Source: Octopus sinensis
Lineage: Eukaryota
Assembly (NCBI RefSeq): GCF_006345805.1
Contig: NC_043000.1
Coordinates: 11,470,001 to 11,534,000, forward strand
DNA: 64,000 bases
Direction of reading: 5' to 3'
The number at the start of each line of letters is the position of its first letter. The stretch's first letter is position 1. Below the pieces are notes generated by a model, which saw nothing but the letters and a program-made list of their open reading frames with translations, was not told the DNA's origin and did no database searches. The position numbers and the translations under genes are program-made. This document shows, one piece after another, positions 1 through 64,000 of this stretch.

Positions 1-284
1 ACACACACAACTCTACCAACAGTTAGTTTCACCAAGGTGGGTAGGTTTTCTTGAGAGTAATATATTACCAGTCATCCTTGTTAAGACTGCATCTCCTCTC
101 CAGCAACACACTTGTTTCTGCCCTCATTCCTGATCTCTCTCTCTCTCTCTCTCTCTGATGGGGTAATGTTGTATCTCTTTTCAAGCAAGGCACCTGTTTC
201 TGTCTATCTGTCACATTCTCACCTTTCATCATCTGGCACACAATCATCTCTTCCAATACCTCTCAAAGTTACTTTGATGATCCT

Positions 285-575
285 GCTTGTGTTGGTGCCA
301 CATAAAAAGCATCCAGCCCACACTGTAAAGTGGTTGGCATTTGGAAGTGCTTCCAGCTGTAAAAACCATGCGAAAACTGACCTTATCTGTGCTAGTACCA
401 CGTAAAAAGCACTTAGTCCACTCTGCAGGGTGGTTGGTGCAAGGAAGGGTATCTGGCCATAAAAACTGTCAAAACAGACACTGAAGCATGGTACAACCTT
501 CTGTCTGGCCAGCTCCTGTCAAACCATCCAAACCATGCATGGAAAGCAGGCGTTAAATGATGATGGTGACAATAA
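285..575 (+). mobile_element. Short copy of the RTE 3' UTR (truncated LINE or partner SINE)
   Basis: gtgccacataaaaagca...aaccatgcatggaaagcaggcgttaaatgatgatg. Confidence 0.7.
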
Positions 576-2175
576 TGATCTTGGTCCTTTGTTATTTCCT
601 CTATGTGGTTCAAGGTCTAGAGATCAGCCTTCACCACTTCATTTCATGCATTCCTTGGTCTTCCCCTTGTGCAAGCTCCATCCACATTCAGTGATTGGCA
701 CTTCATTACATAGCTGTTCTCATCCTTATGCATTATGTGTCCATACCAGTGCAGTCTTCTTTCTTGCACACTACATTCTGGTTCCTCCTACTAAGACTTT
801 CATGCACCCTCACTTTACACATCCAATGGAGTATGCTTGCTTCGTTTCTTTCCAGTTTTCTCAAGTCCTCTGCATTCAAGATACATGTCCCACAACCATG
901 CAGAAAGGCAGTTCTAAAAGGGAAAGATCTTTGCTGTCAGCCAGTGGTAGTAGCTCTCTGAACTTTCTCCGCCCCATCCTTATTCCAGCTACTACACTTT
1001 CAGAGCAAGCACCTCTCTTGCTAATTACACCTTCTAACAAAAGCTATCAATTATTTCTAAGTGAGCCATTCCAGTGTTTAAGAGAAACTATTTTTGTGAG
1101 CTCCAAGTATGTACTGGTCCAGTGCCTCTATCACACATGAAGCCTTGCATTTGCAGACAGTCTGCCTGTCACTCCACTACATTCTTTGTATGTCCATATC
1201 TTATACTGGATACAGTGTATGGAGTTCATACCTACTCTGTTTCTGCATACTGAACAAGACTACTTTCTAGAAGATACCAGGATCCTGTCTTGTTTCCAAC
1301 TTAGTACAAAACCTATGTCTTTGCTACATTTATCTTAAAATCCTCTCAGTTCTCGCTTCCATACCAGGAATTTCTTCTCTAATTCTTCTGTAGATCTAAC
1401 TTTGAATTCTCGAACATCAGCATGCAACTATTCCTCTGTGTGTGTGTGTGTGTGTGAACCTCATAAGTTTTATGTTCTTTTTCTCATGCTTGCATCAGTT
1501 GGATGGGTCCTTTGTAACACACTGGCTCTTTGTATGCATAGACATATTCATATACAAAACAATGTAACTTCCAATGTTGGCTTTAGTTTCTAGAGTAAAC
1601 CTGTTAAAATAACTTTAAAAAGTGGTTAATTATTGTTGTACATTAGCCTCACATAAAGTCTTTATTCACTCTCAGTGGGCCTGTGATCCCAGTATACATT
1701 TTTATTTCTTTATTGCCCACAAGGGGCTAAACATAGAGAGGACAAACAAAGACAGACAAAGGGAATAAGTCAATTAGATCGACCCCAGAACGCAACTGGT
1801 ACTTAATTTATTGACCTCGAAAGGATGAAAGGCAAAGTCGACCTCGGCAGAATTTGAACTCAGAACATAAAGACAGACGAAATACCACTTAGCATTTCGC
1901 CCAGCATGCTAACATTTCTGCCAGCTCCTTGCCTTGAGTATACATTCTGTGCACCTGGAGTCCCTCTCTACTCCTTTCCTGCATATTGAGTACATCTATT
2001 TCCCTGATGACAGCATAGTCCTATCCTCTCTCCTACTTCCTAAAACTTTAAGTCTTTGCCAAGTTCCCTGCAAGGCCTCTTGAGTTTAGCTTTGTTTCCA
2101 CATCTGGAATTTTTCTATAAACTCTGCTGTGTGGACTAAGTTTATCAGTATTTAGGAGTTCCCATGGACAGCTGA
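575..2175 (-). mobile_element. Old, decayed RTE LINE remnant interrupted by a SINE
   Basis: Patchy similarity to the RT/C-terminal part of 54443-55450 (CPWELL..., agcaaggcatctgaatgtgc-like block); many stops. Confidence 0.6.
1704..1935 (-). mobile_element. SINE family 2 (ggcggcgagctggcag head), monomeric body
   Basis: gaccccgaaaggatgaaaggcaaagtcgacctcggc core. Confidence 0.85.
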
Positions 2176-2531
2176 TCTTAAACTTCTCTGTTATGTTATT
2201 TACAATATTTACATTAATTCTCTATTCTCTGTTATGTTTGTTTATCTATTAATTGACGTCAGATTGACGTCACACTTTTTTTACTTTCCTCCTGACAGCT
2301 AATACCATGACAGTGCCGAAACCTAATACTGCTGATGATGAAACAGACACACACACACACAGACAGACAGACAGGGGTATTTTTTGTCACATATATCCTA
2401 AGTTTAGCGAAAGCAAGTATAATTATAAATAGGTTTCCACTTGACAGGATAGGTTTACGTTTAAATATTCATTTAGATCATTTACATCCTGAACATTTGG
2501 ATGTGGCTCCCCACCACTCTCTCTATCTTTC

Positions 2532-2588
<57 letters not shown>

Positions 2589-2700
2589 CTATCTCTCCAT
2601 CCATCCATCCATGCATACATACATACACACACATATATATTTATATTATATACATACAAACATAGCATGAGTCAAAAGTACTAAAATAAATTTAACTATA

Positions 2701-3098
2701 GGCGTAGGAGTGGCTGTGTGGTAAGTAGCTTGCTAACCAACCACATGGTTCCAGGTTCAGTCCCACTGCGTGGCATCTTGGGCAAGTGTCTTCTGCTATA
2801 GCCCCGGGCCGACCAATGCCTTGCGAGTGGATTTGGTAGACAGAAACTCAAAGAAGCCTGTCCTATGTATGTATGTATATATGTGTGTGTGTGTGTGTCT
2901 GTGTTTGTCCCCCTAGCATTGCTTGACAACCGATACTGGTGTGTTTGAGTCCCTGTCACTTGGCGGTTCAGCAAGGGAGACCGATAGAATAAGTACTGGG
3001 CTTACAAAGAATAAGTCCCAGGGTCGATTTGCTCGACTAAAAGTGGTGCTGCAGCATGGCCGCAGTCAAATGACTGAAACAAGTAAAAGAGTAAAAGA
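2701..3098 (+). mobile_element. tRNA-derived SINE family 1 (internal microsatellite, AAAAGAGT tail)
   Basis: A/B-box head ggagtggctgtgtggta...gggttcagtccc; CORE-like ccttgggcaag; at least 8 copies in the window. Confidence 0.9.
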
Positions 3099-3291
3099 GT
3101 AGTCGAAAGCCTTAGATCTAGGAAATTATAAGAATGTAAACAGATCTTTATCTCTGCTTTTGATGTGACAGAAAAATGTAGCAGAAATGCTTGATTCATA
3201 ATTTCGTAGATTTTTGAAAATTTTGAAAATTACAAAGAACTTAATAAAATAACTTTCTCATTTTCAAGCTGGCATTCAAAATATAATTTAA

Positions 3292-3667
3292 CTAGCTGTA
3301 TCGCCCGGCATTGCTCGGGTTTGTTTTGACCCTTTAGAATTGGAATTTTTGAAAAGTAAAAATTTTGCATTATGTAGCTTGTTATTCTCTTTAAGTGAAC
3401 ATTTTTCTGGTTGAAATACACCGAAAAATGGCAACACAGCAGTCAAAAAAATCGTAAAAAATAGGGATTTTCATAGAAAAAAAGCACCTTTTTGATGTAA
3501 ATAATTTTTGGTGTTAACATGGTCCGATTTGAATTTTATCTTCTATGGAATGAAGAGCAAGCCTTCTTGTATCATACTCTCAATTTTGGTCAACTTGTGC
3601 TGCAGGGTCTTGGAGGAGATAGTGTTAGTTGAAGGCTACCAAACCTGCCACACACAGACAACTTCAG

Positions 3668-3698
<31 letters not shown>

Positions 3699-3700
3699 GA
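3292..3700 (-). mobile_element. Non-autonomous Helitron
   Basis: 5' A|TC(TA)n...; 3' hairpin CCCGAGCAATGCCGGG then CTAG|T; inserted at an AT dinucleotide. Confidence 0.8.
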
Positions 3701-4186
3701 TATTGGCCTGCTCGCTTAGCCAGCGGGGTGGCGTAATTTGAAGGCTAAAACAATGCGAAGCGCATTGTGACCAGCGATCTGTAACAACATCTGATAGCCC
3801 GGTTGGTCACGTGATCACGTGATATATAGATATATATATATGATAGTTTGATGGAGATTCAGGAAGTTTGTATCATAGGACCAGGCTGCTATTTTGCAGG
3901 CTGGAATCCAGTTTTGTGCAGCTGAAGGAACTTTAGCTGAGTTCTTTCATTATAGGCTTACATTAGATAAGATTCTTCTGGTTTATTTCCTTGGTGGTTT
4001 CATCGGTGCTGCATTGGTTATAGATACTAAAGTTAAAGGGTAGAAGAAGTTGAGGAAGCTGATACCTCTTCTAGCAACAAGCTCTCTCTCTCTCTCTTTC
4101 TCTCTTTTTCTTCTGTACACACACTCTCTCTCTCACACATACACATGCACACACACACACACACACACACTATCTCTCTTTCATAC

Positions 4187-4274
<88 letters not shown>

Positions 4275-4742
4275 ATATATACCAAATAGAAAACACCTAC
4301 CAAATATAAAACACACACAGACACATTTACACACACCACAATAAACTCTGGTACCAATCAAAAACAGCTCCCACACACAAACACAAACACATGTATACAC
4401 ACACACACACATACACATATAGATGCACACAGGGACACACACACTCACACCATTCTGACCTCTGAGACCAGTCCCAAAAAGCCATTGAACCATGACAGAC
4501 TAGCCCAGAAACAAAAAAAAATCCTTTCAATTCCACATTGCTCTTCTTTTCCCCCACCCCACACTAGCAGTCAGAGCCATATTGGATGAGATCTCATGAC
4601 AGTCATTGCCATCTCCGAGACTGGAGCGAGACCTCACCTGCATCCATTTGCGATGCGCAAGATCACAAGGCTCACACACATGGACACACGGACACACTCA
4701 TACAATCATTTGCATTCAAATAAAGAAGATATAATTACATAC

Positions 4743-4849
4743 TTCTGAGTAAAGTTTTCATGGAAATACCATACTTTTCATTATTTCTACTTATTCTTTT
4801 GGCTTCTATTGTGGTCTTGTTAGAACCCTTGATGCTAAAATACGGGTAA
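4743..4849 (-). CDS. Gene A exon 5 ([35 protein letters not shown])
   Basis: gtttcag|T TAC CCG TAT TTT AGC ATC...AGA A|gtatgt, 107 nt, open frame; paralogous to 60243-60358. Confidence 0.8.
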
Positions 4850-7800
4850 CTGAAACTAATATATTAAAATTGATAAATTTAATAAAAATCATTATAAATA
4901 ACTTAAATAAATAAATTTAATAAAAATAGATTAAATAAAAATAATAAATTAAATAAAAATAATAAATTAAATAAAAATGATAAATAATAAATTAGATAAT
5001 AAATTAATAAAAATAAATAAATAATTAAAAAAATAATAAATTAAATAAAAATAAATTAAATAAAAAATAAATTAAATAAATAAATTAGATAAATTTAATA
5101 AAAATCATTATAATTAACACTTTTACGAATTGTATTTACAATCAATTCTGTTTAATTAAATCAATGAGGTCATCATTTCGTCTCTGATATAAGTGAGTGT
5201 TTTATACCCGGTTTCGTATTCATGATATGGAAGGTAGAAATGACATCTAATTTGGGTAAGTCAGATCTTGTTAAGTCAGCTTCAGTTCGGCTGTGATCAT
5301 GGGGGGTCTGCGGATCAAAGGCATCATCATCATCATTGTTCGACCGTGGTCAAGACAATGGAATTTACTATGTTACGCCAGAATTCACGGTCCATCATAG
5401 CATTACGGAGGTCCTGTTGCTGGATGCCTGTATTCCTGGAGATTACAACAGGGTAGGAGAGTGTGCGCCCTCTGGTATCGCGAGCAGATGGCTTCCAGAG
5501 GAGAAGAGTAGAAATTACCTTGTTTTCAGCTCTACAACAATGTCCAGCAAACTGGACTCTTCTACCTTTCACAAGAGATGATACAGGTGGTAATTTCCCA
5601 TATATTTGTACTTTGGTTGGATGACGCTTCCACGAGAGATTTTGAGCTCTCATAAGGAGGCAAGTGTAAGTTCCATCCAACCGCCGCTCAAGCTTCTTTG
5701 ATAACGTAGATTTCTGAGCCATATAGTAGAATTGGTTTGACTGTGGCTTTGAAGATTTTAAGTTTGAAATCTCTACTTAGATTTGATGACCAGATCTTAT
5801 GCATATCATAACAGGCTGACCAGGCCATACCCTTTCTAGTTAGAAAATCTTTTTCAGATGATGAAGTTCCATCCAACCGCCGCTCAAGCTTCTTTGATAA
5901 TGTCCAGGTTTCTGAGCCATATAGTAGAATTGGTTCGACTGTGGCTTTGAAGATTTTAAGTTTGAAATCTCTACTTAGATTTGATGACCAGATCTTATGC
6001 ATATCAAAGGCATTCCAGCCATGACAATCCTGTCATATTCCCTTCCTAGACAGAGTGTATGTCAAACCACATCGACCAATGATAGTACAGTCTTATTTGA
6101 GATTGTAATAGAAGACATGATATTCCATCGACTCCCACCTGTTCTATCATTTGGAATCATGTACATTTTAAAAATAAAGAATGCAGTGTTTTTAGCTTTA
6201 AAAGACGAAACAGTTGCTATGCAACTCCAACTTGTGTCACACAGATGTGTTTTGGGAAAAAAGTGACCAGCTTAAAAGCATAGGTTCCAAATTTTTAATT
6301 AAAAAAATTTATACAAAGTTATGGTGGATAAAGTGGTAATTGGCACTCTGTCAGTTATGACGTCGAGGGTTCCAGTTGATCCGATCAATGGAACAGCCTG
6401 CTCGTGAAATTAGCGTGCAAGTGGCTGAGCACTCCACAGACACATGTACCCTTAACGTAGTTCTCGGGAATCCTGTATATTTAAAAAATAAAGAATGTAG
6501 TGTTTTTAGCTTTAAAAGACGAAACAGTTGCTATGCAACTCCAACTTGTGTAAACAGGTGGGTTTTGGGAAAAAAGGGGATTAAAGAAGGGGTGTCAGAA
6601 GACTGAGGTTCTAGATTAGAAATTTAGGAAATGAGTTTGTTACGAATGAGACACAAATTGGTTTATATCTGTAAACTGTCCTTTTAATTATTGATTATGA
6701 AAGTGTTCAAAAGACCAATTACAAAATAATTAAAAGATGTTAATTACAAGTAAAAAGATAATATATACTTCTCATTGAAAGTAAGGTTCTGTAGAACCCA
6801 GCCCTTCCATGGAGTTACAATGGCTTTGTCTTTCTGGAACCACGATGTAGAATTTGTTCCTATACCGTTGAAAACGAAAATACTTCTATTCCATCTTCTA
6901 CTCAACCGAAATCTAACCTGCAAATAGAAAGTTAACTGATCCGTAATGAATGTAAGAAAGAGAGGGAAGATAGAGTGGTATAAAGAGAAAGGAGGAGGTT
7001 ATGATGTGATACAGGGAGAGAGTAGGAGGGAGAGAAGGAGACAGAGGGAAAAATGGAGGAAGAGTGAGAGTAAGAGAGTGAGAGAGTCTGAAAGCAAAAG
7101 ACAGAAGGATTAGAGAAGGTAGAGAGAGAGAAGAAGCGAAAGTGAGGGAAGATAGAGTAGTATAAAGAGAAAGGAGGAGGTTATGATGTGATACAGGGAG
7201 AGAGTAGGAGGGAGAGAAGGAGACAGAGGGAAAAGTGGAGGAAGAGTGAGAGTTAGAGAGTAAGAGAGTATCAGAGCAAAAGAGAGAAAGATTAGAGAAG
7301 GTAAAGAGAGAGAGAGAGTGAGAGATAGATAGATAGATAGAAAGAGAAAGAGAGATAGATAGATAGATAGAAAGAGAGAGATAGATAGATAGAAAGAGAA
7401 AGAGAGATAGATAGATAGATAGATAGATAGAAAGAGAGAGATACAGAGAAAGAGAGAGAGAGAAGAAGAAGCGAAAGTGAGGGAAGATAGAGTAGTATAA
7501 ATAGAAAGGAGGAGGTTATGATGTGATATAGGGAGAGAGTAGGAGGGAGAGAAAGAGACAGAGGGAAAAGTGGAGGAAGAGTGGGAGTAAGAGAGTGTCA
7601 GAGCAAAAGAGAGAAAGATTAGAGAAGGTAAAGAGAGAGAGAGAGAGAGAGAGAGAGAAGGAAATACAAAATACCAATTAAAGAAGTGTAAGATTAAGAT
7701 AGAGGGAGAGAAAGAATTTGGATTTAGGGGAAAAAACATGGGTGATTAATAAGACAGAAAATCGGATTAATAACTAATAAGTTATGATTTCGGAGTCTTT

Positions 7801-10800
7801 GTAAAAGATTCGTTGCATCTATGAGAAGTAGAAAACCCTGACGAAATCAGAACAAAAGCAAAAGATAAAAGCAGCAAGAATCAATCCCAACTCAATGTAA
7901 CATTGATATTCTGTGGAGGTGTAGTGGATGCGTGGATGTATTAATAAATACATAAGTGCTTTGTAATAAATTAAAGATTTATTATCACTACATCAATTTG
8001 TAAGCAATGTTACACATCGCTTGTACAAAATGCATATTAAATAGTGGTTGCAAATAATACATATTAAAGGAATGCATAATACAGGATACACATTAAAGCA
8101 GAATATGTTTGATGGTGCGTGTGTGTGCGTGTGTGTAAATCATGCATGACAGAGTCACCTTTCTGATTATTCTTTCGTCGTCCTCATAAATGCGTGTCGT
8201 TCTCTTAAACGTTGGTTCGGGTTCTCTCTAGATACCTATTTCTCCGTTCTATTTATAACATCTCAAATAGCCAGAAAAATAGATATACCGCAAGAGTGTT
8301 ATTGCGTACAGTAGGTCGCTGGTCGTCCTGTTAAACTTCGCCTGACCTGCTCGGGTCAGAGGTCGAAGGGAGACGATCCATCATTTTTTGTCAGAACAAA
8401 GAGATTCTGATTTCGCGCCTTTTTGTGCATTGGTATTTTACGACCAATGATTCTTGGGTCTGATTTCGAATCCAAGCTTTGAGAAGGAAGTGCTAATTCT
8501 TACACTACCCCCCTTCTAGTGAGAAAGCCACAGAGATCGAACGATATTGGAAATGTATTATTATTATTATTTTTATTATTTATTTATTTTTTTTTTTTTG
8601 ATTGTGTGCATGTAGAAAAAAATTTTTTTTACACATTGAACGATAAAAATATGGATGAAAGGTTTACAATTTGTATGTGCTATATGGTGGGCAATATGTA
8701 TATGTGCCCAGGCAGAATTATGTTGGCGCGTTGAAAGAGATGTGCGTCTATTGATTACTCGACCTACTAGAGGTCTAATAGAGACAAGGTATCTTTCAGT
8801 GGCGAAAAAAAAAATCGAGTGATAGCACGCATGAGAACAAGATTTGTAAATGTGTGTGGATATACAGTTAGCAAAAAAATATATTTATGAGAAAGCAAAC
8901 ATTTTGAAAAGAAAACAAAAAATATGTACATGCAAAAATGAAAGAAATGTTCATCGGCAAAGTTCGATTTTGAAATGTTCCGTAAAAGTTCATACAGACA
9001 GTTTTTGTTTTCATTTTTTTTTTCTTTACGTACACAAATGTTCTTTGATTTCTCTGGGTGGGTGATGCAGTTATGTGTTCATTAGGAAGATGGATACGTT
9101 AGGAGTTCAGAACTTACCCGAAAAACTTGCACAAACCTTGCTGGCCATCGAACTGTTCTTCCTGATTTGGTGTGTCGGGGTTGTGCAGCATCTGTGGTGT
9201 TCGCTGGAGTTGCCGAGTCTGTTTGAGGAAAAGAGGGGACTGAATGTAAGTCCTCCTCGATGAAAGCTTTTTTTAAACGATCAATCGAGACCGTATTTCG
9301 TTTACCTCCAATATCGAGGACGAAATACTTGGGTTCTCTTTTGATGACCTTGTAGGGCCCGGAATATGGTGGTCGAAGTTGAGAGGGTATCCCATCATTC
9401 CTCACGAAGACATGAGTCCATGTGTTGATATCTTTTGGGACACGTGAAACGACGTTCTGTTGTCTAGGGCCTGAGGGTGATACTTGCGACATGGATGTTC
9501 GTAATCGGTGCACATATTGTTGTGGGTCAGGGAAGTTTTGTGAAACAGGTTCGATCATCTGCCCAGGTAAGGTGAGTGTTGTGCCATAAACGAGTTCGGC
9601 CGGAGTATATCCCAGTTCTTCCTTAATCGTGGATCGAATTCCAAGGAGGATGAGAGGGAGATGTTCCAACCAGTGAGAACTGTCTGGAGCTGCTTTTATA
9701 GATGCCTTGAGTTGGCGGTGAAAGCGTTCCACCATGCCATTTGCTGCAGGGTGGTAAGCTGTAGTGCGGGTGTGTTTACACCCGAGGAGACGAGTCAGCT
9801 CGGTGAAAAGGTGGGAATCGAACTGACGTCCTCTGTCGGTGGTAATTGTTGCGGGTGTGCCAAAACGCGAAACCCATTGTGATATCAGCGTTTTAGCGAC
9901 CGTTTCTGCTGATATATCAGATAGGGGCCAGGCTTCGGGCCATCGCGAGAACCTATCTACGCAAGTTAGCAAATATGAATAGTTCTGCGAAGGTGGCAGG
10001 GGTCCAACGATATCAATGTGAACGTGCTGAAATCGTGCATCGGGCTGCGAAAATGAACCGATTGGTGATTTTATGTGCCGGTGGATTTTCGCTTTTTGGC
10101 ACGCAACACAGCACTTGGTCCATTCTCTGATATCCTTGTTGATACTGGTCCACACAAAACGGGTCGATATTAGCTTTTGAGTGGAGCGAATACCAGGATG
10201 TGACAGAGAATGTAGAGCGGAGAAAACTTCTCGACGATATTTCTGTGGTACATAAGGGCGTTGGTAACCAGTGGAAATATCACACCAAATATGGGCTGTG
10301 GATGATGGTAGTGGAACATGCTGAAATTTCAGAGATGACGAATTCCGGAGCTTTAGAAGTTCTTCGTCATTCTCCTGGTCAGCTGCTATACGTGCCAGAT
10401 CAATTGTAGACGTGGTGTGGATAGCATTGATCTGCGCACGTGAAAGTGCATCGGCTGCCACGTTGGTCGTCCCTTTGATGTGGCGTATATCCGTCGTGTA
10501 CTGCGATATGAAGTCGAGGTGACGAATTTCTCTCGGCGAATGGCGATCCGGTTTGGTGTTAAATGCGTATACTAATGGCTTGTGGTCGGTATATATGGCA
10601 AAATTGGTACCTTCTAGCATATGACGGAAATGCTTAACGGCCAGGTATGCCGCCAATAATTCCCGACTGAATGTGCTGTATTTGGTTTCCGCGGGTTTTA
10701 ACCGCTTAGAAAAGAAAGACAACGGTTGCCATATACCGTCAACAAGCTGTTGTAGCACACCTCCGATTCCGGAATCGGATGCATCAACGAGTAAACATCG

Positions 10801-13800
10801 TGGGGCGTCTGGTTTTGGATAAACCAACATGGTAGCGCTAGATAACGCTTTTTTCAGGGCAGCGAAAGAAACGAGTTGATCTTCGGTCAGAGCTATATCT
10901 GCGTTTTTGCAGGTTCGCTGACGTAGCAAATCCGTGAGCGGTTGCGCTATTTCAGCGAGGTGGGGCACGAACCGTCGATAGAAATTCGCTAGACCGAGAT
11001 ATTCCCTTAATTTGCGGAGAGATGTGGGTGGTGGAAAATCCACGATGGCCTTGACTTTCTCGGGAAGGGGACGAATTCCATTTTTATCGACTATATGGCC
11101 GAGAAAATGAAGGGAAACAACTCCGAACAAACATTTGGTAGGGTTGATAACAATTCCAAATTGACGTAGTCGTCCGAATAGCAGGTGAAGGTGTTGATTA
11201 TGCTCTTCGTCCGAGTTACTGGCCACGAGTATGTCGTCTATGTAGGCATAGACGAAAGGCAAACCTCTAGTCACCATGTCGATAAACCTTTGGAATGTCT
11301 GTGCCGCGTTTCGTAAACCGAAAGGCATACGCAGGAATTCAAACATTCCGAAAGGTGTAGTCACTGCTGTCTTTGAGATGTCTGCAGGTTCGACTGGGAT
11401 TTGGTTGTATGCTCGCACCAGGTCGATTTTTGAAAAGATGCGAGCTCCATGCAGCGAGCTCGAAAAGTCCTGAAGAAAAGGCACCGGATAGGCATCACTG
11501 ATAGTGCTTTTATTCAGTGATCGATAATCGCCGCAAACCCGCCAATCGGTCGATGATTTTTTTGGGACGCAGTGTATCGGCGAGGACCAGTTGCTGCTGG
11601 AAACGCGGATGATTCCGAGGTCGAGCATGTGCTGGAATTCCCGCTTGACGGCCTGGAGACGATCAGGTGGTAACCTTCTGGGCCTTGCAGCAACAGGTGG
11701 ACCGCTGGTTTTGATGTGGTGGGTAACGTCGTGCTTTATCGGCTGGTTATGAAAAACTGGCCGGGCGACATCTGGATAATCATTCAGGATGGAACTGTGA
11801 CGAGTCGTTGTCGTAAGCATTACAGTTGGGCTGACTGTGTCCATTCGAGCGGCTATACCGCGCACAGTAAGCTTGGTGGTGGTGTCGACAAGTCGTCTGT
11901 TCTTTATGTCTACCAGGAGACCGAAATGATGCAGGAAATCGGCTCCTAAGATAGGGGTCGGCAGTTTAGCGACGACGAATACCCACTGAAATGTGCGGCG
12001 TAGTCCTATGTTTAATGTTAGGGACTGTTCACCGTAGGTTGGAATGGGTGAATGGTTGACTGCCTGAAGACAGACTGATGTCTCTTTTCTTTTTCCAGAA
12101 GTGTTGGAGACTGGGATGATGCTGACTTCCGCACCTGTGTCAACCAGGAAACGCGTGCCTGTTACACGATCGCAAACGAAAAACAGGCGACTGTGTGGGT
12201 GCGAACCAGGAATTTCCGTCGCGTTCAATTCCTGGCTGTGCCGTTTCCCGAACTGGGTGAGGAAAACGAGCACGGTACCGTACATTTTTGTGCCCGTGTT
12301 CCGAATGTTCGGTGGTACCAACACGTGTCATGTGAGTTTCGGGTAGCACTGGGGCTTCGAGACCGTCTGCCATCTCGTCGAGATCGGCTGGTGCTTCGAC
12401 GCTGGGGACTAAACTTTAGGGCTTGTATTTGGGCTGTGAGAATTTGTATTTGCGCAGCTTGCTGCGTCATTAATGCACGCAAATCCGAAATCTCTGAAGA
12501 ACTGGTTTGTGCACGGAAAGGATTGGTACTGGGAGCGGCTGGCGTCACCGTCGATACCGTTGGATATCTGTGCGGTACTTCGGCTATTTTGTCAGCTAGC
12601 TCCGCAAGTTCTTCAAGGGATGTGTTTTCTCTGGTGGACGCGAGAACAACCTGGGTATTGGAGGGCAGACGCTGGAGAAAAAGTTGCTTGAAGATTTTTT
12701 CTGGGAGCGTCTCATCTCCGAGAAGCTGTTTCATTCTCCGAAGAAGCTGGGACGGCGTTTTGTCACCCAATTCTTCCGATATCAGAAGCTGGTGAAGTCT
12801 TTTTTGTTGGGATTCTGAGGTTCTGTTTATTAACGTGGTTTTAAAAACTTCATATGAAACAGAACCGGGTGGTGCCATGATAAGGTCGCGTATCACGTTC
12901 GTTATTTCTGGTGACAGAGAACTGATAACGTGAGAAAGTCGAGCCGCATCGCTCGATATTCTGTGAGAGGCAAACTGTGCCTCTATATGGTGAAACCACA
13001 ATGTCGGGTCGTGGGTCCAGAATGGTGGAATTCTTAACGAGATCGCCGCTTGGAATGCCATGTCGATGTTGGCCGCTGGGTTTTGTTCCGGGAGATTCAT
13101 TGTTTTTGTCGGAATTTTCAGTTGCTTCGTTGCTGGTGATGTGCAAACTGTAATTCTTCGACGCGGTTGATGAAGCTGGTTCCAGGGAAGGCGCGATTCG
13201 TTTTACGGGGTCACCAAATGTAGTGGATGCGTGGATGTATTAATAAATACATAAGTGCTTTGTAATAAATTAAAGATTTATTATCACTACATCAATTTGT
13301 AAGCAATGTTACACATCGCTTGTACAAAATGCATATTAAATAGTGGTTGCAAATAATACATATTAAAGGAATGCATAATACAGGATACACATTAAAGCAG
13401 AATATGTTTGATGGTGCGTGTGTGTGCGTGTGTGTAAATCATGCATGACAGAGTCACCTTTCTGATTATTCTTTCGTCGTCCTCATAAATGCGTGTCGTT
13501 CTCTTAAACGTTGGTTCGGGTTCTCTCTAGATACCTATTTCTCCGTTCTATTTATAACATCTCAAATAGCCAGAAAAATAGATATACCGCAAGAGTGTTA
13601 TTGCGTACAGTAGGTCGCTGGTCGTCCTGTTAAACTTCGCCTGACCTGCTCGGGTCAGAGGTCGAAGGGAGACGATCCATCATTTTTTGTCAGAACAAAG
13701 AGATTCTGATTTCGCGCCTTTTTGTGCATTGGTATTTTACGACCAATGATTCTTGGGTCTGATTTCGAATCCAAGCTTTGAGAAGGAAGTGCTAATTCTT

Positions 13801-14171
13801 ACAGAGGAATGAAGGGAAATGACAGCACCGGAAGCAAGAGGAAGTGACGTCACGTGAAGAAGTGGGGCTTTTAAACAACCTCTTTCTGGGTCAAGACTAT
13901 GAGGTGAACAGATGTGTGTGGGATGCCAGAGGGATTGTACTTTCTGGTCAGATGTTCGGGTAGTGTACGCATGTAGGTAGGTCTGGCAAGTCCTACAGAC
14001 CTTGGTACAGTGTAACTTTATACCCTGATCCTGATAAGAGCATTCTTATCATTGCCGTCTCGATATAAGAGAATTCTTATCTTTGCCGTCCCATCAACAT
14101 ATTCGCGAAACTTCGACCTAAATTTCATCCTTCTACTTCTTCCGTTCAAAACACAAGACAAACATTTTTCT

Positions 14172-14257
<86 letters not shown>

Positions 14258-14421
14258 GCAATAAAAATGGTAAATAATTTTCCTGTGGTTTTTTCATGTA
14301 ACCAACAATTATTTACCGGTAAACTTCGGTATGTAAATACGACAAATTAATTGTCAGGACCTTTGTAAGGTTCAGTATATAGTAAAGAAAAAATAAGATG
14401 GCTAGCCATCTTATTTTTCTT

Positions 14422-14465
<44 letters not shown>

Positions 14466-17177
14466 ATAAAACGGTAAGATAACAAAGAAAGAAAGAGACC
14501 TCAATATTATGTAAATAGAGGAAATTTATCTATACAATATGTTACATTACTCGGTAGTCAAGATAAAACTCTGAGTTTCAGATGCCGAAGTGGAAATCCA
14601 CAATACCATCTCTTCGGTTATCTGGCTATTTGAAAACGTTATGAAAAAATACCGTTAAAAATGAAGGGAAATTACTCTGTTATAACTCTGCTTTGCCTGC
14701 GTACTTATACATCGCTCGCATTTTTCGTCATAAAAATTATATAAAAATACATAAAAATATATAAAAATATATAAAAATATATAAAATCTTCTTGGGACAT
14801 AACACAGAAAGCATGATCTATCCGTTTTCTTTAGGGGACCAAAAACGTAACAGAAATTTAGTCACATGTGGGCATGATCCGAAAAGCTCTGTCCTTGTAT
14901 TTAGACATGTGGTAGGGTCTAAGCTGCTTTTCCAGATAAGCCATCTCTCCATGTCGCATAAACCGCACCTTCCGCTGCCGTTAGTATAGGGCTTACATCT
15001 GGCCAAAATCTTCCATTGTATGTTATAATCGACACCTTTATCTCTTAAAGACCAAATATGATTGGATAATTGTGTCGCTTTTCTTTTGTTCCAGTGCCTA
15101 AAGCTCAAAGTGTGGTTATTGAACCTGGCCTTGAAATTACCCTCTGTCAGGCCCACGTATTTCTTCGTCGAAACGGTGTCTTTAGTGGTTATAGAGTTTA
15201 CGGTAGCTTCATATATGATGGTCTTGGACATGCAAGCTCCATTTAGCGGGCACAATTCTTTATTCCTGCATGAACAGCTGTTTTCTTCTTGTGTTTTTTG
15301 TATGTTATGATTGATTATGTTTTAAAATTGGTAGTTGAACTAAAACTAATTTTTAAATTGTGTCTATTAAAGAGTTTCCTATAAGCATGGTTAACTGGAA
15401 AATGTCTATCTATCAGTGCTAGGAAATATTTACCTATATTGAAGGCCACCTCGGGTGAGTAAGGGGGCGTAAACCAGATGACCTTCCTATTTCTATTATT
15501 CCTTTTCCTTATTGTTGGGCTGGTGATAGGTGTATATTTTATTTTTTCGCTAAAACCACTATCTTTTAAAGCTTTATTATAAACTGGGGCAACGCTATTG
15601 AAGATGTCCTCATTAGATGAGAGGCTAGAATCCTCTTACTAATATTTTTAACTAAATTTTTGAATACTATAGGGGGATGGCATGAACCTACATTAATATA
15701 ACTTAGTCTATCATTGGGCTTCCTATAAGGCTTATAAATATTATTATTAAGATCTAAGGAAACGTCTAAGAAATTGACAACCGTCAGGTTAGTGTCTATA
15801 GTTATACTAAGTCCGAAGTGTTTCATTAACTGGATAATATCCTTCCTAAAACGATCTTGTGCTGGTCCATTTGTATTAGCTGTTAAGGCGAGGGCATCAT
15901 CTTTGTAGATGGCGAAATGTACGTTAGGGAATGTCTTACCGAAGGTATCTAGGAGAAAGAGTCCAATTAGATCACAGATGCCTGCCCCATCATATGAACC
16001 CATGCTCACATCGAAAGCGCCCTCCGTGTCGGTGTTTTTTACCCACTTTGCATTCTCACTGAAAAGTAATGTCTTTCTAGCATGGAAGATTATATCCTTA
16101 TCATTGGTACTAATTTCTATGAAGTCACTAGCGAAGATTAGGGCTTTATCTAGCAGTTCTTTAGAGATAGAGGCATAAAAATCAACAATATCGAATTGTG
16201 TAAACCTCGCTTTTTTCTTATTCTTAATAGCTTTAAACCAGTCTACGACTTCTATACTATTGGACCATTGCACTAGCCTAGTATCGGTCTTAATTTTCGT
16301 ATTTATTTTATCTAAAATTTCTTTGCTAATAATCCCTAGTTCTGACTTGGCTGGGTTGATAAGCCTACATTTAGGGTTGGAAAGGAAGTTTTCTTTGTGG
16401 TCTTTAATAGTAATAAAGGCCTCTTTTTGGGGGAGGGTTTCTATTTTTTTATCTAATTTAAGTTTAGCGGCGATGACGCTAGCTTCTTTATTAATTTCGT
16501 TATATGTCTGTGCCCTAGCCTTAGTATAATTATTAATGATGCTGTTGTGTAAGAGTTGTGTGTATTTGCTGTTATCTACCAGGTATAAGTTCTTGGTTTT
16601 ATCCGAAAAAAGTGCTTTTTTCTTGGAGCTTTTTATATGATCAATATCTTTTTTCAATTTATGTTGGAAATTGTTAAAAGACTTACGAAACTTTATTTTG
16701 CTCATTTATTTTGCTCATTTATTTTGCTCATTTATTTTGCTCGCGGTTTATGCGACATGGAGAGATGGCTTATCTGGAAAAGCAGCTTAGACCCTACCAC
16801 ATGTCTAAATACAAGGACAGAGCTTTTCGGATCATGCCCACATGTGACTAAATTTCTGTTACGTTTTTGGTCCCCTAAAGAAAACGGATAGATCATGCTT
16901 TCTGTGTTATGTCCCAAGAAGATTTTATATATTTTTATATATTTTTATATATTTTTATGTATTTTTATATAATTTTTATGACGAAAAATGCGAGCGATGT
17001 ATAAGTACGCAGGCAAAGCAGAGTTATAACAGAGTAATTTCCCTTCATTTTTAACGGTATTTTTTCATAACGTTTTCAAATAGCCAGATAACCGAAGAGA
17101 TGGTATTGTGGATTTCCACTTCGGCATCTGAAACTCAGAGTTTTATCTTGACTACCGAGTAATGTAACATATTGTAT

Positions 17178-17228
<51 letters not shown>

Positions 17229-20200
17229 TGAGTGTATTTTTACCTTGTTAACACGGAAAAATAAATAAATAGTTACCAGGGCAGCAAAAATCTCACAAGT
17301 AAAGATGTTGTAACTCCTTGTTTATAAAGGTTGAAACTTCGTGTTTACGTTGAATATTTTGAATAATATGAATAAAAAATGGAGTTAACGCAGGTTTAAA
17401 CAAGTATTTTAATATATATATATATATATGTGGAGGCACAATGGCTCTGTAGTTAGGACAGAGGACTCGCGGTCGTAGGATCGTGGTTTCGATTCCCAGA
17501 CCGGGCGTTGTGAGTGTTCATTGAGCGAAAACACCTAAAGCTCCACGAGGCCTCAGCAGGGGGTGGTGGCGATCCCTGCTGTACTCTTTCGCCACAACTT
17601 TCGCCACAACTTGGCCTGCTCACTTAACCAGTGGGGTGGCATCATTTGAAGGCTAAAACAATGCAAAGCGCATTGTGACCAGCGATGTGTAGCAACATCT
17701 GATAGCCTGGTCAGTCATAGTGATCATGGTGATATATATATATATATATATATATATACTTTATTTTAAGCAGCAGAAAATTCAACAAAATCTGTTACTC
17801 TGAGTTTCTCGTTGCCGTTCATCAGACAGTTTTTGCTAGAATGGAACCGATATATCAATTCAATCTAGACTCTTACAAACGCTACACCTTTAAAAAGAAA
17901 TGGACTTGCTTGATTGGCCCTTTAGAAAAAACGGTCAATCTTCGAGCGATAAACAAAAAGGTCAAAAATATATGTATATATATATAAAAACTTATAAAAA
18001 TTATAAAATCCGAGGAAAAAACCTTACATTGAATAAAATACATATTGACGTTAATGAAGAAAGTATAAATTAATGCATAGAAATTAAACCTGTTATAAAT
18101 ATTACACTGCAATACATATTTATATTAAAATGTACATATATATATCAACATACACAGAAGGATGCGTGCAAACACCATACATATACAGACGTATAAATAT
18201 AAATCTAAATATATACATAAATGCATGCGTACATATATTCACGCAAACCATCTCGCACGCAAGTTAAAAACATCTATGTAGCGATTCTCATATACTGAGT
18301 AAGGGGGGACGAAAGAAAGGAAGAGAGAGAAAAAGGAACGAAGGAGGGGTGGGGGAAAAAACGAAATAAGAAAAAATTATGTATACAAGCTGTGTAACGG
18401 CATTATTGACATATATGGAGACAAGTATACAGATACACAAGTTCGAATGGATACATATACATACAGTCGTGTATATGTGTGCTTAAGCACAAACATACGT
18501 TCACTTACACATACACAGATACGCATGCTTACAAATACATATCCATGGCTATACACATACTTATATAAAAATTCTAATTTTTGACAACATTGCTTTTTTT
18601 TTAAAAAAACATTGTTTTTTTTAAAAAGGTGGGTGCACTAATAAAAATATATACGAAAGACATATAAAATAAAATATAACACCCTATTTTGATCATTTAT
18701 AAATAATCACGGTAATCCTATACAATACAATAACATGAAATAAACAAAGTCGAAGGTTTTTCCTAATGTATATGTAGAAACATAAGACTTTGCTATACGG
18801 ATTAAAATCCGCATAGTTTGAAACAAAAACAAAATCCATCGTAGCGCTCACAGTTCAAGAGTCAAAATCAAAATTTCAAAAATCAAAAATACAAAATATA
18901 TACTCTATCCATATGGTATATTTATATTCGACATTTTAAATTTAGCCGCGTGCCTACATAAGTTCATTAGCTCACTTCTTTGATTCAAAGAATTATTGTC
19001 TTTGAATAAGATGTACATTTTCTCTAATAGGCAAAGTTTGCACTTGAAATTATTTTTGTATGCTCCATGCTTGTATGGTGCCGCCCTGTCCAGAATGCTC
19101 CATGTCACGTTGAAAGGTGGGGTTTCCTTTTCTTTTAGTTCCCAGACATATTTTGCTAGGCTGGTCCTCTTCCTATTCTCTGGGTATTTAAATGAATTTT
19201 TATGAGAATAAAATCTTGTTTTAAATGAATTTTCTGAAGCCCCTGTGTATGTCTTGTATTCCGATGAGCCTTCCACTTGCACCTTGGCTCTATAAACTAC
19301 TCCTTTCACTAGACATTTCCCTTCTAACGGACAGGAGCTTTCGTTTTTGTAATTGCATTTCTTAATGGGCTCGGCACCATGTCTAATCTCAATTAGCTTC
19401 CTATTATGTTGGCTAATGTAAGAGGCGAAATTTCTGCAACAAGAATAGCTAACCTTCAGGGTTCTTCTATTAAATATCCTATAGAATTTATGACCCTGCT
19501 TAAAATGCTTAGAGACTAATCTATTCTTCCAAATTCTCAAGTCTACTTTACTATCTAACTTAACTAAAATACGGTCCAAAATATTTTTGCTAATAATTCC
19601 TATCTCAGTTTTAGCCGGATTTATCAATCTACATTTGGGGTTTCTACTAAAATTGGCTTTATGGTCTTTCAGAGTAATAAAAGCTGGTCGTGGTGAAAGA
19701 TATTCAATCCTATCGCTAATCTTAAGATCGTTAGCTATTCCTCTTGCTTCTAAGTTCACCTCTCTGTATATATTCGTGTTGTCTTTTTTGTATGTGTCTG
19801 TGACACTATTCGAAATCAGGCGCTTATAAACGTCCTTATCAAGTGCATATAAGTTCCTTGTCTTATCAGAATTAACGAAGATCTTATTCGAGTCGTTAAT
19901 CTCCTTAATTTTTTCTCTCATATTTCTCTGTAATTGGTTGGTATATTTGCGGAATTTAATTTTCCTATATATATATATATATATACACTCACCATTTTCA
20001 TTTAAAAGAAATATGTCACACACAGTATTGTGAAACTTACGGAACTGATTTTAAAATTATTAAATGCTATCAAACGTTTCCCCCAAGTCTCAAGCTTAGT
20101 GTTTATTATTTTATTTTTTATCTTCTACATGTTTCAGTCATTGAACTGTGGCCATGCTGGGGCACCACTTTGAAGGGTTTAGTTGCGGGTAGTAAACAAG

Positions 20201-23200
20201 CCAACATCAATTTTCAAGCGGTGATATTTTACAAACTTCTTGTTATTCCGCTTCGGAATATTTATTCTTCGTCGTTCTAATTTGAGCTGCTCTTTCATTG
20301 CTCCCCAAACTTCTCTTGAACTTGTTTCAGTCATATCCCTTAAATCATGCTCTACCATTTTATAAAAGATAGAACTCAATGGATAATCTAATTATACACA
20401 TTTCGTGTATGAAAATAAGTCAGGGTATCAAAACTGGATTCGGTTTGTCACTAAAGGTTAAACTTCGAGAACAAAATGTTGAGTAGCAAGAGCACTAACG
20501 ACATACGCCATTGCAATATTGACAGAAAAAATAAAAATAATAAATGCACCCTTTTTAAAGCCTAGCCAGGCTCATGGACCCGGTTTCCCGGTTTCAATGG
20601 CGTATGTGTTCCCCCAAGCTGGACGGGATGCCAGTCCATCGCAGCATGGATCTTTTCCTTTTGAACAGCAGATGTCAACACAATTTCTAGTTAACTAAAC
20701 ACTTTTAAACTTCGTATACTGGTAGAATGTGTTTATAAAACATCACTTTCTCTTGGTTTTATTGAGAAATTCTATAGTTTGTAAGATATTTCGTCTGAAA
20801 ATCCGAGCATTTCGGCAATTTTAACCAATCGAATACCTCCATTCAACTAAAATCATTTTATGCGTCTAAAACTGAGACAACATTCTGTAACTAACCCTAA
20901 ACCTCCCCCTAACCTTAACCCTAATTCTTTTTTTTATTAATTGTTAAATTAATTTAATTCCATTGCTTTAGTTTTTTTTACACGCGTAACAATTAAATTA
21001 ATTTAACAATTAAGAAAAAAAAATTAAGTTTAGGATTAGGGTTAGCGGGGAGGTTTAGGGTTAGTTACAGGATGTTGTCTCAGTTTTAGACGCAGCAAAT
21101 GATTTTAGCTCAAATTAAAATTCGAAAAATTAAACTACGTTAAACAAACAAATTACAATTTTCTCAAGAAAGCCAAGAGAAAAAATGTTTTATTTTGACA
21201 CATTCTACCAGTATACAAAGTTTTAAAGTGTTTAGTTAACTAGAAATTGTCTGCCGTTCAAAAGGAAAAGATCCCGCAGCATTACTCAATAAAACAGGAA
21301 GAATGTGTGAGAGAAAGTTGCGACGAAAGAGTACAACAGGGGTTGCCACCCCCCCTGCCGGAGCCTCGTGGAGCTTTAGGTGTTTTCACTCAATAAACAC
21401 TCACAACGCCCTGTCTGGGAATCGAAACTGTGAGTCCGCTGCCATAACCTCCGCAAATAAATGCAACCTTTTAAAGCCTAGCCAGGCCCATGGGCCTGAT
21501 TTCCCAGTTACTACGGCGTATGTGTTCCCCAGCTGGACGGGATGCCAGTCCATTGCAGCGTTACTCACTTTTGCCAGCTGAGTGGACTAGAGCAACGTGA
21601 AATGTAGTGTTTTGCTCAAGAACACAACGCGTTGCCCAGTCCAGGATTCGAAACCACAATCTTACGATCATGATGCGGACACCTTAACCACTAAGCCACG
21701 TGCCTCCATACTCCAAAAGATAGCGGATTGACAAATATGTAGACTATTTATTAAATGAAATAATTTTGAAATTTCGAAAATTCCTTACCTTTTCAATAGG
21801 CAACTTGTCCCAGTATAAATAAATAGGACTTCTTTTGAATGAGTTTTCGTTCATCTCAAATACTTTCTGCCATTTTGTACCTGTATCAGCATTAAATAGT
21901 AATCATTAATTTAGATATAAGCGTATAAACAAGATGTTAACCCTTAAACGGCAGGAAAGGGTTACATGAATGTGTGTGACAAACGGGTAAAAAATATCTT
22001 TTAGGGATCATCATCATCATCATTTAATGTCCGCTTTCCATGCTAGCATGGGTTGGATGATTTGACTGAAGTCTGGTGAACCAGACTCCAATCTGATCTG
22101 GCAGAGTTTCTACAGCTGGATGCCCTTCCAAGGTTTATGATATCAGGAGAATATCGTCTTCTTCCATTATCTCTTTTTGTTCTTCGGATAGTTCAGGCTC
22201 CGGCAGGCGAAGAGAGAAGACTTCAAGTGCAAATGCTATTTACAACTGGTTCATTTACAAGTTTCACAGGATAGGGGAAGTGTGCTGCTCTCAGCAACCA
22301 TTTTTAGCTGTGTGCGTTGTGTAGTAGCTCCGTTAGTGCGGGCACATTACCTCTAGAGGTACAACATACAGACAGGCCCCGCCAGTGAAGTGTGTTCAGC
22401 AAGCGCTGCTGCTAAGAGGCAGCAAAAGAGAGGAAGAATCTCAATCTGTTTTGCCCTTATATACAGTTTACCTTCGCGAGCCTTGTTGTGATCTTGCGCT
22501 TGGCAAATGGATGCAGGTGAGATCTCGCTCCAGTCTCGGAGATGGAAATGGCTGCCGTGAGATCTCATCCAATATGGTGCTGACTGCTTGTGCCACTACA
22601 CATTTCTAATCTGATTATCTAAAAGTGCCGTAAAACATTCACTTTCTTTTGCACCCATTGTGAGCATCAATACATTTGAGATTCCAGCTGGTTAACGGCA
22701 CACATTCTGTGTCTGATTAGTATTTACAAGGGGAGGTCATTGCACCCATCCTTAGCCTTACAGTTTTCCTGGGGCTATAAACGTCAGTAGCACTGTCCTG
22801 TATGGGACACCACACTTGGTTGGCAATTATATGCTACATTTCTGTATTACTACTGTTTACATCTCAGTGGACATGTTTACAAAGTCAGAAAACAGCACAT
22901 CTCCCATGACTTTCGTAAACATTTTTTCATGCTAAGAGTTGCTGAAGCATGGAACAAACTTCCGGCATCAGTTGTTAGTTGTCGGAGCACTGCATCCTTC
23001 AAAACTTCCATTTCCTGAGAATCGCCAACACTACACCTGATTTTCTCCCCTCCATACACACGCAAGCATGTATCTGACTCATACATTGTTCGCTTTCCAA
23101 ACATTTCTACATTACTGCATGTACTTTATACGCACTTTTGACAAGTTGTGGTGCATCTGAGCACTGTATACAATAATTTCATTATTATTATTATTATATA

Positions 23201-24141
23201 TATATTTGGAATTTGCAAAAAAAAAAAAACAAAGCAAAAGACGAAGATAAGTGTATAAACAACAAACAGGTGTATTAGTTTAACGCTCAGGAAAGTGAGA
23301 AAGTCTTTTACGTTTTGAGCCTACGCTCTTCAGCAGAAAGGAACACGAGAAAATAAACAGAGAGAATAAAATAAAAAGCTTTAGTGGCTAGTGGTCGATC
23401 ATGGCAGCTGGCTGGACAGAGGTGGTCAGATAGGAGAGCTAGGAAGAAGGGGAGATAATAAAGTAGTGGTGATCCCAAAATGAAGGTGTGCGTGCATGTG
23501 TATGTGAGAGCGTGTATTGGGGCTGGTGACCTTGACTGACATAGGGTCAATGATGCTAAAATTTACAAAAGCAGAAGACAAGAAAATTATGATTTACTTA
23601 CGCGTATCAGAGAGCAAAATATACGATGAACAGTTACAATCATAATCTTTAATTTCTTTGTCGTAAAGCAATCGGTGCATATAACATGAACCATTACAGT
23701 AGCTAAAATATTGGCACTTCAGGTGCAAAACACACCGAAGTGCACATTCTTCAGTAGAAGATGTGTTTACAAGAATCTTCATCTGATCAATTAAGCATTT
23801 TGATTTACTGATTTCCTTGAAAATGACTTCGTCACATGTTGATTCTCCAGTTAATGGAGTCATGGAAAATACGAGAGTCAAGGCTAGCGGCAATATGAGA
23901 ATCAAAGGATATTGAATTGGTGTTTCCATTCCTGAAAAATATACAAGTATACCAGTATACATACATACATACATATGCGCGCGCGCATACATATCCACAC
24001 CAATACACCCATACATCGAAACACGCACACATACATGTGGATCTATCTGTATATCTATCTATCTACCTATTTACCTATCTATCTATGTATCTACCTATCT
24101 ACCTGTCTATGTATCTATCTACCTACCTATCTATCTGTCTG

Positions 24142-24186
<45 letters not shown>

Positions 24187-24581
24187 TATCGTTTTAAAAA
24201 AAGATGGGTGAATGTAGCAAGGATGGCACGTATGAATGACGAAGCCACCTTGAGTATGATCCTATGAACAGTAAAAATTTAATACAGAGAGTTACTTATT
24301 TGTAAAAAAAAAATGTAACATGTGACTTCATTGACCGAGGTTACCGTGGTTTTTTCCGTAGGCTTTTCTTTCCGCGGGTAAACCTCACCGGTCTTCCCCT
24401 TTACACTTTATATTGACATTTCTGTGATAATGATCCCTATTGATCGAAAACCAACCCCCCTTTTTTTATCCCCAAAAGAAAAGCTCTACCTTGTAATTTG
24501 TCCCGTCTGTGTGCAGCCCTGTGTGGCTAATAAAGAAACATATCTATCTATCTATTCTATCTGTGTCTGCCTATCTGTCTG

Positions 24582-24638
<57 letters not shown>

Positions 24639-24866
24639 TTTTTTTTTCCTCTCCCCCTTTTTTTTAAACCCCCCTTTTTTTTGTCCTCTTTCCCTCCTTT
24701 TACGATCCCTTTTGATCGAAACTCCCCCTTCCTTTTTTTTTTTTTTCTTTTTTTAAACCTTCAAAAGAAAAGCTCTACCTTGTAATTTGTTCTATCTGTG
24801 TGCAGCCCTATGTGGCTAATAAAGAAACATATCTATCTATCTATCTGTCTACGTATCCATCCATCC

Positions 24867-24953
<87 letters not shown>

Positions 24954-25129
24954 CCTGTCTATATGTGTATGTGTGTGCGTGTGTGTATCTATACATGCAA
25001 ATACGGAAATATGTGATAAGTATGAAATAAATAATTCGAAGAGTAAGTTCAAATCATTGAGCACAGCTACGTGTTTTCTACACTGAGTATATCTAGGGCC
25101 AGCATTTTGACTGTACATACATACATGTT

Positions 25130-25173
<44 letters not shown>

Positions 25174-26274
25174 TAAGTATCAGCAGGGAATTTTATTCAG
25201 TTGGGTTTGTATAACTTAATTTGGAAATATTCATTATTGTACATGAAAATAAATATCAAATGGAAATTGTAGTTGTGATACCTGTGCCGGTGGCACGTAA
25301 AAAGCACCATCCGAACATGGCCGTTGCCAGCGCCGCCTTGACTGGCTTCTGTGCCGGTGGCACGTAAAAAGCACCAACCGATCGTGGCTGCTGCCAGCCT
25401 CGTCTGGCACCTGTGCCGGTGGCACGTAAAAAGCACCCACTACACTCACAGAGAGGTCAACATTAGGAAGGGCATCAAGCTGTAGAAACATTGCCAGATC
25501 AAACTGGAGCCTTACCAGACCCCAGTCAAACCATCCAACCCATGCTAGCACGGAAAACGGACGTTAAACGATGATGATGATGATGATGATGATATATATG
25601 TACCGTAAATCCTCGATTATAGTCCGCCCTTGAGAATAATACGCGGGGGCTTTTTAGGGAGCTGTACCTCTGAAAAACCTAAACCTTGTGTATAATATGC
25701 ACCCCTTCTCTAACTTAGGTCATATGGGAATGTAAATATGTTTGCTAATTGTTTTTGTTACATGTTATTCTATGTTCTGAATACTTTTATCTTAATAAAT
25801 GTTACTTACTGCAAGTTATGCATGCTTCTTTTATGACTTCATTGCTTTTAGGCTTAGCTTAAGGTATTTTCGCGCCCGACGTCACAAAATGCGTCTGAAT
25901 AAACATTGCCGGACAGCAAATAGAGACTCGGACATTGCTTAGAAAATAATTTTCATTTTTAACCTCGTATATAGTACACACTAGGGATTTTGACCTTTAA
26001 ATTTTTGGGGGAAAATGCTGATTATACTCGAGGATTTACGGTATATATTACTCAAAGGAATTCCAACTCTGTCTGTTTTTTATGTTTTAATTATATTCTT
26101 GTAATATTAATATAGAATATTGAACATAGAATATATAGCAAGAAAGAAATGAAATGAAGTATTGATTGTCTTATTGAACAAATGAAATATTGAAAATTAA
26201 ATATTAAATGTCTATTCTCATTGAACTAGTATACTTTCTCGCATTTAAGCATTCATCAGGTTCCTCTCTCTCAG

Positions 26275-26340
<66 letters not shown>

Positions 26341-26850
26341 GAGAGAGAGAAAGAAAGATGGATGGATAGATAGATAGATAAATACATACATACATAAAAC
26401 ATACATACATACATACGTACATAAATACATACATACATGCATACATACATACATACATACATACATACATACATACATACATACATGCATGCATGCATGC
26501 ATGCATGCATACATACATACATACATACATACATACATACATACATACATACATACGTACGTACGTACATAAACATACATACATAAAACATACATACATA
26601 CGTACATACGTACATACATGCATACATACATACATAAAACATACATACATAATACATACATACGTACATACATACATACATACATACATACATAAAACAT
26701 ACATCATACATACATACATACATGCATGCATACATACATACATACGTACGTACGTACATACATACATACATACATACATACATTCATACATACATACATA
26801 CATACATACATACATACATACATACATACATACATACATACATACATACA

Positions 26851-26881
<31 letters not shown>

Positions 26882-27160
26882 CATACATACATACATACAT
26901 ACATTTCAGCATGTTTACTTTGTAAAAACCAGTCGCGTTTTTTTTTTCCCTCCGTTCGCCCGCCTCGGGATCTTTCTTTCTCTTATGTTTCCGACGAAGA
27001 GCTCCGCTCGAAACGTCATACCCTCCTTCTTCCCTTTTTCCTGAGCGCCTAATAATAATACTTTAATTGTTCCACCTCCTTGTGTTGTTGTTTTTTCTGT
27101 TTTCCCGTTTGGATTAACCTTACATACAAACATACATACATACATACATACATACATACA

Positions 27161-27195
<35 letters not shown>

Positions 27196-28359
27196 TTTAT
27201 CTGACGGGTTTCTTTCAGTTTTTGTCAACCAAATCCTTTCACAAGGGTTGGATCGACTCAGAGCCCTTGTAGAATGCGCACCTGTCCAAGGTGCGACGAA
27301 GTGGGACTGAATCCGGAACCTTGTCGTTGGTAAACAAACTTTTAACTGCGCAGGCACGCCTGCACCTAAAAATAGCGGCGTTATCATGCCGGGAATCGAA
27401 CCCGGACCGATTGGGTGAAAGCTAGGAATCATAACTACTACAGACTTAAATATTACTCATTATCTAAAAACAATAACGTTTTTTTTTTCATGGGTAGAAA
27501 TGCAGGAATTTTCTAAAGCAAAATTATATAATCGATTAGATTCACCTCTCGGATATTACACGATCGTTATTGGGAATTTTCGTTAAATATGAAAGGGAAA
27601 GCCGAATCGGGGCTAGATTCACTGATTCCTTCATTCACTGTCCTCTTTCTCCACTTAGGAGACAGACAGACGAAGGTGAAACGGTAAGATATGAAATCAA
27701 AACGTAAGGTTTCGTAACTGAATACTAATAATGTCAGTCGATCCACTGTTTATGCAAATTCACCTCCCGTCCTTTCCATTCTCAGTGGAAACGGGAATGA
27801 TAACGGTAAACCTAATGTAATGAAAGCACAAAGCAGCTACAATATTTTGTGATACAGAATTATAAAAACAATTTTAGTTATTATCTATCTTTTCATTCCT
27901 AATATATATTTCTTTATTGCCCACAAGGGGCTAAACACAGAGAGGACAAACAAAGGGTTTAAGTCAATTACATCGACCCCAGTGCATAACTGGTACTTAT
28001 TTAATCGACCCCGAAAGGATGAAAGGCAAAGTCGACCTCGGCGGAATTTGAACTCAGAATGTAAAGGCAGACGAAATACCTATTTCTTTACTACCCACAA
28101 GGGGCTAAACACAGAGAGGACAAACAAGGACAGACAAACGGATTAAATCGATTACGTCGACCCCAGTGCGTAACTGGTACTTAATTTATCGACCCCGAAA
28201 AGATGAAAGGCAAAGTCGACCTCGGCGGAATTTGAACTCAGAACGAAGTGGCAGACGAAATACCGCTAAGCATTTCGCCCTGCGTGCTAACGTTTCTGCT
28301 GCCAGCTCGCCGCCTTTTTCATTCCTAATATCATTAATTCACTTACCTTTAAGGTTCAT
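4743..28359 (-). CDS. Gene A: secreted PAN/apple-domain protein with an uncharacterised C-terminal domain; 5 exons found, 3' end unresolved
   Basis: Five GT-AG exons splice in frame (phases 1,1,0,2; open phase-1 end): [27 protein letters not shown]...[22 protein letters not shown]...[12 protein letters not shown]...[13 protein letters not shown]...[16 protein letters not shown]...NLTFNE-N-YPYFSI...LLR. Every exon has a counterpart in gene B. Confidence 0.85.
4870..5120. repeat. AT-only minisatellite (ataaattaaataaaa)n
   Basis: Directly visible. Confidence 0.85.
5322..6005 (-). mobile_element. 5'-truncated LINE 3' end (RTE-related) with a duplicated 5' segment
   Basis: [20 protein letters not shown]...RRVQFAGH...; (TGA)n tail; 5669-5806 repeated at 5865-6004. 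Confidence 0.8.
6769..6917 (-). CDS. Gene A exon 4 ([49 protein letters not shown])
   Basis: tttgcag|GTT...GAG AA|gtatat, 149 nt; paralogous to 53134-53285. Confidence 0.85.
6962..7660. repeat. GA-rich compound repeat with three copies of an approximately 110-bp unit
   Basis: gagggaagatagagtagtataaagagaaaggaggaggttatgatgtgata at about 6962, 7146 and 7478. Confidence 0.85.
7920..8504 (-). repeat. 3' LTR
   Basis: No difference from 13219-13803 seen by eye. TATAAATA at 8250-8257 and AATAAA at 7978-7983 on the minus strand. Confidence 0.97.
8505..8517 (-). other. Polypurine tract
   Basis: AGAAGGGGGGTAG directly before the 3' LTR on the minus strand. Confidence 0.85.
9082..12249 (-). CDS. pol: Pol polyprotein (PR-RT-RNase H-IN), -1 frame relative to gag
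   Basis: FLVDTGA protease, YIDD RT, DAS/TDHKPL/ADALSR RNase H, HHCC + DDE integrase and GPY motif; no stops. Confidence 0.96.
12225..13100 (-). CDS. gag: Gag (291 aa)
   Basis: [23 protein letters not shown]-terminus; C-x2-H-x9-C-x3-C (CWYH...C...C) motif typical of the CsRn1 lineage. Confidence 0.93.
13206..13216 (-). other. Primer-binding site (tRNA-Trp type)
   Basis: TGGTGACCCCG, 2 nt after the 5' LTR; complementary to the 3' end of eukaryotic tRNA-Trp (...CGGGGUCACCA). Confidence 0.8.
13219..13803 (-). repeat. 5' LTR
   Basis: Direct repeat of 7920-8504, followed on the minus strand by the PBS. Confidence 0.97.
14561..14623 (-). ncRNA. Hammerhead ribozyme-like motif (type I variant) in the PLE1 3' repeat
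   Basis: AGAUAA-CCGAAGA-GAUG..CAUC(U)-GAA-ACUCAGAGU-U-UUAUCU. Confidence 0.6.
17086..17148 (+). ncRNA. Inverted copy of the PLE1 hammerhead-like motif
   Basis: Reverse complement of 14561-14623. Confidence 0.6.
17431..17735 (+). mobile_element. tRNA-derived SINE family 3
   Basis: ggaggcacaatggctctgtagttagg head. Other pieces at 3703-3830 (+), 21305-21450 (-), 48375-48690 (-) and 48715-48840 (+). Confidence 0.85.
17760..19975 (-). mobile_element. Penelope-like element 2, internally deleted (RT core missing, GIY-YIG retained)
   Basis: ORF 18905-20023: KDHKANF...CRLINPAK joins directly to the thumb/linker and VVYRAKV...YTGASE GIY-YIG. Long 3' UTR with a hammerhead motif; (TA)n at both ends. 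Confidence 0.88.
17792..17829 (-). ncRNA. Minimal type I hammerhead motif at the PLE2 3' end
   Basis: CUGU-CUGAUGA-ACG GCAA CGA-GAA-ACUCAGAGU-A-ACAG. Confidence 0.7.
20648..21274. mobile_element. Foldback MITE with about 140-bp TIRs and 8-bp TSD (Merlin- or hAT/P-like)
   Basis: TIR GGATCTTTTCCTTTTGAAC; TSD cgcagcat at 20640-20647 / 21275-21282; inner palindrome with taaccctaa/ttagggtta motifs. Confidence 0.85.
21455..21710 (-). mobile_element. tRNA-derived SINE family 5
   Basis: ggaggcacgtggcttagtggttaagg head; a 3' fragment at 20545-20647 is the target of the foldback MITE. Confidence 0.8.
21789..21880 (-). CDS. Gene A exon 3 ([30 protein letters not shown])
   Basis: gatacag|GT...AAG|gtaagg, 92 nt; 25/30 aa identical to 52309-52400. 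Confidence 0.88.
22010..22130 (-). mobile_element. Short copy of the RTE 3' end
   Basis: (cat)n followed by gtccgctttccatgctagcatgggttgga. Confidence 0.7.
22600..23190 (+). mobile_element. CR1-type LINE 3' fragment
   Basis: [41 protein letters not shown] followed by an (att)n tail. The upstream block 22480-22600 also occurs inverted at 4560-4670. Confidence 0.75.
23602..23931 (-). CDS. Gene A exon 2: signal peptide + PAN/apple domain
   Basis: Acceptor tttttcag|GA ATG and donor C|gtaagt. Hydrophobic N-terminal stretch followed by the C-x3-C-x5-C-x2-F-x-Y...C PAN pattern. Confidence 0.88.
24188..24830 (+). mobile_element. Two short 3'-end copies of the same Tx1-like LINE embedded in (TATC)n
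   Basis: Matches 33765-34260; both copies end aataaagaaaca|tatctatc. Confidence 0.85.
25270..25592 (+). mobile_element. Short copy of the RTE 3' UTR with 3 tandem units
   Basis: ctgtgccggtggcacgtaaaaagcacc repeats and (gat)n tail. Confidence 0.8.
25603..26041. mobile_element. Tc1/mariner (pogo-like) MITE
   Basis: TA|CCGTAAATCCTCGA...TCGAGGATTTACGG|TA. Confidence 0.85.
26275..26905. repeat. (CA)n/(TACA)n microsatellite array
   Basis: Directly visible. Confidence 0.95.
26987..27021 (+). ncRNA. Degenerate minimal hammerhead motif
   Basis: GUUU-CCGACGA-A-GAGC UCC GCUC-GAA-ACGU-C-AUAC. Related decayed copies at about 23302-23342 (-) and 48265-48282 (-). Confidence 0.45.
27375..27450 (-). pseudogene. 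tRNA-Glu-like pseudogene or SINE head
   Basis: gtagtagttatgattcctagctttcacc...ccgggttcgattcccgg; stems poorly paired. Confidence 0.45.
27906..28315 (-). mobile_element. SINE family 2, tandem-body form with 16-bp TSD
   Basis: TSD ttttcattcctaatat at 27890-27905 / 28316-28331; absent from the paralogous intron of gene B. Confidence 0.9.
28347..28359 (-). CDS. Gene A exon 1, coding part (MNLKG)
   Basis: ATG AAC CTT AAA G|gtaagt. Same context as 43229-43241, and in frame with exon 2. The second ATG in exon 2 could be the real start. Confidence 0.65.
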
Positions 28360-28855
28360 GACTGTTTCAGAGTTGTTAAATAAACTTCACTTTCAGCCGA
28401 TAAAATGAATAAGCAGACGTGTCTCACTGGAAACAATGTCGTCTGCATTTAATGTCACGCTTTTCTCGTTTCGATAAACAGGCTTTCTTTTATTTATTTC
28501 TATTCTCTTTGTTCTGACAATTCAAGAATAACTTAGGATATTTCACAGTTGATTTCTATTTGCATTGACTTCGAAAGATAAGCTTTTAAACTTATCTCTA
28601 GATTTGTTCCACTCTTATAAATATAGTTGCTCAACTAGAACTTTATTTCTCTCCAATTCTTGAAGCTGTCGGCAGGTTATTCAGCATTTTTAAAACAAGT
28701 TCTCAAACTTGTGGCCTTATATTGTCATTTCCTTCTCTTCAAGATACTTTGATTTCAAAGTTATCCGTTTCACTTTCAGCTTCGTTAGTTTTTCAATCAG
28801 TGGCCGCATCTATCCAACGATCTTTGCAAATACACCTCTAGAAACGAGTCACCTG

Positions 28856-28863
28856 TATTTATA
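28856..28863 (-). promoter_or_regulatory. Putative TATA box of gene A
   Basis: caagcgTATAAATAca, conserved with 42740-42747; about 500 nt upstream of the exon-1 ATG. Confidence 0.45.
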
Positions 28864-28971
28864 CGCTTGATGAACAAAACAATTTTATGTCAACTTCGCA
28901 ATATATCGATAGCTTTTGATCTGCTTATGTTTAGCATTTTGCAGATAATAAATTACACACAATAAATTATA

Positions 28972-29337
28972 GGCATAGGAGTGGCTGTGTGGTAAGTTGC
29001 TTGTTTGCCAACCACATGGTTCCGGGTTCAGTCCCACTGCGTGGCACCTTGGGCAAGTGTCTTCTACTATAGCTTCGGGCCGACCAAAGCCTTGTGAGTG
29101 GATTTGGTAAACGGAAACTGAAAGAAGCCCGTCGTATATATGTATATATATATGTGTGTATGTGTATATGTTTGTGTGTCTGCGTTTGTCCCCCCCCCCA
29201 ACATCGCTTGACAACCAATGCTGGTGTGTTTACGTCCCTGTAACTTAGCGGTTCGGCAAAAGAGAATAATAGAATATGTACTAGGCTTACAAAGAATAAG
29301 TCCTGGGGTCGATTTGCTCGACTAAAGTCGGTGCTCT
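28972..29337 (+). mobile_element. SINE family 1 copy
   Basis: Matches 2701-3098. Confidence 0.9.
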
Positions 29338-29441
29338 AGCATGGCCACAGTCACATGATTGAAACAAGTAAAAAAAATGCTGTTGGATGAGATGCGATCT
29401 ATAATAACAAATAGATTGATAGAGCTTGAAGGAATGAAAGC

Positions 29442-29863
29442 TTACTCTTTACTCTTTTACTCTTTTACTTGTTTCAGTCATTTGACTGCGGCCATACTGG
29501 AGCACCGCCTTTAGTCGAGCAAATCAACCCCGGGACTTATTCTTTGTAAGCCCAGTACTTATTCTATCGGTCTCTTTTGCCGAACCGCTAAGTGACGGGG
29601 ACGTAAACACACCAGCATCGGTTGTCAAGCAATGCTAGGGGGACAAACACAGACACACAAACATATACACACACACTTATATATATATATATATATACAT
29701 ATATACGACAGGCTTCTTTCAGTTTCCGTCTACCAAATCCACTCACAAGGCACTGGTCGGCCCGGGGCTATAGAAGACACTTGCCCAAGATGCCACGCAG
29801 TGGGACTGAACCCGGAACCATGAGGTTGGTTAGCAAGCTACTTACCACACAGCCACTCCTGCG
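29442..29863 (-). mobile_element. SINE family 1 copy
   Basis: Reverse-complement match. Confidence 0.9.
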
Positions 29864-30655
29864 CTTGTTTATGTTTGGATTTTAGCTACGAGTAAATATT
29901 GGTAATGTCTTCCGAGAGAGGCGTGAACATTACAGAATTCCATTTTTATTAGGAAACAAACTTCACTTTCTTCAGTTGAGTAACAGATTATCTTCGCAAT
30001 TGCTCCAATCTGGCCAGCCCCAAGGTAAAACTAAGCTAAGAGCATTAGATTTCTTGGAAGAAAGCAGCGAATGTATACAAAAACAAGGACGGGAAAAAAA
30101 CGGACAATGTTACACAAATACAATAAAAATAAGAACTGGACATAACAACAGGTATCTTTCGACTAAGGACGAATTAAATTAAGCTGGCCTGTGTGGAAAT
30201 GAAGCCTTATGGCAGGGATACAAGATTTCACAGGCACAGGGAAGAATATCGATTTTGCACGGACAATGGCAAGACCAAGAAAGATCAAGCTTGGCCGAAC
30301 GCCTGTCACATGGGAAGAGAAGAGAGAGATAGAGGCAGAGGGACAGAAGAACTAAGGAGGGGCGAGAAAAAATGTCAAGGACACAGTGAAATGAAAAATG
30401 GAGGGGAAGTGAGTAAGAAGAGAAGGCAAAGAAATATGAGAGAGGGGAAACGAAAGAACGAATAGCGGAATGAAAGAATAAGCGTGAAAAGGCTGATAGA
30501 CAGAAATACAGTCATGCAAGATTTAGAAAAATGTATACTTACATATAAGAGACCAAAGTGTACGCTAGGAGGGACTTTCAAAGTCATTACTACCAAAAAT
30601 AAACGGATCGTACCGAATGCAGCTCTCGAAGCAAGACATTTAAAAACAGAATTTA

Positions 30656-30719
30656 GTTCCAGATCACCTGTGATTTCGCAATTAACGTATTATCTACGTA
30701 TTTTGTTCATCAGTGAAAC
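30656..30719 (-). ncRNA. Type I hammerhead motif
   Basis: GUUUCA-CUGAUGA-ACAA..UUGC-GAA-AUCAC AG GUGAU-C-UGGAAC. Confidence 0.75.
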
Positions 30720-30859
30720 ATATTCAAAACATATAAAAATAACAAAACCGACATACCCAAGTGAAAAAATTTTCAGATTTTTTCTCTTATGAGGTTTTCA
30801 CACTAACTACCTGATAATTTCTTGTTAAGATTTCTTATTAGATTTTATCCTTAATTGTT

Positions 30860-30965
<106 letters not shown>

Positions 30966-31150
30966 TATTACTTATTATATATTGCTTATTCATTTTTTGT
31001 ACTTTTTGTGATCTAGTTATAGGTTTTTCTCTAATTTATATATATTATTATATATATATATTGTGAAATTTGATTTAATACTAAATCGAATTTTTCCCTG
31101 TAAGTTTGGAGTTATACTCTCTAATATATATATATATATATACAGATATA

Positions 31151-31194
<44 letters not shown>

Positions 31195-31223
31195 TATATA
31201 CAGGTATGTGTGTGTGTGTGGTG

Positions 31224-31254
<31 letters not shown>

Positions 31255-31273
31255 ATATGTATGTATGTATGTG

Positions 31274-31323
<50 letters not shown>

Positions 31324-31599
31324 TTCATACATATATTCACATCACATATAAGTATATGTAAGTATATAGCGCTGTTGGTTTACTGATGTATAATATGGCT
31401 ATTTAAGCGCATAAAATGTTCAGAACACGCACAATATATTTTGCGAAGATAGAAAATATACTTAAGACAAATCAATCTATATTGATTATCTATTGATTAG
31501 GCTCTAGTTTGTTTTTCTCAAACAACAGCTAGCTGAATCGTTACCACACCGACAAATGTTTTGAGGTATTTCGTCCGTCTTCACGTTCTGAGTTCAAAT

Positions 31600-32010
31600 T
31601 CTTATTTCTTTATTGCCCATAAGGGGCTAAATGTAGAGGGGTCAAACAAGGACAGACAAACGGATTAAGTCGATTATATCGACCCCAGTGTGTAACTGGT
31701 TCTTATTTAATCAACCCTGAAAGAATGAAAGGTAAAGTTGACCTTGGCGGAATTTGAACTCAGAATGTAGCAGCAGACGAAATACCTATTTCTTTACTAC
31801 CCACGAGGGACTAAACACAGAGAGGACAAACAAACGGATTAAATCGATTATGTCGGTTCCAGTGCGTAACTGGTACTTAATTTATCGACCCCGAAAGGAT
31901 GAAAGGCAAAGTCGACCTCGGCGGAATTTGAACTCACAACGTAACAGCAGACGAAATACGGCTACGCATTTCGGCCTACGTGCTAACGTTTCTGCCAGCT
32001 CGCTGCCTTA
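31600..32010 (-). mobile_element. SINE family 2, tandem-body form
   Basis: Matches 27906-28315. Confidence 0.88.
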
Positions 32011-32185
32011 GTTCAAATTCTGTCGAGTTCGACTTCGCTTTCTATCCTTTCGGGACCGATAAAATGAATGGTGAAATGAACACCAGCTGAGCACAGGAAT
32101 CGAAATTGCTGGCCTTGTGCCAAAATTTGAAACTAATATTTCCATTTTATTCCCTCAAAATTATCTAACCAGTTTATGCATTAAA

Positions 32186-32596
32186 CGCAGGAGTGGCTGT
32201 GTGGTAAGTAGCTTGTTTACCAACCACATGGTTCCGGGTTCAGTCTCACTGCGTGGCACCTTGGTCAAGTGTATTCTACTATAGTCTCGGGCCGACCAAA
32301 GCCTTGTGAGTGGATTTGGTAGACGGAAACTGAAAGAAGCCCGTCGTATATATGTATATATATGTGTGTGTGTGTTTGTGCGTCTGTGTTTGTCCCCCTA
32401 GCATTGCTTGACAACCGATGCTGGTGTGTTTATGTCCCCGTTACTTAGCGGTTCGGCAAAAGAGACCGATAGAATAAGTACTAGGCTTACAAAAGAATAA
32501 GTCCTGGGGTCGAGTTGCTCGATTAAAGGCGGTGCTCCAGCATGCCCGCAGTCAAATGACTGAAACAAGTAAAAGAGTAAAAGAGTAAAGAGTAAA
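32186..32596 (+). mobile_element. SINE family 1 copy
   Basis: Matches 2701-3098. Confidence 0.9.
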
Positions 32597-32914
32597 CGTA
32601 TAAAAGAACAATTGGATATTTCTTGCTTGAACTTGTTACTTCTCTTAAATCAATCAGTCATTCTTTCCCATTCTTAATATTCACTTTACTTGAGAGTTTA
32701 TTAATGGCGGGTCAGATTTATCACTTTCGATCGATAAACCTTTTATGATTATATATGAAGATGTACATATTCACACACAAACACGCGCCGTCGTGTTTGT
32801 ACCAAGAGATCAAATGCTCTTTCCGTGTCTTCGGCTCTTAGGGCCGGTTTCCCGTATTTTGTTACGTATAAATTACCCCACTCTCTCTAATCTATCTATC
32901 TGTCTGCCAATCAG

Positions 32915-32965
<51 letters not shown>

Positions 32966-32970
32966 CTCTG

Positions 32971-33043
<73 letters not shown>

Positions 33044-33057
33044 TTATCTATCTATCT

Positions 33058-34560
33058 GCTTTCCCGCAGCTCGTCTCTATGACCGAACTGCAGTCGTGGA
33101 TCAAAAAGAGGCCGAGGAAGGGCGAATGGCACCGCGAGTGTCGCGTTGCTCTCAAGCAACTCTGCCGTCCTGGGTCGACCTTGAGTGACTCCATCGCAAC
33201 CAAAGCATTCTATAAGGGATTAGTGGAGGGGAGGTGCGACGACGAGCTCGGGGCGAACCTGGACGTCGACGAGGAATACCTGACCCGCCTGTTCGGGACG
33301 ACTTTTGGGCCAGGGCCCATGGACAACTTCCAGAGATCCCTGGCCTGGCAGTGCTACCGAGAAGCGCTACCCGTTCGGGATAAGCTCTACAGACACGGCT
33401 CGAGAAACACGGGGCCGACCTGCCCGAGATGCGGTCAGAACGACGAAACCGTTCTGCACGCACTCGTGCAGTGTCCAACAATTTCCAACCTGTGGGCTTA
33501 TGTCAAACAACTGCTGTCACGTGTGGGACGAGTCGGTTTATCAGCTGAGTCTATCGTCAATATTGTCACGCCTCCTTCCTTCAAACGTGAAGGAAGAGCT
33601 ATTTTCATCATCCTTGTGGCTATGGCGAAAGAATGTATCTGGTGGACGCGTCTGAAAGGATTGGAGACAAACACTTTCCTCTCTGGTCAATCTCTCATCA
33701 ACTTTTTCAAGTACCACTTGAAAAGGAAAGTGAGAGTAGAGAGGCAAGTTTTGTCTAGCGAATGTTTTAAAAAAAGATGGGTGAATGTAGCAAGGATGGC
33801 ACGTATGAATGACGAAGCCACCTTGAGCATAATCCTATGAACCCAGAAATTGAAAACAGAGGGTTACCCACTTGCAAACAAATGTGGTAACATATGACAA
33901 TACTGACCGAGGTTACCGTGGTCTTTTTCGTAGGCTTTTCTTCCTACGGATAAACCTTATCTGCTCCCCCTTTACACCGTACATCATGACACTGTGATAC
34001 ACGATCCCTATTGATCGTTGTTTTTCCTCTTCTTTCTTCTTTTCTCCTTTTTCTTTTCTCTTGTTTCTTTTCCTTTTTTTTCCTTCTTTTTTTTCTTTTT
34101 TTTTCTTTTACGATCCCTTTTGATCGAAAACCTACGCCACTTTTTTTTTGTTTCTTTTGTTTTTTGTTTTTTGTTTTTTTTCATCCCCCAAAAGAAAAGC
34201 TCTACCTTGTAATTTGTCCCATCTGTGTGCAGCCCTGTGTGGCCAATAAAGAAACTTATCTGTAGGTAGGATGGCACGTATGAATGACGAAGCCACCTTG
34301 AGCATAATCCTATGAACCTGGAAAAATTTAAAACAGAGAGTTACTTACTTGCTAATAAATGTGTTAATACGTGACATCATTGACCGAGGTTACCGTGGTC
34401 TTTTCCGTAGGCTTTTCTTTCCACGGATAAACCTTATCTGCTTCCCCCTTTACACTTTACATCATGACATTTCTGTGATACACGATCCCTATTGATCTTT
34501 TTTTCTTTCCTTTTTACGATCCCTTTTAATCGAAAACCTACTCCACTTTTTTTTCTCTCC
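33058..34560 (+). mobile_element. Tx1/L1-clade LINE 3' fragment plus a second partial 3' end
   Basis: ORF 33079-33840 with zf-RVT knuckle CPRCGQNDETVLHALVQC; 3' UTR ends aataaagaaac(t)tatct; preceded by (TCTA)n. Confidence 0.85.
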
Positions 34561-34880
34561 AAAGAGGGACAAAAATTCAAGATCAAATCTAATTTTGCTT
34601 GTGCTTCAGAAAACCAAATTTATGTCATAAGATGCTTGGACTGCCACCAAAACTACATAGGGTCCACGGGATTATCGCTCAGACGCAGATGCACTCTGCA
34701 TCAACAACAGATTGCATTCCCAGAATACAGAATGATACCCTTTAGTGAACATATTGAGAAATGTACAAAGCAACTACTACCACAATTTACAATCTTTCCA
34801 TTCTATCAATGTGCTATTGGAACACCAACACAAGTTAGATTAAACAAGGAAACTCATTTCATTGAAAAAAATATAAAATA
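34560..34880 (+). mobile_element. GIY-YIG endonuclease fragment of a third Penelope-like family (CCHH type)
   Basis: FACASENQIYVIRCLDCHQNYIGSTG...R..LH...FSEHI...KETHFIEK. Confidence 0.8.
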
Positions 34881-35197
34881 AAACCTAACCACATTCTATT
34901 CCTTCTAAACTAATGTTTATCTAGTCATTCCCAACATGTTTGATTATCTCCCTTATACCCGAAGAAATCCCTGATTACCTTCCCCTGCCTGGAACCCCAT
35001 ATTTCACAACATAGCGAAGACATGACACGATGTAGGTAAAGAAATTTGAGAAATTTGAAAAGAAAATACGAAACCGGTTATTTCTCCAAAAACTATGTTA
35101 CTATACACAAAATTTTCTAACATTTTTCTAACATAACGACTTAAATATATTCTTTAACCTTATAATACAAGCCTTCTGTAGTTTTTTCACTCTTTTT

Positions 35198-35253
<56 letters not shown>

Positions 35254-35264
35254 ATCTTATAAGA

Positions 35265-35575
35265 AAGGGCTAAAGAAGATTATTCCAAAGCCAATATACT
35301 GATTTTCCACATATAATCCACTTGCTACAGGAAAATTGAACTGAAGTCGGGCAACTAACCGTTAGAATATTTAAATTTCGTTATCTTTATATTGAATCAA
35401 TTTCGGAATTAAACTCATAAAGGATACATTCTTCATCGGTAGAGCTTACGAGAGAACATAAGTAAGATACTTACATGCGTCTATGGAAAAAGCCGAAGCA
35501 AAAAACACAAGTACATTTAATGGAATTCTTTTCTGTAGATAAAAAAAACTTCATCCTATATTATTAGTAGTAGAC
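35265..35575 (-). mobile_element. Second copy of the hammerhead-bearing repeat
   Basis: Reverse-complement similarity to 48900-49215; (TA)n on both sides. Confidence 0.6.
35385..35444 (-). ncRNA. Decayed hammerhead motif, same family as 49002-49061
   Basis: CUCUA-CCGAUGA-AGAA..UUCC-GAA-AUUGA U UCAAU-A-UAAAG. Confidence 0.55.
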
Positions 35576-35593
35576 TTAAATATATATATATTT

Positions 35594-38370
35594 TTGGAAA
35601 ATTTTCACCGAAAACTTTACCCAAAAATTTTTCGAAACTTTTCACCAAAAAATTTTCGAAAATTTTCACCGAATATTTTCCCCAAAAATTTTTCGAATAT
35701 ATTCAGCGAATATTTTTCGAAAATTTTCAACAAAAATTTTAATCAAAAATTTACCGAAAATTTTACCCAAAAGTTTTTCGAAAATTTTTGCCGAAAATTT
35801 TCCCCAATAAGTTTCGAAAATTTTCAACGAAAATTTTAATCAAAAATTTTTCGAAAATTTTCACCGAAAATTTTACCCAAAAATTTTTCGAAAATTATCC
35901 GAATATTTTTCCTAAAATTTTTCGAAAATTTTCAACGAATATTTTAATCAAAAATTTTTCGAAAATTTTCCCCAAGAGTTTTTCACCGATTTTGGCACCG
36001 CTAGCCTTCCATACTTTGTGATTTTGGCATCGCTGGCCTTCAATACTTTGTGATTTTGGCACAGCTGGCTTTCCATACATTTTGATTTTGGCACCGCTGG
36101 CCTTCCATACTTTGTTACTTTGGCACCGCTGGCCTTCCATACTTTGTGATTTTCGCACCGCTGGCCTTGTGATTTTTCGAAAATTTTACCCTAAAAGTTT
36201 TCCAAAATTTTCACCGAAATTTTACCCATAAATTTTCGAAAATTTTACTCAAAAACTTTTCGAAAATTTTCACCGAAAATTTTCCCCAAAAATTTTTGGA
36301 AAATTTTACCAAAAACTTTACCCAAAAATTTTTCGAAACTTTTCGCCAAAAATTTTTCGAATATATTCACCGAATATTTTTCGAAAATTTTCCCCAAAAA
36401 TTTTTCGAAAATTATCCGAATATTTTTTCTAAAAATTTTTCGAAATTTTTCAACGCATATTTTAAATCAAAAATTTTTCGAAAATTTTCCCCAAAAATTT
36501 TTCGAAAATTTTCCCCAAAAGTTTTTCACCGATTTTGGCACCGCTAGCCTTCTATACTTTGTGATTTTGGCATCGCTGGCCTTCAATACTTTGTGATTTT
36601 GGCACCGCTGGCCTTCCATACTTTGTTACTTTGGCACCGCTGACCTTCCATACTTTGTGATTTTTGTTTGCACCGCTGGCCTTGTGATTTTTCGAAAATT
36701 TTACCCAAAAAGTTTTCCCAAATTTTCACCGAAAATTTTACCCATAAATTTTTCGAAAATTTTACTCAAAAACTTTTCGAAAATTTTCACCGAAAATTTT
36801 CCCCAAAAATTTTTGGAAAATTTTTACCAAAAACTTTACCCAAAAATTTTTCGAAACTTTTCGCCAAAAATTTTTCGAATATATTCACCGAATATTTTTC
36901 GAAAATTTTCAACGAAAATTTTTATCAAAAATTTACCGAAAATTTTACCCAAAAGTTTTTCGAAAATTTTCAACGAAAATTTTAATCAAAAATTTTCCGA
37001 AAATCTTACACGAAAGTTTTTCGAAAATTTTTGCCGAAAATTTTCCCCGAAAAATTTTCGAAAATTTTCACCGAAAATTTTCCCCAAAAATTTTTCGAAA
37101 ACTTTCACCGAAAATTTTCCCAAAAAGTTTTTCACCGATTTTGGCACCGCTTTGGCATCGCTGACCTTCAATACTTTGTGATTTTTGCACCGGTGGCCTT
37201 CCATACCTTTTGATTTTGGCACCGCTGGCCTTCCATACTTTGTTATTTTGGCACCGCTCGCCTTCCATACTTTGTGATTTTTCGAAAATTTTGCCCAAAA
37301 AGTTTTCCAAAATTTTCACCCATAAATTTTTCGAAAATTTTCAGAAAATTTTACTCAAAAACTTTTCGAAAATTTTCCCCAAAAACTTTTGGAAAATTTT
37401 TTTGTCGAAAATTTTCCTTTAAAAATTTTTCCCAAAAATATTTCGAAAATTTTCACCGAATATTTTACCCAAAAATTTTTCGAAAATTTTCAACGAAAAT
37501 TTTAATCAAAAATTTACCGAAAATTTTACACAAATGTCTTTCGAAAATTTTTGCCGAAAATTTTCCCCGAAAAATTTTCGAAAATTTAAATTTTCCCCAA
37601 AAATATTTCGAAAATTTTCGCCGAAAATTTTCCCCAAAAGTTTTTCGAATATATTCACCGAAAATTTTACCCAAAAGTTTTTCGAAAATTTTCCCCGAAA
37701 AATTTTCGAAAATTTTCACTCAAAAATATTTCAAAAATTTTCACCGAAAATTTTCCCCAAAAGTTTCGAAAATTTTAATCAAAAATTTTCTGAAAATTTT
37801 CACCGAAAATTTTCCCCAAAAATTTTTCGAAAGTTTTAAACCGGAAAACTTTACCCAAAAATTTTCCCCAAAAAATTTTCATAAATAGTCACCGAAAATT
37901 TTCCTCAAAAATTTGTGGAAAATTTTCACCGAAAACTTTACCCAAAAATTTTTCGAAACTTTTCACCAAAAAATTTTCGAAAATTTTCACCGAATATTTT
38001 CCCCAAAAATTTTTCGAAAATTTTCACCGAAGATTTTTCCTAAAAATTTTTCGAAAATTTTCAACGAATATTTTAATCAAAAATTTTCAGTGAAAATTTG
38101 GGAAAACTTTTTGGGTAAAATTTTCGAAAAATCACATAGCCAGCGGTGCGAAAATCACAAAGTATGGAAGGCCAGCGGTGCCAAAATCACAAAGTATGGA
38201 AGGCCAGCGGTGCCAAAATAACAAAGTATGGAAGGCCAGCGGTGCCAAAATCAAATGGTATGGAAGGCCAGCAGTGCTAAAATCACAAAGTATGGAAGGC
38301 CAGCGATGCCAAAATCACAAAGTATGGAAGGCTAGCGGTGCCAAAATCGGTGAAAAATTTTTGGGGAAAA
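35594..38370. repeat. Higher-order satellite: AT-rich CGAAAATTTT-type blocks alternating with 32-bp GC-richer repeats; last block inverted
   Basis: 32-mer tttgtgattttggcaccgctggccttccatac in blocks at about 35990, 36535 and 37140, and reversed at 38135-38350. Confidence 0.92.
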
Positions 38371-38714
38371 TTTTCGGTGGACTGTTCAATTCAGAAGAGT
38401 GATTGTTCGAATCCATTTCAGGGAACCGCTGTGATGAGTGGTTTTCTTTGAAAAGAAAGCAACAGTTGTACTGACGTATGATTTTTAGAAAAGAATATTG
38501 GCGGTGACTACCACTGTCACCAAGCTAGCTGATTAGCAGCTGCATCTTCTCAACAGTTAAAAATGTCGTTTCTAAACTAACTACAAATTTATAGTCTACG
38601 GGGGGAGAATTCATAGTGTTAGTAATGGCAACGGATTTAATTTCGCTCTTCATCATAAGCGAAATACTACACACAAGGAGAGCAGATATTGTTAATGCAG
38701 TATTAGTTATGCTG

Positions 38715-39040
38715 AGACCCCCTTCGGTCATGTCTGAGCATGGGATTGCATCTAGAAAGTTACCCTCCCAGGCACAGGTCCGGGCAAGGTTGTTTTATGG
38801 AAGACCAACAGTCGCCCATTCATACCGGCCTCCCCTCTCCAGGCCGCAAGTGTTATCCAAGGGAAAGGCAAAGGCTGATACAGCTTGGCACCTGAGCCGT
38901 CGTAACTCATTTCTATAGCTGAGTGAATTGGAACAACGTGAAATAAAGTGTCTTGCTCAAGAACACAACACGCAGCCCGGTCCGGGATTCGAACTCACAA
39001 CCTTACAGTCGTAAGTTCGACGCTCTAACCCCTGATCTAT
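38715..39040 (-). mobile_element. tRNA-derived SINE family 4
   Basis: Matches 51925-52265 and 61303-61590 (gtgttgtgttcttgagcaagacact central motif). Confidence 0.85.
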
Positions 39041-40130
39041 GCGCTTTCACGCAGTTTTAGGGATAATGAATAAATCAATGTTTATCAATTTATATGATCG
39101 TCTTTCAGGTTTCGGCAAATCCATTTTGCAAGAAATAAACTATTCTAGCGAATTGGTAGGTGGAACTTCCTCAAGAAACAACAATTTTAGTTTCTGCAAG
39201 AATTCTCCATGCAAATCAAATCTTTCGTTCAGAAGTACGAAATGCTATAATGTTATGCTTCTCTGAGAGACAAGGACTTCACTTTCTGGAACCTGGAATC
39301 AGACCAGCGTTCATATTCGTTGTGTTATCATGCTCCAAGTTACGGCGTTTCGTGTCCGAATACATCTGTGTAAATTTTATACATATATTATATATTGTGA
39401 AATTTGATTTAGAATTGCTAAATTGAATTTTTCCCTGTAAGTTTGGAATTATATTCCCTACTATTATATATATATATCATCTATTTATATTCTTATGTAA
39501 ATCTTTAAAAACAGCATGACCTAAAAAATAGCACGCCTAAATAACTACAGCTAATTACAAAGGTTTAAATGCTGAACTGAACTCTAACCTTCACGTTCCC
39601 GAAATAAAACATTTAATCTCACATTAGTATCCAAATGTAACCAACTAAAGCTAGTCACACATCTACCGGTCATCTAACAACTTCTATTGACCTATATTTT
39701 TGGTGATGACCCAAAAAGCAATCTCTGACACGAAGCTGATACACCTAAATAGACACACCTGATTACATATAATTTCTGAACAACACAGCCCCAAATGTAA
39801 TCAATAACGTCTTTCCATGATATCTTTCTGTCAAAATCTACCCTACAACCCAAATACTGTACAAAACGGCTCAGCTTATCCTAGGAAATTAACTCAACTG
39901 TACCACAGTCCTACAATGGCTTAGCTCCCCGAAACTTCGAAGTCGCAGTCAGTACTATTCTTGATAAAGTGTAATATATTTTGATATATTGAGGAATTCT
40001 TCAGTTTAATATGAAGTGGCTTTTATCATAACTTGTGCGTGTGCATAGTTAGAGATACTTTACACACACACACATATATATATATATACATACCTACATA
40101 CATGCATACATACATACATACATACATACT

Positions 40131-40216
<86 letters not shown>

Positions 40217-40602
40217 CATGCATACACACACACATACGCACATACATATATAAGTACGTGTATGAATACATAAGTATGCGGCCGTTTTGTTTTTCTTGAT
40301 GAAAAATGTGGCTATTTAAGCGCGTAAAATATTTACCCCACCAACAACCTTTGAGAGAATAGAAATCAATCGAAGTTGATTATCCATTGATTAGCCTCCA
40401 GTTTGCTTTTCACAAACAGGCAGCTGGTTGAATCGTTAGCGCACCGGGAAAAATACTTAGCATTTCATCCGTCTTTACATTCCGAGTTCAAATGCTGCCG
40501 AGGTCGACTTTGCCTTCCATCCTTTCGGGGCCGATAGAATAAACACCAGATGAACACAGGGGCCGAAATTGCTGTCTTTCCATCAAAATTCGAAACCAAC
40601 AT

Positions 40603-41080
<478 letters not shown>

Positions 41081-41425
41081 TTTCCATTTTATTCCCTCAA
41101 AATTAATTAACAGTTTCTGTCTCAACGTTTAAAAGAACAATCGGCTATTTCGTGCTTGAACTTGTTACTTCTCTAAATCAATAAGCATTTCCCCCCATGC
41201 CCACCCATTTTAATGTTCATTTTATTTGTGAGTTTATTAATGGCGTTTCAGATTTATCAATTTTGATCAATAAACCGCTAATGCTATATACGCAGATGCA
41301 TATATTTGCGTGTATGTGTGGGTGGGGTGAGAGTGTACATCAAAGGATGAAAAGTCTTTTCGGCCTTCTAAGCTCATAAGGCTTATTTCCTGGACTTTTC
41401 CCTATATATTTCCCCACTCCCTCTA

Positions 41426-41468
<43 letters not shown>

Positions 41469-41502
41469 CTATCTATCTATCTATCTTCTATCTATCTGTA
41501 TG

Positions 41503-41544
<42 letters not shown>

Positions 41545-41545
<1 letters not shown>

Positions 41546-41752
41546 GGTTCCGGGTTCAGTTCCACAGCGTGGTACCTTGGGCAAGTGTCTTCTACTATGG
41601 CCTTGGGCCGACCAAAACCTTGTGAGTTGTAGACAGAAACTGAAAGAAATCCGTCTTATATATGTATGTGTATATATATATATTTGTGTGTCTGTGTTTA
41701 TCCCCCCACCAACATCGCTTGACAACCGATGCTGGTGTGTTTACGTCCCCGT
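41545..41752 (+). mobile_element. SINE family 1, partial copy
   Basis: Starts catggttccgggttcag directly after (TA)n. Confidence 0.8.
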
Positions 41753-42739
41753 AATATATAAATATTAGGGATAAGTTCAAATATTAGGGACAATAAAATC
41801 TAGCGAATATATTGGTTTATTATCTATTACAAGAATTATTGAATATTTCAGCACAACTTTCTCTCACTCTTACTTCCTACTTCTGCCACAAAGGAACCAT
41901 GGTGTAACACACTATGGTGTGGTAAACTTTCAGACCCTAGTCTAGATTGCAAATCCTCTGTACCCCCAGGATGTTTCAGCTCTCCACTCGTTAAAAGCCA
42001 CCGTTTATGGAATGAGGATAACAACGTAGCTTTCGCGCCCGTGCAACCGCCAGTCTATCGAGTGTGGTGGGTGGATCTTCAAGTTGCCATACGCATTCTT
42101 AGTAGCTTAGATTAGGCTCAAATTAGAGATTATTCTTTGTGGCTAATGGTGTGAGTCCTGATTGGAAGAAGAAGAAGACAACAGCAACAGGAACAACAAC
42201 AACACTAGACTACCAAGATTCCACTCTCTTCTATTACAGTGACATACGCTTCTCTGAATTGCTGACTTTACCCCAAATCGTCTTTCATTTGTCCGTCATT
42301 TCAAAAATTTTTAGATTTTTAATTCTGCAATAATTGTTATTTTTCTTCGAGGTTGTTTCTTTTAACTAGTGACATGTGTAACGCATGGAGGATAGATAAA
42401 CATGAATCGAACCAACCTTAATATGTTATTAATACCCTTATCGATCGGAAGGAAATCTGTCATCAACAGTGAAGATTGTTTCCTAATCAAAATGGGAATC
42501 TGTAATGTTTAAACCTTTCTTGGAGGACATTATCAAATATTTACTTGAAACTATAATAAAAACTTAAACAAGCTTTTTATTCCTTCAAGGCCTTAACTCT
42601 CTACTTGCTATTATCGATCGTATTTCATGCAACAGCATGAAGTATGATTTATCGTCTTCAAAAGGCAAAACTTAAGAAGCCGATTGAAAGCTATTGATAT
42701 ATTGCAAGGTTAATATAAAATTGTTTTGTTCACCAAGCG

Positions 42740-42747
42740 TATAAATA
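42740..42747 (+). promoter_or_regulatory. Putative TATA box of gene B
   Basis: caagcgTATAAATAca inside the A/B-homologous upstream block. Confidence 0.45.
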
Positions 42748-43228
42748 CAAAGATCAATGGATAGAAGATTTCATTAACTGGAAAACTAACGAAGCTGAGA
42801 CTGAAACTCATAACTTATTTATAATCTTGAAGCAAAATATATTGGGGAGAAAAAAAACGACGATATAAGACCACAAATTTAAGACCGTGTTTAATGGAAA
42901 GTGAAATAACTTGGTGACAACTTCTAGAGTTAGAGAGGAAGAAATTCTAGTTGCGCAGCTTCTTTATAAGGGTGGGAAAAAAATCTGGAGATATAGTTTT
43001 AAGAACTTATCTTTTGGAACGAATGCAAGAAGAGATCAACTGTGAATATCCTAAGTTTTTTTTTTGAATTGTCAGAACGAAGACAATAGAAATAAATGAA
43101 AGAAAGCCTGTTTATCGAGACTAGAAAAAAAACATTAAAAGGCAGACGACATTGTTTCCAGTGAGACACGACTGCTTATTCATTTTATCGGTTGAAAGTG
43201 AAGTTTATTTAACAACTCTGAAACAGTC

Positions 43229-43241
43229 ATGAATCTTAAAG
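43229..43241 (+). CDS. Gene B exon 1, coding part (MNLKG)
   Basis: ATG AAT CTT AAA G|gtaagt. Confidence 0.65.
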
Positions 43242-43559
43242 GTAAGTGAATTAATGAGATTAGCAAAGAAAAGAGAGATAATTACTGAAATTGCTTTTTA
43301 TAATTCTATAATGTAAAATACTGTAGCTGACTTGTGCTTTCATTACATTTGGTTTACTGTTATAATTTCCCATTTCCAAAAGGAATAGAAAGGACGGGAG
43401 TAGATTTGTAGAAATCATGGGCTCAATGGTTATATTTAGGGTGGAGCATTTATTTCATGGATTTTTGATTTCGTGATGGAGGTAGGGCAAAAAGTTAATG
43501 GACATTAAAAATAACTGTTGTAAAGTCTTAGAACTCTGCGACAATATCTTCTGTCTCCA

Positions 43560-44097
43560 CAAATGCATAAGCGTCCCAAAGTCCATACCCTCTTCACCGT
43601 GGTGAGGACGCTGGCAACGGGTATTGTCAGGGCTATGCCGTCGGGAACTTCGGTTCCTGGTAGGGCCACCCAAGGCGGATTGGTCTGACACCGAAGGGTA
43701 TTAGAGCCACAACCGGCAGACGGGCTCTGGTGAAAACCTCGGAGTGGCAGACGGGGCTCTGGTGAAAATCCTCGGAGGGTCTGCTTCGGCAACTGGCGGT
43801 CTCGGTCATTCTGTCCCTGCGTAGCGGACAATCTGCGGCAAACAGGATGTCTCCACATGCGAGATTGTTGGGGACCGCTTGTGAAATCCACATATTCCCA
43901 TGAAACTTTTCCATGAATTCTCAATGGCGAATACAGTGGTCGGCCTGCGCCGATGGAACCGTGACTGGCTCGCTATCTCCAGTGAAACTGGCGCAGGACT
44001 GTCGTGCGTGGGCTGCCATGGTTCGAGAAGCCTCGAGGGTGGTAGAAGAAGCACTCAACCCGCCAGGGTGAAGTCGCCACAAGTACAAGTACAAGTA
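43560..44097. mobile_element. Rearranged LINE: plus-strand 3' end with (CAAGTA)3 tail joined to an inverted 5'-UTR-like segment
   Basis: Plus-strand 43900-44097 reads GLRRWNRDWLAISSE..WAAMVRE, then caagtacaagtacaagta. Minus-strand 43560-43900 resembles RTE 5' UTRs (ccctaccaggaaccgaagttcccgacggcatagc). Confidence 0.5.
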
Positions 44098-44099
44098 AC

Positions 44100-45160
44100 C
44101 CTCCAAAGTATCCTAGCTGTCCCTAATAACAATGTTTTCTGGAGCTGTACTAAAACTGGGTTTTATGCCTATTTCCTCTATTCATCTGTCCGGATATTTA
44201 GGAATAGTTCCCAATGCACTATTGGGATACATTTTGCCCGCACTTCCATAGACTCTGTAATTGAATGGCTAGATCCTGGAACTTCACCATTGTTTCTATA
44301 CCTCTCATATTGATTTTTCTATCATTTGATACTGTAGTGTCAATTATCTGCCACTTTCTATTCTCTTTATCTCTAACTACTAAATCAGGCCTCCTAGCTT
44401 CTATTACTCTGTCAATCTCAACGCTAAAGTCCCACAACAACTTGTATTTCTTACTTTTAGTACTTTACTAGGTTCATGCTCATACCATTTATTATTATGT
44501 TCAAATCCTAGCTTTCGACATAACTCCCAGCGGATTACTCTCCCTAGGTTGTCATGTCTTTTCTTGTATTCTTTTGTGCCAGCATACTACATTCACTTAC
44601 TATATGGGTAAAACTTTTCTGTTTTGATTTGCACAACCTACATTGGTAATCTACTTGGCTTTTGTCTATCTTGGCATTTATCCAATTAGTCCTTGATGCT
44701 TGAGCTTGTGCTGCTACTAACAAACTTTCTGTCTCCCTTTTCAGCTTTCTTTCTGCAACCATAGCCAGGTCTCACTACTACTTTCTGCTGCGAAAACTTT
44801 AGAAATCTACCACGCAACGCTTTCTCCTGCCAAGTCAGATAACTTTTGTGTGTTTTTTCTAGTTTTTAACTTCGTTTGGGTTTTTGGTTTCTCTATCTCT
44901 GCTGTCGCTCTAGCAGCTTTCAATAAACTTTCTTTACTATTACCTAAATAGTAGTCTCTATCTACTCTAGTTAACTCACGCAATCTTTTACTGATATTAA
45001 CCCTCTTCTTCCTTCTTTCTTAGTAAGTATAATCTTGCCACTTCTGCCTTGGGTGGAGTCCTCCATTCATATTGAATTCCTTCCTAGTTCTTTGACTAGC
45101 TTTGGTAATTCAGTTTTGTCCAATCTACAAAAGCTGCTGAAAGTATTGATACTGACCAAC
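44100..45160 (-). mobile_element. R4/Dong-clade (RLE-type) LINE C-terminal remnant
   Basis: LKRETESLLVAAQ, CRLC..HIVSEC knuckle, LWDF..DRVIEARRPDLVVRDKE..IID restriction-like endonuclease; stops and frameshifts. Confidence 0.8.
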
Positions 45161-45892
45161 TATTTACAGCTTCACTAGCATTCCGTGATGACATTTCGGA
45201 CAACTGCTTATGTGATTTGGGTGATATGTCAATGTTCAATTATTTCAAGATTTCTTACCAATAGAGAAAGAGTCGGTTTCCAACCTAGATCCAAGGCTCC
45301 TTCACTGAAATTTCAAAACATCAACAAAAGGGTATTTTTGTATTATGTATATGTGCAGATTTGAATTTTTGCTTTATGTATGCCTTCTATGCATATAGTT
45401 GTATATCTAGACATGCTCAAATATATTTAAATGATAAACTTCTGGAAAGTTTTACAGATTTTTACAGTTCCAGCGATGGATTGGTGTGTGTATTTGAATT
45501 AGCTTTACTGAAATTTCAAACATCAACAAAGGGTATTTTTGTATGTATGTATATGTGCAGATTTGAATTTTGTGATTTATGTATGCCTTATATGCATATA
45601 GTTGTATAGTTGGTCGTAGACATGCTCATATATTTAAATGATAAACTTCTGGAGTTTAAGTTTTACAGATTTTTACAGTTCCAGCGATGGATTGGATGTG
45701 TAGTCTTTGAATTAGCTTTCTCATTTCTGGTTCTGAGAAGCCCAATTTCTCAAGAGTGGGTATTTAGGCAGTGTGGTTGTACATATTCCAGGACCCCAAT
45801 AATTACAGGTACAATCTGTACTTGTAATCTGGCAAGAGTAAACTCAGATTTCTCAATAGTTCAGCGTAGATATTCTTCTTTTCATGCATGTT

Positions 45893-46580
45893 TGTATGTA
45901 TGTATGTATGTATGTATGTATGTATGTATGTATGTATGTATGTATGTATGTATGCATGTATGTATGTATGCATGTATGCATGTATGTGTGTGTGTGTATC
46001 TATGTATGTGTGTGTGTATGTATGTATGTATGTATGTATGTATGCATGTATGTATGATGCATGTATGCATGTTATGTGTGTGTATGTATGTATGCACGCA
46101 GCATGATGGTATGTATGTATGTATGTATGTATGTATGCATGTATGCATGTAGTGTGTGTGTATGTATGTATGTATGTATGTATGTATGTATTATGTATGT
46201 ATGTATGTAAGTATGTTTGTATGTATGTATGCGTATGTGTATGTATGTAAGTATGTATGCATGTATGCATGTATGTATGTGTGTATGTATGTATTCTGTA
46301 TGTAGTATGTGTGTGTGTGTATGGTAGTATGTATGTTGTATGTATGTGTGTGTATGTATGTATGCATGTATGTATGTATGTATGTATGTATGTATGTATG
46401 TATTATTATATATTATGTTGTATGTATGTATGTATGTATGTATGTGAGTATGTATCATGTATGTGTGAGTGTATGTATGTAAAGTATGTATGTATGTAGT
46501 ATGTATGTATGTATGTAGTATGTATGATGTAGTGTGAGTGTAGTATGTATGTATGTATGTATGTATGTATGTATGTATGT
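45893..46580. repeat. (TATG)n degenerate array directly before gene B exon 2
   Basis: Directly visible. Confidence 0.95.
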
Positions 46581-46606
46581 ATTATTGTATATTTTTCATC
46601 TTTCAG

Positions 46607-46925
46607 GAATGGAAACATCAATTCAATATCATTTGATTCTCATATTGCTGCCAGCTTTGACTCTTTTTGTGACATCTATAGCAGCAAAATCAGAATGTAC
46701 CCGAGTCTTCAGGTGAGATAACTGCCAAAAAAATGCTTATTGTTCAGAATAAAAAAACTGATAACGCATCGTCTGCTGAAGACTGTGCAAGTCGGTGCAT
46801 TTTATTCAATAAGTGCGAATATTTTAGCTATTGCAATGGCTTATGTGATATGCAGCATCCTTTACGAGGAGAAATTCAAGATTACGATTGCAGCTGTTCA
46901 TCGTACATTTTGCTCTCTGGAAACG
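46607..46925 (+). CDS. Gene B exon 2: signal peptide + PAN/apple domain, with +1 frameshift
   Basis: tttcag|GA ATG GAA ACA ... GGA AAC G|gtacgt. ORFs 46534-46716 and 46733-46933 are the two halves (DCASRCILFNKCEYFSYCNGLC). Confidence 0.85.
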
Positions 46926-47032
46926 GTACGTAAATCACAATTTTCTTTTATGTTTTTTTGTAATTTTTAGCGCCATTAACTCTGTTATACTCACTACACA
47001 CACGCGCACACGCGCACATTCTTTTTTCTTTT

Positions 47033-47439
47033 ATTCTTTACTTGTTTCAGTCATTTGACTGCGGCCCATGCTGGAGCACCGAATTTAGTCGAGCAAATCG
47101 ACCCAGGACTTATTCTTTGTAAGCCAGAGTACTTTTCTATCGGTCTCTTTTTGCCGAACCGCTAACTTACGGGGACCGTAAACACACCAGCATCAGTTGT
47201 CAAGCGATGTTGGGGGGATAAACACAGGCACACACACACACACACACACACACACAACATACATATACATATAAACAGCGGGCTTCTTTTCAGTTTCGTA
47301 TCTACCCAATCCACTCACAAGGCTTTGGTTGGCCCGAGGCTATAGTAGAAGACACTTGCCCAAGGTGCCACACGGTGGGACTGAACCCCGGAACCATGTA
47401 GTTCGTAAGCAAGCTACTTACCACACAGCCCACTCCTCC
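47033..47439 (-). mobile_element. SINE family 1 copy
   Basis: Reverse-complement match. Confidence 0.88.
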
Positions 47440-47984
47440 ATATGTATGTATGTATGCATATATGCATGTATGTATGTATTATGTATGTATGTATGTATGC
47501 ATGCATGCATGCATGCATGCATGTATGTATGTATGTATGTAGTATGTATGTATGTATGTATGTATGTATGTGTAATGTATGTATGTATGATGTTCTCACT
47601 GTCCTGTTCTTGTTACCACTTTCAACCTCCGCAAAATATCCCAAATTGATTTAATTTGCTTTGCGGGAAGGATTGTTTCAACGAAGTCACGTTATGTCCT
47701 TACCTTCGTAACGCGTAGTATATGAAACAGGGACAACTGATGAAGGGGAATATTTTTTATGTTGCATGTCTCGTTTCTCTGTTTTTTCTCCCCCCAAAAA
47801 AGTTCGTTTTCTATGTTGTTATTTTTATGTTTCGTTTCTCATTGTGTTCAACGTTTTTGATGTCCTGTACCCATATGTGCATGTATATATACATATATAT
47901 GTAGGTATGCACATATATGTATATATATATGTATATATTTATATATTATTTATATTTTTATAAATATCTATCTATCTATCTCTA

Positions 47985-48039
<55 letters not shown>

Positions 48040-48117
48040 TGTTTTAGCTTTCATATGACGCCACTTCACTGGCTAAGCAAGCCTACCCTAACCCTACCCT
48101 AACCCTCCCTAACCCCT

Positions 48118-48173
<56 letters not shown>

Positions 48174-48282
48174 TAATCCAAACAAGAAAACAAAAAGACA
48201 ACAACGCAAGGATGTGGAACAAATAAAGTATTATTGGACGCTTAGGAAAGAAGGGAAGGAGGGTTTGACGTTTCGAGCGGTG

Positions 48283-48374
<92 letters not shown>

Positions 48375-48690
48375 CACCGTCATCGTCACCGTGACCGACC
48401 AGGCTATCAGATGTTGCTACATATCGCTGGTCACAATGCACTTTGCATTGTTTTAGCCTTCATATGACGCCACCCCGCTGGCTAAGTGAGGCAGGCCAAC
48501 AGAGAAAGAGTGAGAGAAAGTTGTGGTGAAAGAGTACAGCAGGTATCGCCAGCCCATCCCTGCCGGCGACTCGTGGAGCTGTAGGTATTTCGCTCAATAA
48601 ACACTTACAACGCCCGGTCTGGGAATCGAAACCGCGATCCTCCGACCGCGAGTCCGCTGTCCCAACCACTGGGCCATTGCGCCTCCACAC
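48375..48690 (-). mobile_element. SINE family 3 copy
   Basis: Reverse complement of 17431-17735. Confidence 0.85.
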
Positions 48691-48879
48691 ACACACATAT
48701 ATAGATATATATATGTTGCCCTGCTTGCTTAGCCAGTGAAGTGGTGTCATATGAAAGCTAAAACAATGCGAAAGCGCATTGTGACCAGCGATGTGTTGTA
48801 GCAAATCTGATAGCCTGGTCGGTCACAGTGATCACGGTAAATATATATATATCACGGTGATATATATATATATATGTGC

Positions 48880-49235
48880 GCTGAGGCTGACCAAAGAATT
48901 TTATTTTTAGATATATCTGGGGTACTTATATGTACTCATGATTTTTGCTTCGGCTTTTTTCCATGGGCGCATGTAAGTTCTTACTTATATCCTTTTGTAT
49001 GTTCTACTGAAGAGGAAAGAATATTTTATGAGATTAATTCCGAAATTGATTCAATATAGAAATAACGAACTTTTTTAAAAAAATTCTATCGACCGGCTTC
49101 CCCAATTTCAGTTCTTCGTGTTTTTTTTTTGTAGCGAGTAAATAATATGTGGAAATTGACGATTTAAAAGTCTGTTATCAGCATATTAGCATTGAAATAA
49201 TTTTCTTTAGCCCTCATTTATAAGTTGTTATATAT
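48880..49235 (+). mobile_element. Short non-coding hammerhead-bearing repeat flanked by (TA)n
   Basis: Inverted homolog at about 35265-35575; no ORF. Confidence 0.6.
49002..49061 (+). ncRNA. Canonical type I hammerhead ribozyme motif
   Basis: UUCUA-CUGAAGA-GGAA..UUCC-GAA-AUUGA U UCAAU-A-UAGAA; all core positions intact. Confidence 0.82.
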
Positions 49236-49482
49236 ATATATATATACACTCACATTTTCAAAATCCATACAAAGCTTCTTTATCCCTTATAGAGACGACA
49301 CAATCAATTGATGTTCCATTAAAGAAACATGGATACGATTATAATCAATTGATGTCCAACTGTCTATTTTATGAAATGTGCCTAAGCGTAAGCGGCCTTT
49401 ATCGATGGAGGAATCAGGCCGCAAACGGAAAATGGAAACAACATTGAAGTTTTTTTTTTTTCCTGATTTCCTTCATCACCAA

Positions 49483-49560
49483 ATGATGATGAAGAAAAGA
49501 AGAAGAAGAAGAAAAGAAGAAGAAGAGAAGAAGAAGAAGAAGAAGAAGAAGATGATGATG

Positions 49561-49592
<32 letters not shown>

Positions 49593-49610
49593 GATGATGG
49601 TGATGATTTG

Positions 49611-49656
<46 letters not shown>

Positions 49657-49813
49657 GGTGATGGTGATGGTGATGATGATGATGATGATGATGGTGATGA
49701 TGAGTGATGATGATGATTATGATGATGGTGATGATGTTGATGATGATGATGATAATGATAATGATGATGTGATGATGATGATGGTGATGATGATGATGAT
49801 GTGATGATGATGA

Positions 49814-49866
<53 letters not shown>

Positions 49867-50021
49867 GGTGATGGTGATGGTGATGATGATGATGATGATG
49901 ATGGTGATGATGATGTGATGATGATGATTATGATGATGGTGATGATGTTGATGATGATGATGATATGATAATGATGATGTGATGATGATGATGGTGATGA
50001 TGATGATGATGGTGATGATGG

Positions 50022-50076
<55 letters not shown>

Positions 50077-50121
50077 GGTGATGGTGATGGTGATGATGAT
50101 GATGATGATGATGGTGATGTG

Positions 50122-50159
<38 letters not shown>

Positions 50160-50171
50160 TGATGATGATGG

Positions 50172-50203
<32 letters not shown>

Positions 50204-50365
50204 ATGATGATGGTGATGATGTTGATGATGATGATGATAATGATAATGATGATGATGATGATGATAATGATGATGATGATGATGATGGTGATGGTGATGA
50301 TGATGACGTGATGATGATGATGATCAAGACGTCGACGATTACGACGACGATGATAATGATGATAT
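49483..50365. repeat. (GAA)n then long degenerate (GAT)n array
   Basis: Directly visible. Confidence 0.95.
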
Positions 50366-50623
50366 TCTAGATAGCAGAGAAGAAAGTCACGCTTCAACTA
50401 GCTCTTGATCGATGAAGCGTACCAACATTTCTCAATTTGTTCATTCATTTGACACCAACAACAATACAGGAATCTGAAATGAATTTCTGCTCACAACAAG
50501 TACAAGGAAGGTATTTTACTGCACTTTTCGGTAATCCGAATGGAAAGGTTATTGTTAGAGAGACTCAGAATTATTTTAAAATTTGTACTTATTTAAAGTG
50601 GACATAAGAGTAAAAATTTGCCT

Positions 50624-50784
50624 TAGGAGTGGCTGTGTGGTAAGTAGCTTGCTTACCAGCCACATGGTTCTGGGTTCAGTCCCACTGCGTGGCATCTTGG
50701 GCAAGTGTCTTCTACTATGGCCTCGGGCCGACCAAAGCCTTGTGAGTGGATTTGGTAGACGGAAACTGAAAGAAGCTTGTCGTA

Positions 50785-50818
<34 letters not shown>

Positions 50819-50833
50819 CGTGTGTGTGTGTGT

Positions 50834-50865
<32 letters not shown>

Positions 50866-51073
50866 TTGTGTGTCTGTGTTTGTCTCCCCAACATTGCTTG
50901 ACAACCGATGCTGGTGTGTTTACGTCCCCGTAACTTAGCAGTTCGGCAAAAGGAGACCGATAGAATAAGTACTAGGCTTACAAAGAATAACTCCTGGGGT
51001 CTATTTGCTCGACTAAAAGCGGTGCTCCAGCATGACCGCAGTCAAATGACTGAAACAAGTAAAAGAGTAAAAG
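50624..51073 (+). mobile_element. SINE family 1 copy
   Basis: Matches 2701-3098. Confidence 0.9.
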
Positions 51074-51924
51074 TTATGTGAAAGTGATATTTTTTCGTTT
51101 TTTGCCCATTTGTCAAATACATTTGTAGTGAATCTTGCATGCATGAAGTGGATTCGATCCAGCATAGCCAAATTTAAATCATCACTGCTATAGAACTTTT
51201 CCCACGATGGAACAATGGTTTTTCTCTGACAGCAGTTTTACATTTTCCAGATGCCTTTAGCTAGGCCAAATAATATCTTCACCACTTGACCCTTTCTAAC
51301 CTCTTCTACTTCACCAAAAGCTAGAATAGAGATAACAAGACCACCAACTAAATCTATTGTTCTCAATGATATATCTATCCTTCTGGATTTTTATATAAGC
51401 AAGCACATCCCAAGCAAAAATCAGTTAGTCTCTGCGGTGACAACTCGTGAGTTGAGAGAGAGCTAACATCAGTTAGTGAACCGACCACTAGAATCATGGA
51501 AGCAGGCAGACAAAACGGCCAGAGGGAAAAAAAGACAATGTCCCATACTCTCTCACTCTCACTAGCTCTAATTCTGTTCTCTTACAACATCATTGTAATT
51601 ACTACTAAACAATGAAGAGGACACAAACACAAACTTTACTTCACATGCCCTTGGATTTATCATAACCTGCCCGTCGAGGCAAGGTATTTGTAACATAAAA
51701 GTGAATAATATTTTCTTAAAACTTCACATCCTACAGTATGCAATTATAACAACCAATTTTTATCGTCACACCAGCTGCCTCAGACATCGTCTTAATATTG
51801 TTTACCAACCAATTTCTACTGTTACAAATTGCTGACCACGATAAATCAATCTCTCCCATTACACATTCATACAACCCTTTCCTGCCATTTAATGGTTAAT
51901 ATCCTGTCTGTATCTTTACATCTG

Positions 51925-52265
51925 TGAAGGCGCATGGCTCAGTGTTTAGAGCGTCGAGCTTACGATCGTGAGGTTGTGAGCTCGAATCCCAGACTGGGCT
52001 GTGTGTTGTGTTCTTGAGCAAGACACTTTATTTCATGTTGCTCCAGTTCACTCAGCTGTAGAAATGAGTTGCGATGTCACAGGTGCCAAGCTGTATCGGC
52101 CCCTTTGCCTTTCCCTTGGATAACATCAGTGGTGTAGAGAGAGGAGGCCGGTATGCATAGGCGACTGCTAGCCTTCCATAAGCAACCTTGCCCGGACTTG
52201 TACCTCGAAGGGTAACTTTCTAGGTGCATTCCCACGGTCAGTATCATGACCGAAGTGGTTCTCCC
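51925..52265 (+). mobile_element. SINE family 4 copy
   Basis: tgtgaaggcgcatggctcagtg head. Confidence 0.85.
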
Positions 52266-52308
52266 ATCTTTACATCTAAATTATTGATCACAATTTTTGC
52301 TGATACAG

Positions 52309-52400
52309 GTACAAGCTGGCAGAAAGTGTTTGAGATGACTCAAAACTCATTTAAAAGAAGTCCAATTTATTTATACTGGGACAAACTGCCTATTAAAGAG
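52309..52400 (+). CDS. Gene B exon 3 ([30 protein letters not shown])
   Basis: gatacag|GT...GAG|gtaatg, 92 nt. Confidence 0.88.
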
Positions 52401-52664
52401 GTAATGAATTTTTGAAACTTTAAAATGATTCTCATTTAATAAATAATCTACATATTTGTCAACCCGCTATCTTTTGTCGGTATTTTCCTGTTTACCTTTT
52501 TTTCTCTCGATATTGCACAATGATGTATATCAATAATGCTTTTCGTTCTCTGCATTTTCTTCTTGCAGTTTAATCTTTTAGAGTCAAACAAAATCCATTT
52601 TTGATACCTTGTCTTACTTTCCTATATACAATATCCATAATTAGATTATCCGCTGTTCTATCTT

Positions 52665-53066
52665 TAGGCGGCGAGCTGGCAGAAACGTTAGTGCCCTGGG
52701 CGAAATGCTTAGCTGCATTTCGTCTGCTGCTATGTTCTGAGTTCAAATTCCACCGAGGTCAACTTTGCCTTTCATCCTTTCGGGGTCGATGAATTAAGTA
52801 CCAGTTACGCACTGGGATTGATGTAATCGACTTAATCCGTTTGTCTGTCCTTATTTTTCCCCTCTGTGTGTAGCCTCTTTTGGGTAGTAAAGAAATAGGT
52901 ATTTCGTCTGCCGCTACGTTCTAAGTTCAAATTCCACTGAGGTCGACTTTGCCTTTCATCCTTTCGGGGTCGATAAATAAAGTACCAGTTTTGCACTTGA
53001 TGTAATCGACTTGATCCCTTTGTTTGTCCCCGCTATGTTTGGCCCCTTGTGGGCAATAAAGAAATA
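52665..53066 (+). mobile_element. SINE family 2, tandem-body form
   Basis: Reverse complement of 27906-28315. Confidence 0.88.
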
Positions 53067-53133
53067 TATACAAGTCTGTCCTTCTTCATTCTCTTAGATT
53101 CTTTACTGCTCAGAGTCAACTTTCTATTTTCAG

Positions 53134-53285
53134 GTGAAATTTCAAGTGAGAAGACCATATAATAAGGACGACTTCATAATATTCAATGGGAAAGGGACGA
53201 ATTCTACATCGTGGTTCCAGAAAGATAAAATCATTGAAATTTCAAACAAGGAATGGGTTCCACTGAACCTTACTTTCAATGAGAA
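53134..53285 (+). CDS. Gene B exon 4 ([50 protein letters not shown])
   Basis: ttttcag|GTG...GAG AA|gtatat, 152 nt. Confidence 0.85.
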
Positions 53286-53730
53286 GTATATATATTATCT
53301 CCTTGCTCATATTGAACATCTTTAATTATATAATGATAGTTCTTTTGAAAGATCTAGAAGAGGTAGACTCAAGAAAAGAAATACTCTATCCAGTGAGAGA
53401 TAAATATCAAACAGGGTATAAAGCGCTAGGATCAGAAGATCTTGCTAGACGTACCTACAGACGTACACTACCCGAACATCTGGCCAGAAACTACAATACC
53501 CCTGACATCCACTCCTCACGTGTTTTCACCGCATAGACTTGACCAAGAAAGAAGCTGTTTAGAATCTCCGCTTCTTGACACGATGTCACTCCCCACCTCG
53601 CTTCTGGTCCTGATGCCTCCTTCATTTCTACACATAACAGTAATATTACATTGAGTGGGTGGGGGCATCTTTTTTAATAATCTTTAATTATTTAATAACA
53701 GTTCTTTAGAACACTTTCTCAGTGTGTATG

Positions 53731-53760
<30 letters not shown>

Positions 53761-53762
<2 letters not shown>

Positions 53763-56700
53763 CATCATCATCATCATCATCATCATTTAGCGTCCGTTTT
53801 CCATGCTAGCATGGGTTGGACGGTTTAACTGGGGTCTGTGAAGCCGGAAGGCTTCATCAGGCCCAGTCATATTTGGCAGTGTTTCTACGGCTGGATGCCC
53901 TTCCTAACGCCAACCACTCCGCGAGTGTAGTGGGTGTTTTTTACGTGCCACCTGCACAGGTGCCAAACAGAGCTGGTACAACGGCCACGAACGGATGGTG
54001 CTTTTACGTGTCACAGGCACGGGGCCAGGCGGTGCTGGCAACGGACACGAACGGATGGTGCTTTTACGTGCCACCGACACGGGGCCAGACAGAGCTGGCA
54101 AACGGCCACGAACGGACGGTTCTTTTACGTGTCACCGGCACGGGGGCCAGCCGAGGCTGGCAACGAACACGAACGGATGGTGCTTTTACGTGCCACCGAC
54201 ACGGGGCCAGACAGAGCTGGCAAACGGCCACGAACGGACGGTGCTTTTACGTGTCACTGGCACGGGGGCCAGCCGAGGCTGGCAACGAACACGAGCGGAT
54301 GGTGCTTTTACGTGCCACCGACACGGGGGCCAGACAGAGCTGGCAAACGGCCACGAGCGAATGGTGCTTTTACGTATCACCGACACGGGTGCCAGACGAG
54401 GCTGGCAGCGGACACGGATATATGATTTGATTTTGATTGTTCTCACTGGTCTTGCCGGGTCTTCTCACGCACAGCATACTTCCACAGGTCTCGGTCTCTG
54501 GTCATTTCCTTGGTGAGACCTAGAGTTCGAAGGTCGTGCTTCACCACCTCGACCCAGGTTTTCCTGGGTCTACCTCTTCCACAGGTCCCCTCAACTGCCA
54601 GGGTGTGGCACTTTTTCACACACCTATCTTCGTCCATTCTCGCCACATGACCATACCAGCGCAATCGTCTCTCTTGCACACAACATCTGATGCCTCTTAG
54701 GTCCAACTTTTCTCTCAAGGTACTTACACTCTGTCGATTATGAACACTGACATTACACATCCAACGGAGCATACTAGCTTCATTTCTTGCGAGCTTACGT
54801 AAATCCTCAGAGGTCACAGCCCAAGTTTCACTATCATGTAGCATGGCTGTACGTACACATGCATCATACAGTCTGCCTTTTACTTTGAGCGAGAGGCCTT
54901 TTGTCACCAGTAGGGGTAAGAGCTCTCTAAACTTTGCCCAGGCTATTCTTACTCTAGCAGTTATACTTTCAGCACACCCGCCCCCGCTACTGACTTGGTC
55001 ACCTAGGTAGCGGAAGCTATCAACTACTTCTAGTTTTTCTCCCTGAAACGTGATAGAAGTTGGTCTCTGCATATTTTCAGAGTTTATTGCTCCTGAGCAT
55101 CTGCCACAGATAAAAACTATTTTCCTAGTTAGTCTTCCTTTGACATTACTACATCTCTTATGTGTCCATAGCTTACATTTGGTGCATCTTATAGAGTTTC
55201 TACCTACGCCTTTTCTACAGATCGAGCAAGGCCATCTACCTGAAGGCGTTTGTGATTGGTCTACCTTCCTACTTATTAGGACTTTGGTTTTGGCTAGGTT
55301 GATTCTAAGGCCCTTCGATTCTAAACCTTGCTTCCACACCTGAAACTTCTCCTCCAGTTCTGATAGAGACTCAGCAATTAGAGCAAGGTCATCAGCATAG
55401 AGGAGCTCCCAGGGGCATCTAGTCTTGAATTCCTCCGTTATTGCCTGAAGGACTATGATAAATAGGAGGGGGCTGAGGACTGAACCTTGGTGGACCCCAA
55501 CCTCTACCCTGAATTCTTCACTGTATTTGGTGCCAACCCTCACCTTACTAGCAGCGTCTCTGTACATGGCTTGTACAGCTCTCACTAACCATTCATCTAT
55601 CCCTAGTTTCCTCATTGACCACCAGATAAGGGATCGGGGGACCCTGTCGAAGGCTTTCTCCATATCGACAAAAGCCAGGTATAGGGGTTTGTCTTTGGCT
55701 AGGTATTTCTCCTGCAGCTGTCTTACCAGGAAAATAGCATCAGTAGTACTTTTCCCTGGCACGAACCCAAACTGCATCTGATCTAAGCTAACTCTCTCTC
55801 TAATTTGTTGGGCTATAACCCTCTCCGTTACCTTCATTACCTGATCTAGCAGCTTGATACCCCTGTAGTTATTTGTATCTAGGGCGTCACCTTTACCTTT
55901 GTAGTAGTTAACTATTATGCTGCTACACCAGTCATTGGGAATGACTCCTTCGTGTATCATCTGGTTAACTATACGGGTGACTAGGCTATAGCCAGCACTA
56001 CCAGATATTTTGAGCATCTCTGCAGTAATTCCTGATGGGCCTGGGGCTTTCCCTGTTTTCATGCTTCTAATTGCCTTATCTACTAAGGAACTATCAACTC
56101 GGATTGCTGGTCCCTCTGTTGGGTCAACATTCGGCAGACTCTCTTTATCCCATTCATTTTCCTCATTCAGCAACCTTTCATAGTGGCGTCTCCAAACCTC
56201 TCTCTTTGCATCCTCATTTAGCGCAAGTGAGCCATCATCCTTGCGAACACATTTCTCTCCTACCATGTCACGATTCTCTCTCACACACTGTCTTGCAACA
56301 CGAAATATCTCAAGTCTTTCATCTTCACGGCGCAGGACATTGGCAAATTTTTTCTTATCTGCTTCCCCTCTGGCTAAATACAACTGCCTCCTAGCCTCCC
56401 TTCTTGCAGTCTGATACACTTCCCTGCTACCACCGTTCTTCCAGTCCTTCCAAGCCTGTTTCTTTTGTCTAATAGCCCTGTCAACAGTATTGTTCCACCA
56501 CCACGTTATTTTGGGTCTTGTGGGGACTTTGTACCAGCCACAGATCTGGTCTGTGGCTTTCAGCAGGTTGTCCCTTAGAAGCGCCCAGTTATCTTCTACC
56601 CCATGTGTAGCTATACCCCCTTCTATTTCGTCGAAGGCTTCAAGTAACATGTCTCTAAATCTCTGTCCATTTGCAGGGTCTTTAAGCTTCCAGACCCTTC

Positions 56701-57880
56701 TTCTCCATGTTGGTCGTCTTCTAGTTGTCCTCTTAGTCCTGATTCTAAAGTCACTGACTACCAGTCTATGTTGTGGGGTACACTCTTCGCCTGGGAAGGT
56801 TTTGGCATTTATAAGCAGCCATCTTTCCCTTTTTCTGGTAAGGATGTAGTCGATTTGGCTAGTATGCTGGCCCGAACGGTAGGTGACCAAGTGGCTTGTC
56901 GGTTTCCTGAAGTTAGTGTTGCAAACCATAAGACTATTCGCATCACAGAACTCCAGCAGCCTGGTTCCCTCCTCATTGCGAGAACCATAACCATAGCCTC
57001 CATGAACGCCATAGAAGCCCTCAGCATATCGTCCAACATGCCCATTGAAGTCACCACCCACAAAGAGAAGGTCCCTGTCGTTCGTCAGTGAGGTGGTCTG
57101 TAGTAGGGTGTCATAGAAACGGTCTTTCTGTCCATCGGGTAGCCCTGGCTGAGGGGCATATGCCGATATAATAGTTGCTAAACTATGATGGATCACTAAA
57201 CTAATCTTCAGTATTCTGTCACATACTCTGACTACCTCGATTACCTTACCTACCCATTTTTCGGCAATAAGCATACCTACTCCCCCGACCCCTTCAGTAT
57301 TCCCAGCCCAGAAAATCTTGTACCTCTGTCCTTTACCTGTGAGGAACCTAGCAGAACCTCCTCTCCACCTCACCTCTTGAACACAGCATATATCCACACA
57401 CCTTCGTTAAGCAATTCAACGATCTCGCCAGATCTGCCTTTCAGTGTGCCAACGTTGAGGGTGCCAATCCTGAGGGAGTGGGAGGCATTGGACCTAGTAG
57501 CATCATGAACCTGAAAAGAAAACTCGCGTTTGGCAGAATTCATAAACAGACAATTAAACCTAAGTTCAAACCGCGTACGTTACCAATATATCTTGCAATG
57601 AATGACCACTACCATTTATGGAAGGAGGAGCAAGTGGCGTAGACAACAGGGATGCGAAGTGTACATGGGAGATAGACATGTACATGGGAGACAACAAGGA
57701 TGAGAAAATTTTGGACTTCCTGTAGCAGTGGGGACAGTGTAAAACTTAAAGTGTACATCAGAGACAGCGATGAGAAAATTTTAGGCTTCCTGTAACGGTG
57801 GAGGGGGTGGGAGGGCGGGCGAACCCCCGCGAAAATCGGCCGCCTGCGAAAATCGGCTGCCTGCAAAAATCGGCCGCCAT
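53761..57880 (-). mobile_element. Near-full-length RTE-clade LINE
   Basis: 984-aa APE+RT ORF; N-terminus (LRIGTLNVGTLKGRSGE) in another frame at about 57400-57480; 3' UTR with about 60-bp tandem repeats and (ATG)n tail. 5' boundary approximate; no TSD seen. Confidence 0.92.
54443..57397 (-). CDS. RTE LINE ORF (AP endonuclease + reverse transcriptase)
   Basis: CVQEVRW, GDFNGH, SQIDYIL, QHRLV (APE); QFGF, DMEKAFD, VHQGSVLSP, YADD (RT). Confidence 0.93.
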   Translation of the reverse strand: MDICCVQEVRWRGGSARFLTGKGQRYKIFWAGNTEGVGGVGMLIAEKWVGKVIEVVRVCDRILKISLVIHHSLATIISAYAPQPGLPDGQKDRFYDTLLQTTSLTNDRDLLFVGGDFNGHVGRYAEGFYGVHGGYGYGSRNEEGTRLLEFCDANSLMVCNTNFRKPTSHLVTYRSGQHTSQIDYILTRKRERWLLINAKTFPGEECTPQHRLVVSDFRIRTKRTTRRRPTWRRRVWKLKDPANGQRFRDMLLEAFDEIEGGIATHGVEDNWALLRDNLLKATDQICGWYKVPTRPKITWWWNNTVDRAIRQKKQAWKDWKNGGSREVYQTARREARRQLYLARGEADKKKFANVLRREDERLEIFRVARQCVRENRDMVGEKCVRKDDGSLALNEDAKREVWRRHYERLLNEENEWDKESLPNVDPTEGPAIRVDSSLVDKAIRSMKTGKAPGPSGITAEMLKISGSAGYSLVTRIVNQMIHEGVIPNDWCSSIIVNYYKGKGDALDTNNYRGIKLLDQVMKVTERVIAQQIRERVSLDQMQFGFVPGKSTTDAIFLVRQLQEKYLAKDKPLYLAFVDMEKAFDRVPRSLIWWSMRKLGIDEWLVRAVQAMYRDAASKVRVGTKYSEEFRVEVGVHQGSVLSPLLFIIVLQAITEEFKTRCPWELLYADDLALIAESLSELEEKFQVWKQGLESKGLRINLAKTKVLISRKVDQSQTPSGRWPCSICRKGVGRNSIRCTKCKLWTHKRCSNVKGRLTRKIVFICGRCSGAINSENMQRPTSITFQGEKLEVVDSFRYLGDQVSSGGGCAESITARVRIAWAKFRELLPLLVTKGLSLKVKGRLYDACVRTAMLHDSETWAVTSEDLRKLARNEASMLRWMCNVSVHNRQSVSTLREKLDLRGIRCCVQERRLRWYGHVARMDEDRCVKKCHTLAVEGTCGRGRPRKTWVEVVKHDLRTLGLTKEMTRDRDLWKYAVREKTRQDQ

Positions 57881-57979
57881 TGAGACCTCTGTATGGAGAA
57901 ACTTAAATATCTATTCTATATTTAGCGAGACACGAGGCCGAACCGATGGTCAACGATAACTAATGAATTATACATGGAG

Positions 57980-58311
57980 AAATACATCTTAATCAATAAT
58001 CAACTACCAGATAATACCCAATCACATAATTATTAAACCACTACATATGAACATTAAGGTCAAACATAATAATATAGAACAAAACAATGTACATCAATGA
58101 GTAATATGATACAATAAGTACAGTATGTATAAGTGAATATAAATAAATACAAATTCACTTATACATACTGTACTTATTGTATCATATTACTCATTCATGT
58201 ACATTGTTTTGTTCTATATTATTATGTTTGACCTTAATGTTCATATGTAGTGGTTTAATAATTATGTGATTGGGTATTATCTGGTAGTTGATTATTGATT
58301 AAGATGTATTT
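57980..58311. repeat. Long near-perfect inverted repeat (about 159-bp arms, 14-nt loop)
   Basis: 57980-58138 is the reverse complement of 58153-58311, with one mismatch seen. Confidence 0.95.
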
Positions 58312-58597
58312 GTCCATTTTCTTATTTTGTATTATTAATTTGTGGTAAAACATTTTACCTTTGCCCATATAATACAGTAAATGAATTAATTGCATTGCAA
58401 TTCTTAACATTTATGTATTAACTTTGATGGGTGCTTTACTACCAGTATATTGGATATATGTTATCCCATGGAGGGTTGCACTCACAACCCCTATCTCAAT
58501 TTATAACAAAGGGTAATTAATTAACTAGTAATCAATAATTTCACCAGTAGAATTCGGCATGAAAAAGGACCATTTCACGGTAAACTTAAGTAATATT

Positions 58598-58788
58598 TTA
58601 TAATTAGGGTTCAGCAAAGATTTGCTTTACCACATACCGAAGTTTAGAAATAGCAGCCAAAGAACCTTAGCTATTTCTTCTACTTTTTGTCTGGGAGTCT
58701 CTTCTTAAAGAAGAAGAAATAGCTAAGGTTCTTTGGCTGCTATTTCTAAACTTTGGTATGTGGTAAAGCAAATCTTTGCTGAACCCTA

Positions 58789-58795
<7 letters not shown>
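58598..58795. repeat. Inverted repeat (about 83-bp arms, about 30-nt loop) next to (TA)n
   Basis: taattagggttcagc...ctatttcttc / gaagaaatag...gctgaaccctaatta. Confidence 0.92.
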
Positions 58796-58860
<65 letters not shown>

Positions 58861-59210
58861 ATATATAAGATCAGCAAAATTTAGATTCAAATGAATATGG
58901 TACTTAAGTCAGAGGCACCAGAATTTTGTATGGTATAATCCATATAAATCCATGGGGTGATTATAATCAAAATAAGCAACAAGTATATCTTCGGTAATTT
59001 GATACAATCGTTTCATGCTACTTCATTTTATTAAACATTGTAAGTATTACATCAGTTTTAAAATGTTGAGCAATCTTCAGCCATTTATAGAAGTCTTCCA
59101 TCTAATGGACAATACATATATTTATTTCCATTTCGTTTGCCAACATTATAAAAAGGGTAGCTATGCAGACAGAGAGGTTGATTTGATTGTTAAGAACATT
59201 ATAGTATTAA

Positions 59211-59415
59211 CCCTTTCGTTACTGTATTTATTTTGAGATGCTCTGTGTTTCTTTCAATTAATTTTAAATATAACAAAGAATTTAGTAAAATAACTTAGTT
59301 ATCATTAAGCTAGTGCTAGGAACATAAATTTTAGCTGAGGTTTGGTGGAAGATTTTAATTCAAAACTTATGAAAACAAGACATTTGTACTCAGAGACAGG
59401 TTGGTAACGAAAGGG
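59211..59415. mobile_element. piggyBac-type MITE
   Basis: TTAA|CCCTTTCGTTAC...GTAACGAAAGGG|TTAA. Confidence 0.85.
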
Positions 59416-59689
59416 TTAAAGTTTATCTTCTGACTATAGATTTTTCCTTTAGTTATTTAGATCTGTTAGTGGGGATGGAGGGATTTTCGGTTGGATGGAG
59501 ACAAAGAATTTTTCTATTTATAGATATAGGAAGGGGTAAAATAAATCTCAAAAGTTATTCATGTTGAAGTTTAAGTGGTAGGGGAATTATAGGCTATTAA
59601 TGTCATAGATATACCCTCCAGCCTTCATCAGGTGTCTTGGGGAAATTTCGAACCTGGGTTCTCATTCCTAAGGTATTTTTCGATGTTGC

Positions 59690-59747
<58 letters not shown>

Positions 59748-59900
59748 TAGTTTTATTTTTATAGCATGCTTTCACTTCACTACCGAGCGCAGCTCTGTGT
59801 GCCTTGGGTATGTGCTGTGTTTTGCTGTGATGCTCTGGTGGTTACTGTATTGAAAGTGTTTTGCATAGGATGTGTGCAGTGCCCAGTAGTGCAATTTTCT
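59690..59900 (-). mobile_element. R4/Dong LINE extreme 3' end with (TAA)n tail
   Basis: KIALLGTAHILCKTL* followed by (aat)n. Confidence 0.7.
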
Positions 59901-60242
59901 GTATGTGTATATCATCATCATCATCATCATCATCAATATTATTATTATTATTATTCAGGTCACTGCCTGGAATCGAACTCGGAATCTTGGGGTTAGTAGC
60001 CTGCGCTCTTAACCACTATGCTATATGCCCACGGGCATATGGCGTAGTGGTTTACCCAAATTACATGCCATTTTTATCTTCTATATCATGAATCTGGGTA
60101 TGAAACATGCACTAATATCAGAAATGAAATAATAAACTCATTGATTTAATAAAACAAAACTGATTTTTGTAAATAAAATCGTAAAAATTTTCTTCGTAAT
60201 AATTTTTATCAAATTTATCAATTGTAATATGTTGGTTTTCAG

Positions 60243-60358
60243 AGACCCGTATTTTAGCATCGAGTGGGAAGTTCAAAGTCAAGGAAAACGATTTCACGCT
60301 GCTAGAAAAGAGGGAAGCCATAAAGAGTTTGATATTTCTGTCAAAAACGAAGACGATA
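60243..60358 (+). CDS. Gene B exon 5 (DPYFSIEWEVQSQGKRFHAARKEGSHKEFDISVKNEDD)
   Basis: gttttcag|A GAC CCG TAT TTT AGC ATC...GAT A|gtaagt, 116 nt. Confidence 0.8.
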
Positions 60359-60499
60359 GTAAGTAAAATATATTCCCTTGATTTGAATTTAAATGAGTGT
60401 ATGATTGCGTGCATGTGTGTGTATATTTCGTGGAACATTGTCTGAAATATATATAAAAGCTTTAAAAATATATATATATATACGTGCAACGGCGCATCG

Positions 60500-60770
60500 C
60501 CTTACTGGCACTGTGCCGTTGGCATGTGTAAAAAATTTGAGCGAGGTCATTGCCAGTACCGCCTGACTGGCCCCGTGCCGGTGGCACGTAAAAGTACCCA
60601 CTACACTCTCGGAGTGGTTAGCATTAGGAAGGGCATCCAGCTGTAGAAACAGTGCCAGATCAAGACTGGAGCCTGGTGCAGCCATCTGGTTCGCCAGCCC
60701 ACAGTCAAACCGTCCAACCCATGCTAGCATGGAAAGCAGACGACGACGACGACGACGACGACGATGATGA
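60500..60770 (+). mobile_element. Short copy of the RTE 3' UTR
   Basis: gtgccggtggcacgtaaaag...catgctagcatggaaagcagacgacga. Confidence 0.8.
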
Positions 60771-61302
60771 TATGTGGAATTAAATGACGACGACGATGAT
60801 GATGATGATGATGATATGTGGAATTAAATGACAGAGGAATAGGAAATTGCTTAATAAACTTCATCAACTACCACTAACTGCTGTTTGATGGCCCTTCATT
60901 TTGAAGCCCCAAGAAAACTATTAGGTGATGCACAAGCATTCAGCTCTGAGTACACTGCATCTTATGACAGAAACAACAGTAAGCCCATGAAGTTCATTGC
61001 GCAATTCCTGTTCCTTTGTTATTTATTCAATTTCTTATAAGCTCCGTATTTGACTAATGCTTTATTCTGAAGTTTATGTACACTGATGTTCTGACACCAA
61101 CTTATTTCTATGACTATGCTTTGGTTAAATATTTATATGTATAAACACTTGTGTGTGTGTGTGTGTGTGGGGGGGGGTTATGGAAGAAGAATGTTGTAAT
61201 TCGCTTGAAGCATTGTGTTACAGATCTAGAATAATAAATGAAATGAAAAATGAGAATATCTAACAATGCAGAGATGAAAATAACCCATATATATATATAT
61301 AA

Positions 61303-61590
61303 GTGAAGGCACATGGCTCAGTGGTCAGAGCGTCGAGCTTACGATCGTGAGGTTGTGAGCTCGATTCCCGGGCTGGGCTGTGTGTTGTGTTCTTGAGCAA
61401 GGCACTTTATTTCCCGTTGCTCCAGTTCACTCAGCTGTAGAAATGAGTTGCGACGTCACAGGTGCTAAACTGTATCGGCTCCTTTGCCTTTCCCTTGGAT
61501 GACATCGGCAGCGTGGAGAGGGGAGGCCAGTATGCATGGGCAACTGCTGGTCTTCCATAAAAACCACCTTACCCAGACTTGTACCTTTCA
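61303..61590 (+). mobile_element. SINE family 4 copy
   Basis: gtgaaggcacatggctcagtgg head. Confidence 0.85.
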
Positions 61591-62592
61591 GTTCCACATT
61601 ACTCCTCCTTCCCCCCACCCAAACACACCTACAGTGTCCCTTGAAATAGATCATATTCTTTTACATTAACATGGTGGACAGGTCAGTTCTAGCTTCCCTA
61701 CTATTATAATGTAAATCTTTTTTAACTCATAATATTCTGTGCGTGTATACCAATACTCCACTGAACTTTTAATAATTCCTTCTGGAAATTATCTTGAGAA
61801 TGTATAATATATTTGTTGTAATCTTTTGTGCCCAATATTTCAATGAACTTGTTAAACTTTTTTATGTTCTCAACATGCTCTTGTCACCAAAGAATGTATA
61901 TATATGTATTGTAGTACTCTGTGTCAACCATATTCTGTGCGTGTTTGAATATACAGATACAATACCAATATCCCACTGAACTTTTTAATAATTCCTTCTG
62001 GAAACTATCTTTAACATGTTCTTGAGAATGATTATTTATGCTGTAATCTTTTGTGCCCAATATTTTAAGGAACTTGTTAAACTTTTTATGTCCTTAACAT
62101 GTCCTTGTTACCAAAGACTGTATATATGTAATGTAGCATTTTGTAACAACCAATAATTAACACAACCAAACTTCTACATGTTACTTTTGACAATCTTTTT
62201 CCAAAAGGTGAAACCGGTAAAGTAAATAAACATCTTTTAAAATTGCATTTTCAAACCTTCTTTAGTATATATATATATAAAGGGGTTTGCATGATTGTGT
62301 GTAGAGGGATATATATTATTCAAAGAAATTCCAACTCTGTCTGTTTTTTATGGTTTATTTATATTCTTTATAATATTAATGTAGAATATAGAATATATAG
62401 TATAAATAATATATATATAGTAAAATGAAATGAAATATTGATTGTCCTATTGAATAGATGAAATGCTGAATATAAAATATTAGGGGACTAGTATACTTTC
62501 TTGCATTAAAGCAGTCATCAAGGTCGCAGGTTGTGACAGGAGTGTTTCAACTGTACATATATATGTCTCGAATTATATTATATATATATATA

Positions 62593-62656
<64 letters not shown>

Positions 62657-62658
<2 letters not shown>

Positions 62659-62755
62659 TTTATTTTTATTTGAGAACAAATCTTTGTGGAGAATGGCGAT
62701 TTGACGTCTATATCTAGCATGTTGACTGTCCACCTTTCGTGTTCAGTCCTTAATT

Positions 62756-62791
<36 letters not shown>

Positions 62792-62982
62792 AAAATTAAG
62801 GGTAAAAATTGATATTAGTCAATTAAAACCAGTGGTCTAGCACATTAAAAAAAACCGAAGATTAAAATATTTATATATACCAATTGAGGACTGAACACGA
62901 AAAGGTGGACAGTCAACATGCTAGATATAGACGTCAAATCGCCATTCTCCACAAAGATTTTGTTCTCAAATAAAAATAAAAT
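62657..62982. repeat. Inverted repeat (about 105-bp arms); third partial copy at 63170-63245
   Basis: gtggagaatggcgatttgacgtc...aattggta(ta)n occurs three times. Confidence 0.9.
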
Positions 62983-63040
62983 TCAGCACGACCTAAAGCA
63001 ATGGATAAGACAAAAGAAATATACGAAATGGAATAATCAC

Positions 63041-63102
63041 CTACGTACCGTACAGTTTCAGCTATTAATATCACAAGGATATCTGTAGCTTCGTCAGCGT
63101 AG
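63041..63102 (-). ncRNA. Canonical type I hammerhead ribozyme motif
   Basis: CUACG-CUGACGA-AGCUA..UAGCU-GAA-ACUGUACGGU-A-CGUAG. Confidence 0.82.
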
Positions 63103-63249
63103 TTTGTTATGAGCAGAATATGCTGTACTAGATGAAAAACGGTACCGGAGTCCCGCATGCAAAAAGTACGTGGAGAATGGCGATTTGACGTCTATATCTA
63201 GCATGTTGACTGTCCACCTTTTCGTGTTCAGTCCTCAATTGGTATATAT

Positions 63250-63418
<169 letters not shown>

Positions 63419-64000
63419 AAAGGGCTTAGTAAAATAAATTACTTTGCCGCATACTGAACTCATTAGAAATAGCAGCTAAAAAACTTTTTTAAAAAGCTAT
63501 TTCTAATACTTAAAGAAAATCTCTCTCATATATAGTGTTTGCTTAATTCAACTCACAAAGTTTGGGGGTAAGGACATCGAAAAATCAAATGCTAAGGTTA
63601 TTCGAGAACGTACGTTTCAAGATTAGTCAAAACAACATTTCTATCATCGGCTCAGAAATTCCTTGGTTTGGATTTGGAAACACTGAAAATAAGAACATAC
63701 CCTCTCGAAGATCTGCTTCCAACTAACAGTGCCAACAAATTCAAAAAAGCAAGCGAAGAATCTCTGTTCTCCCCTTTCCACCAGCGTGGGTTAAAATCAT
63801 CAAACACTATGCTTATTTCAGTAAAATCCGAAGCATTAATCAGAGGGAGATTGATTATAATTTCAACAATTGAGGGCAAAATTAATTAATTATTAATCAA
63901 TTTCACCAAGTGTTCAGTATGCAAAGGGACCATTCAAGGCAAATTCAAATTATTACATTATATAAAAGGGCTTAGTAAAATAAATTACTTTGCCGCATAC

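What the first reader, a model, noticed from the sequence alone, without database searches (positions are those of the whole stretch)
4743..60358. Hidden head-to-head pair of paralogous secreted PAN-domain genes with an uncharacterised second domain
Seen: five exon pairs on opposite strands with matching GT/AG sites and phases; only fragments appear in the ORF track. They give signal peptide + PAN/apple + a domain with motifs WQKVF, YWDKLPI, [12 protein letters not shown] and PYFSI. N-glycosylation sequons are kept in both copies (NTS/NAS, NST, NLT). Knowledge: PAN/apple modules mediate protein or carbohydrate binding. Inference: this is a lineage-expanded secreted lectin-, immune- or secretion-type family made by inverted duplication. 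I recall the C-terminal motif set from unannotated molluscan proteins, and it may be a divergent fibrinogen-like fold; this is unverified.
Basis: partly seen in the sequence, partly recalled or inferred. Interest (0 to 1): 0.82.

Follow-up and report, generated by a model that had tools for sequence, protein, structure and literature searches.

The report
Octopus secreted PAN-domain gene pair
The window holds two real, divergently oriented members of a large octopus-specific family of small secreted proteins, which join a PAN/apple module to a roughly 135-residue all-beta domain that no database describes; nothing yet shows what they do.

Summary
**Observation.** The exon pairs, splice sites and motifs are real, and every gene A junction is as reported. 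Three corrections apply:
- Both genes have a sixth coding exon outside the window.
- Gene A exon 5 most likely starts 6 nt upstream, at 4855.
- Gene B exon 2 is out of frame as assembled (319 nt). This is probably an assembly indel artefact. A 96-99.6% identical copy 453 kb away and the intact O. bimaculoides ortholog restore the frame when combined.

**Annotation.** The genes are not fully hidden. RefSeq O. sinensis has truncated models: LOC118762875 (gene A, PAN only) and LOC118762874 (gene B, exon 2 skipped).

**Family.** At least 50 PAN-exon matches occur in the genome. About 45 loci share a conserved ~600-bp promoter and 5'UTR module. The head-to-head pair is also present in O. bimaculoides, so the inverted duplication is old.

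**C-terminal domain (CTD).** It has no Pfam match and no PDB sequence match. AlphaFold gives a confident beta fold (pLDDT 93) with no significant Foldseek hit. The nearest structures are fibrinogen-like domains (TM 0.38-0.44), but profile comparison gives 0.3% probability, so that idea is unproven. Longer versions of the domain occur in bivalves, a bryozoan, a hemichordate, amphioxus and a sea star.

**Function.** Probably extracellular binding. This is inferred, not shown.

The parts
28360..28953 (-). Gene A promoter and 5'UTR module (family-conserved)
   Evidence: 77% identical to the region upstream of gene B. About 45 copies at 72-80% identity lie at family loci genome-wide. Conservation rises to 83-90% in the last ~250 bp before the ATG, and TATA-like boxes are present.
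28347..28359 (-). Gene A exon 1 coding part (MNLK + G, phase 1)
   Evidence: ATGAACCTTAAAG|gtaagt, with in-frame stops upstream.
23602..23931 (-). Gene A exon 2: signal-peptide core plus PAN/apple domain (330 nt)
   Evidence: AG/GT sites. Weak PAN_1 and PAN_4 hits. Identical to RefSeq P0024.
21789..21880 (-). Gene A exon 3: start of the C-terminal domain (WQKVF...YWDKLPIEK)
   Evidence: 87.5% nt identity to gene B exon 3.
6769..6917 (-). Gene A exon 4 ([12 protein letters not shown]...NLTFNE)
4743..4855 (-). Gene A exon 5 (NFSYPYFSI...KTLLR). The donor at 4743 leads to exon 6 outside the window (C4:11467601-11467650).
42647..43228 (+). Gene B promoter and 5'UTR module
43229..43241 (+). Gene B exon 1 coding part (MNLK + G)
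46607..46925 (+). Gene B exon 2: signal peptide plus PAN, out of frame as assembled (319 nt)
   Evidence: It differs by 8 indels and 1 mismatch from the 322-nt copy at C4:11059605-11059926. A mosaic of the two gives an in-frame 324 nt. The O. bimaculoides ortholog is intact and matches the mosaic.
52309..52400 (+). Gene B exon 3
   Evidence: identical to P0018.
53134..53285 (+). Gene B exon 4
60243..60358 (+). Gene B exon 5. Its donor leads to exon 6 outside the window (C4:11537864-11537913).

Best explanation
**Shown**
- The window carries two divergently transcribed six-exon genes.
- They belong to an Octopus-restricted, tandemly amplified family of ~245-residue proteins with three parts:
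  - an N-terminal signal peptide, whose hydrophobic core is encoded in exon 2;
  - a cysteine-rich PAN/apple module;
  - a ~135-residue, cysteine-free all-beta C-terminal domain (CTD) carrying N-glycosylation sequons.
- The CTD is a trimmed version of an older ~175-residue extracellular module. That module is found next to PAN, EGF, C-type lectin, Sushi, D8C and ZP domains in bivalves, a bryozoan, a hemichordate, amphioxus and a sea star.
- Gene A is intact and under purifying selection.
- Gene B's PAN exon is broken in this assembly, most probably by uncorrected indel errors.
- Family members share a conserved ~600-bp promoter and 5'UTR module.

**Inferred**
- The products are secreted glycoproteins.
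- They act as extracellular binding or recognition proteins: PAN and the CTD each supply a ligand-binding surface, and the family diversifies by duplication and fast CTD evolution.
- The shared promoter implies co-expression in one secretory cell type.
- The ligand and the tissue are unknown.
For: **Gene models**
- Splice sites, phases and open reading frames.

**Family membership**
- Gene A matches octopus proteins at E = 4e-87.
- The genome holds at least 50 PAN-exon matches, clustered on C27, C8 and C4.
- The 5' module is conserved at about 45 loci.

**Age of the pair**
- Gene A is sister to O. bimaculoides P0002 (support 99/99); gene B groups with P0007 and P0019.
- The same head-to-head pair is present in O. 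bimaculoides.

**Selection**
- Gene A against its ortholog: dN/dS 0.47 (p = 0.0013); PAN 0.32, CTD 0.59.
- Gene A against gene B, CTD only: 0.58.

**PAN domain**
- The family profile hits the apple domains of MIC4 (E = 8.9e-7) and factor XI.
- Relatives pass the Pfam PAN_1 cut-off.

**CTD**
- AlphaFold model: pLDDT 93.3, pTM 0.86, all beta.
- Homologues with mosaic extracellular architectures in six phyla or subphyla.

**Gene B frameshift as an artefact**
-.
Against: - There are no expression or splicing data. No transcript-derived protein matching gene A was found in the protein collections.
- RefSeq's own models stop after exon 2 (gene A) or skip exon 2 (gene B). Transcript support for the full six-exon forms may therefore be weak, or prediction may have been defeated by TE-filled introns and the frameshift.
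- No ligand-binding evidence exists.
- CTD dN/dS of about 0.6 fits relaxed constraint as well as diversification.
- The near-identical second copy of gene B carries a TGG->TAG change in exon 4, so at least one copy or allele may be decaying.
Confidence: 0.6

Rival explanations
1. The CTD is a highly derived fibrinogen-related domain (FReD). The family would then be a set of ficolin- or FREP-like lectins in which a PAN module replaces the usual N-terminal part, and in which the short octopus form has lost the cysteine-bearing ligand-pocket subdomain.
For: - In the Foldseek PDB search, fibrinogen-like domains take the highest TM-scores and probabilities. They include L- and M-ficolin, ANGPTL3, FGL1 and tachylectin 5A, at TM 0.35-0.44 and probability up to 0.87. 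They are at least 11 of the top 50 hits.
- By eye, the long form has motifs in the same order as a FReD: GC..D.GWL...C against CA..GGWW..C, and a C-terminal AD.MAIFI against MKIRP. This is my inference only.
Against: - No Foldseek hit reaches E <= 1e-3 or TM 0.5.
- No Fibrinogen_C Pfam hit appears even at E <= 10.
- hhalign of the short+long and long-only CTD profiles against octopus FReDs plus Ang2 and TNR gives 0.3% probability.
- A PDB profile search finds only PAN hits.
- The short CTD has no cysteines and no GGWW or Ca-site motifs.
Confidence: 0.25
2. Gene B, and possibly the locus as a whole, is decaying. On this view the exon 2 frameshift is real, the transcript skips exon 2 and so lacks a signal peptide, and only gene A, if either, is functional.
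For: - Exon 2 is 319 nt and out of frame.
- The second copy is also out of frame (322 nt) and has a nonsense change in exon 4.
- RefSeq's gene B model skips exon 2.
Against: - The two copies differ by 8 indels and only 1 substitution in ~320 bp, within otherwise ~99-100% identical sequence. That is the signature of long-read consensus error, not of mutation.
- Each indel cluster is intact in one copy or the other, and the mosaic is in frame with all cysteines kept.
- The O. bimaculoides ortholog is intact and agrees with the mosaic.
- Exons 3-6 are open.
Confidence: 0.2
3. The proteins are structural components of a secreted matrix, such as mucus, egg coat, sucker or cuticular lining, rather than recognition molecules. 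PAN and the CTD would serve as polymerisation or cross-linking modules.
For: - In amphioxus, four CTD repeats precede an fn3 and a ZP domain.
- In a sea star, the CTD follows uromodulin-type D8C domains.
- PAN domains are common in apical extracellular matrices (PMC4970718, listed).
- The shared promoter suggests bulk co-expression.
Against: - The proteins are small and single-copy in each domain, with no obvious polymerisation module.
- The CTD evolves fast.
- No proteomic evidence was found.
Confidence: 0.25

Closest known systems
Octopus 'uncharacterized / Apple domain-containing' proteins (for example O. sinensis LOC118761055 and LOC118761791; O. bimaculoides LOC106879016 and LOC106867736)
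   Same: - The same family, with 55-86% identity by region.
- The same signal + PAN + CTD architecture, ~245 aa.
- The same exon structure and the same 5' module.
- LOC106879016 is gene A's ortholog, and its head-to-head neighbour is gene B's ortholog.
   Different: - Nothing is known about the function of any member.
- The RefSeq models at this locus (LOC118762875 and LOC118762874) are truncated to one domain each.
Long-form PAN + CTD proteins of octopods, Argonauta and bivalves, and mosaic CTD proteins of amphioxus, Acanthaster, Ptychodera and Watersipora
   Same: - Homologous CTD core: W..VF, R.P..D.W..LPI..VK, F(N/D)G....WF and a C-terminal hydrophobic strand.
- Often preceded by PAN.
   Different: - The long form is ~175 aa with four conserved cysteines and two extra segments (C...C near the start, and GC..D.GWL...C.WE...YP.ILYS). 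The window's short form lacks these.
- The deuterostome proteins combine the CTD with ZP, EGF, CTLD, Sushi or D8C domains.
PAN/apple domain proteins (Toxoplasma MIC4, factor XI/prekallikrein apple domains, plasminogen/HGF N domain)
   Same: - Cysteine-rich ~80-residue module with a central helix on a beta sheet.
- Profile hit to the MIC4 apple domains at E = 8.9e-7.
- Secreted, with a binding role in the known members.
   Different: - Genes A and B themselves score below the Pfam gathering cut-offs.
- They carry eight conserved cysteines rather than the classical four to six.
- They are paired with a domain never described alongside PAN.
Fibrinogen-related lectins (ficolins, tachylectin 5A, mollusc FREPs)
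   Same: - Nearest solved geometries to the CTD model.
- Secreted, multi-copy recognition proteins in invertebrates, so a plausible functional analogy.
   Different: - No sequence or profile similarity.
- TM < 0.5.
- The defining cysteines, Ca site and P-subdomain are absent.
- Canonical FReD genes exist separately in this genome (15 exon-level matches).

Membership tests
Octopus PAN-CTD family (unnamed, 'uncharacterized protein') | Full-length sequence similarity to family members | tested here: met
   Gene A against P0001 gives E = 4e-87 with 98% coverage. Gene B's product P0018 is itself a database member.
Octopus PAN-CTD family (unnamed, 'uncharacterized protein') | Shared six-exon structure and phases, plus the conserved 5' promoter/UTR module | tested here: met
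   The exon-by-exon pattern is repeated at other loci.
Octopus PAN-CTD family (unnamed, 'uncharacterized protein') | Orthologues in a second Octopus species in the same arrangement | tested here: met
   O. bimaculoides CM046629.1 carries the head-to-head pair. Tree support is 99/99.
PAN/apple domain | Single-sequence Pfam PAN_1 or PAN_4 score above the gathering cut-off | tested here: not met
   Gene A scores 18.1 and 19 bits; gene B scores 16.4 and 13.6 bits. The cut-offs are 21.4 and 27. Relatives P0067, P0052, P0056 and P0079 do pass.
PAN/apple domain | Profile-level match to solved apple domains, and a conserved cysteine framework | tested here: met
   The family profile hits MIC4 at E = 8.9e-7, and FXI apple at 0.12. 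Five cysteines are invariant and three nearly invariant.
PAN/apple domain | Helix packed on an antiparallel sheet | tested here: inconclusive
   In the first AlphaFold model, residues 50-90 have pLDDT 73-85, with one helix and flanking strands. The whole model is poor, at pLDDT 53.6.
Fibrinogen-related domain (Pfam Fibrinogen_C) | Pfam, HMM or profile-profile match | tested here: not met
   No Fibrinogen_C hit at E <= 10. hhalign probability is 0.3%. No FReD appears in the PDB profile search.
Fibrinogen-related domain (Pfam Fibrinogen_C) | Same fold (TM >= 0.5 or a significant Foldseek E-value) | tested here: not met
   Best TM is 0.44 and best E is 0.06-0.2. FReDs are nevertheless the top geometries.
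Fibrinogen-related domain (Pfam Fibrinogen_C) | Conserved disulfides, the GGWW motif and the Ca2+/ligand pocket of the P subdomain | tested here: not met
   The short CTD has no cysteine and lacks these motifs. Compare the octopus FReDs.
Pfam DUF7922 (PF25538) | HMM match | tested here: not met
   The only signal is a summed weak hit in amphioxus P0030. There is none in genes A or B or in family members, and none in the genome.

The most novel reading that the evidence does not exclude
The CTD is a previously undescribed, ancient bilaterian extracellular fold, or an extreme fibrinogen-domain derivative. Octopods have trimmed it, fused it to PAN and amplified it to dozens of co-regulated copies. 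The result would be a diversified secreted recognition repertoire, an octopus counterpart of snail FREPs or bivalve C1q expansions.
Probability: 0.2. Interest if true: 0.75.

Novelty: new variant of a known kind. Interest (0 to 1): 0.45.

Why it matters
- **Better gene models.** The work gives corrected full-length models for two RefSeq loci that are currently split into one-domain fragments.
- **An assembly problem.** It flags an assembly artefact that distorts annotation: unpolished indels plus a probable false duplication.
- **An uncatalogued domain.** The partner of PAN is a confident, compact beta domain that is absent from Pfam and from the PDB. It is conserved from molluscs to cephalochordates and always lies in extracellular mosaic proteins.
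- **What it would mean.** If the octopus expansion proves to be a recognition repertoire, it would add a new protein scaffold to invertebrate innate immunity or mucosal biology. It would also give a defined, co-regulated gene set, with a shared promoter, for studying cephalopod secretory cell types.

Tried and rejected
- **Pfam on genes A and B and ten relatives.** Only weak PAN hits; nothing for the CTD.
- **DUF7922.** It appeared as a summed weak hit in one amphioxus protein, but is absent from the family and from the genome. Rejected.
- **PDB sequence-profile search.** PAN hits only.
- **First AlphaFold run.** Full-length P0001 with 18 sequences was too poor to use (pLDDT 53.6). Only the second run was used: P0018, 73 sequences, pLDDT 93.3.
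- **Foldseek against viral structures.** Nothing meaningful.
- **Fibrinogen hypothesis.** Tested with hhalign against six single-exon octopus FReDs, then with angiopoietin-2 and tenascin-R added. No signal.
- **In-window search for the last exon.** A motif search failed. Both last exons were then found in the flanks.
- **A 35-nt micro-intron to rescue gene B exon 2.** It gives the wrong frame. Rejected (reasoning).
- **Literature.** No paper was found on these loci or on octopus PAN proteins.
- **Exact look-up of P0019 in O. bimaculoides.** Failed. Synteny was obtained through P0002 instead.
- **tRNA scan for SINE heads.** None found.
Full report
**Source of the window.** The window is G000:C4:11470001-11534000 of a 2.72-Gb, 13,516-contig genome. 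Two RefSeq Octopus sinensis proteins match its exons residue for residue. They sit on a contig of 164,836,235 bp, which is the length of C4. The genome is therefore O. sinensis or something indistinguishable from it.

**Observation: gene A.**
- All four reported junctions for the minus-strand gene A are correct.
- Its exons are 28359-28347, 23931-23602, 21880-21789, 6917-6769 and 4849-4743. Each is bounded by canonical AG and GT, and the phases are compatible (1, 1, 0, 2, 1).
- The spliced sequence is an open frame starting [27 protein letters not shown]....

**Observation: gene B.**
- The plus-strand gene B has matching exons at 43229-43241, 46607-46925, 52309-52400, 53134-53285 and 60243-60358.
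- The exon pairs, plus about 600 bp upstream of each ATG, are the only long collinear inverted matches between the two halves that are not dispersed repeats.

**Corrections to the gene models.**
- Family members end in a short hydrophobic strand that the in-window models lack.
- I fetched 20 kb on each side and found one more exon for each gene, with a polypyrimidine-AG acceptor in phase 1.
  - Gene A exon 6 is at window-relative -2350..-2399 (C4:11467601-11467650).
  - Gene B exon 6 is at 67864-67913 (C4:11537864-11537913).
- Gene A then spans 30.8 kb and gene B 24.7 kb.
- Gene A exon 5 has tandem acceptors 6 nt apart (ttag|TTTCAG|TTACCC).
  - The upstream one, at 4855, yields [11 protein letters not shown]. 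This aligns without a gap to the family consensus NENFSxPxF and to the O. bimaculoides ortholog.
Gene A then encodes 248 residues.

**Gene B exon 2 is broken as assembled.**
- It is 319 nt against 330 nt in gene A and shifts frame after ...SECTRVF.
- A collinear copy of window positions ~17175 to beyond 80706 lies 453 kb upstream, at C4:11033339-11090000+. It is 96-99.6% identical, and its left edge abuts a 100-N scaffold gap.
- In that copy exon 2 is 322 nt. It differs from the window's exon by eight small indels and a single substitution, while the flanking sequence shown is identical.
- Such an excess of indels is typical of unpolished long-read consensus, not of mutation.
- Each indel cluster is intact in one copy or the other. 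Combining them gives an in-frame 324-nt exon that keeps every PAN cysteine.
- The O. bimaculoides ortholog of gene B has exactly this intact reading, at 80% amino-acid identity.
- I conclude that the frameshift is most likely an assembly artefact (about 0.7-0.8). The second copy also carries TGG->TAG in exon 4, so some decay cannot be excluded.

**Existing annotation.**
- P0024 (LOC118762875, 116 aa) is gene A exon 1 plus exon 2 read into intron 2 (...SDTRK*).
- P0018 (LOC118762874, 140 aa) is gene B exon 1 joined directly to exons 3-6.
- The hydrophobic core of the signal peptide is in exon 2, so P0018 as annotated would not be secreted. This is probably a consequence of the frameshift.
- The genes are therefore not wholly hidden. 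However, no database model shows the full two-domain product of either gene.

**Family.**
- The closest proteins are uncharacterised or "Apple domain-containing" proteins of O. sinensis, O. bimaculoides and O. vulgaris. They are 230-250 aa long, at E down to 4e-87.
- A six-frame search of the genome finds at least 50 PAN-exon matches. They cluster on C27 (17.0-17.46 Mb) and C8 (71.5-74.6 Mb), with the two C4 blocks and many small contigs. Some of the small contigs duplicate C27 loci with identical scores.
- The ~600 bp upstream of gene A's ATG recurs at about 45 of these loci at 72-80% identity.
- In a 14-copy alignment, identity is ~75-79% in the distal part and 83-90% in the ~250 bp before the ATG, with TATA-like boxes.
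- This looks like a shared promoter and 5'UTR, although the transcription start was not determined. The duplication unit includes a conserved regulatory module, which suggests co-regulation.

**Age and selection.**
- Genes A and B are 55% identical over the CTD, with dS 0.60.
- In a maximum-likelihood tree, gene A is sister to O. bimaculoides P0002 (99/99). Gene B groups with O. sinensis P0007 (100/99) and then with O. bimaculoides P0019.
- O. bimaculoides CM046629.1 carries gene A's ortholog with gene B's ortholog head to head beside it. Their exon 2s are 5.7 kb apart, against 22.7 kb here. The inverted duplication therefore predates the split of the two species.
- The size difference reflects transposon insertions in O. 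sinensis.
- Gene A against its ortholog gives dN/dS 0.47 (Fisher p = 0.0013): 0.32 in signal+PAN and 0.59 in the CTD. Gene A is a constrained gene with a fast-evolving CTD.

**The PAN domain.**
- Genes A and B alone score below the Pfam cut-offs: 18.1 and 16.4 bits for PAN_1 against a cut-off of 21.4.
- The family profile hits the apple domains of Toxoplasma MIC4 (E = 8.9e-7) and factor XI.
- More distant relatives pass the PAN_1 threshold.
- Eight cysteines are invariant or nearly so.
- The PAN assignment holds at family level.

**The C-terminal domain: sequence searches.**
- There is no Pfam match for any member and no PDB sequence match.
- An exhaustive profile search of 1.84 billion representatives found 102 proteins.
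- Beyond the short octopus family, these include a longer (~175 aa), four-cysteine version of the domain. It follows PAN in octopods, Argonauta and bivalves (Dreissena, Mytilus, Mercenaria, Mizuhopecten, Saccostrea).
- The longer version also occurs in mosaic proteins of other phyla:
  - amphioxus: four repeats plus fn3 and ZP; also with EGF and C-type lectin; also PAN+EGF;
  - the sea star Acanthaster, with D8C;
  - a mollusc SVEP1-like protein, with Sushi;
  - the hemichordate Ptychodera;
  - the bryozoan Watersipora.
- All are named uncharacterised or carry transferred names.

**The C-terminal domain: structure.**
- With a 73-sequence alignment, AlphaFold2 models gene B's CTD (P0018) at pLDDT 93.3 and pTM 0.86. 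The model has eleven strands and one short helix.
- Foldseek finds no PDB hit at E <= 1e-3.
- The highest TM-scores (0.35-0.44) and probabilities (up to 0.87) all belong to fibrinogen-like domains: ficolins, ANGPTL3, FGL1 and tachylectin 5A.
- Viral structures give nothing.

**Testing the fibrinogen idea.**
- I took six single-exon FReDs from this genome and added angiopoietin-2 and tenascin-R.
- hhalign against the CTD profiles (short+long, then long only) gives 0.3% probability.
- The short CTD also lacks the FReD cysteines and motifs.
- The fibrinogen-like reading is therefore a weak structural lead, not a classification.

**Mechanism.**
- Shown:
  - a secretory-type N-terminus;
  - a PAN module;
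  - a compact beta domain with sequons;
  - homologues found only in extracellular mosaic proteins;
  - copy-number expansion;
  - a shared promoter;
  - purifying selection, with a faster CTD.
- Inferred: the products are secreted glycoproteins that bind extracellular ligands (glycans, or microbial or matrix proteins) through PAN and/or the CTD. The family would provide diversified specificities from one cell type.
- A structural-matrix role is the main functional rival.
- Nothing points to enzymatic or toxin activity.
- Expression, splicing and binding could not be tested here.

**Verdict.**
- This is a real pair of genes from a large, undescribed octopus family.
- Novelty lies in the uncatalogued CTD rather than in the gene pair itself.
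- Interest is moderate.

Noticed in passing
window 17175-64000 and beyond, against G000:C4:11033339-11090000+: A block of at least 63 kb containing the gene pair is present twice on C4, 453 kb apart, in the same orientation and at 96-99.6% identity. The left edge of the upstream copy abuts a 100-N gap, so gene A' there stops after exon 3. This is likely a retained haplotig or false duplication, or else a very recent segmental duplication.
   Followed up: partly
window 46700-46900 (gene B exon 2): This stretch has a local cluster of 1-3-nt indels relative to the second copy: 8 indels against 1 substitution. That suggests an unpolished long-read consensus in this assembly, which would corrupt gene prediction at other loci too.
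   Followed up: yes
window 7920-13518, minus strand: An LTR retrotransposon lies inside gene A intron 3. A 300-bp direct repeat is 100% identical at both ends (7920-8219 and 13219-13518). It has an open 1081-aa PR-RT-RNaseH-IN frame (9082-12327) and a gag-like frame with DUF7041 (12225-13202). It looks like a young insertion. I observed it only.
   Followed up: partly
window 54443-57406, minus strand: An open 987-aa LINE frame (endonuclease + RT + PHD-like) lies inside gene B intron 4. A zf-RVT fragment lies at 32872-33840.
   Followed up: partly
window 14818-16705 and 18905-20050, minus strand: Two related repeat-encoded ORFs share KCRLINPAK...GIISK motifs and have cysteine-rich tails. Neither has a Pfam match, and the element type is not identified.
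   Followed up: partly
window 28360-28953 and 42647-43228; about 45 other loci in G000: A family-specific ~600-bp upstream module is conserved at 72-90%, as well conserved as the coding exons. It looks like a shared promoter and 5'UTR.
   Followed up: yes
L050 (O. bimaculoides CM046629.1:1171764-1194746): The orthologous gene pair is far more compact there: gene A's ortholog covers exons 2-6 in ~3 kb, against ~26 kb here. Intron growth in O. sinensis is due to transposon insertions. L050 contains many N gaps.
   Followed up: partly
window 2700-3100, 28976-29866, 32183-32595, 40602-41081, 47020-47437, 50624-51073: A ~400-bp dispersed repeat occurs in at least seven copies, in both orientations and at 77-91% identity, around and inside the two genes. 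ARAGORN detects no tRNA-like head.
   Followed up: no
window 23936-24270, 26200-27050 and 45600-46600: Long (TATG/CATA)n-type microsatellite arrays lie in intron 1, just upstream of exon 2, in both genes. Poly-(CAT/CAC) tracts lie at 49380-50400.
   Followed up: no
G000 genome-wide: Only 15 exon-level Fibrinogen_C matches occur in this octopus genome. The PAN-CTD short and long families together run to many dozens of copies.
   Followed up: no
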